This document shows positions 1 through 64,000 of a stretch of 64,000 bases of DNA, piece after piece. The stretch is from an uncultured virus (IMG/VR IMGVR_UViG_3300028844_005666) (Duplodnaviria; Heunggongvirae; Uroviricota; Caudoviricetes): the IMG/VR virus record IMGVR_UViG_3300028844_005666. One strand, written 5' to 3'. Numbering within the stretch: the first letter of the stretch is position 1; the number at the start of each line of letters is the position of its first letter. The notes under the pieces are model-generated. The model made no database searches, was not told the DNA's origin, and saw only the letters and a list, made by a program, of their open reading frames with translations. A program made the position numbers and the translations under genes.

Positions 1-285
1 CTCTGAGTCTCTATCTGCTCTTAAGTTATTAACAGCTGCTGATAAGTTACTTAACTTAACTGTATCAGAATCTAATCTAGCAATAAGTCCTGGATTAGTA
101 CCTGTGTCAATAATAACAGCCCATTTAGTAGCATCTGATCCAGGGGTTACACCTGAGAAGCCACCTGATACTGCTGAGTATGCAATACCTTCGTGATGTA
201 CTGTATCTAATTTTTGGTATGTTGTACCGGCGTTATAAGCGCCTTTAAAAACGAGTCTTACTCGTCCTAATATCTGAGTTGCCAT
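1..285 (-). CDS. Fibre-like virion protein, N-terminal part (runs off window)
   Basis: Not in ORF track; hand translation MATQILGRVRLVFKGAYNAGTTYQKLDTVHHEG...ARLDSDTVKLSNLSAAVNNLRADRDSE; purine-rich leader and TATAAATA upstream. Confidence 0.8.
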   Translation of the reverse strand, partial: MATQILGRVRLVFKGAYNAGTTYQKLDTVHHEGIAYSAVSGGFSGVTPGSDATKWAVIIDTGTNPGLIARLDSDTVKLSNLSAAVNNLRADRDSE

Positions 286-361
286 TTTCCTTTACCCCTT
301 TTGTTCTGGTTGGAAGCCCTGCCACTTTCGTGGTTCTAGCTCAGTAGCATTAATGCTGTTT

Positions 362-369
362 TATTTATA
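362..369 (-). promoter_or_regulatory. T4-type late promoter TATAAATA
   Basis: Exact TATAAATA on minus strand in the intergenic gap upstream of the 285 gene. Confidence 0.7.
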
Positions 370-379
370 ATTATGCACT

Positions 380-637
380 CTAGTCGTCATCAGCTAAATG
401 TGCAGCATAAGCAGTTTTAATTTCATCTGTCCAAACACCGTTTGCTATATTTTGCACTTCTGTGCTTTCATTAGATAAGCCATCTGCACTTATGTTTGGT
501 GAAACTATGTGTCTTGAAAAAACTCGACTTATTTCTGTACCATCTCTTTTAATGACTGTTGCAGTTCTAACTTGTATAAATTTATACGGCCCTACCACTT
601 CAATTTTATCTTGTATTGTTTCTTCTGTTAATGCCAC
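380..637 (-). CDS. Small tail-fibre-associated protein (possible chaperone)
   Basis: 85 aa, DKIEVV...QVRTATVIKRDG.EISR pattern; lies directly after a fibre gene. Confidence 0.6.
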   Translation of the reverse strand: MALTEETIQDKIEVVGPYKFIQVRTATVIKRDGTEISRVFSRHIVSPNISADGLSNESTEVQNIANGVWTDEIKTAYAAHLADDD

Positions 638-655
638 TTTCTACTCCTATAATTA

Positions 656-2194
656 TTAGAACGTCATGTATGTTATACCTATGGTAAACCTATCATTGGT
701 TGCCATATGAGAGTTGTTAAGAGTTCCTGCCGATGTATTATTCTCAGATGACCTAAATGATCCAACAGATGCATCAGTTGAAACATAAAAATTAACAAAA
801 TTACCAGAATTATGATCCGGACCTTGTGCACCAACTCCATCAAAAGCAACTGAACCAACAGACCTATCACTTAAATCTGCGCCATTACCTGTTGCAAATG
901 GTAAACTTATATCTATAACTCCGTTTGGACTACTTTCACCAGTTATATGTAATTGACCTTGCAAGTGAACCATTCTACCAATTTTTACATATGACAATTT
1001 TGTAGCACTATCTCCAAGAGTATAGCTACCACTTGTCCTACCTGTGACTGTAGGGGTATATATACCTTCTTCATAATCATCAAGCAGTTCACCGGTCATA
1101 CCAGTAGCATCACTTGTGGCACTAAAATCTATACCATGACCATTTGCTACTATAACGTTGCCATCAGTTAGAGTTAATCCATTGCCTACAGTTACTGTAC
1201 CATCAACTTCTAATCCTGTACCATTAATTAATTGAAGTGTGTCGCTATTAAATCTTGCACTAATATTATTTGAGCCAGCTTTCTTATGAGTTATTTCAAT
1301 AATACCATCTTCAGTTCCGTCACTAGCGTCTTGTATTTTTCCTGTAATTTTTGCATATACTATTTCTTGGTTAGCATCATTTTCACCTTTGAACTTTATT
1401 TGACCTAAGTAATCTGCGTCGGCTACACTAGAACTATTACGTTTAAGTGTAATCACTGGACCTGCATTATTAGAATCTTCAGTTGTAGTAACTAATATAC
1501 TATCATCTGTAGTTGTGTTATTAACAGTTAAAGTTTGGAATGTGTGATCTGAATCTATACCACCTAAACCAGCTATGTTAGCTGTATTAGTATTTGTAGC
1601 TGCTTTTAATGATTGTATTATTATACTATCACTGTCTAGATCTGCTCTCGTCTTAGTTGCTAATGATTGAATAGCTGCGCTGTCTGAATCTAGCCTGTTT
1701 GTAATTTCACTTATTTTTGATATCTTTATCGAATCTGAATCTCTATCAGCTCTAAGAGATAATATAGCACCACCAACTGAGTCTAATGTATCGTTACCAG
1801 TTAAGAATAATATCTGTCCATCAGAGTCAATAGTCAAAGTACCTGAATTTGCTACATCATCATTTGTGTTTAATAATATTTGACCATCACTGTCGACTAC
1901 TAAAGTACCTATTTGTCTATCAGCATCATCAGAATCTAATCTGTTTATTAAACCGTCTACTTTGTTTTGTAAATTTGCGACTTTAGTTAAGTCACTATCT
2001 TCTATTTCGGCAACAGATGCGAAGGCAAGTGAACCAGAGACAACCTTTAAAATTTGATTGTCAGAACCAATAGTTGAGGGAATACTAACGTTACCTACAG
2101 TAAGTCCTTTAACGGTTGTACCGCCTGAAGTAACGAAAAGGTCAGAGTCTCCTACACGAAGACCGTTTTTTATCATAAAATTTTTTTGTGCCAT
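656..2194 (-). CDS. Tail fibre-like protein: DSD-rich coiled-coil N-half, beta-rich C-half
   Basis: 9 DSD in the first ~220 aa; LDDYEEG.YTP and Y.KIGRMVH motifs typical of phage fibre C-termini. Confidence 0.7.
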   Translation of the reverse strand: MAQKNFMIKNGLRVGDSDLFVTSGGTTVKGLTVGNVSIPSTIGSDNQILKVVSGSLAFASVAEIEDSDLTKVANLQNKVDGLINRLDSDDADRQIGTLVVDSDGQILLNTNDDVANSGTLTIDSDGQILFLTGNDTLDSVGGAILSLRADRDSDSIKISKISEITNRLDSDSAAIQSLATKTRADLDSDSIIIQSLKAATNTNTANIAGLGGIDSDHTFQTLTVNNTTTDDSILVTTTEDSNNAGPVITLKRNSSSVADADYLGQIKFKGENDANQEIVYAKITGKIQDASDGTEDGIIEITHKKAGSNNISARFNSDTLQLINGTGLEVDGTVTVGNGLTLTDGNVIVANGHGIDFSATSDATGMTGELLDDYEEGIYTPTVTGRTSGSYTLGDSATKLSYVKIGRMVHLQGQLHITGESSPNGVIDISLPFATGNGADLSDRSVGSVAFDGVGAQGPDHNSGNFVNFYVSTDASVGSFRSSENNTSAGTLNNSHMATNDRFTIGITYMTF

Positions 2195-2225
2195 CTCGGT
2201 TCACTATCCCCAGAGTCATATTATA

Positions 2226-2247
2226 GAGGAGAGATTTCTCTCTCCTC
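2226..2247 (-). other. 9-bp hairpin with GAAA tetraloop (terminator or leader structure)
   Basis: GAGGAGAGA-GAAA-TCTCTCCTC on minus strand; no clear U-tract. Confidence 0.5.
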
Positions 2248-2258
2248 GTATATTATTA

Positions 2259-2266
2259 TATTTATA
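2259..2266 (-). promoter_or_regulatory. T4-type late promoter TATAAATA
   Basis: Exact match overlapping the stop codon of the upstream gene. Confidence 0.6.
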
Positions 2267-3854
2267 ACGTTATTTGCTCTATGATTTTATAAGTAGTAGA
2301 TTGAGCAGACGCAGAAGTGATTCTTAGTCTTACATTTCCACCATTTATATCAGCACTTATAGCAGTAACCGGAATTGATCCAGTGTATACTATACCGTAC
2401 TCAACAAAAGCGACGTTAGTACCATCATGAGTAAGAAGTACTTCTGATACTTGATTCTCACCTGATACTGTGTTAGCAGCAGTTACTAGTACTTTCATTC
2501 CTTTAAAGGAGTTTGAAGCACGTGTAGTAACTGTTGTTGCATCAGTACTAGTAGTAGTTATTGTAGCTGGAGCCACAACCGCTATACCACCAGTATTAGC
2601 TGCATTAACACCTAACGTAATATCATTATTAAATTTAGATTTCAGAGAATCTTCTGAATCTTGATCGCCTCTTAACGCATCAACTACTCTCTGTAATGCA
2701 GATATCTTTACAGTATCTGAGTCGAGTCTAGCTAAGGCATCATTTACTCTTGTATTAACAAGTTGTACTTGCGTCTGGTCAGAGTCTAATCTGGCCTTTT
2801 GTAAGTTACTTGATAACACCAAAGAAGAGATAACAGCTTGATCAGAATCTAATCTTGAGATAAATTCTTTTCTAAGAGCTGCGATTCTAGGATCTTCAGA
2901 GTCTAATCTTGCAATAATATCACTTTGCTTACCTTGCAATAATTGTAACTTAGTCGAATCAGAATCACGATCTGTTCTTAATGTAGTAATAGCGTTACCA
3001 ACAGAGTCAATTGTATCTGATCCTGTTAATACCATCAATTCACCTTCTGAGTCAACAGCAAAGACACCGTTCTCAGTAAAGTGTAATCTACTATTAATAA
3101 AGTCAGAGTCAATCATATTTGAGATTGAGTCAGAATCTATTATCTTCGCTCTTGTATTCAAATCATCTAAAGCAATTTGAATAGCTTGTATTTTAGTACT
3201 ATCAGAGTCTAAGTCTGCTCTTAATGCTGCTGTGTCAGCTGACGTACCAGCACCTAAAGCTTGAATCCTTGCGCTATCTGAATCAAGTCTTTGTCTTGTT
3301 TGCGAAGCAAACGTTTGAAAGGCTGAATGATCAGAATCTAATCTAGGATAAACTTGTGATCTAATAGTCTGTTGAACAATAGAATCAGAATCTAATCTGC
3401 CGATAAGAGCAGCAACTTTTTGGTCTAATTGAAATGTTAACAGGTCTGAGTCAGCAAGGTTTAATAAACCAGCTGCTATTTTAGCTTGAAATAAGTCATG
3501 ATCAGAATCCATTCTTGTATGGATAACATCTACTTGACCTCGAATAGTCTGAACTCTAGTTGAGTCAGAGTCTACTCTCGCAGCTAATTGGTCTTGCTTA
3601 GTCTTTAAAGCTTGTATAACGGTACTATCAGATTCATTATCTGCTATAATCTGGTTAACGTTACTTGCTGTAAGATATCCTGCGTTATTAGTTAAAAGCG
3701 AATTATTATCACCAGCTTTGATAACAGCGTTATCGCCAATGGTAATTGTACTTCCGGTTTTTAACTTTAAACTAGTATCTCCTACAAGACTAAAATGCAG
3801 GTCGGAATCACCGACCAATAATCCTTGACGGATTCTAAAGTCTCTATTTGCCAT
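2262..3854 (-). CDS. Coiled-coil fibre/whisker-like protein with RLDSD repeats
   Basis: 14 DSD and 3 DSE, many spaced 18-25 aa apart; C-terminal beta domain (SEVLLTHDGT...EYG). Confidence 0.7.
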   Translation of the reverse strand: MANRDFRIRQGLLVGDSDLHFSLVGDTSLKLKTGSTITIGDNAVIKAGDNNSLLTNNAGYLTASNVNQIIADNESDSTVIQALKTKQDQLAARVDSDSTRVQTIRGQVDVIHTRMDSDHDLFQAKIAAGLLNLADSDLLTFQLDQKVAALIGRLDSDSIVQQTIRSQVYPRLDSDHSAFQTFASQTRQRLDSDSARIQALGAGTSADTAALRADLDSDSTKIQAIQIALDDLNTRAKIIDSDSISNMIDSDFINSRLHFTENGVFAVDSEGELMVLTGSDTIDSVGNAITTLRTDRDSDSTKLQLLQGKQSDIIARLDSEDPRIAALRKEFISRLDSDQAVISSLVLSSNLQKARLDSDQTQVQLVNTRVNDALARLDSDTVKISALQRVVDALRGDQDSEDSLKSKFNNDITLGVNAANTGGIAVVAPATITTTSTDATTVTTRASNSFKGMKVLVTAANTVSGENQVSEVLLTHDGTNVAFVEYGIVYTGSIPVTAISADINGGNVRLRITSASAQSTTYKIIEQITL

Positions 3855-3889
3855 TTTCCTCTCCCTCTTGAAGTTCTAGGCGGACAAAA

Positions 3890-4312
3890 TTAATTACGTA
3901 TTAGTGTAAGATTAATCTTGAACTCGGTTTGGTTAGCACTAGTGGTTTGTGATCTAAGTTCACATAAACTTCCATTTATTACAGAACTAAAATCTACAAA
4001 GCGACTACTACTTGAAAATAATGTAGCATACTCTGTAATATCAACTGAATCACTATCGCAAAATAACAAGACTTCAGTCACCATCTTGTCATCAGTGATT
4101 TTATCCGTGGCTTGTATCACGAACTTAGCGGAACCATAGCTTAACTTACTAAACTCTGCTATCTTTCTAACGGATGAAGTAGCCGTTGCCGTAGCTCCGG
4201 AAGCGTAAGTAAAGACAGCGATGTCACTGTCTTGGAAATCTATTTTATCTACAAGCATGTTTTCAATAGTTAAAACACGGTTATTTAGATTGTACTTTAG
4301 CTGGCGCGCCAT
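3890..4312 (-). CDS. Small virion protein related to the C-terminal domain of 2262..3854
   Basis: TEVLLFCDSDSVDITEYA aligns with SEVLLTHDGTNVAFVEYG. Confidence 0.6.
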   Translation of the reverse strand: MARQLKYNLNNRVLTIENMLVDKIDFQDSDIAVFTYASGATATATSSVRKIAEFSKLSYGSAKFVIQATDKITDDKMVTEVLLFCDSDSVDITEYATLFSSSSRFVDFSSVINGSLCELRSQTTSANQTEFKINLTLIRN

Positions 4313-4360
4313 TTTATAATTCTACCTCTGATCAGATGATTTATTTATTAAATCTAACAA

Positions 4361-6196
4361 TTAAAAATTTCCTCTGTAGACATCGTTATACCATTCAGGT
4401 ACAACAGCTTCATCTACAGAAGTCCAAACGTCTCCTTGACTATCAATTGTTGTCTCTAACATATTATCATAAGGTAAAAATCCGATTGGCATAACTTCAT
4501 CTTCAATTTCGTCTAATTTTTGTTTGTACATATGCTGCTTAGCATTAGTATCGGTTAATTCTTTCCAGTATTCTGTACCTGCAGCCCATGCAAATAAAAC
4601 TAAACACATAACTAGATCGTCATTACAGCCTGGTTCAGCTTCAAATGAGCCTGCTGTTGATTCACTTTTTCTAACAAACGTTGTTAATTCAACGTATACA
4701 TCATAATCTTCTACTATTAATTTGTCTGCTTCAATTAAAGACTTTAAATTAGAACAACCATTTGTCTTAACTGAATGCGATGTTGTAACTCCTAACTTAG
4801 CTCCTGGACCTGATCCTAACTGAAAACCAGCTCTGCCTTTAGAAACAGTAGATAATATATTTTCGTATTCAAATTCTTGTTGTACACCTACAGCTACTTG
4901 TTGACCCACATCGTTAACTTCAATAAGTACCCATGCTTGATTATAATATCTCCCTAAGTTAACTATAAAGTTTGGAAAAATCATAGGTGATACTTCATTT
5001 GATCTAAACTTAGCAACTACTTTATAAGGTACAGCTGTTATATCTACTATTACAAATGCACTATAATCTAATCTAATTCCTCTAGCAGAATCAACACACA
5101 TAATATAATTATGACCTGGTTTAGGATCTTCATAATAGTCTATAGACTCTTGATTACGTATAGGTGCTATGTAAGCCATTTGACCTAATTTACCAGGCGC
5201 TATGAGAGTATTGCTTGAACCTATAAACTGACATTCAAACTCTTGTCTAAATTGATCTTCAGATGTATTAGATATTTGTTCGTATTTCCAGTCTTCATCT
5301 CTACCTGGAACGTCCCACCAGTTTATTTCTATAGGAACAAATTTAGATCTATTCTCAGTAGACTCCATCCACATCTTATAAAAATGATTCATACCTTTAG
5401 GAGTAGATACTACTATCATTTTAGTATCAGTACCTGATGAAATAGTAGGGTAAACAGATCTAAAAAAATCTTCAGCATCGTTAGGAGGCACGAACGCAAA
5501 TTCATCTAAGAATAATAACGAGAATGACATACCTCGAGCAGCTGATCCAGAAGACGCTGTAGCAATGACTTTACTACCATTTTCTAATTCTATAGATCTT
5601 TTATTATAAGTTACACAACCTTGTTGTAACCAGAAAGGTAATGACTCATATGCTGTAGCTAGTCTACCTAACATCTCTTGAGCTAATTCACCTTTGTTAG
5701 CTAATATTCCAACTGTCTTACCTTGATTGAATAACAAGTACCATAAAATATAAGCAACAGATGTAGTTGATTTACCAGACTGTCTAGGTAATTTACATAT
5801 GTTAAATCTATTCTCGTTAAATGTTTCTACCATTTTTCTTTGAAAGTCGTATAATGTAAATGGTATTAATCCAAAATCAACAGACATAATTCTAATATAA
5901 GTCTCTGTAAAGTAAACAGGATCTTTAGCACATTTTTGAAACTCTAATAGTTGTTCTTTTGTATAATCTAAGTTAACATGAGCAGCTTTAATATTAGGAT
6001 TGCCCATATAGTGACTAACACCAGTAGGGTTCTTTTCAAATAACTTTGCGTTTGTATTTTGGGTAGGAGCTTTTTTATTGTATCTTTGTTCTGAAAGATA
6101 AGTAATTAATGCTGTTTTATTTTTAACATACACATCACCGAATTTTTTATATCTTTTATGTTCAGATGGATTATATAAATCTTTTTTAACTATCAC
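4361..6196 (-). CDS. gp17: Terminase large subunit
   Basis: PRQSGKS Walker A, LLFLDEFAF Walker B, STPKGMNHFY, FRQEFEC, NDDLVM nuclease motif. Confidence 0.97.
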   Translation of the reverse strand: MIVKKDLYNPSEHKRYKKFGDVYVKNKTALITYLSEQRYNKKAPTQNTNAKLFEKNPTGVSHYMGNPNIKAAHVNLDYTKEQLLEFQKCAKDPVYFTETYIRIMSVDFGLIPFTLYDFQRKMVETFNENRFNICKLPRQSGKSTTSVAYILWYLLFNQGKTVGILANKGELAQEMLGRLATAYESLPFWLQQGCVTYNKRSIELENGSKVIATASSGSAARGMSFSLLFLDEFAFVPPNDAEDFFRSVYPTISSGTDTKMIVVSTPKGMNHFYKMWMESTENRSKFVPIEINWWDVPGRDEDWKYEQISNTSEDQFRQEFECQFIGSSNTLIAPGKLGQMAYIAPIRNQESIDYYEDPKPGHNYIMCVDSARGIRLDYSAFVIVDITAVPYKVVAKFRSNEVSPMIFPNFIVNLGRYYNQAWVLIEVNDVGQQVAVGVQQEFEYENILSTVSKGRAGFQLGSGPGAKLGVTTSHSVKTNGCSNLKSLIEADKLIVEDYDVYVELTTFVRKSESTAGSFEAEPGCNDDLVMCLVLFAWAAGTEYWKELTDTNAKQHMYKQKLDEIEDEVMPIGFLPYDNMLETTIDSQGDVWTSVDEAVVPEWYNDVYRGNF

Positions 6197-6557
6197 GTTG
6201 TAAAAGCTCCAATAAATCTTTTGTATTCATTTTTACATTTAAATTATTATTCGTGACCTGGTTTTTCTCTCCAGTAGGGTTGTTTAATTTTTCTGTCTTT
6301 AAATGATGGTCCATCATTTTTGCTGCTGTGTCACCCAATGCTTTAGCTGCTTCAGTTGCTACTTCAATAGCTCTTGGATGTTCAGATTCTCTAGCTAGAT
6401 TAACAGCTGCATCTAAAATATCTTGAATTTTTTCTGAGGATTGGTATAGAATTTCTCTAGCATATTCATAATCATCTGATCTATTTCTAGCAAGTTTAGC
6501 TAATTTTTTATTCTCTTCGCTAAGATCAGTTTGCACTGATTGTAATTCATCTTTCAT
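6186..6557 (-). CDS. gp16: Terminase small subunit
   Basis: DDYEYARE...ESEHPRAIEV...VTNNNL pattern; directly upstream of gp17. Confidence 0.9.
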   Translation of the reverse strand: MKDELQSVQTDLSEENKKLAKLARNRSDDYEYAREILYQSSEKIQDILDAAVNLARESEHPRAIEVATEAAKALGDTAAKMMDHHLKTEKLNNPTGEKNQVTNNNLNVKMNTKDLLELLQRDS

Positions 6558-6590
6558 AAGTAAACTCCTATCCTTATTATTTAATACGAC

Positions 6591-6598
6591 TATAAATA
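6591..6598 (+). promoter_or_regulatory. T4-type late promoter for the oxygenase operon
   Basis: TATAAATA followed 4 nt later by the ATG at 6603. Confidence 0.7.
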
Positions 6599-6602
6599 GT
6601 AC

Positions 6603-7325
6603 ATGAGCAATACTACTAAGTTACTAATAAATCATATGTTTTGTCACTTAATGATTATACCAGGAGCCATTTATGGTCAATGGTGGATGTTTCTTGCTGC
6701 GTTAGCATGGTGGTACGTTGTCGCTATCGTATCTATATCTGGCGGTTATCATAGATTTTATTCTCATAGTTCATTTGAAGGTAATAAGTTCTTTGAAGTA
6801 TGTGTAAATATATTAGGTATCTTTTCAGGAGCAGGTCCTGCATTAACATGGGCTGCTACTCATAGACAGCATCATGCTTATTCAGATACAGATTTAGATC
6901 CTCATAGTCATATTAAAAAAGGCAAGTGGTCTGTTTATGTAAATACTTGGGGGTATGATTTTCAAATTAAAAGAAGATTTATAAAAAAGTATCTTAGAAA
7001 TCCTATACTAGTACATTTTTATAAAAACTATTTTATGTACAATCTTTTTATTATGGTAGCATTCTTTTTAGTAGATCCTTTATTGTTAGTTTTCGGATAT
7101 TGTATGCCAGTTGTTTTTGCATTTCATGGTTATGGGTTGCTTAATGTATTAGGGCATTCGAATGGTAAACCTACTAACAGTTGGTTTGCTAATCTTCTTA
7201 CTGCTGGTGAAGGCTGGCATGAAGAGCATCATAAGAAAGCTGCACATTATAGGATTGGACGAGAAAAAGGTCAATGGGACCCTACTGCGTGGTTTATAGA
7301 ATATGTTATGGGCAAAAAAGTATAA
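6603..7325 (+). CDS. Membrane fatty-acid desaturase (delta-9-like)
   Basis: His boxes HRFYSH, HRQHH, GEGWHEEHH; hydrophobic segments. Confidence 0.9.
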   Translation: MSNTTKLLINHMFCHLMIIPGAIYGQWWMFLAALAWWYVVAIVSISGGYHRFYSHSSFEGNKFFEVCVNILGIFSGAGPALTWAATHRQHHAYSDTDLDPHSHIKKGKWSVYVNTWGYDFQIKRRFIKKYLRNPILVHFYKNYFMYNLFIMVAFFLVDPLLLVFGYCMPVVFAFHGYGLLNVLGHSNGKPTNSWFANLLTAGEGWHEEHHKKAAHYRIGREKGQWDPTAWFIEYVMGKKV

Positions 7326-7911
7326 GTTACTTTCATTAAAAAATTACGAAGATCAATTTCTATATTACATTAATAGGTTTAGTAAAGAGCTAACTAGACA
7401 TGATGATATAAAATGGTTTGATACTAGTACTAATTGGTGTCTTCAAAAGACATATAAAAATTATCTAGATTGGTCTTTTGTAGTTACAGATGATGATGAA
7501 GAAGAGTTGATAGCATTTGCTGCAGTACAAGACTTTGGTAATGATGTTGCTAGAATATTGACTAGATTATATTACAATCCAAAATACAGAAGAAAAAATA
7601 TTAGATATGAATCTAATGAATTAACTCCTGGTAATGTAATTGCTAAACATCAAGTAGATAATTTCAATAATAAAAACCATTTATTTTTTTCTGTAGAATA
7701 TATTTACAGAAGACCTACTATAATAAAATTAGGAAAGAAGTTAAATAAATTTTATGGTCATGAATGGAACACACAACCAGGTTTATACAAAACTTATAAT
7801 AAAGATGAAAAAGGAGCTTGGCAATCTGTGATAGCTTACAGTTTTGTAAAAGAAAAATTTCCTTTAGATCATATGACTTTATTAGATTGGAAAGACAAAT
7901 ATGGCGGATAA
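7303..7911 (+). CDS. GNAT-like acyltransferase
   Basis: LIAFAAVQ...ARILTRLYYNPKYRRK resembles GNAT motif A. Confidence 0.5.
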   Translation: MLWAKKYKLLSLKNYEDQFLYYINRFSKELTRHDDIKWFDTSTNWCLQKTYKNYLDWSFVVTDDDEEELIAFAAVQDFGNDVARILTRLYYNPKYRRKNIRYESNELTPGNVIAKHQVDNFNNKNHLFFSVEYIYRRPTIIKLGKKLNKFYGHEWNTQPGLYKTYNKDEKGAWQSVIAYSFVKEKFPLDHMTLLDWKDKYGG

Positions 7912-8575
7912 AGAATACAAGCAATATGGTTTTAGTAATGCTAGAATAAGAGCAAAAGGTGATAGAGGACCTACTAGACACAAACTTACTTCGTTTAAAC
8001 ATATTACCAAAGCACCTGAAAATGTAATGGACGAGATTAAACGTATTATAACTGAGATTAAAGAAGATGATTTAGGTACAGATAAGTATCAGATATCTAA
8101 TAGCTATGATCTTAAAAATAGTTTTAATGCTACTGGTGGTTATAGACAAATACTATTACAGAGAAATACTATACAAGGTTCTGATATAAACGAAGAAACT
8201 AATTACAATGACTGGCGTAATGATACTGATGTAAGTGTAATTAAAAACTGGTTAGAAGAAACATTTGGTGAAGTTTTTAGAGCTAGAATATCTGTAATGC
8301 CTCCAGGGCATGAATTGTTCTGGCATATTGATACTGATACTTCTGTATTATGTAGGATGCAACTAGCAGTTGATACAGTAGGTTCAGAGTTTCAGTTTAG
8401 AAATAGAATAGAAGGTTATAGGGCTCTTACTATGGAAGACGGACATGCTTATTTTGTAAATACAGGATGGTCTCATAGAGTTGTTAATAATGATAAGTGG
8501 AGAGTAGTTCTTATATTTGGTATTGAGTATAAGAATATACCTGATAAGGAGGCGTTATGGATAGGAAACCATTAA
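7901..8575 (+). CDS. Aspartyl/asparaginyl beta-hydroxylase-like 2OG-Fe(II) oxygenase
   Basis: RARISVMPPG..LFWHID, NTGWSHRVVN..R: HxD...H triad. Confidence 0.8.
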   Translation: MADKEYKQYGFSNARIRAKGDRGPTRHKLTSFKHITKAPENVMDEIKRIITEIKEDDLGTDKYQISNSYDLKNSFNATGGYRQILLQRNTIQGSDINEETNYNDWRNDTDVSVIKNWLEETFGEVFRARISVMPPGHELFWHIDTDTSVLCRMQLAVDTVGSEFQFRNRIEGYRALTMEDGHAYFVNTGWSHRVVNNDKWRVVLIFGIEYKNIPDKEALWIGNH

Positions 8576-9420
8576 AGAACATTGGGTACGAATATGATAT
8601 AGATTTTAATTCTATGTCTGATGAAGATATAAAATATTTTGGAAGACAAATAGTAAAAGATAATGTCATACTAGTACGTAATCAAACTATTAATGAAGAA
8701 AGACTTTTATATATTTTAGAACAAATAGGTAATGTACTTAAACCTAATCAGTTTTTTATGCATCCAGATTATCCAGGATTGTTTAGAGTTACTAACGAAA
8801 GAAAAGAAGGCGAAAAGATTGGTATATTCGCTGACAAAGAACTAGATTGGCATAGTAATGGTAATGGAAGAAAGAGTGGCACTGAAGCATGTGTTATGCT
8901 ATACTGTCTAAAACCAGGTGAAAATTCTGTAACATCTTTCTGTGATACTAGACAAGCATATAATGATCTATCAAAAGAAGATAGACATTATTACGATAAT
9001 ATAGATTGTAATTTCAAGTTTGAGAATAATACCTTTTATAAATTAGAAGAAGATGATAAAGAACTAGCTATGTTTCAAGGAGGTGCTAGAGCGTTTAAGT
9101 ATGGTGTAACTAAACCATTAGTATATACTCACCCTTATACAAAAGAAAAAGGTTTGTATTTTACTTTTCATTATATTAGAGATATGTGGAAAAGAATAGA
9201 AGATGGTGATGAAGATCATGAACTTGTAAATATGGAAGAGCATATGGTCAAGTTAAAGAAACATGTATTTCAAGATAAATATATGTACCATCACGACGAT
9301 TGGAGACCAGGTGATCTAATATTCATGGATCAGTTTCATAGTATACATAAGCGAAATGCTGTCGAAGGTGATAGGTTTTTATATAGAGCTAGTTTTGGGT
9401 ACGAGAATTGTCAACTGTAG
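8557..9420 (+). CDS. TauD/TfdA-family dioxygenase
   Basis: WHSNG, TSFCDTRQAY, PLVYTHPYT, WRPGDLIFMD...HKR. Confidence 0.85.
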   Translation: MDRKPLKNIGYEYDIDFNSMSDEDIKYFGRQIVKDNVILVRNQTINEERLLYILEQIGNVLKPNQFFMHPDYPGLFRVTNERKEGEKIGIFADKELDWHSNGNGRKSGTEACVMLYCLKPGENSVTSFCDTRQAYNDLSKEDRHYYDNIDCNFKFENNTFYKLEEDDKELAMFQGGARAFKYGVTKPLVYTHPYTKEKGLYFTFHYIRDMWKRIEDGDEDHELVNMEEHMVKLKKHVFQDKYMYHHDDWRPGDLIFMDQFHSIHKRNAVEGDRFLYRASFGYENCQL

Positions 9421-10055
9421 AACCATTACAAAAAATACAATTAGGTAAAGTAACTCTCTGGGAAAGAAAAGACCCTGATATTAATAATGATATGAAAAGA
9501 GAAGACTTAGTTACTGAATGTAAATTCGATTGGTTAGATATTGAAGCTCTTAAATTAGAATTCGATCAAACTGAGATGAAACCTTTTGAGCATCCTCTCA
9601 AAGAGAAATGTAAAGCTGAAAATAGCTGGTTTGAATATACACCTAATTGGCATACATATAAATTTACAAATGATATGTCTCAGTATACAGATACAAATCC
9701 TGAAACTGTTAAGTGTACTATGATACTTAGATATATTTTAGATAACAAAAGAGTAGTACCAAAATATTTTAAACAAATAGCAGGCAGTGACTTACCTTGG
9801 CATTCTGATCCTTTAGGTTCATGTGCGATAAATGTAGCTTTAGAAGACGATACAGCTAACTTAGAATACTTAGGAAACATGGCTGGTGATCCTGATGTTC
9901 ACTTTAACTATAGAATAGGATTACTTAATACAGTTCCAAGACATAGAGTGCAGCCCTTTCATCAAGATAGAAGAACTGCTAAGTTCCAAGTATTTGATAT
10001 GGACTATAATATAGTTAGAGAAAAGTTAATAGAGAACAATGCAGTTTTATCTTAA
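9408..10055 (+). CDS. 2OG-Fe(II) oxygenase-like protein
   Basis: LPWHSD..CAIN, LLNT..RHRV...R. Confidence 0.7.
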   Translation: MSTVEPLQKIQLGKVTLWERKDPDINNDMKREDLVTECKFDWLDIEALKLEFDQTEMKPFEHPLKEKCKAENSWFEYTPNWHTYKFTNDMSQYTDTNPETVKCTMILRYILDNKRVVPKYFKQIAGSDLPWHSDPLGSCAINVALEDDTANLEYLGNMAGDPDVHFNYRIGLLNTVPRHRVQPFHQDRRTAKFQVFDMDYNIVREKLIENNAVLS

Positions 10056-11079
10056 AGACATACCCGAAGACGAAATAATACATTATTATATTAAAAAGCA
10101 TTCAGGCTTTTATGATGCTATTCGTAAGTTTGATAAGTATGATTATTCTAAACCTTGTATAAAAGAACTTGATAATAAAGTTATAGATAATTTATGGACT
10201 GCTTGTAAAGAAGCATATGCTGAATATGGTTGGTATGGTTTTTTTAAAGGTAATATTATAGAAGGTAATCAAGAAAGAGCTAAGAACTATGGTGGGTTAT
10301 CTTTAACTTATAATCCTAACCATTGGCAAGCTGATAACTTACCTGTTAATGCTCAAACTTTAGGTGAGGTAAGGTACAACTTAGGTACTCTTTTCGAAGA
10401 TGAAAGAGGTAAAAAGATATGGGATGATCTAGTCCATGCAAATAAAAGAACTACATTTTATGAGATAATAGGCAAGTATACTTTAGATGCAGGTTTATTA
10501 TATCTAAAAGAAGAAGGTTTTGTCAATCAATTAGAATATAAAGAACTTTGTAAAAGACATTTTGATCATAAGAACAACCCTATAGCAGCTAAGCAACAAG
10601 GTCGCAACACTTACAGTGATACATTCGCTTACTGTAAAAGAACTCCCGCGTCTATGCACGGCTATCTAGGTACATTTATAGACTCTACACCATTTTCTAT
10701 AGTTCGTAGTAGAATGGTTACATTAAAATATCCAGGTTATGTTCATTGGCATGATGATGAAAACATCTTTATTAACACTAGAATTAATATTCCTATCAAT
10801 GCAGATATAAAATGCAAGTTACATATTAATACAGAAGAAAATACTTTCCATAATGATCCAGGTTATATGTATTGTTGGAATACAGAGAATCCTCATAAGG
10901 TAAGTATAAGCGAAGGTACAGGACAAAGAACTGCTATAGTATTAGGATTAGCTCCTTGGTTTGAATTCAACGAAGAAGAGCAATGTTGGTTTACTAACGA
11001 GTACTTTGGTAAGGTACATCCATTTGAATTATTTGAAGAAGGCGTTTTCTTAGATGAAAAATCTTATACCATTAGTTAA
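10039..11079 (+). CDS. AspH-like 2OG-Fe(II) oxygenase with long N-terminal region
   Basis: VRSRM...WHDDE...RINIPI...WNTENPHKV...RTAIV. Confidence 0.7.
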   Translation: MQFYLKDIPEDEIIHYYIKKHSGFYDAIRKFDKYDYSKPCIKELDNKVIDNLWTACKEAYAEYGWYGFFKGNIIEGNQERAKNYGGLSLTYNPNHWQADNLPVNAQTLGEVRYNLGTLFEDERGKKIWDDLVHANKRTTFYEIIGKYTLDAGLLYLKEEGFVNQLEYKELCKRHFDHKNNPIAAKQQGRNTYSDTFAYCKRTPASMHGYLGTFIDSTPFSIVRSRMVTLKYPGYVHWHDDENIFINTRINIPINADIKCKLHINTEENTFHNDPGYMYCWNTENPHKVSISEGTGQRTAIVLGLAPWFEFNEEEQCWFTNEYFGKVHPFELFEEGVFLDEKSYTIS

Positions 11080-11542
11080 ATTTTTAAGTGATAAAGATAT
11101 AGATACATTATTAAATTATTCTAAAACTGCTAAGTGGAAAGAACATTATAGTACAAAGACAGGTGTTAAAACACCTTTAGAGTTCACTCCAGTCACACAA
11201 GAAGTTTTAGATATATTAGAAGATAGTCCTATAGATAATTTAAAGAAAAATAAAAATATAAAGATGATGTTAAGTAGATTACAACCTGATAGTATACAGG
11301 ATTGGCATACAGATGGCAAGCAAAATAAAAGATCTAGTGTTGTTATTCATCCGTTAACTAAAAATTATGCTCCTTTATATACTAGAAATAATATGAGTGA
11401 TGGTCCTGTAATTTTAAATACTTTAGAAGAACATAAAATAGTTAATAACGATAATTTAAGAATTAACTTTCAGATATGTTACGACGAAGATATTGAAGAG
11501 GTAAAAAGTAAATGGATAGGTTATCAAAAATCTATGATGTAG
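11054..11542 (+). CDS. 2OG-Fe(II) oxygenase-like protein
   Basis: WHTDG, LNTLEEHKIVN..RINFQ. Confidence 0.7.
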   Translation: MKNLIPLVKFLSDKDIDTLLNYSKTAKWKEHYSTKTGVKTPLEFTPVTQEVLDILEDSPIDNLKKNKNIKMMLSRLQPDSIQDWHTDGKQNKRSSVVIHPLTKNYAPLYTRNNMSDGPVILNTLEEHKIVNNDNLRINFQICYDEDIEEVKSKWIGYQKSMM

Positions 11543-11979
11543 AAAGAATAAAAGCTGAATTACATCAAGTAGTAACTCAACATGGTTGGTTTGAAGGTAA
11601 TCAAATTAGTTTACAATCTCCTACAGACGATTGGCATTATGGCTGCGGTTGGGTAGCTGATAAACCTGATAGTTATTTCAATGCTATTAATACAGATGAT
11701 AGTTGGGAAATAACAAGATTCATAAAAGATTATAACTTAGTTAGAACTAGAGTTATGTTAATGCACCCTAAGACTTGTTATACGTATCATAAAGATAGAA
11801 CACCTAGAGTTCATTTAGCTGTAAATACTCATGAACATTGTTTTCATGTAACTGGTGATAAAGCAGAACATGTACCTGCTAATGGTCATGCATATAGGTT
11901 AGATACTACTGTAGGACATACAGCTATGAATTGTACTAAAAATGTTAAACGTATTCACTTGGTTGGTTGCCAAGAGTAG
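11512..11979 (+). CDS. AspH-like 2OG-Fe(II) oxygenase
   Basis: RTRVMLM...YHKD..PRVHL...DTTVGHTAMN...RIHLV. Confidence 0.75.
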   Translation: MDRLSKIYDVERIKAELHQVVTQHGWFEGNQISLQSPTDDWHYGCGWVADKPDSYFNAINTDDSWEITRFIKDYNLVRTRVMLMHPKTCYTYHKDRTPRVHLAVNTHEHCFHVTGDKAEHVPANGHAYRLDTTVGHTAMNCTKNVKRIHLVGCQE

Positions 11980-12524
11980 TGTACTAATTTTACTTCACCG
12001 TCTTGAATAAATGTGTCTTGTACCGCTCGTTGAACCCAGGCTTCTGAAACTGTGATAACTTTGAGGCGACGTCTTGCTGAGTCTTCGACAAAGTATTGTT
12101 CTCCGTTGACGGGTCCAACTGTCGTCTTATTTCTAATATATTTTGTCGAATAATACTCAGGTTTAGATCTGTATTTTTCGACGATGTATTTGCAGTCTCT
12201 AGGGTAGTATTTATAGAAACCACCATTGATTTTATATCTTTCATTGTGTGTATCTCTCCACCAGGCTGGTATACTTAAAAATTCTCCTCTATTGATAGGG
12301 TAATTAAATAACTCCATATAATCATTATGTAATTCAATATCAACATCTATTACGCATATAGGTTCGTTTATGTCTAATTCCATAAACCTTAATTTATTCC
12401 ATTGCAGAATAAAAGGATGTTCTTCTTTATTTAGAAATTCAATGCTTGGTAATTTATTTTTTAAATAGGTTTCATATTCAGGACCGTACTTGGTACCTAC
12501 CCTAACTGCATATACTTTGACCAT
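11955..12524 (-). CDS. Glycosyltransferase-like protein (GT-A)
   Basis: GTKYGPEY, WNKL, IDVDI (DxD), INGG. Confidence 0.6.
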   Translation of the reverse strand: MVKVYAVRVGTKYGPEYETYLKNKLPSIEFLNKEEHPFILQWNKLRFMELDINEPICVIDVDIELHNDYMELFNYPINRGEFLSIPAWWRDTHNERYKINGGFYKYYPRDCKYIVEKYRSKPEYYSTKYIRNKTTVGPVNGEQYFVEDSARRRLKVITVSEAWVQRAVQDTFIQDGEVKLVHYSWQPTK

Positions 12525-13060
12525 GGACCATCCTCTAACATTTTTTCGCCAGCTTGATTAAAAATTATAACAGGCCACTTTTCATCAAAACCATGCCAGT
12601 TGTAACTTGTACAGACAGGATCATAAGTTTCATACACCATATCTAATTCGTAAATATATTGATCTATGCCTTTATAATTTAACATATAATAATCTGAGTT
12701 AGCTGCAAATGTGTTATAATAAAAACTATAGTCACCTTTCCAAGACATTATAGATGAATTTAATGGAGTATGATGAGCAGTTCTCCACCAAGCATGTAGT
12801 AAAGTAAAGTTATCTCTTACCAAGTGTTCGACATTATCTTTTATACAAACATCTAAATCGAAATATAAGTAAGGACCGTTTTTAAAGTCTCTAAATAATT
12901 GAAGTTTATTCCACACGCCATCATATTGCTCATCTCTTATTATGTGTATTTTATCATACCTAGTACCAGTATTAGATAACATATAAACTATATTATCAAC
13001 ATATTTTTCTGAATATTTGTTTCCAGTATTAACTAATAATATGTCTAGTAAGGTTCCCAA
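12497..13060 (-). CDS. Glycosyltransferase-like protein (GT-A)
   Basis: GNKYSEKYV, WNKLQLF, YFDLDV, NSSIMSW, GIDQY. Confidence 0.7.
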   Translation of the reverse strand: MGTLLDILLVNTGNKYSEKYVDNIVYMLSNTGTRYDKIHIIRDEQYDGVWNKLQLFRDFKNGPYLYFDLDVCIKDNVEHLVRDNFTLLHAWWRTAHHTPLNSSIMSWKGDYSFYYNTFAANSDYYMLNYKGIDQYIYELDMVYETYDPVCTSYNWHGFDEKWPVIIFNQAGEKMLEDGPWSKYMQLG

Positions 13061-13380
13061 TTATCCGTCTCATCATCATGCCACCCCATTGCTAATTTTA
13101 CATCATCGCTTACTCTTGACATATCAAATGGAGGATCAAAAGTAGTAATAACTTCACAATCTTTTACACCAGGAGAGTTAATTACTGCTTTCTTTATTTC
13201 TTTTATTATCCAATCGGCTGCAGGACAAAAAGCAGAAGTTAATGTATGTGTTAGAGTCACAAAGGGTAATTTTTCTAAATTGATATCGTATATTAAACCT
13301 AAGTCATATATGTTAATAGATATTTCAGGGTCGTAAACTTCTTTTAGTCTACTTATTATTTGTTCTTTAATTACTTCCAT
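13045..13380 (-). CDS. DUF59/SufT/PaaD-like Fe-S cluster assembly protein
   Basis: LKEVYDPEISINIYDLGLIY...LTSAFCP...FDPP. Confidence 0.9.
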   Translation of the reverse strand: MEVIKEQIISRLKEVYDPEISINIYDLGLIYDINLEKLPFVTLTHTLTSAFCPAADWIIKEIKKAVINSPGVKDCEVITTFDPPFDMSRVSDDVKLAMGWHDDETDNWEPY

Positions 13381-13997
13381 TTTCCTACCACTATAAATCT
13401 TCTATAATCTTCGAACCATATTCTATCACCATGTAGCATATGAATATCATTATCTTTAGCTAACTGAACAGCACTCTCTTTACAATTAATATGATCTGGT
13501 TCATCTACTTTATCATTACTAGTAATCATAAGTAGAGTTCTTTCTGGTGCTATGAATACTTTTTTCATATTACCAAAGTCGTCCATATGCTCACAACTAG
13601 TATTAATAATTATATGAGCTCTTCTTTCGTTTGTATCTTCAAACCAATCTTGATTGAATATATTAATTTCAAAAGCTGGTTTAAATATATCTATATACTT
13701 TCTTAGTACAGTGCAAGCGAAATCATCTAATTCATAAAAATTAATTTTTCTTATTGGTATATCTAAAAACTTAACTAACATACCTATAAGAGGCCAACCA
13801 AACCAGCCTCCTACTATCTCTATAGTTACTTCACCATTCTCATCTGTAGGTATAACTATATTTTTATTTTTAAGACCATAAAATAATTGTTGTTTAGATT
13901 TCTGTTGATTCTCAGATACTGATTGAACGAATCTATCTATCTTATCCGGATGATTATAATAGAACCACTTAAGCATATTAGCGTATTCAATTTGCAT
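13371..13997 (-). CDS. Class I SAM-dependent methyltransferase-like protein
   Basis: IVGGWFG glycine loop, FYELD, INTSCEHM. Confidence 0.6.
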   Translation of the reverse strand: MQIEYANMLKWFYYNHPDKIDRFVQSVSENQQKSKQQLFYGLKNKNIVIPTDENGEVTIEIVGGWFGWPLIGMLVKFLDIPIRKINFYELDDFACTVLRKYIDIFKPAFEINIFNQDWFEDTNERRAHIIINTSCEHMDDFGNMKKVFIAPERTLLMITSNDKVDEPDHINCKESAVQLAKDNDIHMLHGDRIWFEDYRRFIVVGKWK

Positions 13998-14403
13998 TAC
14001 TACCCTTTACTATGTACCACTTATCTATATTATAGTTAAAATCTACTTTAGTTATTTCGTTATCGAGAATAATTTGATCACAACTAGTTGTAGGGTTACA
14101 ATCGCCATTATGCTGATCGTTATCTCCTATAACAATCATATCACCTTTATATACTTTACCTATAGGATAGTGCTTTTCAGTATTAAAATCAACTACTAAT
14201 TCGTTAAAGGTTATATTATCGAATATAGCATCTCTTGGATTCTCAAACTTAGGATCATAATCTACAACGTCTAGATCTATTCCTAATCCTTTGACTTCTC
14301 TTATTAATCGTGGTCTCTCATTACTAGCTATAAAAGTTACTGATTCATAACCTCCATCTATAATAGCATTTAGTAATAACTTTTCCACATCTCTTCTGCC
14401 CAT
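13987..14403 (-). CDS. Hypothetical protein, possibly a degenerate methyltransferase fold
   Basis: VVDYDP, FNTEKH, HNGDCN loosely echo the neighbouring gene. Confidence 0.4.
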   Translation of the reverse strand: MGRRDVEKLLLNAIIDGGYESVTFIASNERPRLIREVKGLGIDLDVVDYDPKFENPRDAIFDNITFNELVVDFNTEKHYPIGKVYKGDMIVIGDNDQHNGDCNPTTSCDQIILDNEITKVDFNYNIDKWYIVKGSNAN

Positions 14404-15095
14404 CCTTTTGCCTCATCTAATTCAAATGCTTGCTCTGTTATACCTTTGTTATAAAGTATATGTGAAGTATTGAATATACTCATCCTACCTTTTTTCTGAA
14501 ACCACTCTCTATTGTAGTTACTTACTATACCTTCATCCCAGAAATCCATCAACCCTTTTCTATGAGCTTGATAAAATAAAAACTTATCTAAAGACTTATA
14601 AGTGAAGAAAGCTTTTTCTTCGTTATCTTTAAGTAAGTTGTATAAGTATCTACCTTTATCACCTTCCCACATAACGAAAGAAGAATTGACATGACATGAT
14701 ACACCTTTACCATACCATCTTTCAGATCTCTCTTTATAATTGTTCCAGTAGTTCCATATAAATTTAGGTCTAGGAAAATCTAAATCTAATAAATCATCTA
14801 TATTTGAATGTATAAGTATATCTAAATCTAACCAACAATTTTTACCTTCTACGAATTTGTCGAATAAGACGAGTTTTTCTCTTGTAAAGATTTGATTTTT
14901 TGGATGAGGAAAAGGATCGAAGCTGGTATAATCGATACAATTGATACTAGAATCAATCCCGTGAAAATTATCAGAAATAAGATTAAGTACGAAAGACTTA
15001 CTACAGTGGTGCCGTAAAGAACCGTAAAGTCTGTTGACGTATTCCGGGCCATATTTTTCTCCCCATTTAAATGTATAGAAGTTTATTTCGGCCAT
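14370..15095 (-). CDS. Glycosyltransferase-like protein (GT-A)
   Basis: KWGEKYGPEYVNRL, WLDLDI, NSSFVMW. Confidence 0.7.
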   Translation of the reverse strand: MAEINFYTFKWGEKYGPEYVNRLYGSLRHHCSKSFVLNLISDNFHGIDSSINCIDYTSFDPFPHPKNQIFTREKLVLFDKFVEGKNCWLDLDILIHSNIDDLLDLDFPRPKFIWNYWNNYKERSERWYGKGVSCHVNSSFVMWEGDKGRYLYNLLKDNEEKAFFTYKSLDKFLFYQAHRKGLMDFWDEGIVSNYNREWFQKKGRMSIFNTSHILYNKGITEQAFELDEAKGWAEEMWKSYY

Positions 15096-16138
15096 AGTGC
15101 ATGACCAGTACCTAATTTACGTTTAGGTATTTTACTATCTGCAGATGATACACAAGTATCTGTAGAACATATTTTAGGGCCGTCAAACAATTTAAATCCT
15201 TTATGAATATAACCTAAAGGTTTATCATTACAACTATAGCTTCTTTTTACGCTACCGTCTGGCTCTCTAATAATTATAGATCTATAACCTGATGAACATT
15301 CCCAACCTTTAAATCTATTAAAGTTAAAAGCATTAAATCTCTCAGCTTGATCCATCCACCATTCTTTTCCTTTACTGTCTTTCATGACAACTTGAAAAAT
15401 TTGTTTACCGTCTATATTCTGAGGCATACCGTTATGAAGCAACTCTAACATTTCATCAGTGTAACCATCCACAACAAATGAAGCAGTAGGGTCTGATTGA
15501 GGTTTAAGTGTAACGTTAATATCTTTTTCAGCAAAGTATTGAGCATCTTCCCAACATTGCCAGAATGTATCAACTAACATAACTTGATTAATAGTTAATT
15601 TAACTCCATTGTCTTGTAAATAAACTAACTTGTCTCTAAACTCTTCTAACTTAGCTTCAGTGTTAACATGCTCTCTATGACAAGAAGCTGTAATAGAAGC
15701 TCTTTGAAATTTATTAGCTGATTTAAGATATCTATCCCACCAAGGTCCTTTCCTTGATAAGTTAGTTGTCATATGTATTGAAGTATAATTGCAATTATCA
15801 GCGTCATCAGCAAGATGCTCGAGTATTTCCAAATACCCTGGATGAAAAGTAGGTTCACCGCCACTAAGTGAAAAATGAAATGAATTAAACCCATTGTCCC
15901 TCGCTTGTCTTTTTATTTCGTCTATAGTCATTAAACATAATTCAGTATCTCTATGATCTTTAGTTCTACTTGAAGCATAAGGCCAGCAATATGAACATGA
16001 ATAATTACAAAATCTTCCTAGTAGCCATGATACAGTAAACAGGTCTTTAACTACCATACTATGCTGACCTACCATTTCTATATCTTCAAATGGTATAGCA
16101 TTAAAATCATAATCACTGAGAGTTGAAATAGAATTCAT
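15083..16138 (-). CDS. Radical SAM enzyme
   Basis: CNYSCSYC, SGGEPT, C-terminal Cys cluster. Confidence 0.92.
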   Translation of the reverse strand: MNSISTLSDYDFNAIPFEDIEMVGQHSMVVKDLFTVSWLLGRFCNYSCSYCWPYASSRTKDHRDTELCLMTIDEIKRQARDNGFNSFHFSLSGGEPTFHPGYLEILEHLADDADNCNYTSIHMTTNLSRKGPWWDRYLKSANKFQRASITASCHREHVNTEAKLEEFRDKLVYLQDNGVKLTINQVMLVDTFWQCWEDAQYFAEKDINVTLKPQSDPTASFVVDGYTDEMLELLHNGMPQNIDGKQIFQVVMKDSKGKEWWMDQAERFNAFNFNRFKGWECSSGYRSIIIREPDGSVKRSYSCNDKPLGYIHKGFKLFDGPKICSTDTCVSSADSKIPKRKLGTGHALWPK

Positions 16139-16883
16139 ATTGCTGCTCTCCTATTGTATTTTTTATTACATCTTTATTAATAGTATTCTTAATTTTGCTT
16201 TCAATTATTTTATATTCTTTTTCAGCATTTTCTGCTCTAAATGACATTCTATCTAATTTTTCTTTATAGTCAATATCGTATTCCATTTCTTTTAACTTTT
16301 GATGTACTCTAGCTAACATTTTAGATACTCTTCCATAAGGAGGGGATTGTAGATAAGCAAAAGGGTCTCTATTAATTCTTAAAGCATCAAGACCTACTAC
16401 CCATAATTTACCTTTTTTATCTATCAAAGCTCTTTCGTCAAAGTAATCATTTAATCCCATATACATCATACCTTGATGAGGATTAGTCGATCCTTTATCT
16501 TTATACATTTCTTTAATATAAGGAGCTCCAACAGTGTAAATCATATAAGGTACAAAATTAAAAGCCCAAAAATAATATTCAACAACTTGACTTACTGATG
16601 TATTAATAATAGGGTGTTTATATTCTGTACCAAAGTAATGACTAGCTTGCATAGCGTTAGGTATAAATTTATAAGCAACTTGAGCAGTTGAACCTTGTCT
16701 TTCCCATGCAAGTAATTTAGGAAAAAAATCTAACTTATCAATATACTCTTTCATAAATTCTTTTTGCATATCAAATTTACGTATTTGATTATCGGTATGT
16801 AATTGGTATCGTTTAGCACAGTAACCTTTTTTCTCATTTATTTCTAATAAGTTTAATTTAATTTCATTCCATTTGTCTGGCAT
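16113..16883 (-). CDS. Hypothetical protein, possibly a degenerate kinase fold
   Basis: FPKLL...YKFIP and LIDKKGKLWVVGLD resemble APH-type kinases, but catalytic residues are altered. Confidence 0.4.
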   Translation of the reverse strand: MPDKWNEIKLNLLEINEKKGYCAKRYQLHTDNQIRKFDMQKEFMKEYIDKLDFFPKLLAWERQGSTAQVAYKFIPNAMQASHYFGTEYKHPIINTSVSQVVEYYFWAFNFVPYMIYTVGAPYIKEMYKDKGSTNPHQGMMYMGLNDYFDERALIDKKGKLWVVGLDALRINRDPFAYLQSPPYGRVSKMLARVHQKLKEMEYDIDYKEKLDRMSFRAENAEKEYKIIESKIKNTINKDVIKNTIGEQQYEFYFNSQ

Positions 16884-16884
16884 A

Positions 16885-17907
16885 TTAACTCCACTGCGCT
16901 GTAAAAGGGTCGAATACCTTATTACATTTTATAGCGCATACTTCTAATTTGTTTTCACCTTGCCAAGCTCTTTCAATAGATTCTAAAAAACCTGATTCCA
17001 TAACTTCTTTAGTAGAAGTTTCTAATGCTGATATATTATACTTCTTTATATGGTCCCATATTTGTGTAGACTCTTTAGGTAAATACCACTTATACATTTG
17101 ACCTGCTGTCCAACAACAAGGTAAAATAAAACCTTCAGCACTTATATACAGTTCTTTTTTTTCTACACACTTAGGACAAACTTTTTCTTCTTTAATTATT
17201 TTTTTAATATCAAAATCTTTTTGTAGCTCTTTATTTCTCCACTTAGGATTTGTAGGTTCAGATAATAAAGAACTTAAACCTTTTCTAAAAACTGCTTGAT
17301 GTTTAGTTTTTCTTTCTTGATTAGCTGTAATATATCTACCTGACTTCTTAGGTATAAATTTATTAACACCTAATAACTTAGAATACTTTTCTGCTTCTTC
17401 TACTTGGTGTTCATTGTAATTAAAAACTAAAAAAGTCCAATCAGCTTTGCCTCCTGCAGAAGTAAATGCATCTAAGTTCTCTTCTACATGCTGCCATTTT
17501 ACTCCTTGTCTATAATGATGATTAGTATCTTCTAAACCATCTATAGAAAAATTAACATGTACATCGTATTGAGCTAATTCTTCCCACCATTCAACTTTTC
17601 TAGCTCCACCGTTAGTAGTCATACCTAGTTTAAGATAAGGATTGCATTCTCTTAGATACTTAAACATTTCTAAACATTCAGGAGCAAAGATAGGATCACC
17701 ATGATTACCACACATGTATAATGTATTGAGTTGCTGTACAAATTCTTTAGGTAGTATGTGCTTAACTTGATCTGCTGTAAGAGACTTATTTTTTAAGAAC
17801 TGGTTTACATCACCTCCGTTTTTATTTCTATCACACATAGGGCAAGATGCTTGACAGAGTTGAGTAGGCTCTAAGTGTATTTGTCTTATATCTTCATACT
17901 TATACAT
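16885..17907 (-). CDS. Radical SAM enzyme with C-terminal SPASM/twitch-like domain
   Basis: CQASCPMC, SIDG, LPCCW...C...C. Confidence 0.92.
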   Translation of the reverse strand: MYKYEDIRQIHLEPTQLCQASCPMCDRNKNGGDVNQFLKNKSLTADQVKHILPKEFVQQLNTLYMCGNHGDPIFAPECLEMFKYLRECNPYLKLGMTTNGGARKVEWWEELAQYDVHVNFSIDGLEDTNHHYRQGVKWQHVEENLDAFTSAGGKADWTFLVFNYNEHQVEEAEKYSKLLGVNKFIPKKSGRYITANQERKTKHQAVFRKGLSSLLSEPTNPKWRNKELQKDFDIKKIIKEEKVCPKCVEKKELYISAEGFILPCCWTAGQMYKWYLPKESTQIWDHIKKYNISALETSTKEVMESGFLESIERAWQGENKLEVCAIKCNKVFDPFTAQWS

Positions 17908-18442
17908 ACATTAACCTTGTACTAAATCTCATTTGATTCATAATAAAATTATTCAAATCAAGTCTTGCATGCCTAAAAAAGCCATCTGGTTCAATTAGTC
18001 TTAAGTTTAATAATTCTTTTTTAGTTCCTTTTGTTGAAACTGTAGACGGGTAAACATCTCTAGTTTGTAATAGCATATTAGTAGGGTTCATATCTCCATG
18101 AACAAAGTAGTGGCCATATTCATTATAATATGTTAGACTACCTCTCATTAATTCGTAATAGTATAATAGTACTGCATTTAATTCTTTCTTAGTACAAGTT
18201 CTAAAATGAACCGATTCACCTTTTACATACTCCATTACAATTCTATTAGATGTTACTTCATAAACTTCACATATAGAAGGAACTATTTCTCTGTATCTTT
18301 TATATCTCTCAAACCAAATATCACCTAATTGATTATTGTATAAAGCATGACCATGAATATCTTTTGCACCTTTAAAAGTTTTAATAACAATATCGTTATC
18401 TAATTCTACTTTCTGTATATCGTTTTCAGATAATAACATCAT
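17900..18442 (-). CDS. Protein-kinase-like/APH phosphotransferase
   Basis: IVMEYVKG, HGDMNPTNML, LIEPD. Confidence 0.65.
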   Translation of the reverse strand: MMLLSENDIQKVELDNDIVIKTFKGAKDIHGHALYNNQLGDIWFERYKRYREIVPSICEVYEVTSNRIVMEYVKGESVHFRTCTKKELNAVLLYYYELMRGSLTYYNEYGHYFVHGDMNPTNMLLQTRDVYPSTVSTKGTKKELLNLRLIEPDGFFRHARLDLNNFIMNQMRFSTRLMYV

Positions 18443-19170
18443 TGAGGTTTGCTACATTTCAATTCGGGGTTACCATATTCAAGCATTTCAAAGCCCCATT
18501 CTCTCTCAAAGCACCAAAAACATTTACCACAATGATGACCAGTAAAGTTATCTGGTTCTTCACAAGACCAAGTTAAAGGATATAGTTCTTCAAATACACC
18601 ATAATCTCTATAAGTTTGAGCTACACCTTTCTTATCAGTTTCATGAAACTGATCATTATATGAGAAGTCTTTTTTACCATTATGCCATTTAACTAAATCT
18701 TTATTGTATCCACTATTGACATCTCTATTAGGATCTCTTCTACATTCTCCTACTTGCTCATCATACCACTTATTAAACTCATCAGGAGGATTAGTAGTAG
18801 TTGCAGATACTAATGATTGAATTTTACTAGCGTCTTTTAACTCTGTTACTATATCTCTTTGTCCTTGAATATAACCTTTGGCTCTACTATAACCAGTTTC
18901 TGGGTCGTAAGTTAAAGAGCCATCTACATATCTTACAATATGTTCTACTGGCCACACACCTAACTTATTGCCTGTATATTCAATAACTTGTTGTGCATAA
19001 TAATTGTATAGTCTTTTACTAGTAGTAATAACTGTAACAGCATATAAGTCTATGTTCTTATCTTTTATAAAATCACATAAAGCATAATACATTATAGATG
19101 AGTCTGCGCCTCCTGATATTTTACACGCAACTCCTTTAGTTCCTTCTGGGAAGGTGAAACTAAGAGACAT
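18439..19170 (-). CDS. QueC-like PP-loop ATPase
   Basis: SGGADS PP-loop, TWSCE, HCGKCFWC.ER. Confidence 0.75.
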   Translation of the reverse strand: MSLSFTFPEGTKGVACKISGGADSSIMYYALCDFIKDKNIDLYAVTVITTSKRLYNYYAQQVIEYTGNKLGVWPVEHIVRYVDGSLTYDPETGYSRAKGYIQGQRDIVTELKDASKIQSLVSATTTNPPDEFNKWYDEQVGECRRDPNRDVNSGYNKDLVKWHNGKKDFSYNDQFHETDKKGVAQTYRDYGVFEELYPLTWSCEEPDNFTGHHCGKCFWCFEREWGFEMLEYGNPELKCSKPQ

Positions 19171-20335
19171 ATTTAAATTCCTCCACTAGGTTGTATAATG
19201 ACTCGTCTCTAGATTTATCTAGAGTGTCGGTATAGTTTTTAAATTTAGGAAGTAGATGAGACCAATCTTCTTTATACATGTAGTCCGCGATGCTATCTTT
19301 CTTTCTAATAACTATATCATAATTTTTTTCTAAGTACAAAGCAGCTCTATCTTTGAGCTCTTCTGGTAATACTCTTATATTTAACTGTTCGGGATGGTTA
19401 AGTATATTCAAGTAAACAGGTATACCTAAAGGATTAAGATAATCAAACAGTTCATGCAATCTAAGAATATTATAAATTTGAACAGTACAATGAACTTCTA
19501 ATCTAACATTTTTCATATTTCTAAAACGTTTTAGATTCTCATCTATCTTCTTCCATGAACTAGGATATCTAATATACCTATCTAATTCACCAAACGCATC
19601 AACTGAAGCATTAAGTTTTACTTGCTTAAAGTGTTTCCAGTAGTCAACTAACTTATCAGGTATGTTAGTTAAATTAGTATTATACTTTAATTTTATATTA
19701 TGTGCAAGTCCTTTTTCAATTAAACTATCATATAGTTGATATTGTTGTTTAATTAATGTAGGCTCACCCCCTGTAAGATATATTTCTTCTATATCTAATC
19801 TATGCTTATCTATTTGGTCCCATAAGAAAGGTTCATCTGGCCAAGTCATATTCTTTAGATACTTAAGTCTATCTTCAGGTAGCTTTTTATCTTCATCTGC
19901 TATTAGATTCCATTCTTTAGTCCACATACTTGACGCGTAAGGGTTACACATTCTACATTTCAGGTTACATAAATTACCTAATCTTAAATCTAAATATTTT
20001 ACTTTAATAGGTGGTTTAGTACTCTTTTTAAAGTCAAACATATATCTATTATTAGCAGACTGTCTAGCTGATTCTACACCAGCTTGTTCTTCTCTGTAAC
20101 ATCTTTTACATATTCTAGATTTTTTCCCTCTTAGCATTTTATCTCTAAGATTAATCATATATTCAGAGTACCACATTTCTTCAATAGTATCTTCTACTAC
20201 ATTGTAATGTGTACCATCAGGTTTAGTTATAGTAGTACCTTGAGCAATATTACAACAAGGTCTATATTTACCTGTTGAAGTTGTAGCAATATGCATCCAC
20301 GGTAATATACAGAACGATTTATTCTTCATAGACAA
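19160..20335 (-). CDS. Radical SAM enzyme with N-terminal twitch-like domain
   Basis: FCILPW..RPCC..CKRC, CNLKCRMC, TGGEP. Confidence 0.92.
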   Translation of the reverse strand: MSMKNKSFCILPWMHIATTSTGKYRPCCNIAQGTTITKPDGTHYNVVEDTIEEMWYSEYMINLRDKMLRGKKSRICKRCYREEQAGVESARQSANNRYMFDFKKSTKPPIKVKYLDLRLGNLCNLKCRMCNPYASSMWTKEWNLIADEDKKLPEDRLKYLKNMTWPDEPFLWDQIDKHRLDIEEIYLTGGEPTLIKQQYQLYDSLIEKGLAHNIKLKYNTNLTNIPDKLVDYWKHFKQVKLNASVDAFGELDRYIRYPSSWKKIDENLKRFRNMKNVRLEVHCTVQIYNILRLHELFDYLNPLGIPVYLNILNHPEQLNIRVLPEELKDRAALYLEKNYDIVIRKKDSIADYMYKEDWSHLLPKFKNYTDTLDKSRDESLYNLVEEFKYVS

Positions 20336-21020
20336 GCCTTTGTTTTCTTAGTTTAAGTGCAGTAGCAATAAAGTTAAACTTTTTACCTTTTACAAATTTA
20401 CCTAGATCTCTTTTTCTATCTAGCTCTTTAAATATATCTTCTGTTAGTTTACATTTAACTAACTTTATGTTATTCTTTAACTCTGAATTAGTAAATCTAA
20501 TATACATTAAAGGATCACCTCTTTCTACTTTAAGTATATCATTAGTTCTATTAAACTGAAAGCCCCAAGATACATTTCTAACCCAACTGTGTATATTGAA
20601 ACTACCTCCTATGATTTGACCGGGGTACGAGTGGTTAAACGGGGGCATTATATCCATTAGAGTAGGTTGATCAGCTATAAACAAATATTTGAAAGCCATT
20701 TGAAAGAAAGGTTTGTCTCTATCATGCATATCATTAGATGAATGATAACTAACTATTCTATTCATTTCATGATCATCTACTTGATTTGATTCTACTTTTA
20801 CTTCACCTTTACTACTAGTAGCAGTAAATTGTATAGGAGATTTTATTACGTAAGTATTAGAAAAAAAGTTTTGATAAGAAGGACAATGCATATAACCTTG
20901 CTTATTATAACCTCTCCAAGCATTATAATTATCTACATATCTTTCTGGTGGATAGATAATATAATCATGTAGATTATTATCTGGATAACACCAACCTATC
21001 TGTTCTTTACTACTTCCCAT
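20319..21020 (-). CDS. Hypothetical protein (possible dUTPase-like beta fold)
   Basis: CPS...YVIKSP, GSFNIHSWVR, RGDPLMYIRF. Confidence 0.45.
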   Translation of the reverse strand: MGSSKEQIGWCYPDNNLHDYIIYPPERYVDNYNAWRGYNKQGYMHCPSYQNFFSNTYVIKSPIQFTATSSKGEVKVESNQVDDHEMNRIVSYHSSNDMHDRDKPFFQMAFKYLFIADQPTLMDIMPPFNHSYPGQIIGGSFNIHSWVRNVSWGFQFNRTNDILKVERGDPLMYIRFTNSELKNNIKLVKCKLTEDIFKELDRKRDLGKFVKGKKFNFIATALKLRKQRLVYEE

Positions 21021-22066
21021 TGTTCTTCTCCGTTCCTTAATAATGTTATAGCGCTATCTCTATTTCCTGCTCCAGTACATTTTCTTGCACATATAGGATT
21101 AGGTTTATCTGATTCCCAACTTTCCATTAAACCTGTTAAAAAAGGACTAGTATCAAAAAATTCTTCTGCAGAAATATTATGTAAGTTATCTAAAGGATCT
21201 ATTGTTCTATGTTGGAAACCAAAATAGCAACACGGTTGTGCAAATCCATCATGGTTAACGAATAACCACCCTTTTCTGCCATCTAGTCTTTTTAACGCTT
21301 TACAATGAATTTTAGGTTTAGATCCATCATTAAGTGTCTTTTTAGGTTGACCCGGAGGTGCTTTAACCGAACCAAATGCTTTAGAGTTAATAGGCTTCTT
21401 GCCTTTTATTAACTTAGGTACAAAGTTCATTCCTAATTTTTCTGTAGATTTTCTAGCTGAAGCTATATAAGTAAATCTATGAAAACCCATTTCAACAGCC
21501 ATCTTATTAGCTTCTTTAACTTGATTATAATTATGGTTAAACATAATAAACTTCCATGAAGCTAATCCTCCAGCTGCTATAAATGCTTTAGCGTTTCTCA
21601 TAAGTTTATTCCAATCAGCTCCTACTCTATAGATATGATTAGTATCTTCTAGACCATCAATAGCAAACTCAACATCTAATCTTTTATCACCATTAGGTCT
21701 TTTATACTTGTTAGATATCTCCCCTATCCTAGTAAAGAACTTCTCATTTCTAGTAGCACCATTAGTACTAATTGAAATTCTTGTACTAGGAAATTCTTCT
21801 ATTAAGTATTCAATAATTTTATCTGCTTCAGGATGTATTAATGGTTCGTCAATCTGACCTGAAAAACTAATTATTGCAAGCTTTGGTAAAGTTTCAATAG
21901 TAAACCATTTCTTAATATCTTCTAAATGCATATAATTAGTATTAAGGAATGGAAGAGCAGCTGGATTAGCTAGTCTTTCGCATCCAGGGCAAGCTAAATT
22001 ACAATAAGAAGTTAACTCTAATTGTAGTTTTTCAGTTTCTTTTGCTCCTATTGGCCACTTAAGCAT
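20996..22066 (-). CDS. Radical SAM enzyme with C-terminal SPASM/twitch-like domain
   Basis: CNLACPGC, AIDGLEDTN, QPCCY. Confidence 0.92.
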   Translation of the reverse strand: MLKWPIGAKETEKLQLELTSYCNLACPGCERLANPAALPFLNTNYMHLEDIKKWFTIETLPKLAIISFSGQIDEPLIHPEADKIIEYLIEEFPSTRISISTNGATRNEKFFTRIGEISNKYKRPNGDKRLDVEFAIDGLEDTNHIYRVGADWNKLMRNAKAFIAAGGLASWKFIMFNHNYNQVKEANKMAVEMGFHRFTYIASARKSTEKLGMNFVPKLIKGKKPINSKAFGSVKAPPGQPKKTLNDGSKPKIHCKALKRLDGRKGWLFVNHDGFAQPCCYFGFQHRTIDPLDNLHNISAEEFFDTSPFLTGLMESWESDKPNPICARKCTGAGNRDSAITLLRNGEEQWEVVKNR

Positions 22067-23357
22067 TTTTTAAAACCTCATATTCATCTTTTAGTTCTTT
22101 CCAATACTTTATACAAGAAGGATTCTGTTTTCTAATCTCGCACATAGTTTCAATATATTCAATAAACTTTATAAATTTAGGTATTCTTTCCTCTTCGTCC
22201 CATACAGTTAACATCTTATTAAAATTTTTAACTGCATTATGGTGACTTCTTCTAAATATCTCTCTAGCTTCATCAATATACCATCTAGGTAAAACTCTAT
22301 AATCTAGATAAGTAGGATTAACAACTAATGTAGGTATACTTCCTACACCGCCATTTTTATAATTCTTATCTGTCTTTTCTATAAAGTTAAAAATATTATC
22401 AATGTCTAATAAGTTACAAGCCATAGCAGTTACAGACCAATTAATTCTTAACTGAGGTTCAATTATTGTTCTATTATCTTTTAGAGGTTCTATTTTTTCT
22501 TTTAACCAACAATCGTGTTTATTTTTTTTCATTTCATGAAAGGTATCTATATACCAATTTACATTATCACTTATAGTTTTAGTAGTAGCAGTTTTATGTC
22601 CTCTAATAAGATTATACAACTCTCCTGTACCTTCAATACTTATTATAAGTCTTATTCTATGAAAGTTAGACCACATAGTAAGAAGCTTTTTATCTCTATA
22701 AGTCATATTTGTAATATATTTTAACGTTATATTTTTTGATACTCCATGATTAATAAACACATCTAATAGATCATATCTTTCATCTTGATATAAAGGTTCT
22801 CCACCTTTAACTTCTATCATTCTAACGTTTTGTGTAAGACTAGGAAACTCTAATAGATCAGATATAGTGTTATGTTTAACTCTAATCATACCTGGTCTAG
22901 ATTCTCTATTGAACTTATTATTTTCAATCTTGACTAATTTTTCTTCTTCTTTTAACCAACCAGTTGAACTATGAACTCCACAATGTAAACATTTCAAATT
23001 ACATTTATTACTTAGATCTAAATCCATCATAAGTATTTTAGGTTTAGTCATTTCATCAGTAATATAAGGTTCTAAGTTTCTTCTATAATCATCTGCTCTA
23101 GTTTTACCTGCTTGACCTCTTAACTTACATACATTACAATTAGAAGGATACTTACCTTCATTAATATCTTTTCTTAACCAATCCCAACTTCTAAATTTAT
23201 TTCTAATATTATTACCTACATTAGTATCTAAATTTTTATCCCAAGCATCATGATCACCTTTCATATTGTATACACAACAAGGTACCACTTGACCCGTAGA
23301 GTCAACGTTCACAGAAGTAAAAGGAGCTACGCAAGGTTTATCTAGCAACGAACGCAT
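22059..23357 (-). CDS. Radical SAM enzyme with N-terminal twitch-like domain
   Basis: CVAPF..VPCC, CNLKCLHC, KGGEP; start moved to the ATG at 23357 to match paralogues. Confidence 0.9.
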   Translation of the reverse strand: MRSLLDKPCVAPFTSVNVDSTGQVVPCCVYNMKGDHDAWDKNLDTNVGNNIRNKFRSWDWLRKDINEGKYPSNCNVCKLRGQAGKTRADDYRRNLEPYITDEMTKPKILMMDLDLSNKCNLKCLHCGVHSSTGWLKEEEKLVKIENNKFNRESRPGMIRVKHNTISDLLEFPSLTQNVRMIEVKGGEPLYQDERYDLLDVFINHGVSKNITLKYITNMTYRDKKLLTMWSNFHRIRLIISIEGTGELYNLIRGHKTATTKTISDNVNWYIDTFHEMKKNKHDCWLKEKIEPLKDNRTIIEPQLRINWSVTAMACNLLDIDNIFNFIEKTDKNYKNGGVGSIPTLVVNPTYLDYRVLPRWYIDEAREIFRRSHHNAVKNFNKMLTVWDEEERIPKFIKFIEYIETMCEIRKQNPSCIKYWKELKDEYEVLKNA

Positions 23358-24576
23358 CCATTTCTTCTGCCATATCAGGTAACAGATCTCTCCAAGATAT
23401 ATCAACTTGTTGTTTAACATCTAAGGTATCTGAAAATTCTATAAACTTAGGAATAAGTTCAGTCATGTCTCCATCTAATGTATTAATAGCATCCATAAAA
23501 TGAGGATTATTTGCAAACTTAGAAGTTCTTAATTTATTTTTTATTTGTTGTTTAAACTTAGGAGGTATAACTCTACAATCTAAGAACGTAGGATAATTGA
23601 CTCTATGAGTGTGTAATTCTATACCCATATCTTCAAAGTCTTTAGCTATCTCTGGCATAAACCATATGTTGTAAACTTGTAAAGTCAATGCACCAGCTAT
23701 CTTATAAAGTTTAGGATGATCAATTACCTTTAAAATGTTTTCTTGTACTACTTTATAATCACCTAACTGTCTAATATAATTATAGATATCCCCTGTACCG
23801 TCAATACTAATATTAATATGAACTCTTTTAAAACTATTCCACATTTCTAAGACATTGTCTTTCTTATAATTTAACTTAGTCATATTAGTAGCATATCTTA
23901 ATGATACTTTATCTGCTTCTCCGTACTCCATAATATAATGTAAGACTTTATAATGTAAAGGATCAGTTAGAGGCTCACCTCCTGCAAAATATATCTCTCT
24001 AAAGTATGGACATAATGCTTTAAACTCATCCCAGAACTCTTCAGTGTGCCATTTACTAACATAAGGTTTTCTTTCTATGTTAAACTGCTCTACTTTTTCA
24101 TAAGTACTCTTATTATGCTTTTGCATTAATCCTTTTATTGCACCCCAGTCTTGAGCCCAAGAAGTACTATCTACTGGATGACACATTCTACACTTTAAGT
24201 TACAAAGATTAGATAACTTAGCTTCAAAGGTAGGTATCTTGAAAGGCATAAAACCATCTTCATCCATCTCTTCCCATACAGGTCCGAAAGTCTTAATATG
24301 ATTCTTTACTGTCCTTTGTCTCATAGATCTTATACCTTGATCTTCATGCTTCCAACAAGCATTACACTCAGGAGACTTTATACCAGATAATAATTCTTTT
24401 CTAATAGCTCTCATTCTTGGGTTGTTCCAAGCTTCTTCTAAGCTCTCGTCTTGTATATTACTAGTTGGTCTAGCTCTACAACAAGGTTTTATTTCACCTG
24501 CGGTTTTTGTAGCTATATGTACAAAAGGAAATGTACAAAAAACGTCGTCATTTACTGTTGCTCTTTTAAAGTTCAT
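23338..24576 (-). CDS. Radical SAM enzyme with N-terminal twitch-like domain
   Basis: FCTFPF..KPCC, CNLKCRMC, AGGEP. Confidence 0.92.
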   Translation of the reverse strand: MNFKRATVNDDVFCTFPFVHIATKTAGEIKPCCRARPTSNIQDESLEEAWNNPRMRAIRKELLSGIKSPECNACWKHEDQGIRSMRQRTVKNHIKTFGPVWEEMDEDGFMPFKIPTFEAKLSNLCNLKCRMCHPVDSTSWAQDWGAIKGLMQKHNKSTYEKVEQFNIERKPYVSKWHTEEFWDEFKALCPYFREIYFAGGEPLTDPLHYKVLHYIMEYGEADKVSLRYATNMTKLNYKKDNVLEMWNSFKRVHINISIDGTGDIYNYIRQLGDYKVVQENILKVIDHPKLYKIAGALTLQVYNIWFMPEIAKDFEDMGIELHTHRVNYPTFLDCRVIPPKFKQQIKNKLRTSKFANNPHFMDAINTLDGDMTELIPKFIEFSDTLDVKQQVDISWRDLLPDMAEEMDAFVAR

Positions 24577-25639
24577 GTCCTACCCTTACTAGATCCCCGT
24601 ATATAAGATCTTTTACTTTTGTTGTATTAAGATCAGCAGCGCATGCGCACCAATTTCTTATACAAGGTTCTGGTTTACTAATCATAGTAAACTCTTTAAA
24701 AATGTTCCCTAGTTTTTTAGTTCTACAAGTAGCATTCCATACATCACCGCTAGGTTCTATTCTTAGACTTTGTATACCAGCCCAACAATACCAACCTAGA
24801 TATTGATTATTTTTAGCTACTGTAAACTCATTTACGTTAGTCTCTCTATTACTTACTTCATAGTTATCGTTTACTTCATGTGCAATAACATTTTTAAAAT
24901 CTGATACTGGAATATTTTTAAGATAGTTTAGTTCTTCATCAGTATAATAGCCTTTATCGCCGCTATAATCTGGTCTACCATCTGAACCAGTTAAATTTAT
25001 TGACGCTATTTGTTTATCATTATCAAAAGGTAATCTCATTTCTTTATTATCTTCTCTATAAGCAGGTCTTATTCTTCTTATTGAAACTGCTATACCTTTT
25101 TTTCTAAACTCATCTATTTGCTTAGCTGCTTTATCAAATACTGTAGGTAGCATCATCATGTGAACATGTAAGTGTTGAAGGTTACCTGCTTCATGAACTG
25201 CATAGACACTATCAGGTATCTTTTCAACGTCATGATATTCCATATGATAAGAAAATATCATAGAGTTCACATACTGTGATAACTCTACATAATACTTTGT
25301 AGTTCTAGAACCATTAGTAGTAATACTAAACTGATTAATTCTATCACCGTATTTTTCTTTACCATATTTACAAAAGTCAAATAAGTGTTTACATATAGTA
25401 GGTTCACCACCAGTAAAAGAAAGTCTAATCTTTTTATCAGTAGTATTCATTATCTTATCTAATGTAGCTTTCATTGTATCTAAGTCAGGGAAACCTGAAC
25501 TATGATCATGCGTATGCTTATCACAATAAGAACAGTGAAAGTTACATCTCTTAGAAATGAACCATTCTATCTTTACTAAATTATCTGAATTTTTATTGTT
25601 ATGCTCTACAGCTACTTTTTTAGATAACATTTTAGCCAA
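24566..25639 (-). CDS. Radical SAM enzyme (paralogue of 15083..16138)
   Basis: CNFHCSYC, TGGEPT, GWYCWAG...CACAAD. Confidence 0.92.
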   Translation of the reverse strand: MAKMLSKKVAVEHNNKNSDNLVKIEWFISKRCNFHCSYCDKHTHDHSSGFPDLDTMKATLDKIMNTTDKKIRLSFTGGEPTICKHLFDFCKYGKEKYGDRINQFSITTNGSRTTKYYVELSQYVNSMIFSYHMEYHDVEKIPDSVYAVHEAGNLQHLHVHMMMLPTVFDKAAKQIDEFRKKGIAVSIRRIRPAYREDNKEMRLPFDNDKQIASINLTGSDGRPDYSGDKGYYTDEELNYLKNIPVSDFKNVIAHEVNDNYEVSNRETNVNEFTVAKNNQYLGWYCWAGIQSLRIEPSGDVWNATCRTKKLGNIFKEFTMISKPEPCIRNWCACAADLNTTKVKDLIYGDLVRVGHEL

Positions 25640-27033
25640 TCCATATCTGGGTATATTTTATCAAAATCTTGACCTCTAGTTTCTGCTACAGTATAACACC
25701 ACTCAGCAGTCTCAGGTAATCTTTCTGACCAATCTTCAGCATCCATAAAGTTTAAAAGACCTTCTAATCTTTTAATACCATATTCACTATTACGCCATTG
25801 TTCATAAGATACATTGTGCTCTTTAACACCTGTACATTTTTGCCAATTTTGTTCTAGCCAAGGATACAAATCTTGTTCCCATTTAAGTCTGACTTCTTCT
25901 TTAAAAAAAGTAGGTAAAGCTTTAACGTTCAACTGAGGGGGCCAATAAGCTAAGTGACAACTAAATATACCTGCACCAGAAGGCCACTGATTAAGTAGTT
26001 TAAACTCACTGTTTATTTTCCACTTAATAAATTCTGGTACGTAAAAATAATTAATTGCCATTCCTGTAAAAGCAGTAGTAAGCATTAAATTACCATGAGG
26101 GTAATTATCTAATACATGCATCTGCTTTTCTAAATGTTTAAACTCTGCAGGGTATCTAACAAAGTTTAATCTGTCTTCAATATCATCTATACTAAAATGA
26201 TATATTACTTTCTTGAAATGTTTCCATAAATCGAATAGATCATCTCTCCATTCTAAACCATTAGAGTTATATCTTACTTCCATTTGAGAAGCATAACCTT
26301 CTCTTATACATTTTTCTAATAGTTCATAATGCTCATCATGTATTAGAGGTTCACCACCTGCCCAATACAATTGTTTAATATGAGGTATTTGAGTATATAA
26401 TTCTGGAAAAAAATCTTTATTCTTTTTATGCCAGTTATATGAACCACCGGACCAAGCTAACTTACCTGACTCTTTTTCCCAAGCCATAGTACTTTTAAGT
26501 TTTTTGTTTTTTAAATTAGACCATATTTTTTTATGGTCAGGTACCCAGTTAGATGAATCATGCGGTGAGCACATAACACATGCTAATTGACATTTAGATC
26601 CTAATCTTAAGTCTACGTATCTGACTTGAGCAGGTACTTCACCAGTTTCAGTATCGTAACCTTGTAGTATAGATTCAATACCTTCATCTCTAATCCACTT
26701 ATCAGTTTCCCATTGTCTTTTAGATCTATGTCCAGCTTCTTCTTCCTTATAACATTTAAGACATGATGCTGGTTTTTCACCTCTCATCATAGTCTTTCTA
26801 GTTTCTTTCATATAGGTATTATTCCAAGCTTCAAGTAAACCAGTAGTTGCTAGGTTAGCAGGTTTACCGTCTTCTCTTCTTAATACACCTACTTCTGAAG
26901 CTGTTTTATTTGTACTATCTGCATTCTGTACTCCAGATGCATTAGCAGTACAACAGACACGCATATGTCCATTAGGTCTAGTACTTACATGCATCCATGG
27001 AAGTGCACAAAACGTTTCTGAAGGATAAGCCAT
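25612..27033 (-). CDS. Radical SAM enzyme with N-terminal twitch-like domain
   Basis: FCALPW..RVCC, CQLACVMC, AGGEP. Confidence 0.92.
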   Translation of the reverse strand: MAYPSETFCALPWMHVSTRPNGHMRVCCTANASGVQNADSTNKTASEVGVLRREDGKPANLATTGLLEAWNNTYMKETRKTMMRGEKPASCLKCYKEEEAGHRSKRQWETDKWIRDEGIESILQGYDTETGEVPAQVRYVDLRLGSKCQLACVMCSPHDSSNWVPDHKKIWSNLKNKKLKSTMAWEKESGKLAWSGGSYNWHKKNKDFFPELYTQIPHIKQLYWAGGEPLIHDEHYELLEKCIREGYASQMEVRYNSNGLEWRDDLFDLWKHFKKVIYHFSIDDIEDRLNFVRYPAEFKHLEKQMHVLDNYPHGNLMLTTAFTGMAINYFYVPEFIKWKINSEFKLLNQWPSGAGIFSCHLAYWPPQLNVKALPTFFKEEVRLKWEQDLYPWLEQNWQKCTGVKEHNVSYEQWRNSEYGIKRLEGLLNFMDAEDWSERLPETAEWCYTVAETRGQDFDKIYPDMDWLKCYLKK

Positions 27034-27596
27034 TAGGCTGTTTCCGGAGGCGTCTCTTCAGTTTGTTTAGCAGGATTGTCTAAAATAGTTGCTGCGGTCA
27101 TAGCTACTATTTCCATAAGGTTACCAGCTTTTCTAATCTTAGCTTTAAGTTCTCTATTCTTAGAACTCTTTACTTCATCGATTTCGAAAGCTTGTAATTT
27201 TAATTTAAAAAGATCATCTTGAGTCAACTCTGTAAGGTTAGTAGCTGCAGGGGCTGCAGTTTCACCTTGCTTAGACAACTGTTTTCCGATATCACTCATT
27301 ACCTCTGCGGTAATTTCGTTACGTAACTCGTTGTGCTCGCTGATTAATCTTTCGTGGAACTTGGTAGTATTTTCTTCAACAACTGTTAAAGGAACTTGCT
27401 TAACAAACTCTTCGAAGATTGGATTGGGTCCAACTGACACCGTCCTCAAAAATTTGCTAACTCTTTCAGGCGCTTGCCCGTCATAGCCTTCTACGTGAAA
27501 GTGCTCTTCAACGTTGACGTTGATAGTAGTTTTATCATCGTCAACGAAGTAAGCAGTTTCCGGCGTATAGACTGTATTCATAATTTCCGTTTTCAT
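27033..27596 (-). CDS. Hypothetical protein heading the radical SAM operon
   Basis: 187 aa with SD GGAG; its stop overlaps the start of the next gene; helical C-terminus FKLKLQAFE...KIRKA. Confidence 0.6.
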   Translation of the reverse strand: MKTEIMNTVYTPETAYFVDDDKTTINVNVEEHFHVEGYDGQAPERVSKFLRTVSVGPNPIFEEFVKQVPLTVVEENTTKFHERLISEHNELRNEITAEVMSDIGKQLSKQGETAAPAATNLTELTQDDLFKLKLQAFEIDEVKSSKNRELKAKIRKAGNLMEIVAMTAATILDNPAKQTEETPPETA

Positions 27597-27620
27597 AATA
27601 TATTTTTCTCCGCTTTGCTA

Positions 27621-28553
27621 TTATGTATTAGCTAGTCTTAGATAATGGTTAGTAGTACTTAAACTATTAACATCTCTATAGTATGTATGGCCTGATATTA
27701 CCTGGCCAGATGATGCATTTGTAGAGCCATCATAATGTGTTTCTACAAAACCACCTGCATCAATACCTGATGTAGATGTACTGAAAGTATAGACTAATTT
27801 ACTACTTTCATTTATTCTGTTATACAAGAAAGGAGTAAAAAAGCTCTGAATTTCTGCATCTGACATTTCAATAAATCCTGCATTAGTAGAATTATATCTT
27901 ACAGGTCTTGAAGTAGTCGGGGCTGACTCTGAAGTCTTCTTGTATAGTGTATAAGTTGTTGTACTTGGTCCACCTGTATTACCAGCTGTAACTTGTCTAT
28001 TAGCCATTGTCATACCTGTAGAAGCATATGTACCGTCAGGTGCAGAAGTTGCTAAATGAAACTTACCAACGCCTCCTCCTTCAACATCTTGAATGATAGG
28101 ATCAATAACTGTATCATACATATCAGCTAATGTCTTAGTAGCACCTACATAACCTAATGGTTGTAGGTTATCATAGTCAGCATCTACAGCAACTAATGCT
28201 CCAGCATTCCAAGTTGTACTATTAGGTTCGTCAGTACTGTTATTATAATTTTGATACATTGTATAGGTAGTTGCTCCTGATGAACCAGGGGCATTAACGT
28301 TTGAGTTGGAAGGTCCTACTCCCCATACGTTACCAATATCAGTAGTTCTTCTACCTTGTGATCTTGATTCATCTGTTACTGCTCCGATAGAACTATAACC
28401 GGATGGATTTGAATTAATTGTTAAGTGCCCTGGATCATTAGTTCTACCAGCCCAGTATACTCTTACTACGTATGATACGTAATCTAAATCTGCATCTGAC
28501 ATTTCAATAAGGCCAGATGTTCCGTTAATTTTTAGGGGTCTTCTTACAGTCAT
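27621..28553 (-). CDS. Ser/Thr/Gly-rich virion protein with an internal repeat
   Basis: RRPLKINGTSGLIEMSDADL repeated as SRPVRYNSTNAGFIEMSDAEI. Confidence 0.55.
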   Translation of the reverse strand: MTVRRPLKINGTSGLIEMSDADLDYVSYVVRVYWAGRTNDPGHLTINSNPSGYSSIGAVTDESRSQGRRTTDIGNVWGVGPSNSNVNAPGSSGATTYTMYQNYNNSTDEPNSTTWNAGALVAVDADYDNLQPLGYVGATKTLADMYDTVIDPIIQDVEGGGVGKFHLATSAPDGTYASTGMTMANRQVTAGNTGGPSTTTYTLYKKTSESAPTTSRPVRYNSTNAGFIEMSDAEIQSFFTPFLYNRINESSKLVYTFSTSTSGIDAGGFVETHYDGSTNASSGQVISGHTYYRDVNSLSTTNHYLRLANT

Positions 28554-28597
28554 TTGTCTATTCCTCTTTAAACTGTTATAGTTAGTTTATTTATTTT

Positions 28598-29908
28598 TTA
28601 CCCGTCTGAGTCAAATCCTACCATAGAAAATACAGTGCTTCCACTTACATTTTTTATTCTTAATCGTTTAGTTTTAGTAAACATATCGTTTTGGAACTCA
28701 AATCGAGAACCAGCTTTTAGTACACCATTACTAACGTCAAGTGTTCCTTTCATAGTATGAATTGAATCAGAATCGAAAGTTTTTGTTTCAGATACAGTAC
28801 CAAAGTTTTGAGTTATAAGAAAACTACCAGAAGTAACTTGTCTCCATTCAGCAAAGGTAGATCCGCCAGATCCATCTGAATCAATTAAGACAACTCCTTG
28901 AGAGATTCTATCTGAATCTGACATGGCTCTAGCTTTAGCTTGAGCGGCAGTAGAGTTCACTACTGACATATCTAGCCAATATAAATGACTAGGCTCTGAA
29001 TCATTTTCAGCACCTGGAGGCTGTATCCACAAATCACCATTTAACCCGGGCTTAGACGAGGTTGCTGCAACTGCAGGAGGGGTGTTGGATGTTGTAGGTA
29101 TTCTAGCTGTTAAATCTAGAATAGAGGGATTATTTTGATCTATAGAAACTCTAAATTGATCTGTCCCTTCGTTTATTCCACCTGTCGCTAATGTTAAATT
29201 AGTAACGAAGTATGAATTCTCTGAACCAGAAACGAACTTACGTAATGGTACTGACGTTGAGGTTATTGATTTAACTGAACCTGCCGTCTTATATGTTTTT
29301 ATAAAACTTGTTGGTGTTATTGTACCTTGTTTTGCGAAAATATCGTTGTCTGAATCTGATGATTGTATCAATCTTGATACTGTTGTTCTTGTATGATCTA
29401 TGTATCTGACAAAATCAGAATCTAAATCATAACTTAATGCTTGATCTGAGTCATCTGTAAAAACTAATACTTGACTAGTTTTACCAAACTCTCCTAATGC
29501 TGTACCGTTGATAACACTAGTAGATGGGTGGTTAGCAGCAACGTGAGTTACAAAATCATTAACCCAATTACCCACTGTAGTATCATCACTGTCTATAAAA
29601 ATAAAAGACTTAGTACCATTATTAAAATTAATACCCACTTTTTGTCCTATGTAAGCAGAACTTATAGGAGAAAAATCTAATAAAATACCCGCATTTTGCT
29701 GAAACGTTTCTATTTTATCTGTATAGTCTATATCTTGAAAAGTATTCTTTTTTGTATATAATTTACTTGTAGAAAGGTTTATTGCTATTTCACCTTCTAG
29801 CAAATCAGTAGCTAGAGGAGCTCCGTCACCGTTCACAGTAGCACTATAAGTCCTTCTATGTTGGTAAAAACCTCTACTAAAATCTGAATCTACATTAGGG
29901 TTAGCCAT
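28598..29908 (-). CDS. Tail fibre/spike-like protein
   Basis: LLEGEIAINLSTSKLY fibre N-terminal motif; 9 DSD. Confidence 0.6.
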   Translation of the reverse strand: MANPNVDSDFSRGFYQHRRTYSATVNGDGAPLATDLLEGEIAINLSTSKLYTKKNTFQDIDYTDKIETFQQNAGILLDFSPISSAYIGQKVGINFNNGTKSFIFIDSDDTTVGNWVNDFVTHVAANHPSTSVINGTALGEFGKTSQVLVFTDDSDQALSYDLDSDFVRYIDHTRTTVSRLIQSSDSDNDIFAKQGTITPTSFIKTYKTAGSVKSITSTSVPLRKFVSGSENSYFVTNLTLATGGINEGTDQFRVSIDQNNPSILDLTARIPTTSNTPPAVAATSSKPGLNGDLWIQPPGAENDSEPSHLYWLDMSVVNSTAAQAKARAMSDSDRISQGVVLIDSDGSGGSTFAEWRQVTSGSFLITQNFGTVSETKTFDSDSIHTMKGTLDVSNGVLKAGSRFEFQNDMFTKTKRLRIKNVSGSTVFSMVGFDSDG

Positions 29909-31332
29909 TAACCTACACTTCCTTTAACAAATAATTCTATCCTACCTGAAAATGGGTAGTTAGAAATTAATATCAATATTCCATCTTTAGTTACTATTGA
30001 TGGTATATTTATTTCATTGTACCAATTGCCTATGCTTTGACTAACACCAACAGGGTATGTTGCGTTACCAGCCGCTATTTGAGCTCTTCTATACTTTCTA
30101 GCCATAATAGTATCTGAGTCTCCTACATTGACAGTAACAACGTTATCATCACCATCACCTGTAATATTTTCATTGTTGTTAGTTACATAACCACTAAAAA
30201 AATCTTGCAATTTATTTCCAAATTCATCTGAATCATAACCTATTTCTTGGAATACTTTGAATACAGGAGCGCCATCTGTAAGAGTTATTCTTTGACCGTT
30301 AGATGACATTATAGGTAACAAGTATTGGTTTTGTAATATAACTGAATCTGATTCATTTAAATCAGCTTTATTCCATTGAAACCAATCTCTTGAATGAAAC
30401 TTATCGTGAGTCTGTTTTATATTAGTATCACCAGAGTCAGTAATAGTAGTTTGTTTATACACCCATCCAGTATTTGCACCTAGATATGTACACTCAACTT
30501 CAATATGTTTTGTATTAAACGTAATTGGTGATACTGGAATATTACTTCTATAACCTGTTGTACCTGCAAATGGTATTTTTTCATAACCGGTAATTCCAAC
30601 TATATCTGAATTAGTAATCTGTGTTTGTCTTAATGAAGCATTAGTACCTGATGCAGCTCCTGGAACTGTTATTCTACTATGGTTAACAGATGGGAAGCTA
30701 TCAGAGTCAGCAGCTAGTCCTGCTTCAGGTGTATTAGTAATCCATTCATTTATTTGAGATACACTATTCCATTCATAAGGTGTAGCCCATAATGACATAG
30801 GAGTTGATTCAGATATATGACCTAAACTATCTCTTATGATTACTCTATCACCAGCTTTAGCTAGTGGTAATACTATATGAAAATAATCTGAATCTAATTG
30901 AGTTAAGTCAGGAGTTATTTGCTCTCCTCTTGACATGAAATACCATTCTTTACTTAAGTATATAGATGGTATAGTTGAACTTGAAGGTGAATAAATTACA
31001 CCGTCTGAATCTTTTACAAAATAACCTTCACCATTATGGAAAAAATCATATGAACCATCTGCTCTTTCAGTAGCACCATCTGAATCTTGCTTAAATGAAA
31101 CTCTCTTAAATTTAGTAGCTGGATGTAACTCACCTACTTTATATTCACCTTCTGAATAGGCTTTTCTATATCCATAGTTCTTTCCATCAGGATCATTACC
31201 AATTGGGTTGTCACCGTAGTTAGCATAGATGTCAGCGAAAAGATTATTAATCTTCATACCGCCTTTTCTAGCTGTATCTCCTGTCCCCGAATCTGGGGCT
31301 GTTCCTAAATTTATTAAATCTTTACTTGACAT
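29908..31332 (-). CDS. Baseplate wedge/fibre connector with gp9/gp10-like N-terminus
   Basis: INLGTAPDSGTGDTARKGGMKINNLFADIY; 6 DSD. Confidence 0.7.
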   Translation of the reverse strand: MSSKDLINLGTAPDSGTGDTARKGGMKINNLFADIYANYGDNPIGNDPDGKNYGYRKAYSEGEYKVGELHPATKFKRVSFKQDSDGATERADGSYDFFHNGEGYFVKDSDGVIYSPSSSTIPSIYLSKEWYFMSRGEQITPDLTQLDSDYFHIVLPLAKAGDRVIIRDSLGHISESTPMSLWATPYEWNSVSQINEWITNTPEAGLAADSDSFPSVNHSRITVPGAASGTNASLRQTQITNSDIVGITGYEKIPFAGTTGYRSNIPVSPITFNTKHIEVECTYLGANTGWVYKQTTITDSGDTNIKQTHDKFHSRDWFQWNKADLNESDSVILQNQYLLPIMSSNGQRITLTDGAPVFKVFQEIGYDSDEFGNKLQDFFSGYVTNNNENITGDGDDNVVTVNVGDSDTIMARKYRRAQIAAGNATYPVGVSQSIGNWYNEINIPSIVTKDGILILISNYPFSGRIELFVKGSVG

Positions 31333-31336
31333 ATCT

Positions 31337-31344
31337 TATTTATT
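31337..31344 (-). promoter_or_regulatory. Late promoter variant AATAAATA
   Basis: 4 nt before the ATG at 31332. Confidence 0.55.
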
Positions 31345-32337
31345 CTAATTCTCTGGCAAGTTTCTAACGATCTTTATGATGTTACCATCGCTATCACTTA
31401 AGTTTAATATTGTCGGACTTCTATCAGAATCATTACTATATCTAACATCTGAATCGTTTACTACATTTCTTCTTTTTCTAAGCTTCTTTGTAGCACCATC
31501 AGAATCAAAATCAAGATCTGAATCATAAAGTCTAAACGTTACTCCATCTGAGTCTAATACATAAGGTCCTTTTGAGTCAGAATCATAGCCTCTGCTATCA
31601 CCTGATAGAACTGCGTAACCAACTTCAGTACCTGCTTGAGTAGAAGCTCGAGACATCTTATTTATTGGCACTCCAGTTGGTGGTACTGAGACAATAGCTC
31701 TAGAATCAACAATTACTGATGTTGCTGCTACTGGTCCGTGTAACCATATCTTTGTTTGGAATTCCATTGTCCATTCTATAACTCTTCTATCACCTATTTC
31801 ACCTGTATAATCATCAGCCCAAGTAGTAGATAACAACGTAAAAGTCTGATCATATGAATTAGTTGGTGTAGGAGTCAATGCACTTGCATCTTGAGGAAAA
31901 TGTCTTACCTTTACTGTATAAGCAGGAGTAAAGAATGGTAGTATTTGTTCGATTATTTGCCAACCATCATTAAGAGTTTTTGTAGCACAGTATAAAGTAA
32001 AATCTAAATTGTAAGGAGTAGGTACATTTATTCTTTGTCTAGGGTCTGTTAAACCATCAGGTTCTCTTAACATAGTTTGTCTGTTAGTTAATTTTCTAGA
32101 TTGATCATAATTCATAGCTACTATTTCATATGACATTCTAGGTAATAACTTTTCAAACATTTCTTCAGAAGGCTGAAATTGTTTTTGAGCATCTAGCCAT
32201 TTTTGACGAGGACCATAGCTAATAGGTACTGGTAAGAGTTTACCATCTCTTCTTTTAATTACTAAGTTGTTAAAAAGACTACCGAATACTGCTACTGAAG
32301 TTTTAATAGTCTCATTGTAAAAATGTGTACCTATCAT
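31345..32337 (-). CDS. gp15: Tail sheath stabiliser/terminator with DSD-rich C-terminal extension
   Basis: HFYNETIK...FGSLFNN, VPISYGP.QK, LPRMSYE, QIIEQILPFFTP. Confidence 0.92.
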   Translation of the reverse strand: MIGTHFYNETIKTSVAVFGSLFNNLVIKRRDGKLLPVPISYGPRQKWLDAQKQFQPSEEMFEKLLPRMSYEIVAMNYDQSRKLTNRQTMLREPDGLTDPRQRINVPTPYNLDFTLYCATKTLNDGWQIIEQILPFFTPAYTVKVRHFPQDASALTPTPTNSYDQTFTLLSTTWADDYTGEIGDRRVIEWTMEFQTKIWLHGPVAATSVIVDSRAIVSVPPTGVPINKMSRASTQAGTEVGYAVLSGDSRGYDSDSKGPYVLDSDGVTFRLYDSDLDFDSDGATKKLRKRRNVVNDSDVRYSNDSDRSPTILNLSDSDGNIIKIVRNLPEN

Positions 32338-33371
32338 ATATCATCTAAATCTAAATTATTAATTATACCTGGACTATGATGAGCTGATTTACCATAGTCT
32401 TCTACAATAACATCACTCTTCTCGGTTGCATTACCATCGTCATCATAGATAACTCTTTGCTGAGCTCTCTGTTCTATCTCTCTATTCCTACCATAAGAAT
32501 CAGTTATTGAATCTGAATCTCTTACTATATTAAGTGCTTTAGTATCACTGTCTATAAAATTAACACCTGCTGAAGCTCTTTGTATCTTTTCATTAGTAGT
32601 AGTCTGTTCTTTACCAGTAACTGTATTGTATGTAATAGCAGTTGGTGAAAATCCAAGATCCTCTCCAGAAAGTTCGAATAGTTTACATCTTAATTTATAT
32701 TGATAGTTATCACCTACTTGGAAGAAAGCACCATCATGGAATGTAGTTACTCGAGTTATTTCAAATATTTTAGGAACGTATTGATTTTTATTCTGAGCTG
32801 ATCTACCAAAAGGAATAACAACTAAGTCACCCTCTAAAGGTCTTTGTCTATTATAAAACGCTGAGTCACTATCAGATAGATCACTGTCATAATCTTTATG
32901 TTTATTATTAAAGTTATTAATAGCAACAGTCATAATAACTTCTTCTCTAAATTCAACTCCGTAAGTAGTCATTACATCGCCTTCACCTTCGAAGCCGGCT
33001 GCTGCTAATAACATCATATCTATTTGGTAACCTGCATGAAACTTAGATTCAGGTCTTTCGTTGAATACTGAATCAGTATACTTAGAATGTCTAGGCATAT
33101 ATCTAACAGTTATACCATTAGTATTAATTGACTCTCTTACTAAATTTTGTACTAGTCTTTGTTCATTTGTTGAAAAGTTTGCTGATGAACCGAATTGGTT
33201 AATATAACCATCAATAAAAGTATTTTGAATAGCTGCTTTGTAGTTGTAATTTTCGTTTATAGTTCTTATATTTCTATTTTGACTAGCGCCAAAATCAGAA
33301 TCATTATCTGTTTTTGTCAACTCTGTAGTAGTTGCAATTGTAAATCCTAGATAATTGTTTACTATAGCCAT
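32334..33371 (-). CDS. gp14: Neck protein
   Basis: EQRLVQNLVRESI...YMPR, RPLEGDLVVIP, FFQVG..YKL.C.LFE. Confidence 0.88.
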   Translation of the reverse strand: MAIVNNYLGFTIATTTELTKTDNDSDFGASQNRNIRTINENYNYKAAIQNTFIDGYINQFGSSANFSTNEQRLVQNLVRESINTNGITVRYMPRHSKYTDSVFNERPESKFHAGYQIDMMLLAAAGFEGEGDVMTTYGVEFREEVIMTVAINNFNNKHKDYDSDLSDSDSAFYNRQRPLEGDLVVIPFGRSAQNKNQYVPKIFEITRVTTFHDGAFFQVGDNYQYKLRCKLFELSGEDLGFSPTAITYNTVTGKEQTTTNEKIQRASAGVNFIDSDTKALNIVRDSDSITDSYGRNREIEQRAQQRVIYDDDGNATEKSDVIVEDYGKSAHHSPGIINNLDLDDI

Positions 33372-34102
33372 TACGCATAATACCCTGCGTCTCTTCCAGA
33401 AGTACTTTGTCTAACTGTTAGTTCTACTATTGCATCTTCAACAGTTTGAGCTTGTATTCTTACGCTATTAGCCGCTCCCTGATTTAATTTTAAATATTCT
33501 GCATACATTTCTAATTGTTCAGCTCCAGTTTTCTCTGAAGAAGCAGTACCAGTTGATAGTCTTGATAGTGCACTATCAAAATCAAATGTAATATTTTTAG
33601 CACTATTACTGTGCTCTAATGCAAACTTACTACCGTTATATTTTAGTAATGAACCTGCAGATATACTATAAACACCATTTGTTAAATTAAAGCTTGCACT
33701 TGTTATTTTATTAGTGTATACTGGAGTAGCATCAGGATTAAGTGTTAAAATACTCTCTGATAAAATAACTGTATCATTACTATTAGGGCTCAAAGCAGTA
33801 ATTTCTGTATAAGTTTTTGCACCTAAAAATGTACCAGCAGATGATAAAGATGTTATATCTGCATTAACGTTAACATTAGTTCTATATGAAGCTTCAATAA
33901 AGTTATTAAGTTTTTGAAAAGCTGTTCTTAGAGGATCACCATCATTAGAGTTGGGAGACGTACCTGTGTTAACTCTTGTATTGGTATTTACAGTATAATC
34001 AGTTAATGGTATAACAGAATTACTATTAGCTGGATCAACAAGCGATGGCTTATTAACAGAACTATTTTTACTTAGATAATCTGATAAGAGTGTATTAGCC
34101 AT
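33371..34102 (-). CDS. Virion protein with a gp9/gp10-like motif
   Basis: NTGTSPNSNDGDPLRTAFQKLNNF. Confidence 0.55.
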   Translation of the reverse strand: MANTLLSDYLSKNSSVNKPSLVDPANSNSVIPLTDYTVNTNTRVNTGTSPNSNDGDPLRTAFQKLNNFIEASYRTNVNVNADITSLSSAGTFLGAKTYTEITALSPNSNDTVILSESILTLNPDATPVYTNKITSASFNLTNGVYSISAGSLLKYNGSKFALEHSNSAKNITFDFDSALSRLSTGTASSEKTGAEQLEMYAEYLKLNQGAANSVRIQAQTVEDAIVELTVRQSTSGRDAGYYA

Positions 34103-34280
34103 TTTTCTCTAGTATCCTTTCTAACAAGTTTTCTATTCTATTTAATCTATATTCTAAATCGTTCAATCTTTTTTGTTCTTTACGTCTTTTATTAATAGTT
34201 GCTTTAAGAGACGGATCAGTATTAATAATAGCACCGCCTCTCTTTTCAAGATACGGATGACCTTGTATATTTTTATGCAA
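34095..34280 (-). CDS. Small conserved T4-like phage protein
   Basis: GHPYL...GAIINTD followed by a coiled coil. Confidence 0.65.
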   Translation of the reverse strand: MHKNIQGHPYLEKRGGAIINTDPSLKATINKRRKEQKRLNDLEYRLNRIENLLERILEKNG

Positions 34281-36126
34281 CTGCTAATATCCTTAAATTT
34301 TTAAGTCTAGGCACATATGCTTCGTTTTTAGTTTTCATTCTAACTCTAACTCTAAACTCTTGAAAATCTTCTCCTACTGCATGTTCTGCTGAATATTCTT
34401 TAAAGTCTTCAGCACTATTAAACGCACCGTAATTTTTTTCACTTATAAATGTATTAAGTTTAAAATCTTCCCAATCTTGAGCATCTATATCTGCAGTATC
34501 ACCTATACGTTTCACTTTAAATGCAATTTCAATTTCATTAGTAGGATTCATATCAGCTAAAAATTTAACTATTAAAGTATCAGCAGGTGTAGCTAATTCT
34601 GTAATCTTAGTAATGTAGTCTGCATGATCTTGTTTAGCTGCTGTAAGTGACGCAATATAAGAAGCTAACTTAGCTTGTATATTTGCATTGTCAGAATCTC
34701 CTTCTTCTAAAAAGTCAGAGTCATTAGCTCTTTTTGATTCAAAAATTGGATACTTATTCTGTAGATCAGAATCATCAGGCTGCATTCCAGCTCTATTTCT
34801 TAGTAACTTAATTTTATTTACAACCCCTTGTGATGGAGATTCAACTGGTATTACAGGTGAGTATCTTTCATCAGCTGTGTTAAGTTCTAGTTGCATTTCA
34901 AATGATCTATTAGTAGAATTAACAGTAGATAAAATTGATTTAGGATTAGTAAAAGTTGTTACTTTATCTGTTTCAACATATGCATAAGCTTCATCTATAC
35001 TACCTACAGCTTGATAACTTTCAGCTGAAGTATCTAAACCTAGTAGTTGACTTGATATAACGTTATCAATAGTACTACCAGTTGTAGTTTTAATCTTAGC
35101 ATCCACTTTAGTAAAGAGATTGTTTATAGGATTAAGATTAGTGTATAGATAATCGTACTGTAAGTTAGAACTCACTTTCATATTATAACCACCTGCATCT
35201 AAAGTTTCTCTTGCATTAGAAGCTACTTTTATAAAATAAGTATCTTGTGTAGCATACAATACATCATGTGTATCTACAAAAGAACTTGATGCGGCGTCAG
35301 CTTGCGTATTAATATCAGTAACCGGAATACCTGCTATTTCAGATGCTCCGTTTGGTCCCTCAACTCCTGATACTACGACTTTTTGTCCTGATCCATACAT
35401 TCCATGATTAGGATGCTTTATTAAAATATATGGTGAATGCTTAAAAGTTCTTATTGGTGTGCCGTTATTCACAGTACCAATATTAACTGCTAGTTTACTT
35501 AACTTAGATCTTAACTGTGCTGTAGCTACTCCAGTATTAAAACTAGCTCTATATAATTTAAACTTTAAATCTTTATTAGGGTCCGGTATATAAACTCCAC
35601 CATTTTCTGATGTAAAGAACGAACCACCTGAACCTCCTATACTAGGCGGCGAAGATATTAATCCACCTAATCCAGAAGTCAAGTCTGGCTTACCTATTTC
35701 AGCTGTCCATAAACTTGTAAGAGAAGATTGGGTTCTTACTACTATACAATATTCCTGAGCAGAAATCAACTTAACAGGTGAATTAAATCTAAAATTAGTT
35801 GGTGTCGATGCTACTGCTCTACCTGAACCGGTACCATCTGAATCAGATAAAAATTTGGAAGCATATCCAACTACTATTTGTCCTGGTCTACCTTGTACTG
35901 TATTTCTAATTTCAACTCTAACTTGATTTTGGTTTGAGGATAAATCTACTACGTCAAAAAACAAATCAATAGCAGTGACAAAAGCTCCTTCTTTTATCTT
36001 AACATCGTTTTCGTAATCCTCACCACCAGAAGTATCAACTGGTCTACCGTCACCATCAACACTAATTAATTTTTTTATGATAGCTGGTAACGTGAACGTT
36101 TGTGCTATTGCGCCTTTAACTGCCAT
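34273..36126 (-). CDS. VrlC/DUF4815-like structural protein, C-terminal part
   Basis: IAQTF...FVTAIDLFF, PTNFRFNSPVKL...EYCIVV, DLKFKLYRASF, PRLKNLRILAVA. Confidence 0.7.
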   Translation of the reverse strand: MAVKGAIAQTFTLPAIIKKLISVDGDGRPVDTSGGEDYENDVKIKEGAFVTAIDLFFDVVDLSSNQNQVRVEIRNTVQGRPGQIVVGYASKFLSDSDGTGSGRAVASTPTNFRFNSPVKLISAQEYCIVVRTQSSLTSLWTAEIGKPDLTSGLGGLISSPPSIGGSGGSFFTSENGGVYIPDPNKDLKFKLYRASFNTGVATAQLRSKLSKLAVNIGTVNNGTPIRTFKHSPYILIKHPNHGMYGSGQKVVVSGVEGPNGASEIAGIPVTDINTQADAASSSFVDTHDVLYATQDTYFIKVASNARETLDAGGYNMKVSSNLQYDYLYTNLNPINNLFTKVDAKIKTTTGSTIDNVISSQLLGLDTSAESYQAVGSIDEAYAYVETDKVTTFTNPKSILSTVNSTNRSFEMQLELNTADERYSPVIPVESPSQGVVNKIKLLRNRAGMQPDDSDLQNKYPIFESKRANDSDFLEEGDSDNANIQAKLASYIASLTAAKQDHADYITKITELATPADTLIVKFLADMNPTNEIEIAFKVKRIGDTADIDAQDWEDFKLNTFISEKNYGAFNSAEDFKEYSAEHAVGEDFQEFRVRVRMKTKNEAYVPRLKNLRILAVA

Positions 36127-36933
36127 TTACCATTTCTCCCCTTGTATTGCTAACTTAGATGATAATAAAAATTTTATCATAGAACCAGTTATATCTATTT
36201 CATACCATGCTCTGCTAAAATTCCAATCCCAGGGTTCAGCATGATGATTATTATGCCACCCTTCACCGAATGTTAACAGTGCTACCCACCACACATTTGA
36301 ACTATCGTTATCTTGTTTATATCTTTTATAACCAAGTTCGGAGTGTGCGAACGTATTATTTATTATACTTGTAGTGATTCCTATTACAGATGGTAAAATG
36401 AATCCCCAATATAATCCATACATACCAAAAATACTAAACATTACAGCTGCATGAATTAAAATTATTAGAAAATAATATTGATGTAAAAGTACTTGAAACT
36501 TATCTTTTATAATATGTCTATACTCTAATAAGTTAAACTTAAACGAATCATACTTATCATTCTTTAAAAAAACTAATCCTTTATCTGGTGAATGAGGATC
36601 TTTTTCCGTATCAGCATGCTTATGATGCTCCCAGTGAACTATAACCCAAGTTAAAGGACTACCTGTACCTTGAATAGCTCCTAGGTATGAACCTAATCTT
36701 TCCATCCATTTGTACTTGAACTCAAATGATTGATGTGTAAGACATCTATGTAAAGTCATAGTTATTCCTATGCATCCAGTTAAGAAGTATACAAATAATG
36801 ATATTGAAAAACCTAGTAAATCAATAGGAAAACTAAAAGTAAAAGGTAAAGTTAATGCTAATAGTATAAGTAAGTAATGTAGTAACTTTATTTTTCTACC
36901 AGTTGGACTGAATACGTTTAATCGATCTAACAT
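36127..36933 (-). CDS. Second membrane fatty-acid desaturase
   Basis: HRCLTH, HWEHH, DPHSP, GEGWHNNHH. Confidence 0.9.
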   Translation of the reverse strand: MLDRLNVFSPTGRKIKLLHYLLILLALTLPFTFSFPIDLLGFSISLFVYFLTGCIGITMTLHRCLTHQSFEFKYKWMERLGSYLGAIQGTGSPLTWVIVHWEHHKHADTEKDPHSPDKGLVFLKNDKYDSFKFNLLEYRHIIKDKFQVLLHQYYFLIILIHAAVMFSIFGMYGLYWGFILPSVIGITTSIINNTFAHSELGYKRYKQDNDSSNVWWVALLTFGEGWHNNHHAEPWDWNFSRAWYEIDITGSMIKFLLSSKLAIQGEKW

Positions 36934-39900
36934 TTGCTTTCTTTAGATATCCTTTCTGAACTAATTTACCAGTAAACCAAACTATAGGTCTAAACAATCT
37001 TAAGACTAAACTATTAAATGTAAAATAGTTACCCTTCATTTCTTCTTGTAGACCATGAGTTCTAGTTTTTGCAAACCATTCTAGAGCAGTTCTTATATAA
37101 GTATTTGTAGGCATCTTCTTTACAAAGTATAAGAACAGTTTATGATATCCTAATTCATAAGCATCATCAAGTTTCTTAAATTTATTATATCTCATCCATA
37201 CTCTATTAGAATACATTGGCATATTGTACATTTTATTCATCATAGTACATACAATTTTACCACCGCCGCCTCCGCCGCCTTCGGAACTGCTTCCATCGTC
37301 ATGACTTCCGTGACCAAAGTCACCATAATTCATATCCATATAACTAGGATTATAAGATGGTGGACTATCACCCCAAGAGTCACCGCCTCCTCCGCCACCG
37401 CCGTAATTTAAGTACTCAGTAGAAGATGAAGTAACAGTTTGCTCTTCTGTTCTAATTATAACGTCTTCAACTCCATCAGTTCTAAACTTAGATAAAAATC
37501 CTACTTCATACTTAGAAGCGACAATATAGATAGCTGATGCTATAGTAGTTTTAGTTGAATCAAATAATGTAAATCTTAATTGACCAGTTTTAAAAGTTGA
37601 AGGAGGAATAGTAAATCTACCTCTTATCATTCCTAATGCATCAGTAGTTAATGTACCTTTATTTGTATTAATATAAGTAACATCACCTGTAGAATTATCA
37701 GTCATCTGACATAAATCAGTAACATTAATATATTCAAAAGTAGCTATAAGACTTACATCAGGTCTTAAACCTTCTGCTTTAAAAACAATTTCTCTAGAAG
37801 GACAAAATGCATCTCTATCAATTTTAACTTGTTCTAAATTAAAACTATTAGCTGTATCTCTAGTAACGAATTGCTTCTGTTTTATATTTCTAATTTGATT
37901 TTGAGCTGTATTAACTGTTCTTCTATTACCGCTTCGTGAAGTAGTTACAGAAGCATCACCTATATCATTCCAAGATTCTGACCAAGGCTCTGACATCGGA
38001 ATAGGTACTACGTTTAAGTTAAATTCATTTACTGATACTTCTGAGTCATTTACTATACCATTTCTATCAATAAGAAACTTAGTAAGTTCTTTTTTAGCTG
38101 GGTCTACGTTAAACTCTCTAGCGGGATCTAATGTAATATAACCTTTATATGTTAACTCAGCATATGGGTTTATTCTTACACTTGAAGAAGCTTGAGGTTG
38201 ATCTAAAAATGTACTTTGCGTATAAGTCTTAGTTAAAAAACCTTGATCAAAATAATAAGGATCTATACCTGCTTCAGTAAGCGCACCAGCTGATGAATCT
38301 AATATTTCTGTTTCTACATAAGTAGGTACTGATAATGGTCTTAAAGATTCATCTGCAATTGATGCTTTAGATGTAGATAAGTCATTATCTTGAATAACAT
38401 CATCTTTATCAGTCTTAAAATCATCTACGATGAATCCTAACTTAGTTCTATTAGCTGTATCATCAGTTAAAGCTTGAGTTTCTAAGAATGATAATGAAAT
38501 GGCATCTTCTAAATTTCTAATTCTTTTTTCAATACCACCAATATCTTTCATAGTATATCGTTTATTGTCTTGAGGTACAGTTATAATTTCACTTACATCT
38601 TTAAATGCAGCTGGTATTAATGCAGTTGCAATTGGCATACCTAATGATGAATCAAACTTTGGTATTTGAGGATTTCTTGCTGCTAATGAGCTAAATCTTT
38701 TCAATCCAAAATAAGGTTTAGTAGCTACATAATAGATATCATATCTAGATAGATACTCATCATAAGTCATTGTAAATTTAGCTGCAGGAGTAGCTCCTGT
38801 TTCACCTATACCAGGTAATAAGAAAGGTCTATTTGTAATAGACTTGTGATTAAAATGGAAAGTATTTTGTCCAGTATTATTATTTGTAGTTACTTTCTTT
38901 CTAAAATCAATTACGTCTCTTAACTTTATACCTTTTGTTCTATCTTTATTACCTAAGTCAACTGGCTTTTCGAAAAATCTAGGATCAGTAGCGAAGAAGC
39001 CTGCTGAAGAATAACTATCAGCATTGTAATAAAACTTATTAGTTGTATCTTGATCTTCAAAATAAGAAAAGAATATAGTTAAATCACCTACTTCAGGAGC
39101 TCTAATTAATGGTTTTCTTATAATTCTTCCAGTTTCTAATATATTATTTCTTTGACCATCATCTAAGAAATAATTATCTATAATATCAGTACCGAATTTT
39201 TCAAGAGTGTCTACTATTATTGCAGTTCTATCAGAAACATAAGTTACTTGATTTACAAAACTATCTAAGTCATTAGGTGTTGTAACTAATAATATCTCAT
39301 TAGCAATAAAATTAGATGTAGCGTTTTCTTTAATAATTTCTAATACTTCAGTAGAACCTGTACCTGATCTACTAGTATGGTAACCTGCAGAACCTGTTAA
39401 TTCAGATTGATTTTTATCGCTATTAGATAAAGCAACTAAACCTCTACACTTAGAAGTTGTTCCAGTTACAATTGAACCTTGAGGTATAATACCTCCGCCT
39501 GATATTGTAATGTTTATTTGTTTAAAGTGAGAGAAAGTATTATTAGCATCACTCTTACTTATTCCATATACATCATAGATATCAGAATACAATAAAGTTG
39601 ATTCTCTATCTTGAGCAGACCAACCATAGTTAATTGAGCTTGTTCTATCATTTCTAATTTTTAAGTAAACATACTTAAGCTTTTTACTTATTTCATTACC
39701 ATCATCAATTCTAGTTCTAGTAAAATCACCATTAGCATTAGCAGTAGAAAATAATGTATCAGCTGTATTGGGTGTTATAGCTGTAGATCCAGAAGTACTA
39801 GCAATCACAGGTGGATTAGCAAACAATACTTCAAAATCATTATCGAATACTTTAGCGTCATCTCTAGCAGTTTTAACTGCACTTTGAGTTTCACCAAATA

Positions 39901-41536
39901 ATTTTCCAGTAGCATTTTGTACTTTAGCTAAAGATTTTTTCTCTACTTTAAAATTACCTGTTTTACTTCTAATGTTAGTTATGTTAGCCCAACTATAAGT
40001 AGTTGTAGCTGCAATAGTTGAATTAAATGAAGTATTAACAGAAGATCTAATTACTTGACCTTTTCTAAAAGGTTTGTTAAAATCAATAACTAATATTTCA
40101 GAATCAGTTACGTGATCAACATCTGCAGCTCCAGTGCTTTCTAACTCTACATAATAACCTTTAGTATCTCTAGTTGATTTAACATCATTACCTATACTTA
40201 AAGTTTTAGGAGGACCTTCTAGTCTTAACTTTTGGAAAAACTTTATATCGTATAAATGCAACTTAGGTTGATTTCTATCTTCTAATGCGTATGCTCTAGC
40301 ATAACCATAAGTACGACTATCTGAATCTTGTAATAATAATCTATTAGCATGTAAGTGAGGATCGTTACTAGTGGCGCTTGTAAAACCACCCATTGCAACA
40401 TCTGCTTCTTTATTTACATTAATATAAGGTACACCAGTTACTGCAATAGTTTGACTATTAACTCTATTAAATGATAACGGTTTTGGTACTTTTAGATTAG
40501 TATTAACTCTTTGATCAATTCTAAAACCTCTTACATAAGCTTTAATCTTTGATGAGTTAACATAGAATGCATCTTCGCTATCAGATCTACTATACTTTAT
40601 TGAAATAGGATCTACTGAAAAGTCACCATGACCTTCAAATGTTCTAGTTGCTAAAACATCTCCTATACCGCTATTAACGCCGCCTCTAGTACTTTGTTGT
40701 TGAGCAACACCGTTTTCAATAACCATAACTTGAAAAAAGTTAGGATCATTATTAGCAGTTAATGATCTAATACCAAACGATAAAGTCTGTTTTAGTCTAT
40801 GAGCTCCAGGAGCTCCTTCATTAGTACTACCTCTTGCATTATCAAATAAAGTAGCATCACTATTCGGTGTAATTAAACTTTCACTAACTGTAAATCCTAA
40901 TTTAACTGAAGGATTTTTATTTGTAGCATCAATTACAACTGTTTGTTTAGCTACTCTAGTAAAGAAACCTTGTATATAATATACACCTTCTTCAATATGA
41001 GCTAATGAACAATCAGATATAGCTGAATAAGTATTGTATATCTCAGCTGTTAAAGAAGGGTTATCTGCAACAGTAGCATATATGTATCCACCAGCTGTAG
41101 AAAAAGTAGTTGAAGTAATATATTTTAAGTAGATAGAACCTACTGAATTAGTACCTACTGTTCCAACAGGGTTAGATAATACTACAGCTTTAACAGAACC
41201 TGATGCATTTGAAATTACTTTACCTTCTAAAGTAGATAAATTTGCTAGTATAGCTCCTATTCTAGCTCCTGTAGAAGGAAATGAAATATTAGATGAGCCA
41301 GTTAAAGTCATCTTTTTACTTTGATTGTCAAAATCAATTTTAGCGCCTGTTACTCTGGAACCATCTTTAAACAGATAATTACCCATTCTTGTAATTTGTT
41401 GCTGTAAAATTGTTTGTGCTTGTGATAACTCTCTTGCTTGAACTGGAAAACCAGGTCTAAACAAAACTCTTAAAAAGTCTTTGTTATCATCAAAGTCATC
41501 AAAGTAAGGACTTATATTTAAATCTATATTGGCCAT
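36896..41536 (-). CDS. VrlC/DUF4815-like large structural protein, N-terminal part, ending in a Gly linker and KIVCT domain
   Basis: LNISPYFDDFD..KDFLRVLFRPGFPVQAREL, APGAHRLK, KRYTMKDIG.IEKRI.NLE. Confidence 0.8.
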   Translation of the reverse strand: MANIDLNISPYFDDFDDNKDFLRVLFRPGFPVQARELSQAQTILQQQITRMGNYLFKDGSRVTGAKIDFDNQSKKMTLTGSSNISFPSTGARIGAILANLSTLEGKVISNASGSVKAVVLSNPVGTVGTNSVGSIYLKYITSTTFSTAGGYIYATVADNPSLTAEIYNTYSAISDCSLAHIEEGVYYIQGFFTRVAKQTVVIDATNKNPSVKLGFTVSESLITPNSDATLFDNARGSTNEGAPGAHRLKQTLSFGIRSLTANNDPNFFQVMVIENGVAQQQSTRGGVNSGIGDVLATRTFEGHGDFSVDPISIKYSRSDSEDAFYVNSSKIKAYVRGFRIDQRVNTNLKVPKPLSFNRVNSQTIAVTGVPYINVNKEADVAMGGFTSATSNDPHLHANRLLLQDSDSRTYGYARAYALEDRNQPKLHLYDIKFFQKLRLEGPPKTLSIGNDVKSTRDTKGYYVELESTGAADVDHVTDSEILVIDFNKPFRKGQVIRSSVNTSFNSTIAATTTYSWANITNIRSKTGNFKVEKKSLAKVQNATGKLFGETQSAVKTARDDAKVFDNDFEVLFANPPVIASTSGSTAITPNTADTLFSTANANGDFTRTRIDDGNEISKKLKYVYLKIRNDRTSSINYGWSAQDRESTLLYSDIYDVYGISKSDANNTFSHFKQINITISGGGIIPQGSIVTGTTSKCRGLVALSNSDKNQSELTGSAGYHTSRSGTGSTEVLEIIKENATSNFIANEILLVTTPNDLDSFVNQVTYVSDRTAIIVDTLEKFGTDIIDNYFLDDGQRNNILETGRIIRKPLIRAPEVGDLTIFFSYFEDQDTTNKFYYNADSYSSAGFFATDPRFFEKPVDLGNKDRTKGIKLRDVIDFRKKVTTNNNTGQNTFHFNHKSITNRPFLLPGIGETGATPAAKFTMTYDEYLSRYDIYYVATKPYFGLKRFSSLAARNPQIPKFDSSLGMPIATALIPAAFKDVSEIITVPQDNKRYTMKDIGGIEKRIRNLEDAISLSFLETQALTDDTANRTKLGFIVDDFKTDKDDVIQDNDLSTSKASIADESLRPLSVPTYVETEILDSSAGALTEAGIDPYYFDQGFLTKTYTQSTFLDQPQASSSVRINPYAELTYKGYITLDPAREFNVDPAKKELTKFLIDRNGIVNDSEVSVNEFNLNVVPIPMSEPWSESWNDIGDASVTTSRSGNRRTVNTAQNQIRNIKQKQFVTRDTANSFNLEQVKIDRDAFCPSREIVFKAEGLRPDVSLIATFEYINVTDLCQMTDNSTGDVTYINTNKGTLTTDALGMIRGRFTIPPSTFKTGQLRFTLFDSTKTTIASAIYIVASKYEVGFLSKFRTDGVEDVIIRTEEQTVTSSSTEYLNYGGGGGGGDSWGDSPPSYNPSYMDMNYGDFGHGSHDDGSSSEGGGGGGGKIVCTMMNKMYNMPMYSNRVWMRYNKFKKLDDAYELGYHKLFLYFVKKMPTNTYIRTALEWFAKTRTHGLQEEMKGNYFTFNSLVLRLFRPIVWFTGKLVQKGYLKKANVRSIKRIQSNW

Positions 41537-41540
41537 GTTC

Positions 41541-41548
41541 TATTTATT
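41541..41548 (-). promoter_or_regulatory. Late promoter variant AATAAATA
   Basis: 4 nt before the ATG at 41536. Confidence 0.55.
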
Positions 41549-41549
41549 C

Positions 41550-43016
41550 CTAAAATGTCAATACAAAGTTGAATGATTCAATTTGATCTATTGCTCTTGT
41601 TATTTGTTGTGATCTTATATCAGATATAATAATATCTCCTGAGTTAAACAGTACTTCTCTATTAGCTACCGAAGAAATAGTTAAAGGATTACCAGTCAAA
41701 GAGCCTGTTGCATTTACTAATTGTAAGTTGTCTCCAGCTATGAATGAATCTTTATCTTTTGTTTTACCTAAGTTTACATAATAATATTTTTTCTTACTAG
41801 AATCTATAGCTACTATTCTTCCTACTTTACTTGTAGTACTAGTAAAATTATTACCAGATACAGTTCCTGTAGCAACAATATCACCAACGTTAAAAGTAGC
41901 ATTACCACCATCGCTGTCACTTGCTACAAAAGCTTTACATGCAATTAAAAAATCATTCTTAGCTACTTTACCTGTTGATCTATCAATAGGATTTCTCAAT
42001 AAGTTAACTTGTCTAAAATTATTTCTAGTAAATTTAGTAACGTCTCCATCAGGTGTATTTCTTACACTCACCATAACATTTTTTGCATTTAATTCTAATG
42101 GAGCATTAGTTCCGTGTCCTAATCCAGGAGCTACATTTACAGTTAAACCGTTAGGTGTATTAGATCCTATCTTAGCAATAGCACCTTTACTGTAACCTTC
42201 ACCTGGTGTAATTAAATTAAAAGTAAAATCAGAATCAGTCTTAGTTATAGATCCTGCAAATGTTGTTACTGGTGTTGTAGAAGTACTATTCTGTAAAGTT
42301 AGTGTAATGGTAGTTGGTATACTAGTCCAGTCACCGTAAATAGTTCTTAACGAAGTTTCGAAAGTTGAATCATTTATTGCAACATCATAAACTGTACCTA
42401 CTTTACTATCTCTTTGAACTTGAAATTGTTTAAATTTAGCTGTACCAGGATTTAAAGTTAAAGCTTCAGCTACAGATACTGCTTCCGGTATAGGAATATA
42501 ACTTTCAGTAACAAATCTTAGACTATCAGAAGCATCAATAGTGTACATATAAATCCAATGATAACCATCAGCAGTCGTAAACGGCAAGCTCGCGTCTCCA
42601 GAAGGTGACGCAGTTGAAGGGCTTCCCGGATAATGAAGTACCTTGTAAACATTTAATTTTGTAACCCCTTGAATGATTGACGTAACCATTGCGTAACTAT
42701 CTGCTATATAAGTTGTACCACTAGTCCAGTTTACTCTTGGGACAACTCTTGATACACCACCTTTAGCTAATTTATGAGCACTTATTGCATGCTGCATATA
42801 ATAAGTTTGGTCGTCATTATTAAAACCAGCTGATTCACCGCCAACAAATTCAGCGTCATCATCTATTCCATCACTATCAGTATATCTTTGTAAATCAGAA
42901 TCATTATTAAAACATATAAACGCATAATACTCATCATCATTTAAAGTATCTCTTAGATTGTCTCTAAAAGATTTTGCTACTAACACATTTAATCCTGTCG
43001 TAATTTTTGCTGTCAT
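41550..43016 (-). CDS. gp8: Baseplate wedge subunit
   Basis: VVPRVNWTSGTTY, TADGYHWIYMYTI, GHGTNAPLELNA, FRQVNLLRNP. Confidence 0.85.
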   Translation of the reverse strand: MTAKITTGLNVLVAKSFRDNLRDTLNDDEYYAFICFNNDSDLQRYTDSDGIDDDAEFVGGESAGFNNDDQTYYMQHAISAHKLAKGGVSRVVPRVNWTSGTTYIADSYAMVTSIIQGVTKLNVYKVLHYPGSPSTASPSGDASLPFTTADGYHWIYMYTIDASDSLRFVTESYIPIPEAVSVAEALTLNPGTAKFKQFQVQRDSKVGTVYDVAINDSTFETSLRTIYGDWTSIPTTITLTLQNSTSTTPVTTFAGSITKTDSDFTFNLITPGEGYSKGAIAKIGSNTPNGLTVNVAPGLGHGTNAPLELNAKNVMVSVRNTPDGDVTKFTRNNFRQVNLLRNPIDRSTGKVAKNDFLIACKAFVASDSDGGNATFNVGDIVATGTVSGNNFTSTTSKVGRIVAIDSSKKKYYYVNLGKTKDKDSFIAGDNLQLVNATGSLTGNPLTISSVANREVLFNSGDIIISDIRSQQITRAIDQIESFNFVLTF

Positions 43017-46000
43017 TAATCTGTTCTCGTTTTATAATACTGACTTGGACTTCTATAGTCACTATCACCTTCTAAAAGATTTAATTCTGTCTTATTTAAT
43101 GGGTCTAGATAAGTATTGGTCCAAACGATATTGTTTGGTTTAACCCAAAAATCTCTCTTAACAGGATTCTTTTCTTTCGCATACTGCGGTATTTTATTTA
43201 ATTGGTAGTAGAACTGTCTTACTTTATGACCTTCAGCAGCGTTTTGTATTGCAGAAGACCAACCTGCTATTTCCCAACCTTCTTTATTTACTCTTGCAAC
43301 ATGAATAGTATTCCATTTTTGTTGAAAAGCTTCAAGATCAAATAACTCCTGACTACCAATATTAAAACTAAATTCGTTATTTAGTTTATTAGCTTTAATA
43401 AAATCTTTTTGCATTTCTAAATTATACTCAAAATCTCTTTTAGTAATATTTTGTTTTACAATATCAGAATCATTGTCTTTTAATTTTTGATAATTAATAC
43501 CTTTAAAGAGATGTTTATCATCACTGTCATTAGAGTATCTACCATCACTATCATTTAAGTAGTCAAATCTAATAAATTTAATTCTATTAACTTTTTCTGA
43601 ATCAAAAAGCAAAAAGTTATTTTCTCCTGCTGGGAATGTAGTTTGACCTATTTCAATTATTTTTTCATCTGGAAATCTATCCAAAGTTTTATTTTTAAAA
43701 TAATCTTGATAGTGTTCACTATCTAAATTTACATCAGGGTATAACTTTGTAGTAAAAGTTTTTTCATGAACATTGATAGATCCATCTGAATCTTTTGTTT
43801 GAGTAGATCTAGGATCAATATAACCTAATGGTTCATAATCCCAAAAACTATTTCCAAATTCTGCATCATCTCCTTCTTCAGCTACTGATGATAAATTATC
43901 AGCTGATATACTTCTACCATCTGGTGTAGATATATTAAAGAAGTTAAAAGGGTTAGAAGCATATAATACTGAAGATGCAGTAAGTAAATTGGCTGAAGTA
44001 GTTGCGTTTATACTATGATCCATTGATCTATCAAAAGTCATTTTATGCTGTTCACCAGAATCGTACCCGCTACTTGATTTATTTGAAGTATCTGAAACGG
44101 CTGAATTAATGTTTAATTGAGCTAATAATCTAAATCCAGCTGGGTGTAAAATTTCTTTAACATACTCTCTCCACTGAGCAATAGATAAATTTGATTTTAA
44201 ACTGTATGAAAAATTATCAAAGAATAAATTATCTCTAATTACTCCACCTGATAAACTATTACTAAAACCTTTATCATCTAAAAATTGTTTACTAGTTTTT
44301 CCAGAACCTTCAAATGATAATGTACCGGTTGCTCTTTGATGGTTTGCAATAATATTTTTATAAGGAAAAGTTTCACTGACTACTGTTTCGTTAGTTTCTG
44401 TATCAACAGGAGCTAATCTTAAAACTTTATATCTCTGATTTTCAATAACTGATAAATCTGAATCAATAGGAAATCTATCAGTAGAAACAATTCTAGGTGC
44501 TTGAGTTAACTTAACAACATTTTTATTAGCTGTTACAGAAGTTATTCTTCCTATAAAATTAGTATCTTGAAATCTACCTACACTATCATTTAAACCTACA
44601 AAAGGTGTATTCTTAAGTTGTTTAAATGATATCTGTCTATACTTATCACTATCTTCATAACTAGTTAATTGGTCAAAATGAAAATTATCTAGACCTTTTA
44701 GTCTAGGGTCTTGTAAAAATATTCTTAAACCTTCAGAGTCACGGTTACCTTTATCATCACTGTCTATAACATCAAACCTGTAAGTACTATCTGATCCTAT
44801 TTGATTCTGTAATAAAGTTCTAAATGACTTAGATAAATTTTCACCAATAGTATGACTAAATTTAAATTCACTATCTACCCATTGATAATTTTCAAAATCA
44901 AACTTATAAGGTATTCTAACTCTTATATCTTCAGAGTCATTTGTAGTAAATTTTCTATTAGTAAACTTTACAGATATTCTAAAACTATCTGAATCATCTA
45001 AAAACCCATCAGAGTCAGCTTCAAATCTTTGAATTCTTACTGTTTGTCCTTCAGTGAGATCTGACTGACCATGAACAGTTATATTCATAGGAAATATAAC
45101 ATCTACACCATCTGAATCAAAGTAACCTTTATTAAAGAAACTAAAATTATTAATCTTACCTATTTGATTAGAGAAAGGAACTATCTCTGTATTAGTTCCG
45201 TTTAGAGATAATATTTTTACATCAGGTAACTCGTTAAAGTTACCACCTTCATTGATAGGAACTGTTACGTTTTGAAAATCGTTAGCAAGAAAACCAGTAC
45301 CTAGTTGTCCTAATCTAACGTTATTATTATCTATCTCAGTTATTCTTCCTGCGTTATCAACTCCTGTAATAATAGCACTACCACCAGAACCAGAACCAGA
45401 ACTTTTAGAAGTAAAAGTTATTGCATCTCCAACAACGAAATCTATTCCTCTATTTTTTACAGTTGCACCAGTAACAGGGCCTGCTTGTAAACCTTCTATA
45501 GGTACACTAAACTCTCTATTATTTTGAATTATTCTAACTTCATCTCCGGCACTATAACCACCTATATCACTATCATCTATTTTTATAGATTTAATTTGTC
45601 TTAAAACTGTACCAGTAATAAAGTTTGAATTATCTATAGTACTACTCACAACTATTTCAGAACCAACAGTTAAGTTTAATGCAGCTGCAGAAATTAGTTG
45701 CACTACAGATTTAGATCCTATAGTATTAACTTTAGTACCAGATAAACCTGTTCCTATTTCACTATCATCTTTTATTATGCTTGTTTTTGAAAAATCGATA
45801 TTGTTCAAAACTTTGTCTGAGTCATTTACTAATAAAGCTAATGTATCAAATGATATGTAGTTACCTTCGGAAGCATCTAGTATTTGCTGACCAGGTTGTA
45901 TTACATCTATCTCAGTATTGAATAATAATTTAAAAAGTAACTTAAAGCTATTAGGTGTTCCTTTACTTAGATAAACATCTCTTATTTTTTTAATTAAAAA

Positions 46001-46297
46001 TCTATCATCAGAACCTTCAGGTACAACTGCAATAGGTAGAATATCTCTTTTAAAATATTCTAAAAACTTAACAATAGTTTTATCTATGTCTCTATTTTCA
46101 GTTTGTCCTTGAATAAGATTATTAGCATTACCTAATTTCTTGTAAGCTGTTAATCTAGTAGTAGTTTCTGAATCATTAACTTTTTCAAGATATTCATAGT
46201 AAGCCTCCATAAATGATACTAAAAGAGGATTATTAGCTCTTATAAAGTCAGGAATCTGCTCACTGATATATGGAAATACTTTTGTATACTGAGTCAT
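43016..46297 (-). CDS. gp7: Baseplate wedge initiator
   Basis: FMEAYYEYLE, YLSKGT..SFKLLFKLLF, FSYSLKS..W...VK.ILHPAG; 13 DSD and 7 DSE. Confidence 0.8.
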   Translation of the reverse strand: MTQYTKVFPYISEQIPDFIRANNPLLVSFMEAYYEYLEKVNDSETTTRLTAYKKLGNANNLIQGQTENRDIDKTIVKFLEYFKRDILPIAVVPEGSDDRFLIKKIRDVYLSKGTPNSFKLLFKLLFNTEIDVIQPGQQILDASEGNYISFDTLALLVNDSDKVLNNIDFSKTSIIKDDSEIGTGLSGTKVNTIGSKSVVQLISAAALNLTVGSEIVVSSTIDNSNFITGTVLRQIKSIKIDDSDIGGYSAGDEVRIIQNNREFSVPIEGLQAGPVTGATVKNRGIDFVVGDAITFTSKSSGSGSGGSAIITGVDNAGRITEIDNNNVRLGQLGTGFLANDFQNVTVPINEGGNFNELPDVKILSLNGTNTEIVPFSNQIGKINNFSFFNKGYFDSDGVDVIFPMNITVHGQSDLTEGQTVRIQRFEADSDGFLDDSDSFRISVKFTNRKFTTNDSEDIRVRIPYKFDFENYQWVDSEFKFSHTIGENLSKSFRTLLQNQIGSDSTYRFDVIDSDDKGNRDSEGLRIFLQDPRLKGLDNFHFDQLTSYEDSDKYRQISFKQLKNTPFVGLNDSVGRFQDTNFIGRITSVTANKNVVKLTQAPRIVSTDRFPIDSDLSVIENQRYKVLRLAPVDTETNETVVSETFPYKNIIANHQRATGTLSFEGSGKTSKQFLDDKGFSNSLSGGVIRDNLFFDNFSYSLKSNLSIAQWREYVKEILHPAGFRLLAQLNINSAVSDTSNKSSSGYDSGEQHKMTFDRSMDHSINATTSANLLTASSVLYASNPFNFFNISTPDGRSISADNLSSVAEEGDDAEFGNSFWDYEPLGYIDPRSTQTKDSDGSINVHEKTFTTKLYPDVNLDSEHYQDYFKNKTLDRFPDEKIIEIGQTTFPAGENNFLLFDSEKVNRIKFIRFDYLNDSDGRYSNDSDDKHLFKGINYQKLKDNDSDIVKQNITKRDFEYNLEMQKDFIKANKLNNEFSFNIGSQELFDLEAFQQKWNTIHVARVNKEGWEIAGWSSAIQNAAEGHKVRQFYYQLNKIPQYAKEKNPVKRDFWVKPNNIVWTNTYLDPLNKTELNLLEGDSDYRSPSQYYKTRTD

Positions 46298-48105
46298 TAT
46301 ACACTTCTTGATTTATTCAATAGATCAATTAGATCTTTATTATCTTTCTCTACAACATTAATAACTGATGAGTCTAAACTTATTCTAAGAATATATTCAT
46401 TAGCTGATTGAACGTCGAATGAATCAGGTACGGCTGTAAATTGAATAATACCATCTGAAGGGTCAAAATCTTGTATGTTTATTTCACCAGAGTTGTAGTC
46501 AATTGTACCTGCTTTGTTATTTGCATATACTTCAATACCATCTAAGATATCAAACAATCTTATATTACCTTTACCATCATCGTTAAAACCTGAGTTAAAT
46601 GATCTACCTACTCTAGTAAATTGATTTGAAGATAGTACTCCACCTTTTTCAGAATTATATCCAGTGAATGGGTGAAATAAAGGGTTATTATATCTTATTT
46701 GATACTTATTAAGTATACCATTAGTTACTGTAGCATCATATCTTAAACTAGTTCTAGTATTAACAGATAGAATTGATTCATCTAATAGTTTTATTTCTTC
46801 TGCTAATTGTGATTCAAAAAAGCTTTGTTTAAATTGGCTTAATCTATCAGTATTAAATGTTGAGAATAATGCTAGTATATTTGTTTTAACTGTATCAACG
46901 CTCGTTGTTAGCTTAGCATTGTCAAAGATAACAACAGTATTAAGTACTAACTCTAAGAAAGAAGGATCGACGATTTCAGGAGTTACAGTTACTATGTTAA
47001 ACTTATTAAGAATATTATTTTTTATTGTTAGCTTAGCTGCATCGGTTAATTTATCACCTTGTTTAGGTTTTATAGATAAAAACACTTTACCTGGTTTACC
47101 TACTGTTTCTCCACCATAAACATTTATTGATTGAATGTCAGGAAAGTTTTTCTTAACTATGACTTCATAGTCATTTGTAGTTACAGCTCTAAACTGTGAT
47201 TGAAACCAATGAGGAGCATTGTCCTTTATTGATCTTTCAGTTTCTATTTCTGCACCACCGTAAGAGGTTCTAGTTGTTGTAATTGAAGCGTCACTTTTAT
47301 TTTGTATAGTAACAGAAAAAGCATTTATACCATTAGCTGTAGAACCATTTGTAGAAATATAAGAACAAATAATATCATCACCTGCAACTAACTTTTTACC
47401 TATAACTCCATTACCAAATCTTAGTCTATGTCTTTCATTATTTGTTTCTTCTACAAAGTAAATTAAACTATTAGCATCAGCATTTGTAACACCTTCAGTT
47501 TCAGGCATTACTTTTGTATATTTTACTCCATTAACACTTACATTAATAGTTTGAGTATCAACACCTGAATTTAAAATATCAAATGTAGGGAATGAATCTG
47601 TTGTATTCGAATGAATAAATCTTTGAGTAAGTTGAGTACCTTCATAGAATTCAACATCAATATTTTTTGTAACATCACCTGTATTGTATTGAACTACGTA
47701 GTCTTGAATAGTAAAGAAATTGTAACTTGTATTACCTGAAGTTGCAACTGCTAATGAACCAGCTGGAATAGTAAAAGAAGCTTCTGTACCAGTTCTTGGT
47801 ATAGCAATTGTTAGTTTTACTCTTGAACTAGTCGCAGAGGTTGGTATATAATTTAAAGTCTTAGCTAATGAAACTATATTTTCTCTTCTTTGAGCAGTAT
47901 CTAAAAACATTTCATTTATAGAAAAGTTAGCTGTAATATTATTAAGATGTGTATTGTAAGCTAGTACATCTATAATAGTGTTTAGTGCTGACCCTGTAAA
48001 ATTATAATCTTTAAACGTAGGATTGTCTTTATAATGATTAATGATATCTTCTTTAATATCATCAAAATCTAAATTAGCTACTACTGGTTTATTATTGCTA
48101 GCCAT
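46297..48105 (-). CDS. gp6: Baseplate wedge subunit
   Basis: LDFDDIK, DYNFTGSAL..IDVLAYNTH, RAVTTNDY, GKVFLSIKP. Confidence 0.93.
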   Translation of the reverse strand: MASNNKPVVANLDFDDIKEDIINHYKDNPTFKDYNFTGSALNTIIDVLAYNTHLNNITANFSINEMFLDTAQRRENIVSLAKTLNYIPTSATSSRVKLTIAIPRTGTEASFTIPAGSLAVATSGNTSYNFFTIQDYVVQYNTGDVTKNIDVEFYEGTQLTQRFIHSNTTDSFPTFDILNSGVDTQTINVSVNGVKYTKVMPETEGVTNADANSLIYFVEETNNERHRLRFGNGVIGKKLVAGDDIICSYISTNGSTANGINAFSVTIQNKSDASITTTRTSYGGAEIETERSIKDNAPHWFQSQFRAVTTNDYEVIVKKNFPDIQSINVYGGETVGKPGKVFLSIKPKQGDKLTDAAKLTIKNNILNKFNIVTVTPEIVDPSFLELVLNTVVIFDNAKLTTSVDTVKTNILALFSTFNTDRLSQFKQSFFESQLAEEIKLLDESILSVNTRTSLRYDATVTNGILNKYQIRYNNPLFHPFTGYNSEKGGVLSSNQFTRVGRSFNSGFNDDGKGNIRLFDILDGIEVYANNKAGTIDYNSGEINIQDFDPSDGIIQFTAVPDSFDVQSANEYILRISLDSSVINVVEKDNKDLIDLLNKSRSV

Positions 48106-48515
48106 TACCTTAACCTCTCTAATACAATATCGACTTCTGCATCAGTATTTTTTTCAATAAATGTGTATAAAATTCTTACGTATACTCTGTTAAAATCAAT
48201 TCCTGCTTCATCAACTCTAACTGATTGAACTTTAATACGAGGTTCGTAATTATCTAAGACGTTTTTAACAGCGTCTTCTATTGCAGAAGTTGTTATTGGA
48301 GATGCAGGCTCAAATAGTAGAGCATAAACATCGCTGCCTATTTCAGGATGAAAAGGTCTTTCGCCAAAATTAGTAGTTACTAAATTTTTGACCGATTGAT
48401 TAATTGCATTAGTATCAGTTTTAGTTCCTAAGTCTCTTGATAAAGCAAGAGAGTTGAAACTAAAATCTAGATCTTTATATACATTTTTTCTTTCAAATAC
48501 ATGTGGATTTGCCAT
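48105..48515 (-). CDS. gp25: Baseplate wedge/sheath initiator
   Basis: YKDLDFSF, SVKNLVTT..GERPFHPEIG, YEPRI. Confidence 0.93.
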   Translation of the reverse strand: MANPHVFERKNVYKDLDFSFNSLALSRDLGTKTDTNAINQSVKNLVTTNFGERPFHPEIGSDVYALLFEPASPITTSAIEDAVKNVLDNYEPRIKVQSVRVDEAGIDFNRVYVRILYTFIEKNTDAEVDIVLERLR

Positions 48516-48519
48516 AAAG

Positions 48520-48527
48520 TATTTATG
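48520..48527 (-). promoter_or_regulatory. Late promoter variant CATAAATA
   Basis: 4 nt before the ATG at 48515. Confidence 0.55.
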
Positions 48528-48539
48528 ACGGTTATCCTA

Positions 48540-49055
48540 TTAACGATAAAAGAGATGGTCACCTATTCTTACAATAAACTCTTTCTCTTTAGCCCATTTA
48601 GGATTAACATAAGTTGCATGATAATAATTAGCACCTTCTACTAAAGAATGATTAGCTCTTAAAGCATCAAATGCAGCAGTAAAAGAACTTTTCCATGTAT
48701 ATTCATATTTTATCTCGTCTGATTTACCATCACAGAACCAGCTAAACTGACATTTGTTTCTAACAGGTACGTCTTTACCATGTTGTTCTTTCCACCATTT
48801 ACTCATGACTGATTGCTTTACAACACCACAAATAGTATTAGGATACTTAGTTGAATTTAAACGATTAATCGTCACTTCTGCTACTGCGCGTTTACCAGCA
48901 TACGCTTGGTTCCCTGCTTCAAAATAAACATTTTGTACTAAACAATACATTTCAGAAGAAATATTGTTTAGCTCCTTCGGAGGAGTACTAATACTTATCT
49001 GAGAAGCCAACATTAGACTTATTAAATAATTAACTACCATACTATAGTTATACAA
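48540..49055 (-). CDS. SleB-like cell wall hydrolase (Hydrolase_2)
   Basis: NVYFEA, VTINR...YPNTICGVV, CQFSW, YHATYVNPKW, IGDHLFY. Confidence 0.9.
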   Translation of the reverse strand: MYNYSMVVNYLISLMLASQISISTPPKELNNISSEMYCLVQNVYFEAGNQAYAGKRAVAEVTINRLNSTKYPNTICGVVKQSVMSKWWKEQHGKDVPVRNKCQFSWFCDGKSDEIKYEYTWKSSFTAAFDALRANHSLVEGANYYHATYVNPKWAKEKEFIVRIGDHLFYR

Positions 49056-49074
49056 GTTTTACCAAAAAAGGTTG

Positions 49075-49082
49075 AATAAATA
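49075..49082 (+). promoter_or_regulatory. Late promoter variant AATAAATA
   Basis: 4 nt before the ATG at 49087. Confidence 0.55.
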
Positions 49083-49086
49083 AGAC

Positions 49087-49974
49087 ATGGCCAAGAATAA
49101 TAGAAGAATTTTCAATCAAATCGGAAGAGCTCAAGTCACTGGTTTAGTTGATAAAAATAATAATAGTTTATTAGCTGATTCTGAATCAAGTGGTATTGTA
49201 TCTTTTGATAACGTACGAATCAACGGAGAGCTAAAAGTATACGGTAATCAAACTACCGTTAATTCTGTAACATTAAATGTAGCAGATAAAAATATTGTTT
49301 TAGCAAAAGGTGCATATGATTCTGATTCATATGACAGTGTAGGTATTACTGTTGCAGATAGTGATGCATTATTTGAAAGAGGTACTTCTCCTACATTACA
49401 ATATAATGCTCAAAGAGATGCTTGGATTGCTAATAGAAAAATATTAGTTAATACTAACAAAGAAGCAGCTACAGATTCAGACGCAACAGTTACTATTGGT
49501 GGTTTTAGTACTCAATTAGCAGCTAATACTAAATTTGCTGACTTAGTTGCTAGAGCAGATTCAGATACAATTAAAGTATCTTCTCTTCAAACTTTTGTTA
49601 ATAAGTTAAGAATTGATTTAGATTCAGATACTTCTAAACTTCAGTCACTTGATACTACAATAGGTTCAATTAAAGCTAAATTAGATTCTGATAGTAACAG
49701 ACTACAAGCAATAAGTACTGAGTTTAAAGCTAGATTAGATTCTGATACAACTAGAATAAGTTCTATAAATCGTCAATTGAATATTAATACTGCTAACATT
49801 CAAAGTATTACTCTAGACTCAGATGGTGTTGTGAATATGTTCAATGAGCATTCATTAATTAACATTACTGCTGATTCAGATATTCTAAAGCCGCTCTTTA
49901 GAAAAGTTATGAACGACTTTACAATAAGAGATGTTGGTAATAATATAGTATTCAGCTTCTTCGACGAAACTTAA
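49087..49974 (+). CDS. Short fibre-like virion protein with LDSD coiled-coil repeats
   Basis: GNQTTVNSVTLNVADKNIVL fibre motif; 9 DSD. Confidence 0.65.
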   Translation: MAKNNRRIFNQIGRAQVTGLVDKNNNSLLADSESSGIVSFDNVRINGELKVYGNQTTVNSVTLNVADKNIVLAKGAYDSDSYDSVGITVADSDALFERGTSPTLQYNAQRDAWIANRKILVNTNKEAATDSDATVTIGGFSTQLAANTKFADLVARADSDTIKVSSLQTFVNKLRIDLDSDTSKLQSLDTTIGSIKAKLDSDSNRLQAISTEFKARLDSDTTRISSINRQLNINTANIQSITLDSDGVVNMFNEHSLINITADSDILKPLFRKVMNDFTIRDVGNNIVFSFFDET

Positions 49975-50414
49975 GATAAAAATAACGTTCTTTCGTCTTT
50001 TCTTCTCTTAACTAGACCAGGAAGAACTCTTCCTGCTGCTTTTCTCCACTTAGGGAACTCATCAGCAGCTCCTTCATAGTCGCCTCTATTAAGTTTTCTT
50101 CTTAGAGTACTTGCTTGTAGATTACCATTATCGACATTGAATGCAAAACAAACTAATGCATCAAATTGATTTTGATTTAAAGAAACTGTAATAAGAGCAT
50201 CTACACCGTTTTCAAATCTTGCTATATCTTTTCTTAGCAATTCATCTACTTCAGCATCGGTTCTTTTTCTATTCCAGTCTTTAGGTCTAGTTTTACCATT
50301 ACCCATTAAATGACCTACTCCTACAGTCCATAAACCAATAGGATCTTGATAGGGCATATTTCTAACACCTTCATGATGTTTAATTAGCTTTACACAATTA
50401 TCGCTTATTCTCAT
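49971..50414 (-). CDS. GH24 phage lysozyme (endolysin)
   Basis: HEG..YQD..GLWTVGVGH catalytic E-D-T, QFDALV, GLVKRR..E. Confidence 0.93.
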   Translation of the reverse strand: MRISDNCVKLIKHHEGVRNMPYQDPIGLWTVGVGHLMGNGKTRPKDWNRKRTDAEVDELLRKDIARFENGVDALITVSLNQNQFDALVCFAFNVDNGNLQASTLRRKLNRGDYEGAADEFPKWRKAAGRVLPGLVKRRKDERTLFLS

Positions 50415-50425
50415 TTAACACTCCA

Positions 50426-50680
50426 TCAAAACGGTTTCAATTCACTCTTCTGAATATCTATAAAGTTGATAATTTCATTTTTATTATCTACTTCTACATT
50501 TAATTTTTTACACGCTATTCTCATAGTTCCTTTATATTCACTAGCACCAGGAGCTTTAACATTACGTGTAATTGTACGTTTAGCTTTAAGACACTCACTT
50601 AGTCCGTCTCGAACAGAAAATTCTTGTAACTGTAGTGGGCTACCAAAAAACATTAACAAAACTATAGCTTCTTTAATCAA
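50426..50680 (-). CDS. Small protein with CLKAKR motif
   Basis: Hydrophobic N-terminus; two Cys; paralogue of the next gene. Confidence 0.6.
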   Translation of the reverse strand: MIKEAIVLLMFFGSPLQLQEFSVRDGLSECLKAKRTITRNVKAPGASEYKGTMRIACKKLNVEVDNKNEIINFIDIQKSELKPF

Positions 50681-50682
50681 AA

Positions 50683-50952
50683 TTACCCGCCTAATTTTTC
50701 CGTGACGCTTTTAGCTTTCACTCTAGGGTTTTCGTCAGTATCTAATAAACGGATAATATAATCTTTACCATTTTTATCTTTACCAACTTCTACTAGTCTT
50801 TTTTGACAAGTGTATCTAAATGGTTTTTCACCATCATAACTTTTTTCTTGTGATCGTTTTGCTTTTAAACAATCAACCATTTTATGATGGCCAACGTGTG
50901 ATTCAATTGCGCCGTTTACATACAATAAAAGTGTTATACATACCATTTCCAT
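50683..50952 (-). CDS. Small protein with CLKAKR motif
   Basis: DCLKAKR...YTCQKR. Confidence 0.6.
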   Translation of the reverse strand: MEMVCITLLLYVNGAIESHVGHHKMVDCLKAKRSQEKSYDGEKPFRYTCQKRLVEVGKDKNGKDYIIRLLDTDENPRVKAKSVTEKLGG

Positions 50953-50955
50953 TTT

Positions 50956-51378
50956 TCAGTGTCCATTCTTTTTTCTAATTTCTAATTGAGTATCTTTAAT
51001 TTTCTCAATTGCTTCTTCTAAAGAGTTTATTCTTTTCTCATAAAACTCTAATGTCAATTTTTGCTGTTGATCAAATGGTGCTTTACCTGATTCAATTTCA
51101 TTTGTTAGTTTTTCTAACTCACCAGCCAAATGTTCAATAAGCATAAATTGTTCATTATCAGAGGGTAAAGTACCCATTTCACCTCTTGGCCATTTTATAC
51201 GGAATTCTGTATTCTGTACCAAGTCAGCTTTAATCAATTGTTGTTGTATTTCAATAGCATTTAATCTTTCTGTAATACCGAAGTAGCCCCAAGTTGCAAG
51301 AGCAGTAATAAAAATCATACTTACAATATTACGTAAAGGTAATGCTACCTCTGTTCCTTCATTAATTTTAGTCGCCAT
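50956..51378 (-). CDS. Membrane-anchored coiled-coil protein
   Basis: One TM segment near the N-terminus, then coiled coil. Confidence 0.6.
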   Translation of the reverse strand: MATKINEGTEVALPLRNIVSMIFITALATWGYFGITERLNAIEIQQQLIKADLVQNTEFRIKWPRGEMGTLPSDNEQFMLIEHLAGELEKLTNEIESGKAPFDQQQKLTLEFYEKRINSLEEAIEKIKDTQLEIRKKNGH

Positions 51379-51402
51379 AATATAATTTTCCTTTAGCTAA
51401 AG

Positions 51403-51852
51403 TTAACGTTTAATAGCACGAGAACCAAACCAAAAACTAATAATAGCCGCAAAAATGGACGACGTTTCTTCGGACCAAAGCGTTGATGCGACGATACTAA
51501 TGTCCCCACCATCTCGTAAAACCACATAAGCTGCAACTCCTTCTGCAAAAAAGAAGAGTACGAAAAATAAATATGTAATTATAGGTCGTACAGAACTTCT
51601 TAGATTATGAACCCAAGTAGATGCATTCTTCGCTGTTTGCGTATCATGTTCTAGTAGAGCTAGATCTCTTTGAGTTTCATTAGCTGCATCCATCATTTCT
51701 GCTTTCACAGCTAACATTTTTTCTTCTCGTTCTATCTGTAAAGCCATGACTTTTAATTCTTGTGCTTTATCAGATTTGTCTTGCATAAAATCTAAAAGTT
51801 TAGGTACAAAAGAAGTACTGAATCCTAATAGAGATGATAATAATGTAAGCAT
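51403..51852 (-). CDS. Putative holin (3TM/GTA type)
   Basis: LRSSVRPIITY, FWFGSR end, hydrophobic helices, near lysozyme. Confidence 0.65.
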   Translation of the reverse strand: MLTLLSSLLGFSTSFVPKLLDFMQDKSDKAQELKVMALQIEREEKMLAVKAEMMDAANETQRDLALLEHDTQTAKNASTWVHNLRSSVRPIITYLFFVLFFFAEGVAAYVVLRDGGDISIVASTLWSEETSSIFAAIISFWFGSRAIKR

Positions 51853-51855
51853 AGT

Positions 51856-54234
51856 TTATTCCTTTGTTTCAAATACTACCGGCGGAAGTAACGCCCTTAT
51901 CTTTTCAAAAATTGGTCCGGCTGCTTTAGAGTTTCTTAAGTTCACTTCAAAACTTAATATTACGGACGCTATTGCTACATTTCTATCGTTTTCTGTAGCT
52001 ATACCTTCTGGAGCTAATTGATAAGCTGCCAATCTCTTCATTCTTTCTAAATGTTCTTTATCTTCATCGCTAGAATATTTAACCCATAACTTATCAGTTT
52101 TTGCATTTTCTAGATCTTTCCTACATGAAGTAGGTTCAACTGATGCAGATAAATCTTTTTCTCCTACTTCAATGAATAGTTTTACTACTTCTTCTGCTAC
52201 AGCTACAACTTCAGTACATTGCCATACATCACTAGCTAAGTATTTGTTAGCGACTAAAGTCTTATCATTAATAGCAGCTGGTCTAAATTTCTCAAAGAAG
52301 TTAGCTTCTGCTTCTGAAGCACCACCTTGTTCAATTAATTTTCTAGCACTTATCTTTTTTTCCTTACATTTCTTTGCTAAGGATTTGAATTCAGGTAAAG
52401 TTTTTAAACGTTTATATTCAATATCATTAGCAGCTATTTTTGGATCCCAATAAGCAGCGTTTATAGCTCCTAACTTTTTTAAGAAATCTTGATGCATTCT
52501 TTTTACTTTATATCCAGATCCTATATCATTATAAGGTACACCACTAGTATCAGTAAAGGTTTTTTCTTTAGGAGCTCTTTCGATAGGTTTAGCTTCAGGA
52601 ACAGTTTTAGGAGGTGCTAAATTAAATTTAGTTATTTTAGAAGATATTGGTACACCATTTGCTATATCTAATTTAGAAAGAGGAGGTATCTTTAATTTAA
52701 TTTTAGGGATGTCAGTACAAGTATTCAAAGTTCTAGAACTGAAAGCTTCACCTGGTTTAATTTCAGGGCCCTTATAAGTATAAGTTACTTTTATTTCTGC
52801 AAATTCGCTAGATACAGTTACTTTATTTCCAGACTTTTTAAAATTTCTTTCATTAAAGAAAAAATTTGTATCAGGTTTACGTACTTCTACTACTTGAATT
52901 TCTACAGGAGTCTTACTTAAAGTAACACTTCTAATTAATGGACCTGGTACTTTATCACTTACTCTACTTCCAGCTCTATCAATTTCAGTTAAATTTGGTG
53001 TTGAAGGTCTCATTGATGTTATTGATAACAGACCGGTCAATGCAGTTGTAGGGTCAGTATTTTTAGCTTTAGTAAGATCAAAACTAGCTGGTAATCCAGG
53101 AATGGATCCTCCGGTTTTTTGTAAGTCTAAACCTTTATTAAAAGCACCAGTTATATCCCCTGATGTTAAAGATTTAACTGCCCCTTCAACGCTAGTACCT
53201 GCTGCTGATTTATTAGCTAAATCACTCGCCATTGACATTGTTTTACCAAAGTCAAGTTTACTTATATCTAAACCACCAGCTCCTGATGCACCTTGAAATT
53301 GTTTAAGAATATTACCTGCAGGTCCAGATGTGTCAGCTCCTTGTAATGCATTGTTAATATCTGCCTGATGAGAGCCCATTAAACCTTTTACTTTAGCTGA
53401 ATCTAGACTTTTCAAATCATTAGTAGTGAAATTTTTATCTTTAGTAACTTTAGCTAGAATTTGATTTATATCAAAGTTTCCATTAGCGCCTTTAGCAACA
53501 GATGAAGTACCCGGTACTGTATATTTTACTTTAACTTCTTTATACACTTTTTCTTTATCAGGCTCACCAGGTACATATAATTGAACTACATTACCTATTA
53601 GTTTATAACTTCTTGTACCGAAGAAAATATTAGTTCCTTCTTTCATAACAAATACTTTTACTATTTGCAAAGGTGTGTCATCTAAGTTAACTGTACTTGT
53701 ATTTTTATCTCTTTTTTCAACTACAACGCTACTAGGTTGTGGGGTACTTGCACCATACAAATTTTGCATTTCAGTTGCTTTAGCCATAAATGAATTTATA
53801 TCTTTTACACCTTTTAATTTATCAACATCTTTTTGTAGATCAAAAGTTTTACTTCCATCAGGTACTAAAGATATGCATTTTATTACACCATACTCTTCAG
53901 CAGTTACGATTTGTTTTTCGCCACTTTCATCTTTAGTTTCTAATTTAAAATCAGTTACTAAGAAAAATATACTAGATCCTACTTTAGAAGCTTTTACTTC
54001 TTTTACTAAAAGTAAATTTTCAGGAACATCACAAGTAGTTCCTCCACCTTGAGTAGGTACTTCAATAACTTTTTGAGGAATCTTAAAACCTTTTTTAGCA
54101 GAGACTTTTTGCAAAAGACTACTTTGTTGAAGAGTGCCAAGCATAGACTTGCCTAACTTCATATTGTTCATCATATCTTTCTGAACGTCTTTAATCTCTT
54201 CTTTATTTAAACTTTTTCCACAAACTAATGGCAT
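51856..54234 (-). CDS. Large hypothetical protein with a repeated beta module
   Basis: 792 aa directly downstream of gp5. Confidence 0.6.
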   Translation of the reverse strand: MPLVCGKSLNKEEIKDVQKDMMNNMKLGKSMLGTLQQSSLLQKVSAKKGFKIPQKVIEVPTQGGGTTCDVPENLLLVKEVKASKVGSSIFFLVTDFKLETKDESGEKQIVTAEEYGVIKCISLVPDGSKTFDLQKDVDKLKGVKDINSFMAKATEMQNLYGASTPQPSSVVVEKRDKNTSTVNLDDTPLQIVKVFVMKEGTNIFFGTRSYKLIGNVVQLYVPGEPDKEKVYKEVKVKYTVPGTSSVAKGANGNFDINQILAKVTKDKNFTTNDLKSLDSAKVKGLMGSHQADINNALQGADTSGPAGNILKQFQGASGAGGLDISKLDFGKTMSMASDLANKSAAGTSVEGAVKSLTSGDITGAFNKGLDLQKTGGSIPGLPASFDLTKAKNTDPTTALTGLLSITSMRPSTPNLTEIDRAGSRVSDKVPGPLIRSVTLSKTPVEIQVVEVRKPDTNFFFNERNFKKSGNKVTVSSEFAEIKVTYTYKGPEIKPGEAFSSRTLNTCTDIPKIKLKIPPLSKLDIANGVPISSKITKFNLAPPKTVPEAKPIERAPKEKTFTDTSGVPYNDIGSGYKVKRMHQDFLKKLGAINAAYWDPKIAANDIEYKRLKTLPEFKSLAKKCKEKKISARKLIEQGGASEAEANFFEKFRPAAINDKTLVANKYLASDVWQCTEVVAVAEEVVKLFIEVGEKDLSASVEPTSCRKDLENAKTDKLWVKYSSDEDKEHLERMKRLAAYQLAPEGIATENDRNVAIASVILSFEVNLRNSKAAGPIFEKIRALLPPVVFETKE

Positions 54235-54242
54235 TGTTCTCT

Positions 54243-55646
54243 CTAATTATTAGGTGTTGAAGTTTCGGTTCCATGTAATGCGTGAGCAGGATCTGTATGA
54301 GTATGACTAGTTAGAGTTATACCTGTACCTCCTCCATTTTTAGCAGTTACTTCACTTCCATTTCCGTTAAACGCTAATGTAGCTACTCCTGTTACGGTTT
54401 CATCTTTCGTTCCCGTTACAGTTTGAGTTTCATTACCTCCTATAGTAGTAGTGACATTAGTATCTACTTCTGTAATCATATTAGCAGGTGTATCAATCTT
54501 TATATCTTCTTTAGCAGTTACTTTATATTCACTTTCAGTAAAATTAGTAAACATATTTTTTGAATAGATATTAGTTCTATTATCTGTGTACAAGAAATAA
54601 TCGCTATCTATGTATAAAGTATTAGTAGCTCCTACAGTAGTGTCTCTTCTTCTTACTACATCTCTTGTTTCATCATTACCTATTCTAGTAGCATAATCTT
54701 CAGCTATATTAGCAGAGTAATCTTGATCGATTTCCATATTAAGAGAGTTACCTATCTTAATTTGTTTATCTCCTGCAATATCTTCTGTATAATTACCATC
54801 TACTTCTAAGTGATAATTACCTTCTACTTTTAATCTCATATCTTTTCTGATAGTCATGTTCATATCACCTTTGACTATCATATTATTATCTTCAAAAATT
54901 ACTTCAAAATTATCACCTACTACTCTTACAGTTCTAGTTCCATCTGCAATTATTTCTTCATAGGTACCTGCAGTATGATATTGTAATAAACTTTCATTGT
55001 TAGGAGTATCATTTACCTCAAATATATGACCTCTTTCAGTTTCTTTAACTTTATTATATGGATAGTCTGGGAGACTACCGCCGTAAGGGTATGGTTGATC
55101 CCACTTTACAGCTTCATAATAAGATGAATCTTTATCTGGAGCTACGGATGTAACCTTAGGAGGTGATGCTGTATCTACACTTTCGACTCTTGTATTAAGT
55201 CTGTCTAAATGATTATCAGTTTCTTCTACATTAATTTTTTGAGCATTAAAAGGAACATCATTTTCTCTAGTACCTGGTCCTGCAACTCTTACAGGATTGA
55301 CTCCCATAGGGTCATTGAATCCTTTAGTCTGATCCACTTCACCTGGAATCTCTCCATGAAAAGTTCCCATAACAAACGGCTGTTGCATATTAGCACCATC
55401 AGTAAAGAAACCTACAACTGTTGAACCTTGAGCTATACCAGTAGGTGAATCTCCTATACCTGCAACCGAAGCTGATGTAACAGGCATCATTACTTGTGCC
55501 CAAGGTAGACTATCAGTAGGTATTGCATTCTTATCAGCTGAGTGTATACTATAACATCTTACTCTAACTCTCCCCATTTCCATAGGGTCGTTTCTGTCTT
55601 CTACTACTCCTATAAACCATGTAAAATTATTTCCAAAATAACTCAT
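54243..55646 (-). CDS. gp5: Baseplate central spike, no lysozyme domain
   Basis: WFIGVVEDRNDP..GRVRVR OB fold, YPYNKVKETERGH, beta-helix repeats, HTH tip. Confidence 0.92.
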   Translation of the reverse strand: MSYFGNNFTWFIGVVEDRNDPMEMGRVRVRCYSIHSADKNAIPTDSLPWAQVMMPVTSASVAGIGDSPTGIAQGSTVVGFFTDGANMQQPFVMGTFHGEIPGEVDQTKGFNDPMGVNPVRVAGPGTRENDVPFNAQKINVEETDNHLDRLNTRVESVDTASPPKVTSVAPDKDSSYYEAVKWDQPYPYGGSLPDYPYNKVKETERGHIFEVNDTPNNESLLQYHTAGTYEEIIADGTRTVRVVGDNFEVIFEDNNMIVKGDMNMTIRKDMRLKVEGNYHLEVDGNYTEDIAGDKQIKIGNSLNMEIDQDYSANIAEDYATRIGNDETRDVVRRRDTTVGATNTLYIDSDYFLYTDNRTNIYSKNMFTNFTESEYKVTAKEDIKIDTPANMITEVDTNVTTTIGGNETQTVTGTKDETVTGVATLAFNGNGSEVTAKNGGGTGITLTSHTHTDPAHALHGTETSTPNN

Positions 55647-56851
55647 TCGTACGCTCCGTTAGATGCTGACTCCCTTATACATTGTAAAACTGTAAAAGAT
55701 GTTTTACTTGTAAATACTTGTCTCTTTGACATAGTAACATATTTACCAGACAATGCATAGTCAGTTATATCTTGTCCTTCTCTAGGTGATGCTTGTGGTA
55801 TTTTAATTTCAATTAATTGACCTATATCAGTAATAGGATTACCAGGAATTGTGATATCTAATATATTGTTGCTTTTTCTATAATTAGTTTTTGTAATTCT
55901 ACTTACGTCATTTAACTTATCTAATCTTTTAGCTTCATCATCAGAAAATCTAGAAATAGAATCCATTCTCTTTCCTATTCCAGGTGGAGTATATTCGCCC
56001 CATAAAGACTTTTCATTGTCTGATTTTTCTTTGTTAAATTTAAATTTATGTTCAATAGTTTGAAAAGATTTAGAAGTCGTATTATAATCAAATAATGAAC
56101 CTGCTAAGTAACCATTCTTAGCTGTTTCTAATAAATCATAGCTTTGATTAGCTTCATATTTGTTAATTGTTATCATATCAGATTTAGTTTTTTCTGTAGG
56201 GTGAAATTTTTCTGAACCATATACAAATTTTTGAGGTTCATCAGTAACTGAATTTAATCTTTCTAATGGAGTGAAATTATATTTACCGAACGAATCTTGA
56301 AAAAAGAAAAATCTTGTATCTGATATTTTTGATTTTGCTCTACTAGCTAACCATAATATAGAATTAATTGGAGACCAATCTGGTATTATAACTGATTCTG
56401 AGTTTAAACTATCATCCCATAAACCTATTTTTTCAGTTGAGTCTTTGTGTTGGTTAAAAATATCTTTAGCTATATTACTTAAACTACCTTCGAAGTGTTT
56501 ACTAATAGTAAAAAAATTAGACTTTATAAGTAAGGGTGAATAGCATTTTAAACTGTAACTTTGTTCATGATCATTATTTTCAATATCATTAATTGAACCT
56601 ATAACAGCATTCCAAGTTTTAATTTCATTACCATATTCAATTTCAATATTAATATTTTGTCCACCTCTTAGAGGTAATTTATTAATAAGGTTTCTATTGT
56701 CTCTTACAGTCACAACAATAGTATACGTAGGTTGAGTTACATATGCGTTTACGTTGATTTCTAGAACAAGTTTTGTGATATCAGCTTCTTTACCATCTTG
56801 TCCTTTAATATCAACTTTCTTTAACCTGTATGCGCCAACGTAATCACTCAT
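55643..56851 (-). CDS. Baseplate hub protein (gp27-like)
   Basis: Position before gp5; IPDWSP...FFFFQD, IPGN...GQLI, LSGKY. Confidence 0.65.
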   Translation of the reverse strand: MSDYVGAYRLKKVDIKGQDGKEADITKLVLEINVNAYVTQPTYTIVVTVRDNRNLINKLPLRGGQNINIEIEYGNEIKTWNAVIGSINDIENNDHEQSYSLKCYSPLLIKSNFFTISKHFEGSLSNIAKDIFNQHKDSTEKIGLWDDSLNSESVIIPDWSPINSILWLASRAKSKISDTRFFFFQDSFGKYNFTPLERLNSVTDEPQKFVYGSEKFHPTEKTKSDMITINKYEANQSYDLLETAKNGYLAGSLFDYNTTSKSFQTIEHKFKFNKEKSDNEKSLWGEYTPPGIGKRMDSISRFSDDEAKRLDKLNDVSRITKTNYRKSNNILDITIPGNPITDIGQLIEIKIPQASPREGQDITDYALSGKYVTMSKRQVFTSKTSFTVLQCIRESASNGAYE

Positions 56852-57497
56852 TCAAGATCTTTCTTAGTTCATCGTATAATTGTGTAACAACTGTTTGTTT
56901 AAGAATTAAAATAGTCCTTTTACTCTCATTAAGATCTTCTTCGTATGAACGAATAGATACCGGCGAAGCAGTAGGCGCGGTAATAGATCTTCCGAAAGCA
57001 TCTTTTCTACTAGAATTGTTAACTATAAAATCGTACGTGTATTCATTTTTATTACTATCAACAAAATGATGAGGTCTAGCTGTAGCTTTATCACCTATTA
57101 CTGTAGTATAATTGTTACTACTAGTACCCACAAAATCAATAAAGTTCATAGTTTCTTGTCTAGTTAAAGTAACTGGATTACTATCAGAATCTTTTTGTAC
57201 TTTATATTTTTGGTATAATTTTTCATCTAATGCAAAACCACTTAATGGCATATCTAGGTAAGGGCTAATCATATCATTAGCTAACATTACAGCCCAATGT
57301 AAGTTAACATCTCCGTAATATTCATTAGCTATAAGCTCAACTGTATCACCATCTCTAATAGTATGGGTAATAAAGTTAGCTCTTTCATTCTTAACAGATT
57401 CAATAATAGCAGGTTTGATAGATATGTTTTTCAATTGTCTATAGACGTTATCTGGGAACTGATAATTTATATATGGAAATTGTTCAAAGTAAGCCAT
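56844..57497 (-). CDS. gp53: Baseplate wedge protein
   Basis: YFEQFPYINY, IRDGDT.E.IA..YYGD..LHW..LAN, YE...NESKR.I. Confidence 0.9.
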   Translation of the reverse strand: MAYFEQFPYINYQFPDNVYRQLKNISIKPAIIESVKNERANFITHTIRDGDTVELIANEYYGDVNLHWAVMLANDMISPYLDMPLSGFALDEKLYQKYKVQKDSDSNPVTLTRQETMNFIDFVGTSSNNYTTVIGDKATARPHHFVDSNKNEYTYDFIVNNSSRKDAFGRSITAPTASPVSIRSYEEDLNESKRTILILKQTVVTQLYDELRKILNE

Positions 57498-58528
57498 TAT
57501 GGTGTTCCTGTTCCGTCAGGTGCTCTAAATGGAGTTGAGCCTGTATTACCAGCTAAACCTCTGTTACTTCCACCAACTGTTTGACCTGCACCTTTAAGGT
57601 CAGCATTTAATACTCCACCTCCAAATGAATCTCTGAATAATGGTTCTACTTCTGTATAAACTATATCTAAGTTTACATCCATTGGAGATCCGTCTGTATG
57701 TCTATGTGCACCACCAGCAGCTCCATAAGTTACATTCACTGATGTAAGAACAGATCTATTAGGGCTCTCTAAAAATTTATTTTCACCACCATACCACTTA
57801 TAGTTTATATCCCACTGTAAAGGTATTTCTACAAATTGAAATTCACCAGCTGGATCTCTAGCAGGTAATTGATAGTACATAAACGAATCACATATCTTTT
57901 TAATAAGTTCTGATTCCATAGGGTCTTTAGGTGCAAATTGAAAGCTATAGTTAAATGTTCTATGAGTCATACCTTGGAACAAAGTAAATGAGAAAGGATT
58001 AGTTACTTGACCTGTAGCAACCTGAACTACGTTTCCTGCAGCTCCTATTAAGTCTGTAGCTGCACCAGCTAATAATTTTTTAATACCGCTTATCTGCTCA
58101 TCTCTTCCTGAACTAGTTCCTAATGCAACAGCAGCTGCTCCTGTAGCTCCAATATTAGCTTGAGAATAATTAGCTGATTGAACTGCTAATAAATTTTGAG
58201 GCATAGGTAAAGATATATGACCATAAGTCTTAACACTATCTCTTCCTGTTTGCATTTTCATACCACTTACAACGCTTTTAAGCTTCCCAATATTTCCAGG
58301 TAGTTGATTTTTAATTTTATCAACGATACTATTTACCCCTGGAGCAGGTAAGTTAGGAATGTTAGGTATACCTAAACCACCAATACCACCACTAGCAGGA
58401 TTCTTAACAGTCTTAGTTGCACCGAATTCTACTTGTCTTGGAAAGAATTCAATTACACCTGGTATTTCTTGAGTACCCAATTCACCTGGGTATGAATAAC
58501 TAAAATATCTTGGCTTAGATGATGGCAA
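57497..58528 (-). CDS. gp48: Baseplate tail-tube cap
   Basis: LPMP, NPF...FQGM.HRTFNYSFQFAPK...ES, VLTSVNVTY; TTG start with AGGAG SD. Confidence 0.8.
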   Translation of the reverse strand: MPSSKPRYFSYSYPGELGTQEIPGVIEFFPRQVEFGATKTVKNPASGGIGGLGIPNIPNLPAPGVNSIVDKIKNQLPGNIGKLKSVVSGMKMQTGRDSVKTYGHISLPMPQNLLAVQSANYSQANIGATGAAAVALGTSSGRDEQISGIKKLLAGAATDLIGAAGNVVQVATGQVTNPFSFTLFQGMTHRTFNYSFQFAPKDPMESELIKKICDSFMYYQLPARDPAGEFQFVEIPLQWDINYKWYGGENKFLESPNRSVLTSVNVTYGAAGGAHRHTDGSPMDVNLDIVYTEVEPLFRDSFGGGVLNADLKGAGQTVGGSNRGLAGNTGSTPFRAPDGTGTP

Positions 58529-58563
58529 TATTGACTCCTAAATATATTATAAGGTATTTATGC

Positions 58564-59148
58564 ATGTATCACAAAGGAAAATTCACAGATATTAAACACC
58601 CCGACAAGTATGTAGGTGATATAAGAAATATTACTTACAGGTCTCATTGGGAAAGAAATGTTATGCGCTGGTTGGATAACAACAATGATGTTATTGAATG
58701 GGCTTCTGAAGAGGTTTCTATTCCATATCAACACCCTATCTACAATAGAAGAGCAAAATATTACCCTGACTTCTTTATGAAGTTTAAAGATGGTAAGATT
58801 AAAATTATTGAAGTGAAGCCTAAAGAACAAACTGAAAAGCCTATGCAAAATAAATCTAAAAGAATGACTAAAAAGTATGTTCATGAAATGATGGTATGGG
58901 CTGTTAATTGTGAAAAATGGGATGCGGCATTAAAATACGGTGAACAATTTAATTATAAATTTGAAGTATGGACTCAAGATACATTAAAAGAAATGGGTAT
59001 ACTTAATTGGGAAACTGATAAGACTGTTCTTTTAGCAGAGAGAACAGCGTCAAATAAACCTAAACTTCAAAGTATATTTAAAGCTAAAAAGAAATATAAA
59101 ACCAGTATATCTAGAAATAAAAGACCTAGACCTAAACGTAAGAGTTAA
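58564..59148 (+). CDS. gp4: Head completion nuclease
   Basis: KY.GD..ITYRS.WE, WASEE..IPY, YYPDF, IEVKP; start moved to MYHKGKF. Confidence 0.92.
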   Translation: MYHKGKFTDIKHPDKYVGDIRNITYRSHWERNVMRWLDNNNDVIEWASEEVSIPYQHPIYNRRAKYYPDFFMKFKDGKIKIIEVKPKEQTEKPMQNKSKRMTKKYVHEMMVWAVNCEKWDAALKYGEQFNYKFEVWTQDTLKEMGILNWETDKTVLLAERTASNKPKLQSIFKAKKKYKTSISRNKRPRPKRKS

Positions 59149-59276
59149 TCTTTATTACATTTCACGCAGCTACATCCTGTGCATATATCATTAGGGCACT
59201 TTTGACATTCTTCGTTACAATGACTCTCATGTAAACATTTTTTGCATAATGTATTATGGTATTGCTGAGAATCCAT
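59145..59276 (-). CDS. 43-aa Cys-rich, metallothionein-like peptide (not in ORF track)
   Basis: MDSQQYHNTLCKKCLHESHCNEECQKCPNDICTGCSCVKCNKD; GGAGG SD upstream; fills the intergenic gap. Confidence 0.75.
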   Translation of the reverse strand: MDSQQYHNTLCKKCLHESHCNEECQKCPNDICTGCSCVKCNKD

Positions 59277-60933
59277 CTGGTCCCTCCCCGAAGTTATTTG
59301 TACTTTCATACGGTTTAATTTTTACTTGAGTTTCGTTTTTAGTCTGAATTGAGTTATCAATATTATTATTTTGTGTGGTCTGTCCACTTTGCATTCTCTG
59401 TTGATCTTTTAATATTTGATTCTTCTGAGCATCAGTTAAGTTATCAGGAGATGCTTCATTACCGTCACCTATTTGATTTTTAGAACCTAGAATATATTTG
59501 TTAAGAAAACTCTTACCGCCCTCTGTATTCTTAGCTAGATCGTAAGCTGTATAACCTAGATCAGCAACCATTGCTGCAGTCATTAACCAACCTACACCAG
59601 GTACAAATAATCCAGCAGCTCCCATTGCTGCTTTTCTTAATATAGATTTACCAGCAACTTGTGCTGCTTTACTTGTTAAATTTTTACTTGCATTAGGAGT
59701 TAACTTTTTAGCTGCGTCTAATGCTGGATTAGTAGGTTTAGGTACATTCAGTCCTTTAGGTGCTGCTTTATTAGCATTGTAAGTTTGACCACCGACTTTT
59801 TTACCATCAATTGTAGTGCCGGCAGGATATTGTTTAATGTTTGGTTTTGGTTTTGTATTTACATTTGGTTTAGGATTAGACTTAGTTAATTTAGTGCTTA
59901 AGTCTTTACCTCTTTTCATAAACTTACCTAAAAGAAGACCTACTGCTCCTACCATACCTAATACTTTAAGTAAAGGCAAAGCTAAAAAAGCAACTAAAAT
60001 AGCTGATAAAATAGGAAACTCTTTTACAAAAGCTTTTATCTTACCTAATATACCATCAGCTTCAAATACTTTTTTTATACTTTTAAAAGTTCTTTCAAAA
60101 AAATCACCAATACCAGTAAAGAAATTCTTAATTTTTATAGCTAAAGCTTTTTGTTCTTCTTCGTCATAACCTAAAATGTTACCAATAACTCTAGTAAGAC
60201 CTGATATAAGTATCTCTCCAAATGAAGCATTTTCACCAAACCATTCAGAAGCTTTTTTTAATCCTTCTAAAAATGATATAGCTGCAAAAGCTGCAGCGCC
60301 TCCTAGAATAGCAGTTTTAAAAGTGTCTTGTATACCTTTAAGTGCTTTAGTAATACCTGTTAAGTCACCAATTTTAGAAAATGTTTTTTGAATACCTAAG
60401 CTAGTCTTTTTTAAAGTTTCAAATACTGCATCTCTTTTCTTCTGTCTTTGAGCTGTATCACCAGCAGTATCGCCAGTAGGAGATGCTTTTAACTTTGCAG
60501 TTTGTGCTTGTAAATCTTTTTTAGTAATATCAGCTTCTTTACTAGCTGCATCAGCAGATAAAAATCTACCCTTATCATCTCTAGGATCAGGAGACTGTAA
60601 TCTCTCAAGTTTTTCAGATAACTTTTTAACAGTATCAGCTAACTTGTCTCTTGTTTCTTTTTGTGCAGCTAACTTTTCAGGGGAAGCAGCTCTGTTGAGA
60701 GCTTTATCAAAGGCAACTGCCATACCTTTGAAAGTAGCATTCATAGTTATATTAAAACCTTTACCTAATGCAGTCGACGCATTACCTGCTAGTTTATCAA
60801 AAGAAGGTTTAGATGACCCACTCCTTCTTTTTTCAGCAGTTTCGTTAGTATCTTTTTTAGAGTTTTGATAATTCTGCTCTTTAAGTATTCTAACTATTTC
60901 TTGTAAGGACTGTGCTTCGGTTTTATCTGCCAC
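59254..60933 (-). CDS. Putative tape-measure-like protein
   Basis: Ala/Lys-rich helical protein with hydrophobic segments, directly after gp26/gp51; GTG start. Confidence 0.5.
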   Translation of the reverse strand: MADKTEAQSLQEIVRILKEQNYQNSKKDTNETAEKRRSGSSKPSFDKLAGNASTALGKGFNITMNATFKGMAVAFDKALNRAASPEKLAAQKETRDKLADTVKKLSEKLERLQSPDPRDDKGRFLSADAASKEADITKKDLQAQTAKLKASPTGDTAGDTAQRQKKRDAVFETLKKTSLGIQKTFSKIGDLTGITKALKGIQDTFKTAILGGAAAFAAISFLEGLKKASEWFGENASFGEILISGLTRVIGNILGYDEEEQKALAIKIKNFFTGIGDFFERTFKSIKKVFEADGILGKIKAFVKEFPILSAILVAFLALPLLKVLGMVGAVGLLLGKFMKRGKDLSTKLTKSNPKPNVNTKPKPNIKQYPAGTTIDGKKVGGQTYNANKAAPKGLNVPKPTNPALDAAKKLTPNASKNLTSKAAQVAGKSILRKAAMGAAGLFVPGVGWLMTAAMVADLGYTAYDLAKNTEGGKSFLNKYILGSKNQIGDGNEASPDNLTDAQKNQILKDQQRMQSGQTTQNNNIDNSIQTKNETQVKIKPYESTNNFGEGPDGFSAIP

Positions 60934-61084
60934 TTTGCTTTGCTTCCCTCTCTAAGCGTTGGTTCTCTTCTTTAACGTGCGTTTCTAACATATGAAAGTA
61001 TACATCCCTCTCCCACGGTAACATCATTTCTATCTCTTCAAATGACCATTTATGAAACTGTACACACGCAAAAACATTTTTCAT
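60923..61084 (-). CDS. gp51: Baseplate hub assembly catalyst (not in ORF track)
   Basis: MKNVFACVQFHKWSFEEIEMMLPWERDVYFHMLETHVKEENQR... Confidence 0.85.
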   Translation of the reverse strand: MKNVFACVQFHKWSFEEIEMMLPWERDVYFHMLETHVKEENQRLEREAKQSGR

Positions 61085-61116
61085 AAATGTTACCAAGTTG
61101 ATGTGGGCGAGGTTAA

Positions 61117-61821
61117 CTAAAAAAAACTTTGCATACCCGTCAAACTCTCTTTATTTATATGCTTACAGTGAGTACATTCAAATTCATAATCAATATGAGC
61201 TTTTGGTATTGACTCATAATAATTATTCAAAGTTACGAATTGATCAGAGTTTAATTGATTTAAAAGGTCTCTTAAATCATCCTTATCAGTTTCTGTAACA
61301 TCAATAATTTCACCGTTATTTTGAATTTGAGCAATAGTGTTAGTGAATATCTCAATAACATTATCAACTTCGCTTCTTTCTTCTTTAAAAGAATGTAGCA
61401 TATCAATTTTAGGAGGATGCATAACAAAAACTAATTCATCACTTATAACAATTTCAGGTTTGAACTCTTCGTTTTCTTGAACATACACAGTATCAAGTTG
61501 TATCTCTATTTGATTGTCACCTTCACATTTATTACATTTTATCGTAACATTAACTGATTCACCAACTGATTTAGATCTTATCTTAGTAAAAAGATACTCA
61601 ATATCATAAAAAGTTAAATTTTCAGCATCTAAACCTGTACATGAACTAATAATATTTTTCATAGCTGTAGCCATTTGAACTGAGTCTTTTGATTCAGCTG
61701 CAACAAGAAGTATTTTTTCTTCAGCTACTCTAAAAGGTCTATATGTAAATTTTTCTTTAGATGAAGGAACTACATCGCTGTACTCTGGCTGAGCAAGCTT
61801 AATATTTTTTATCGCGCCCAT
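61117..61821 (-). CDS. gp26: Baseplate hub subunit/chaperone
   Basis: YRPFRVAEEKILL, DIEYLF.KIRSKSVGE, CxxC x2, GMQSFF end. Confidence 0.92.
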   Translation of the reverse strand: MGAIKNIKLAQPEYSDVVPSSKEKFTYRPFRVAEEKILLVAAESKDSVQMATAMKNIISSCTGLDAENLTFYDIEYLFTKIRSKSVGESVNVTIKCNKCEGDNQIEIQLDTVYVQENEEFKPEIVISDELVFVMHPPKIDMLHSFKEERSEVDNVIEIFTNTIAQIQNNGEIIDVTETDKDDLRDLLNQLNSDQFVTLNNYYESIPKAHIDYEFECTHCKHINKESLTGMQSFF

Positions 61822-61828
61822 TTTTTCC

Positions 61829-62392
61829 TCATATTATATTTGTATAGTTTTTTATGAACTCTTTAAATTCATAACCATCTATATATACTCCAGTCTTAGA
61901 TGTCTTAAGATAAGTAATATCTAAGGGAGTTAAATCATACAAAACCTTTTTAATATCAAGACTACTAGCAGTACTATCGCTATCAGTATAAATTCTTGTT
62001 ATCGATTTAGATAATGTATCTATTTCATCACTATCAGTAAAGTCTTCTTTAAAGTAATGATGTTCTGTTTCAAAAGCTATATTATCACATTTAATAATAT
62101 TTTCATGCTCGTCTTCTGAATCTCTTATTTTAGTCTTTAATGAACCAACAGTAAGTTCTAATATTTTACCAAATGTATATTGAATTACAATATTTGATTG
62201 AATATGAATATTTTTTAAATCACTATTATTACCTACTATTTCTAAGATATAATCAGCAATAGTTTCTTTATCTAACTTAATAACAGTTAAAAACTTTTTA
62301 TATTCTGAATAAGACATTCCTGTAATCCATATTTGATCAACATATGGAGATCTATGTATATCTACAGGAGTTCTCTTATAATTAATTTCCAT
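61829..62392 (-). CDS. Hypothetical protein
   Basis: Likely start MEINYKR at 62392; 2 DSD and 1 DSE. Confidence 0.55.
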   Translation of the reverse strand: MEINYKRTPVDIHRSPYVDQIWITGMSYSEYKKFLTVIKLDKETIADYILEIVGNNSDLKNIHIQSNIVIQYTFGKILELTVGSLKTKIRDSEDEHENIIKCDNIAFETEHHYFKEDFTDSDEIDTLSKSITRIYTDSDSTASSLDIKKVLYDLTPLDITYLKTSKTGVYIDGYEFKEFIKNYTNII

Positions 62393-62858
62393 CTTTAAAC
62401 GCCTTATCAATTTTCTCTTGATTCTCTCTAATCTTTTCTGCATTAGATTGAATAACAGCATCTTGAGATGCTTGAGAAGCTGCAATTAATTCTTTTATTC
62501 TTTTACCTTTAGTTGCATCACTATCTAGGTGTAAGTCTTTATTAATAATCTTTTCTATTTTTTGAGTAGCTAATCTGTCATTCGCAATATATCTCCAGGT
62601 ATAACCCTTTTCAGTATATACACCGAATACAGTTTGTGATAAACCTATCTTAACAATTATAGCATCTTTACCATCTAGAATTATATGATCGCCCTCATTG
62701 AACGATTGATTACTTTTGAACGCCCAACCTTTGGCAGCGTTCGTAGCGAAGTCTTTTAGCCATATCGCTATTATCACTGATGTGATAATACCTATCCATG
62801 GTAGTATAAAAGCAGTAATCTCTAGACTCATTGAGCTTATATTTCCAATATTGTCCAT
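62382..62858 (-). CDS. MscS-like small membrane protein
   Basis: TM helix, then FNEGDHIILDG..AIIVKIG. Confidence 0.55.
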   Translation of the reverse strand: MDNIGNISSMSLEITAFILPWIGIITSVIIAIWLKDFATNAAKGWAFKSNQSFNEGDHIILDGKDAIIVKIGLSQTVFGVYTEKGYTWRYIANDRLATQKIEKIINKDLHLDSDATKGKRIKELIAASQASQDAVIQSNAEKIRENQEKIDKAFKDGN

Positions 62859-62912
62859 GTCTTTTCTTTCTGTCTCTGTAGTTAGTTGTCGCTGTTACTG
62901 GTGTAACTCTCA

Positions 62913-63647
62913 TTATAAAGTCCTTGTATATTTTCTAAAATTAAAACTAATTGATATTCTTTGAACGTCACTATTGTTATAGTCGTAAGTAAGGTTTCCG
63001 ATATTAGTAACATAAGCTTCTTCAAATCTATATTCAGCCATTTTTTTAGTTAATCCATAATCCCATTGTTGTACTTCTACTCTTCCTGTATATTCTTTGT
63101 AATAACCAACACCTTTAGTTTCAGGATCAAATACCATATTTTGCCATTCTTCAAAAAATCTTCTCTCTCTTAAATCTTCAGCACAATAATATTGTAATGT
63201 TAATTGAGGATGTACATGATTAAAACCAATCTGTCTTCTTTCTCCATAATGTTTATGCTCAAAAGCTTCAACGTCTCTAGATGGAATCTCTGCACCCATA
63301 CAAAATAAAGATAATTGTTCTCCTCTACCTATAAGATTTTGAAATATAAATCCTGAAATAGGTCTTCCTAATTTATTTGCAAATTTAGCTACTGATTGAT
63401 TCGATATAAGATTTCTAATAGGCTGTGCAACATCAATATTAAGTCCTGGTGTACCAGTAAAAATACCAGGAATGTTTAAAGTAGAACTCCTACCACCAAA
63501 TAAAGCTCCAATAAGCCCTCTTCCTTGACTAGTTTTTGCGTTAGGTAAATATACATTTGCTATAAATTTATTACCTCTTGCTACTCCCGTGTCGTTAAAA
63601 ATAGACGTTTTCATTAATTGTAAGCTCATGTACGTGCCTTTCTCCAA
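62913..63647 (-). CDS. gp54: Baseplate tail-tube initiator (gp54/gp19 family)
   Basis: C..AEIPSR, ERRFFEEWQ..V, YYKEY, EAY...I...YD. Confidence 0.75.
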   Translation of the reverse strand: MEKGTYMSLQLMKTSIFNDTGVARGNKFIANVYLPNAKTSQGRGLIGALFGGRSSTLNIPGIFTGTPGLNIDVAQPIRNLISNQSVAKFANKLGRPISGFIFQNLIGRGEQLSLFCMGAEIPSRDVEAFEHKHYGERRQIGFNHVHPQLTLQYYCAEDLRERRFFEEWQNMVFDPETKGVGYYKEYTGRVEVQQWDYGLTKKMAEYRFEEAYVTNIGNLTYDYNNSDVQRISISFNFRKYTRTL

Positions 63648-64000
63648 ACCTGTTGTACCGTCGACTTTTCAAAAGCTTCGAAAGGTAACTGTATTACAAT
63701 TTCCCATTCTTGTCTAGGTATAACTGACATTTGGCTAACCATTTGACTACTCAAATATCTTTTACATGCATGTTGTAAATATTGACTCTGTTGTAATTTT
63801 CTAGCAATTTTATCTAATGCTACTCTTCTTGTCCAACCAACTTCAATTAATATATCTGCTCTTATTTTTGGAGGTAAATAATGCATGTTAATTCCATACC
63901 ACCCATCTCTAGTTCTTTCTAATAATATAATTAAAGGTTGAGTATCATAATATGGTAATCTTTTTTTCCATTTAGGGTCATATTGATACATGACCATACT
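63626..64000 (-). CDS. gp2: DNA end protector, C-terminal part (start outside window)
   Basis: YDPK.K..LPYYD..PL, GINMHYLPP..R, CKRYL, LPFE.F. Confidence 0.9.
   Translation of the reverse strand, partial: SMVMYQYDPKWKKRLPYYDTQPLIILLERTRDGWYGINMHYLPPKIRADILIEVGWTRRVALDKIARKLQQSQYLQHACKRYLSSQMVSQMSVIPRQEWEIVIQLPFEAFEKSTVQQVWRKART

Follow-up and report, generated by a model that had tools for sequence, protein, structure and literature searches.

The window analyzed here is a whole 64,000-nucleotide stretch from an uncultured virus of the Caudoviricetes (IMG/VR record IMGVR_UViG_3300028844_005666). It carries genes for fibre-like, neck and baseplate proteins, together with an enzyme island (Table 1). 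Many of its tail genes encode the tripeptide Asp-Ser-Asp (DSD).

Table 1. Features of the window and their DSD content.
Feature	Position	Strand	DSD and remarks
Fibre-like gene, 3′ part (cut by window edge)	1..285	-	1 DSD, fibre-repeat type
Fibre-like protein	656..2194	-	9 DSD (expected 0.57)
Fibre-like protein, 18-21-residue repeat ..RL-DSD-SxxIQxL..	2262..3854	-	14 DSD (expected 0.68)
Small fibre-connector-like protein	3890..4312	-	2 DSD
Enzyme island (internal negative control)	6603..27033	.	No DSD; nine radical SAM genes, oxygenases, Fe-S assembly protein, GT-A cassette
Candidate reader 3, GT-A paralogue	11955..12524	-	Probability 94.4%, N-terminal half aligned
Candidate reader 2, GT-A paralogue	12497..13060	-	hhalign probability 95.6%, 160 columns, DLD motif aligned
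Conserved cassette member, possibly class I methyltransferase	13371..13997	-	Lead only, from language-model neighbours
Candidate reader 1, GT-A fold glycosyltransferase, invariant D90-x-D92	14370..15095	-	Predicted fold, pLDDT 92.9
Neck-side protein, no known family	28598..29908	-	9 DSD (expected 0.41)
Protein with T4 gp9/gp10-like N-terminus	29908..31332	-	6 DSD; PF07880, 30.8 bits
gp15 tail sheath stabilizer	31345..32337	-	7 DSD
gp14 neck protein	32334..33371	-	5 DSD
Structural protein, phrog_358 C-terminal part	34273..36126	-	4 DSD
VrlC-like large structural protein	36896..41536	-	1 DSD, 3 DSE
gp8 baseplate wedge protein	41550..43016	-	4 DSD
gp7-like baseplate wedge protein	43016..46297	-	13 DSD (expected 0.79), 7 DSE
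gp6 inner baseplate wedge protein (virion negative control)	46297..48105	-	0 DSD in window and all relatives
Fibre-like protein	49087..49974	+	9 DSD, repeat-type and isolated sites
Inner baseplate gene span, mostly without DSD	54243..62858	-	Five scattered DSD
gp5-like	54243-55646	-	1 DSD
gp53-like	56844-57497	-	1 DSD
ORF	61829-62485	-	2 DSD
ORF	62382-62858	-	1 DSD

Asp-Ser-Asp/Glu occurs at about 12 times the chance level in outward-facing tail, neck, baseplate rim and fibre proteins. Translation of the 66 open reading frames (ORFs) of the window yields 89 DSD, the total that an earlier sequence-only reading had reached by hand count; its per-protein counts were also reproduced, including the singles in gp53, gp5 and the VrlC-like protein. 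DSD is the top-ranked of all tripeptides in the window. Only a handful had been expected from composition, and the calculated values agree: 7.4 by composition and a mean of 8.1 (standard deviation, 2.9; maximum, 19) in 2,000 within-protein shuffles. The first-order expectation from DS and SD dipeptides is 21.7. After removal of the five fibre-like proteins with the 18- to 21-residue repeat, 54 DSD are left, comprising 49 (3.1 expected) in eight neck and periphery proteins and 5 (1.8 expected) in the remaining ORFs. A relative, G012 (85% complete), contains 146 DSD versus 17.6 expected.

The signal lies in the protein. In the same genes, the coding frame contains all 89 DSD and the other five frames contain 0, 0, 2, 2 and 0. 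The serine codons at DSD do not differ from those at other serines (74% versus 66% TCN; p=0.16), and of 48 conserved columns, 17 show a change of serine codon class (TCN or AGY). The codon strings previously quoted at 49357, 49621, 49684 and 49816 are all present, and the codon class switches and single-frame occurrence support the accompanying claim that selection acts on the protein and not on a DNA repeat. The motif was also said to occur in unrelated folds, and its occurrence in unrelated proteins is upheld. A DNA-level or compositional artefact, with the count inflated by a repeated 9-mer, a GANTC methylation site (from Asp-Ser with TCN) or a homologous repeat family, could draw on the repeat common to the five fibre-like proteins (35 of the 89 DSD) and on the GANTC created by 66 of the 89, but it is ruled out by the fifteen different 9-mers that encode the motif, the AGY codons at 23 of the 89 sites, which create no GANTC, the GANTC counts by codon phase (172, 19 and 31, with no enrichment in the other phases), the frame counts, the codon switching, and the roughly tenfold smaller expectation outside the fibre proteins (about 5 versus 54).

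The motif is serine-specific and directional, D-S-[D>E]. Among DxD tripeptides in the window, Ser is the sole enriched middle residue (89 versus 7.5 expected); DTD (4 versus 7.4 expected), DAD (5), DGD (7) and DND are not enriched. DSE occurs 17 times (6.0 expected) and ESD 3 times, and Asn is no substitute for Asp (DSN, 4; NSD, 9 versus 7.3 expected). The 25 distinct single-residue departures from DSD in close relatives include 19 changes of the third residue to Glu, 4 at position 1 and 1 at the Ser. Flanking preferences at 1,074 distinct non-fibre sites reach 2.2-fold at most. A short, free-standing tag would fit these data.

The motif is confined to the tail exterior (fibres, neck, sheath and baseplate rim), with the capsid, tube, inner baseplate and enzymes outside its range. 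In G011, a record of the same phage, and in G012, the major capsid protein, scaffold, prohead protease and tail tube contain no DSD and the portal contains 0 or 1. The sheath contains 5, all within residues 100-312, and the gp13-like protein 2-3; gp6, gp25 and the hub contain none. The gene cut by the window edge has 3 DSD at full length in G011, and the VrlC-like protein has 3-10 in relatives. As first noted from the sequence, DSD is absent from the island, terminase, gp6, gp25, gp48/54-like proteins and gp26; the 26 island ORFs (6,950 amino acids) contain 0 versus 1.6 expected. The description of a motif stamped across the virion proteome is apt for many virion proteins but too broad, given the zero counts in capsid, scaffold, protease and tube, and the proposed exposed virion surface narrows to the outside of the tail, without the head.

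The motif marks one uncultured clade of marine T4-like phages. All 30 in-clade gp15 loci show 9.9- to 23.3-fold DSD enrichment; 50 outgroup loci show 0- to 5.4-fold, with no DSD at all in 29. The cultured relatives HTVC008M, P-HM2, Mosig and Melnitz are not enriched (1-4 DSD versus 3.8-5.5 expected). Among relatives with about 31-67% identity across the aligned proteins (gp7, about 34%; gp15, about 66%), 42% of the window DSD are kept as DS[DE] in the same column, compared with 12% of other tripeptides. Of 82 DSD columns, just 14 are common to all members, and the count per protein is constant (11-13 in gp7) despite the moving positions. Because the sites are better kept than other tripeptides, yet shift between lineages at a constant per-protein count, their behaviour is sequon-like. 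Substitutions in polar columns create new sites, as do new insertions; in gp15, 4 of the 7 DSD lie in a 49-residue insertion private to the window phage.

The island adjoining the neck genes has three GT-A glycosyltransferase paralogues as its conserved core. The top Foldseek matches of the reader 1 model are LgtC, alpha-1,3-GalT, GlyE, LARGE1, UGGT and glycogenin. No island gene is better conserved in the clade than reader 3 (50-55% identity in relatives). The methyltransferase-like member has no Pfam or NCBIfam match. Between the island and the marked genes lie p27033 (27033-27596) and p27621 (27621-28553), two conserved proteins of no known family and without DSD that are always found beside marked genes. 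Island homologues are present in all 13 in-clade loci that continue for 2 kb or more beyond the p27033 homologue; GT-A genes fall within the flank in 9, and the other 4 share the window gene order, with the GT-A genes farther along. An enzyme-seeded search (80 loci) showed that many other lineages have the same cassette beside p27621/p27033 homologues. Among these loci, 26 have at least 1,000 amino acids on the structural side; a strict cut (DSD no less than 4 times expected, with 5 sites or more) is passed by 5 of the 26, and 7 fall below 2-fold; by eye, about 10 show 3- to 11-fold D-S-[D/A] and about 16 show neither DSD nor DSA enrichment. Mosig encodes distant homologues of the GT-A protein. 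In G010, a 31-kb fragment from a DSD-rich clade member, the terminase directly follows the p27621 homologue and a 90-residue ORF with no match in the window; the island is absent at that site, and no GT-A gene lies within the fragment. The GT-A proteins are only candidate readers, because the cassette also occurs in motif-free lineages and G010 is DSD-rich without it at that site. The radical SAM enzymes are not needed, because the G012 island lacks them and that phage keeps the strongest DSD enrichment. Alternatively, the island may function in remodelling the host envelope or lipids, or in modifying DNA, which its desaturase-like and LpxO-family-like genes would suit.

We consider the motif a putative serine modification tag, probably for O-glycosylation, with a probability of roughly 40%. 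D-S-[D/E] is kept by protein-level selection on the outward-facing tail parts: the outer region of the sheath, neck proteins gp13, gp14 and gp15, the baseplate rim (gp7, gp8 and the gp9/10-like protein), the VrlC-like protein and the fibres. The serine would be the acceptor, modified in the cytoplasm ahead of tail assembly or while it proceeds. O-glycosylation is the chemistry we favour, and the sole candidate enzymes detected for it are the three GT-A paralogues, with the methyltransferase-like protein. Products of the variable radical SAM and oxygenase genes that surround them might tailor the sugar.

Several known systems resemble such a tag. SdgB O-GlcNAcylates even the free DSD tripeptide, a minimal peptide (PMC8561734), and almost all of the 60 DSD in a test substrate were modified (PMC3794999). 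Like the putative phage tag, known here from its sequence, the SdgB/SdgA system places the acceptor serine between two Asp residues; it is Ser-specific, cytoplasmic and directed at surface proteins. It differs in acting on SD units arrayed in long tandem runs within a single disordered region, whereas the phage has about 90 isolated tripeptides in folded, unrelated proteins, and in using GT-B enzymes with a DUF1975 insert, a type not detected in the window, whereas the phage candidates are GT-A. Freeman et al. 2023 (Cell Host Microbe) reportedly found mycobacteriophage virions to be glycosylated by phage-encoded glycosyltransferases, with capsid and tail tube proteins decorated at C-terminal Ser/Thr-rich stretches. 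The shared idea is a phage that sugar-coats its own particle, with glycosyltransferase genes beside virion structural genes; in the window phage and G012, however, capsid and tube lack the motif, which is itself an exact tripeptide, and both the host group and the type of phage are different. The general O-glycosylation sequon of Bacteroidota, D-(S/T)-(A/I/L/V/M/T), is likewise three residues long and opens with an obligatory Asp, which precedes the hydroxy amino acid that is modified, and D-S-A occurs together with D-S-D in related phage lineages with the same cassette. The phage motif nevertheless rejects Thr and has an acidic, not hydrophobic, third position, and the Bacteroidota system is periplasmic, whereas phage tails assemble in the cytoplasm. 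The island has the make-up (radical SAM and Fe-S related genes) described for marine T4-like genomes, which carry up to 12 radical SAM genes with PaaD-like and other Fe-S genes (Nishimura et al. 2017; PMC5332604). There the genes are read as Fe-S related metabolic genes; the radical SAM/twitch domain passages make no mention of a DSD motif, and the paper nowhere uses the word glycosyltransferase.

The main rival, possible but doubtful, is a cation-binding tag, in which the two DSD carboxylates, alone or paired with a second DSD nearby or on a neighbouring subunit, would coordinate sea-water Ca2+ or Mg2+ and thereby stiffen or cross-brace the fibres and the outside of the tail. In keeping with it, DSD-rich proteins are high in Asp and low in Glu (8.8% and 3.9%, versus 6.1% and 5.6% in other structural proteins), many sites form pairs spaced 4-14 residues apart, and a few DSD in gp14, gp15 and the sheath are conserved in outgroups, as fixed structural sites would be. 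The hydrophobic spacing of the fibre repeat, as we read the pattern, places DSD at a core layer or adjacent to one, so that the second Asp would occupy a coiled-coil core position. The sequence-only reading had offered a modification sequon or a metal-binding tag; the sequon half agrees with the autonomous, sequon-like behaviour, and the metal half fits worse, because only Ser is enriched within DxD and calcium-binding domain families match none of the DSD-rich proteins. Known DxD calcium sites place no constraint on the middle residue. Positions 1 and 3 also behave differently, Asn does not replace Asp, and the sites move between lineages, which is unusual for structural metal sites. Recurring x-spaced motifs of three residues that could line a threefold axis are familiar from the HxH iron sites of trimeric phage fibres and spikes (T4 gp37 and gp12, P2 gpV), but those are His pairs with demonstrated metal density at fibre or spike tips only, whereas DSD, seen at the level of sequence, has a fixed middle Ser and extends to non-fibrous proteins.

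It is unlikely that DSD is a structural device without a reader, namely, a helix N-cap or beta-turn and solubility element of surface loops, spread by drift and weak selection for acidic, hydrated tail surfaces. The fibre-repeat DSD falls where a helix would start, DSD-SxxIQ resembling a capping box in our reading of the pattern; in a low-confidence gp14 model (pLDDT 51), 2 of 5 DSD coincide with a helix-break-helix and the other 3 are in coil; and outgroup residues at DSD columns are polar and loop-like (e.g., SNN, TDG and ENE). Left unexplained are the 12-fold excess of one exact tripeptide, the exclusion of the equally good caps Thr and Asn, the constant per-protein number and the sharp on/off clade boundary.

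A partner-recognition tag is quite improbable. Patches of DSD on the sheath, neck and baseplate rim would be bound by a phage chaperone, a decoration protein, the phage's own stowed fibres or a host surface component. A stretch of three residues is short for a specific contact between proteins, none of the candidates has a detectable binding domain, and p27621 and p27033, whose constant position beside marked genes would suit such a partner, are present in motif-free lineages too. The marked set (outer part of the sheath, neck, baseplate rim and fibres) nevertheless matches the tail surfaces that the long fibres and whiskers of T4 contact.

Asp-Ser-Asp (DSD) occurs 89 times in the 66 ORFs of the window and is its commonest tripeptide. 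Every per-protein count of the sequence-only reading was reproduced, and the enrichment it proposed held against shuffling: 2,000 within-protein shuffles gave 8.1 ± 2.9 (maximum, 19), composition predicts 7.4, and the DS and SD dipeptide counts predict only 21.7. The coding frame holds the 89 sites, and the remaining frames hold 0, 0, 2, 2, and 0. Five fibre-like proteins with a common repeat of 18 to 21 residues (approximately I-A-x-L-R-A-[RD]-L-DSD-S-x-[KA]-I-Q-A-L) carry 35 DSD; the other 54 compare with about 5 expected, so one repeat family is insufficient for the excess. Sites are mostly isolated, with few DSDS or DSDxxDSD pairs and a broad spacing distribution. No DSD lies in the enzyme island (26 ORFs, 6,950 aa) or in the terminase, in agreement with the original count.

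The window is a T4-like myophage tail, neck, and baseplate module with a G+C content of ~31-35%, split by the 20-kb island, with terminase genes on one side and neck genes on the other. Among cultured phages, the pelagimyophages HTVC008M and Mosig and methylophage Melnitz come closest (gp6 identity, 35-37%), followed by cyanomyophages (~33%). The gp7-gp6 region had no megablast match among 50,697 phage records, and fibre 2262 had no tblastn match in the phage collection. Sequence searches of solved structures with fibre 2262, protein 28598, and the window proteins p27621 and p27033 gave chance-level matches only: LntA (E = 0.49), T-cadherin (E = 0.18), and transaldolase (E = 0.21). Two further records, G001 and G011, represent the same phage; G001 overlaps the right half, and G011 (69.5 kb) extends beyond the left edge of the window with further fibre, sheath, tube, portal, and head genes.

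The motif had been described as stamped across the virion, which stands for the tail exterior but not for the capsid, tube, and inner baseplate. DSD marks the fibres, the gp9/10-like protein, protein 28598, gp13-like protein (2-3 sites), gp14, gp15, sheath, gp7, and gp8, and more weakly the VrlC-like protein. None is present in the major capsid protein, scaffold, prohead protease, tube, gp6, gp25, gp48/54-like protein, or gp26, and the portal (0-1), gp5 (1), and gp53 (1) are nearly free of it. The sheath carries 5 DSD in each of two phages, all inside residues 100-312, which we take to be the outward-facing part in T4 gp18. The gp14 model, made with 56 sequences, was of low confidence (pLDDT, 51).

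We infer that the serine carries an attached group, DSD being a modification tag centred on it, most likely for cytoplasmic O-glycosylation; from sequence evidence we give this reading a probability of roughly 0.4. The tripeptide is specific. For DxD tripeptides of the window, enrichment is confined to x = S (89 versus 7.5 expected); counts with other middle residues lie close to expectation (L, 16; N, 10; G, 7; A, 5; T, 4, with 7.4 DTD expected). DSE is mildly enriched (17 versus 6.0), and ESD (3), DSN (4), NSD (9), and DTD (4) are not enriched in the window. Close relatives show 25 distinct single-residue departures from DSD, including 19 changes of the third residue to Glu, 4 at position 1, and 1 at the serine; position 1 is almost invariantly Asp, and the third residue is D or E. 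Across 1,074 distinct sites outside the fibre repeat in the clade of DSD-enriched uncultured marine T4-like phages, flanking preference is at most 2.2-fold, the strongest being for Gly following the motif.

The main rival, cation binding by DSD, would account for the acidity and the paired sites but leaves the asymmetry of the two Asp positions and the turnover of sites unexplained. Calcium-binding motifs of the DxD or DxDxDG type leave the middle residue free and let Asn stand in for Asp, but here enrichment is for x = S only, with DSN and NSD at expectation, and no Ca-binding Pfam family was found in 21 DSD-rich or related proteins. We consider cation binding somewhat unlikely; if it held, DSD would be a new minimal metal site whose need for serine would also lack an explanation.

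Turnover was followed in alignments of seven proteins, with three to seven clade members each. New DSD sites either arrive in clade-specific insertions or replace polar residues, outgroups carrying SNN, TDG, ENE, or DTT in the columns concerned. Fourteen of 82 DSD columns are common to all members and 17 are private to one, and the load per protein is constant throughout these members (gp7, 11-13; gp8, 3-6). Relatives with 31-67% approximate identity in the aligned proteins (gp7, about 34%; gp15, about 66%) retain DS[DE] at the identical column for 42% of window sites and no more than six columns away for 57%, compared with 12% retention of other tripeptides. In the window gp15, residues 253-300 form a 49-residue insertion that has a Lys/Arg-rich tail and four DSD and is private to this phage and its near-identical records; though newly acquired, it is already rich in the motif. 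Conservation above background together with turnover at constant load would be expected of a locally read tag, unlike fixed structural sites. A structural device without a reader, that is, without an enzyme acting on the motif, is rated improbable, and a tag for protein binding is rated lower still.

Fifteen distinct 9-mers encode DSD in the window, and its serine codons (66 TCN, 23 AGY) are distributed as at other serines (P = 0.16). Of 48 alignment columns with DS[DE] in at least four clade members, 17 mix TCN and AGY codons; the serine has thus been retained across codon families two mutations apart. GANTC occurs 172 times in codon phase 0 and 19 and 31 times in the other phases; these sites, created by Asp-Ser(TCN), are a by-product, and on the codon-phase data a GANTC methylation site was rejected as a DNA-level cause of DSD. 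The 9-mers, frame confinement, and codon switches bear out the earlier view that selection acts on the protein rather than on a DNA repeat. A DNA-level or compositional artefact is excluded.

The enrichment is limited to one clade. A gp6 search returned 14 loci (49-100% identity), all DSD enriched by about 8-13 fold. A gp15 search returned 80: the 30 at 55% identity or more are all enriched (9.9-23.3 fold), and the 50 at 32-40% identity range from 0 to 5.4 fold, 29 being without any DSD. The corresponding modules of HTVC008M, P-HM2, Mosig, and Melnitz contain 2, 2, 4, and 1 DSD against 5.5, 3.8, 4.4, and 4.1 expected. In G012, an 85%-complete relative of 152 kb, DSD is again the top tripeptide (146 versus 17.6). 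A few outgroup lineages retain two to six DSD at fixed positions in gp14, gp15, and the sheath. Single DSD at fixed places in these proteins were seen in L093, L094, L096, L090, and L117, outgroup loci without general enrichment, examples being ..PDSDYGFTTT.. near the gp15 C terminus and ..LDSDGHTFIAKYPG.. in the sheath. Such positions may have an older, structural role, or the motif may have started from them.

The island contains nine radical SAM genes, four of them (ORFs 19160, 22059, 23338, and 25612) full-length members of the N-terminal twitch family NF033640 (193-399 bits; cut-off, 170), together with TauD-like, desaturase-like, and QueC-like genes, two cupin genes, and a kinase gene. 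Marine T4-like viral genomes with as many as 12 radical SAM genes along with paaD have been described (PMC5332604). Radical SAM/SPASM-like enzymes were dropped as reader (for example, through serine oxidation, as in sulfatase maturases) because G012, where enrichment is strongest, lacks radical SAM genes in the island and has just two elsewhere; radical SAM content varies widely among clade members. Also dropped were the cupins as Asp/Asn beta-hydroxylases, a protein with the same domain (Asp_Arg_Hydrox) being present in motif-free Mosig, and the kinase as an acid-directed serine kinase, no homologue of it having been found among the other clade members. The window is strongly depleted of the T4 late-promoter word TATAAATA (5 sites versus 18.6 ± 4.3 in shuffles); one copy precedes the opening gene of the plus-strand island operon by 5 bases, and two others lie upstream of the fibre genes at 362 and 2259. 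Five sites are insufficient for dating island expression.

Three paralogous island genes, with the terminase on one side and the neck genes on the other in an arrangement conserved across the clade, are candidate readers. ORFs 11955, 12497, 13371, and 14370 have no Pfam or NCBIfam match. The language-model neighbours of ORF 14370 point to nucleotide-diphospho-sugar transferases, and its model (58 of 211 homologues used; pLDDT, 92.9; pTM, 0.90) gave 339 PDB matches at E ≤ 0.001 in Foldseek. The top matches are all GT-A enzymes: LgtC (1.5e-8), alpha-1,3-GalT, GlyE, LARGE1, the UGGT catalytic domain, and glycogenin. All 58 aligned homologues retain D90-x-D92, and the motif also aligns with both paralogues, ORFs 12497 and 11955 (hhalign probability, 95.6% and 94.4%). 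ORF 14370 is thus predicted to adopt a GT-A fold and is a candidate glycosyltransferase. ORF 13371 may be a methyltransferase, to judge from language-model neighbours only. Among the 30 in-clade gp15 loci, 13 reach at least 2 kb beyond the p27033 homologue. All 13 encode island homologues, with GT-A genes inside the flank in 9; the remaining 4 have the window's gene order, with GT-A genes beyond the flank. The homologues recurring across the clade are those of ORFs 11955, 12497, 13371, and 14370.

Coordinates of features in the window and in related records
Feature	Record	Coordinates	Strand	Remarks
T4 late-promoter word	Window	6591-6598	+	
Enzyme island	Window	6603-27033		
Asp/Arg-hydroxylase-like cupin	Window	7901-8575		
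Asp/Arg-hydroxylase-like cupin	Window	11512-11979		
Three GT-A paralogues	Window	11955-15095		
SufT/PaaD-like Fe-S assembly protein	Window	13045-13380		
ORF 14370, GT-A candidate	Window	14370-15095		
RIO1/Bud32-like small kinase	Window	17900-18442	-	180 aa; PF01163, 26 bits
Radical SAM gene	Window	23338-24576		One ORF, 412 residues
Same radical SAM gene	G011	7883-9039		Two ORFs, 100 + 282 residues
p27033	Window	27033-27596	-	No known family; 0 DSD
p27621	Window	27621-28553	-	No known family; 0 DSD
gp15	Window	31345-32337	-	
Second fatty-acid-desaturase-like membrane protein	Window	36127-36933	-	PF00487, 73.9 bits
DSD-bearing protein of G012	L133	16231-16878		216 residues; 4 DSD
DSD-bearing protein of G012	L134	1968-2930		321 residues; 5 DSD
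Fibre	L146	1-2616		DS 30 vs 11.3 expected (13 A, 9 D)
Fibre	L183	2-5314		DS 45 vs 14.0 expected (12 A, 8 D)

The same GT-A cassette was traced from the enzyme side. Eighty viral loci encode this GT-A family, and the cassette (two or three GT-A, 13371-like, 13987-like, and twitch radical SAM genes) adjoins p27621/p27033 homologues in many other lineages. For 26 cassette loci, 1,000 aa or more of structural-side sequence was available: 5 of them cleared a strict threshold (no fewer than 5 DSD, with a minimum of 4x the expected number), and 7 fell below 2x. By eye, about 10 of the 26 have D-S-D and D-S-A at 3-11 fold, and about 16 are without DSD or DSA enrichment. Mosig, which lacks the motif, encodes distant homologues of the GT-A protein. 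In G010, a 31-kb fragment from a DSD-rich clade member, the terminase lies directly beside the p27621 homologue and a 90-residue ORF that has no match in the window, and there is no GT-A gene within the fragment. Since the cassette is shared with motif-free lineages and absent from this fragment, it is a candidate rather than an identified reader, and it may serve another target (p27621, the host envelope, or DNA).

p27621 and p27033 always separate the marked neck-side genes from the island and accompany the cassette even where the motif is missing; they are the constant partners of the cassette and possibly its true target. Two T4-like lineages with the same cassette, L146 and L183, have fibres rich in D-S-A and D-S-D; these and their neighbours suggest a family of related D-S-x tags.

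If the tag is a glycosylation sequon, the cassette beside the neck genes would attach an unusual sugar to its serine, and the radical SAM enzymes and oxygenases may tailor that sugar. The sequon would be written 90-180 times per genome, on the outside of the tail only, with a lineage-specific third letter (D/E here, A/D in a sister group) giving each lineage its own glycan coat on the sheath, neck, baseplate rim, and fibres. That marine T4-like phages have such a cytoplasmic O-glycosylation code of their own, with GT-A cassette, tailored sugar, tail-exterior sequon, and lineage-specific coat all combined, we regard as doubtful.

The closest precedent for the proposed acceptor, by analogy, is SdgB, which two reports (PMC8561734; PMC3794999) describe as O-GlcNAcylating the free tripeptide DSD. 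In the SdgB/SdgA system, as in the 89 sites here with their obligatory Ser, the acceptor serine lies between two Asp residues. The substrate there is a long tandem Ser-Asp repeat, whereas sites here are isolated, and the enzymes there are GT-B with a DUF1975 insert, whereas the neighbouring transferases here are predicted GT-A. No Pfam/NCBIfam match to a DUF1975-type GT-B transferase was found in the window ORFs searched. Because SdgB has the GT-B fold and modifies tandem repeats, the phage system would not be a member of the SdgB type. In virion glycosylation of the mycobacteriophage type, phage glycosyltransferase genes likewise adjoin structural genes, as the GT-A candidates do here, but the capsid and tail tube are decorated; both have 0 DSD here, the candidate tag being on the sheath, neck, baseplate rim, and fibres. 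Bacteroidota O-glycosylation at D-(S/T)-(A/I/L/V/M/T) also has Asp immediately before the hydroxy residue, but it accepts Thr and has a hydrophobic residue or Thr in third position, whereas here DTD is at 4 versus 7.4 and the third residue is D/E.

A literature search with most subscription journals outside its coverage found no description of a DSD motif or sequon in phage tails. Should the serine prove to be modified, the system would be the first known from T4-like phages, and also from marine phages, in which a sequon defines the modification of virion proteins, with about a hundred sites per particle, on the tail exterior only. A coat on the sheath, neck, and fibres would offer a new view of adsorption, particle stickiness, protease resistance, and host recognition at sea and would give a purpose to the large and puzzling radical SAM and oxygenase islands of these genomes.

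Three minor features were also noted. One radical SAM ORF of the window is split into two in the otherwise identical record G011, owing either to sequence variation or to faulty assembly. The second desaturase-like gene lies inside the structural module, with the VrlC-like gene on one side and gene 34273 on the other, a position that relatives keep; its product is odd company for virion genes. Two proteins of no known family in G012, encoded far from the structural module, carry DSD and may be unrecognised tail-surface or decoration proteins.
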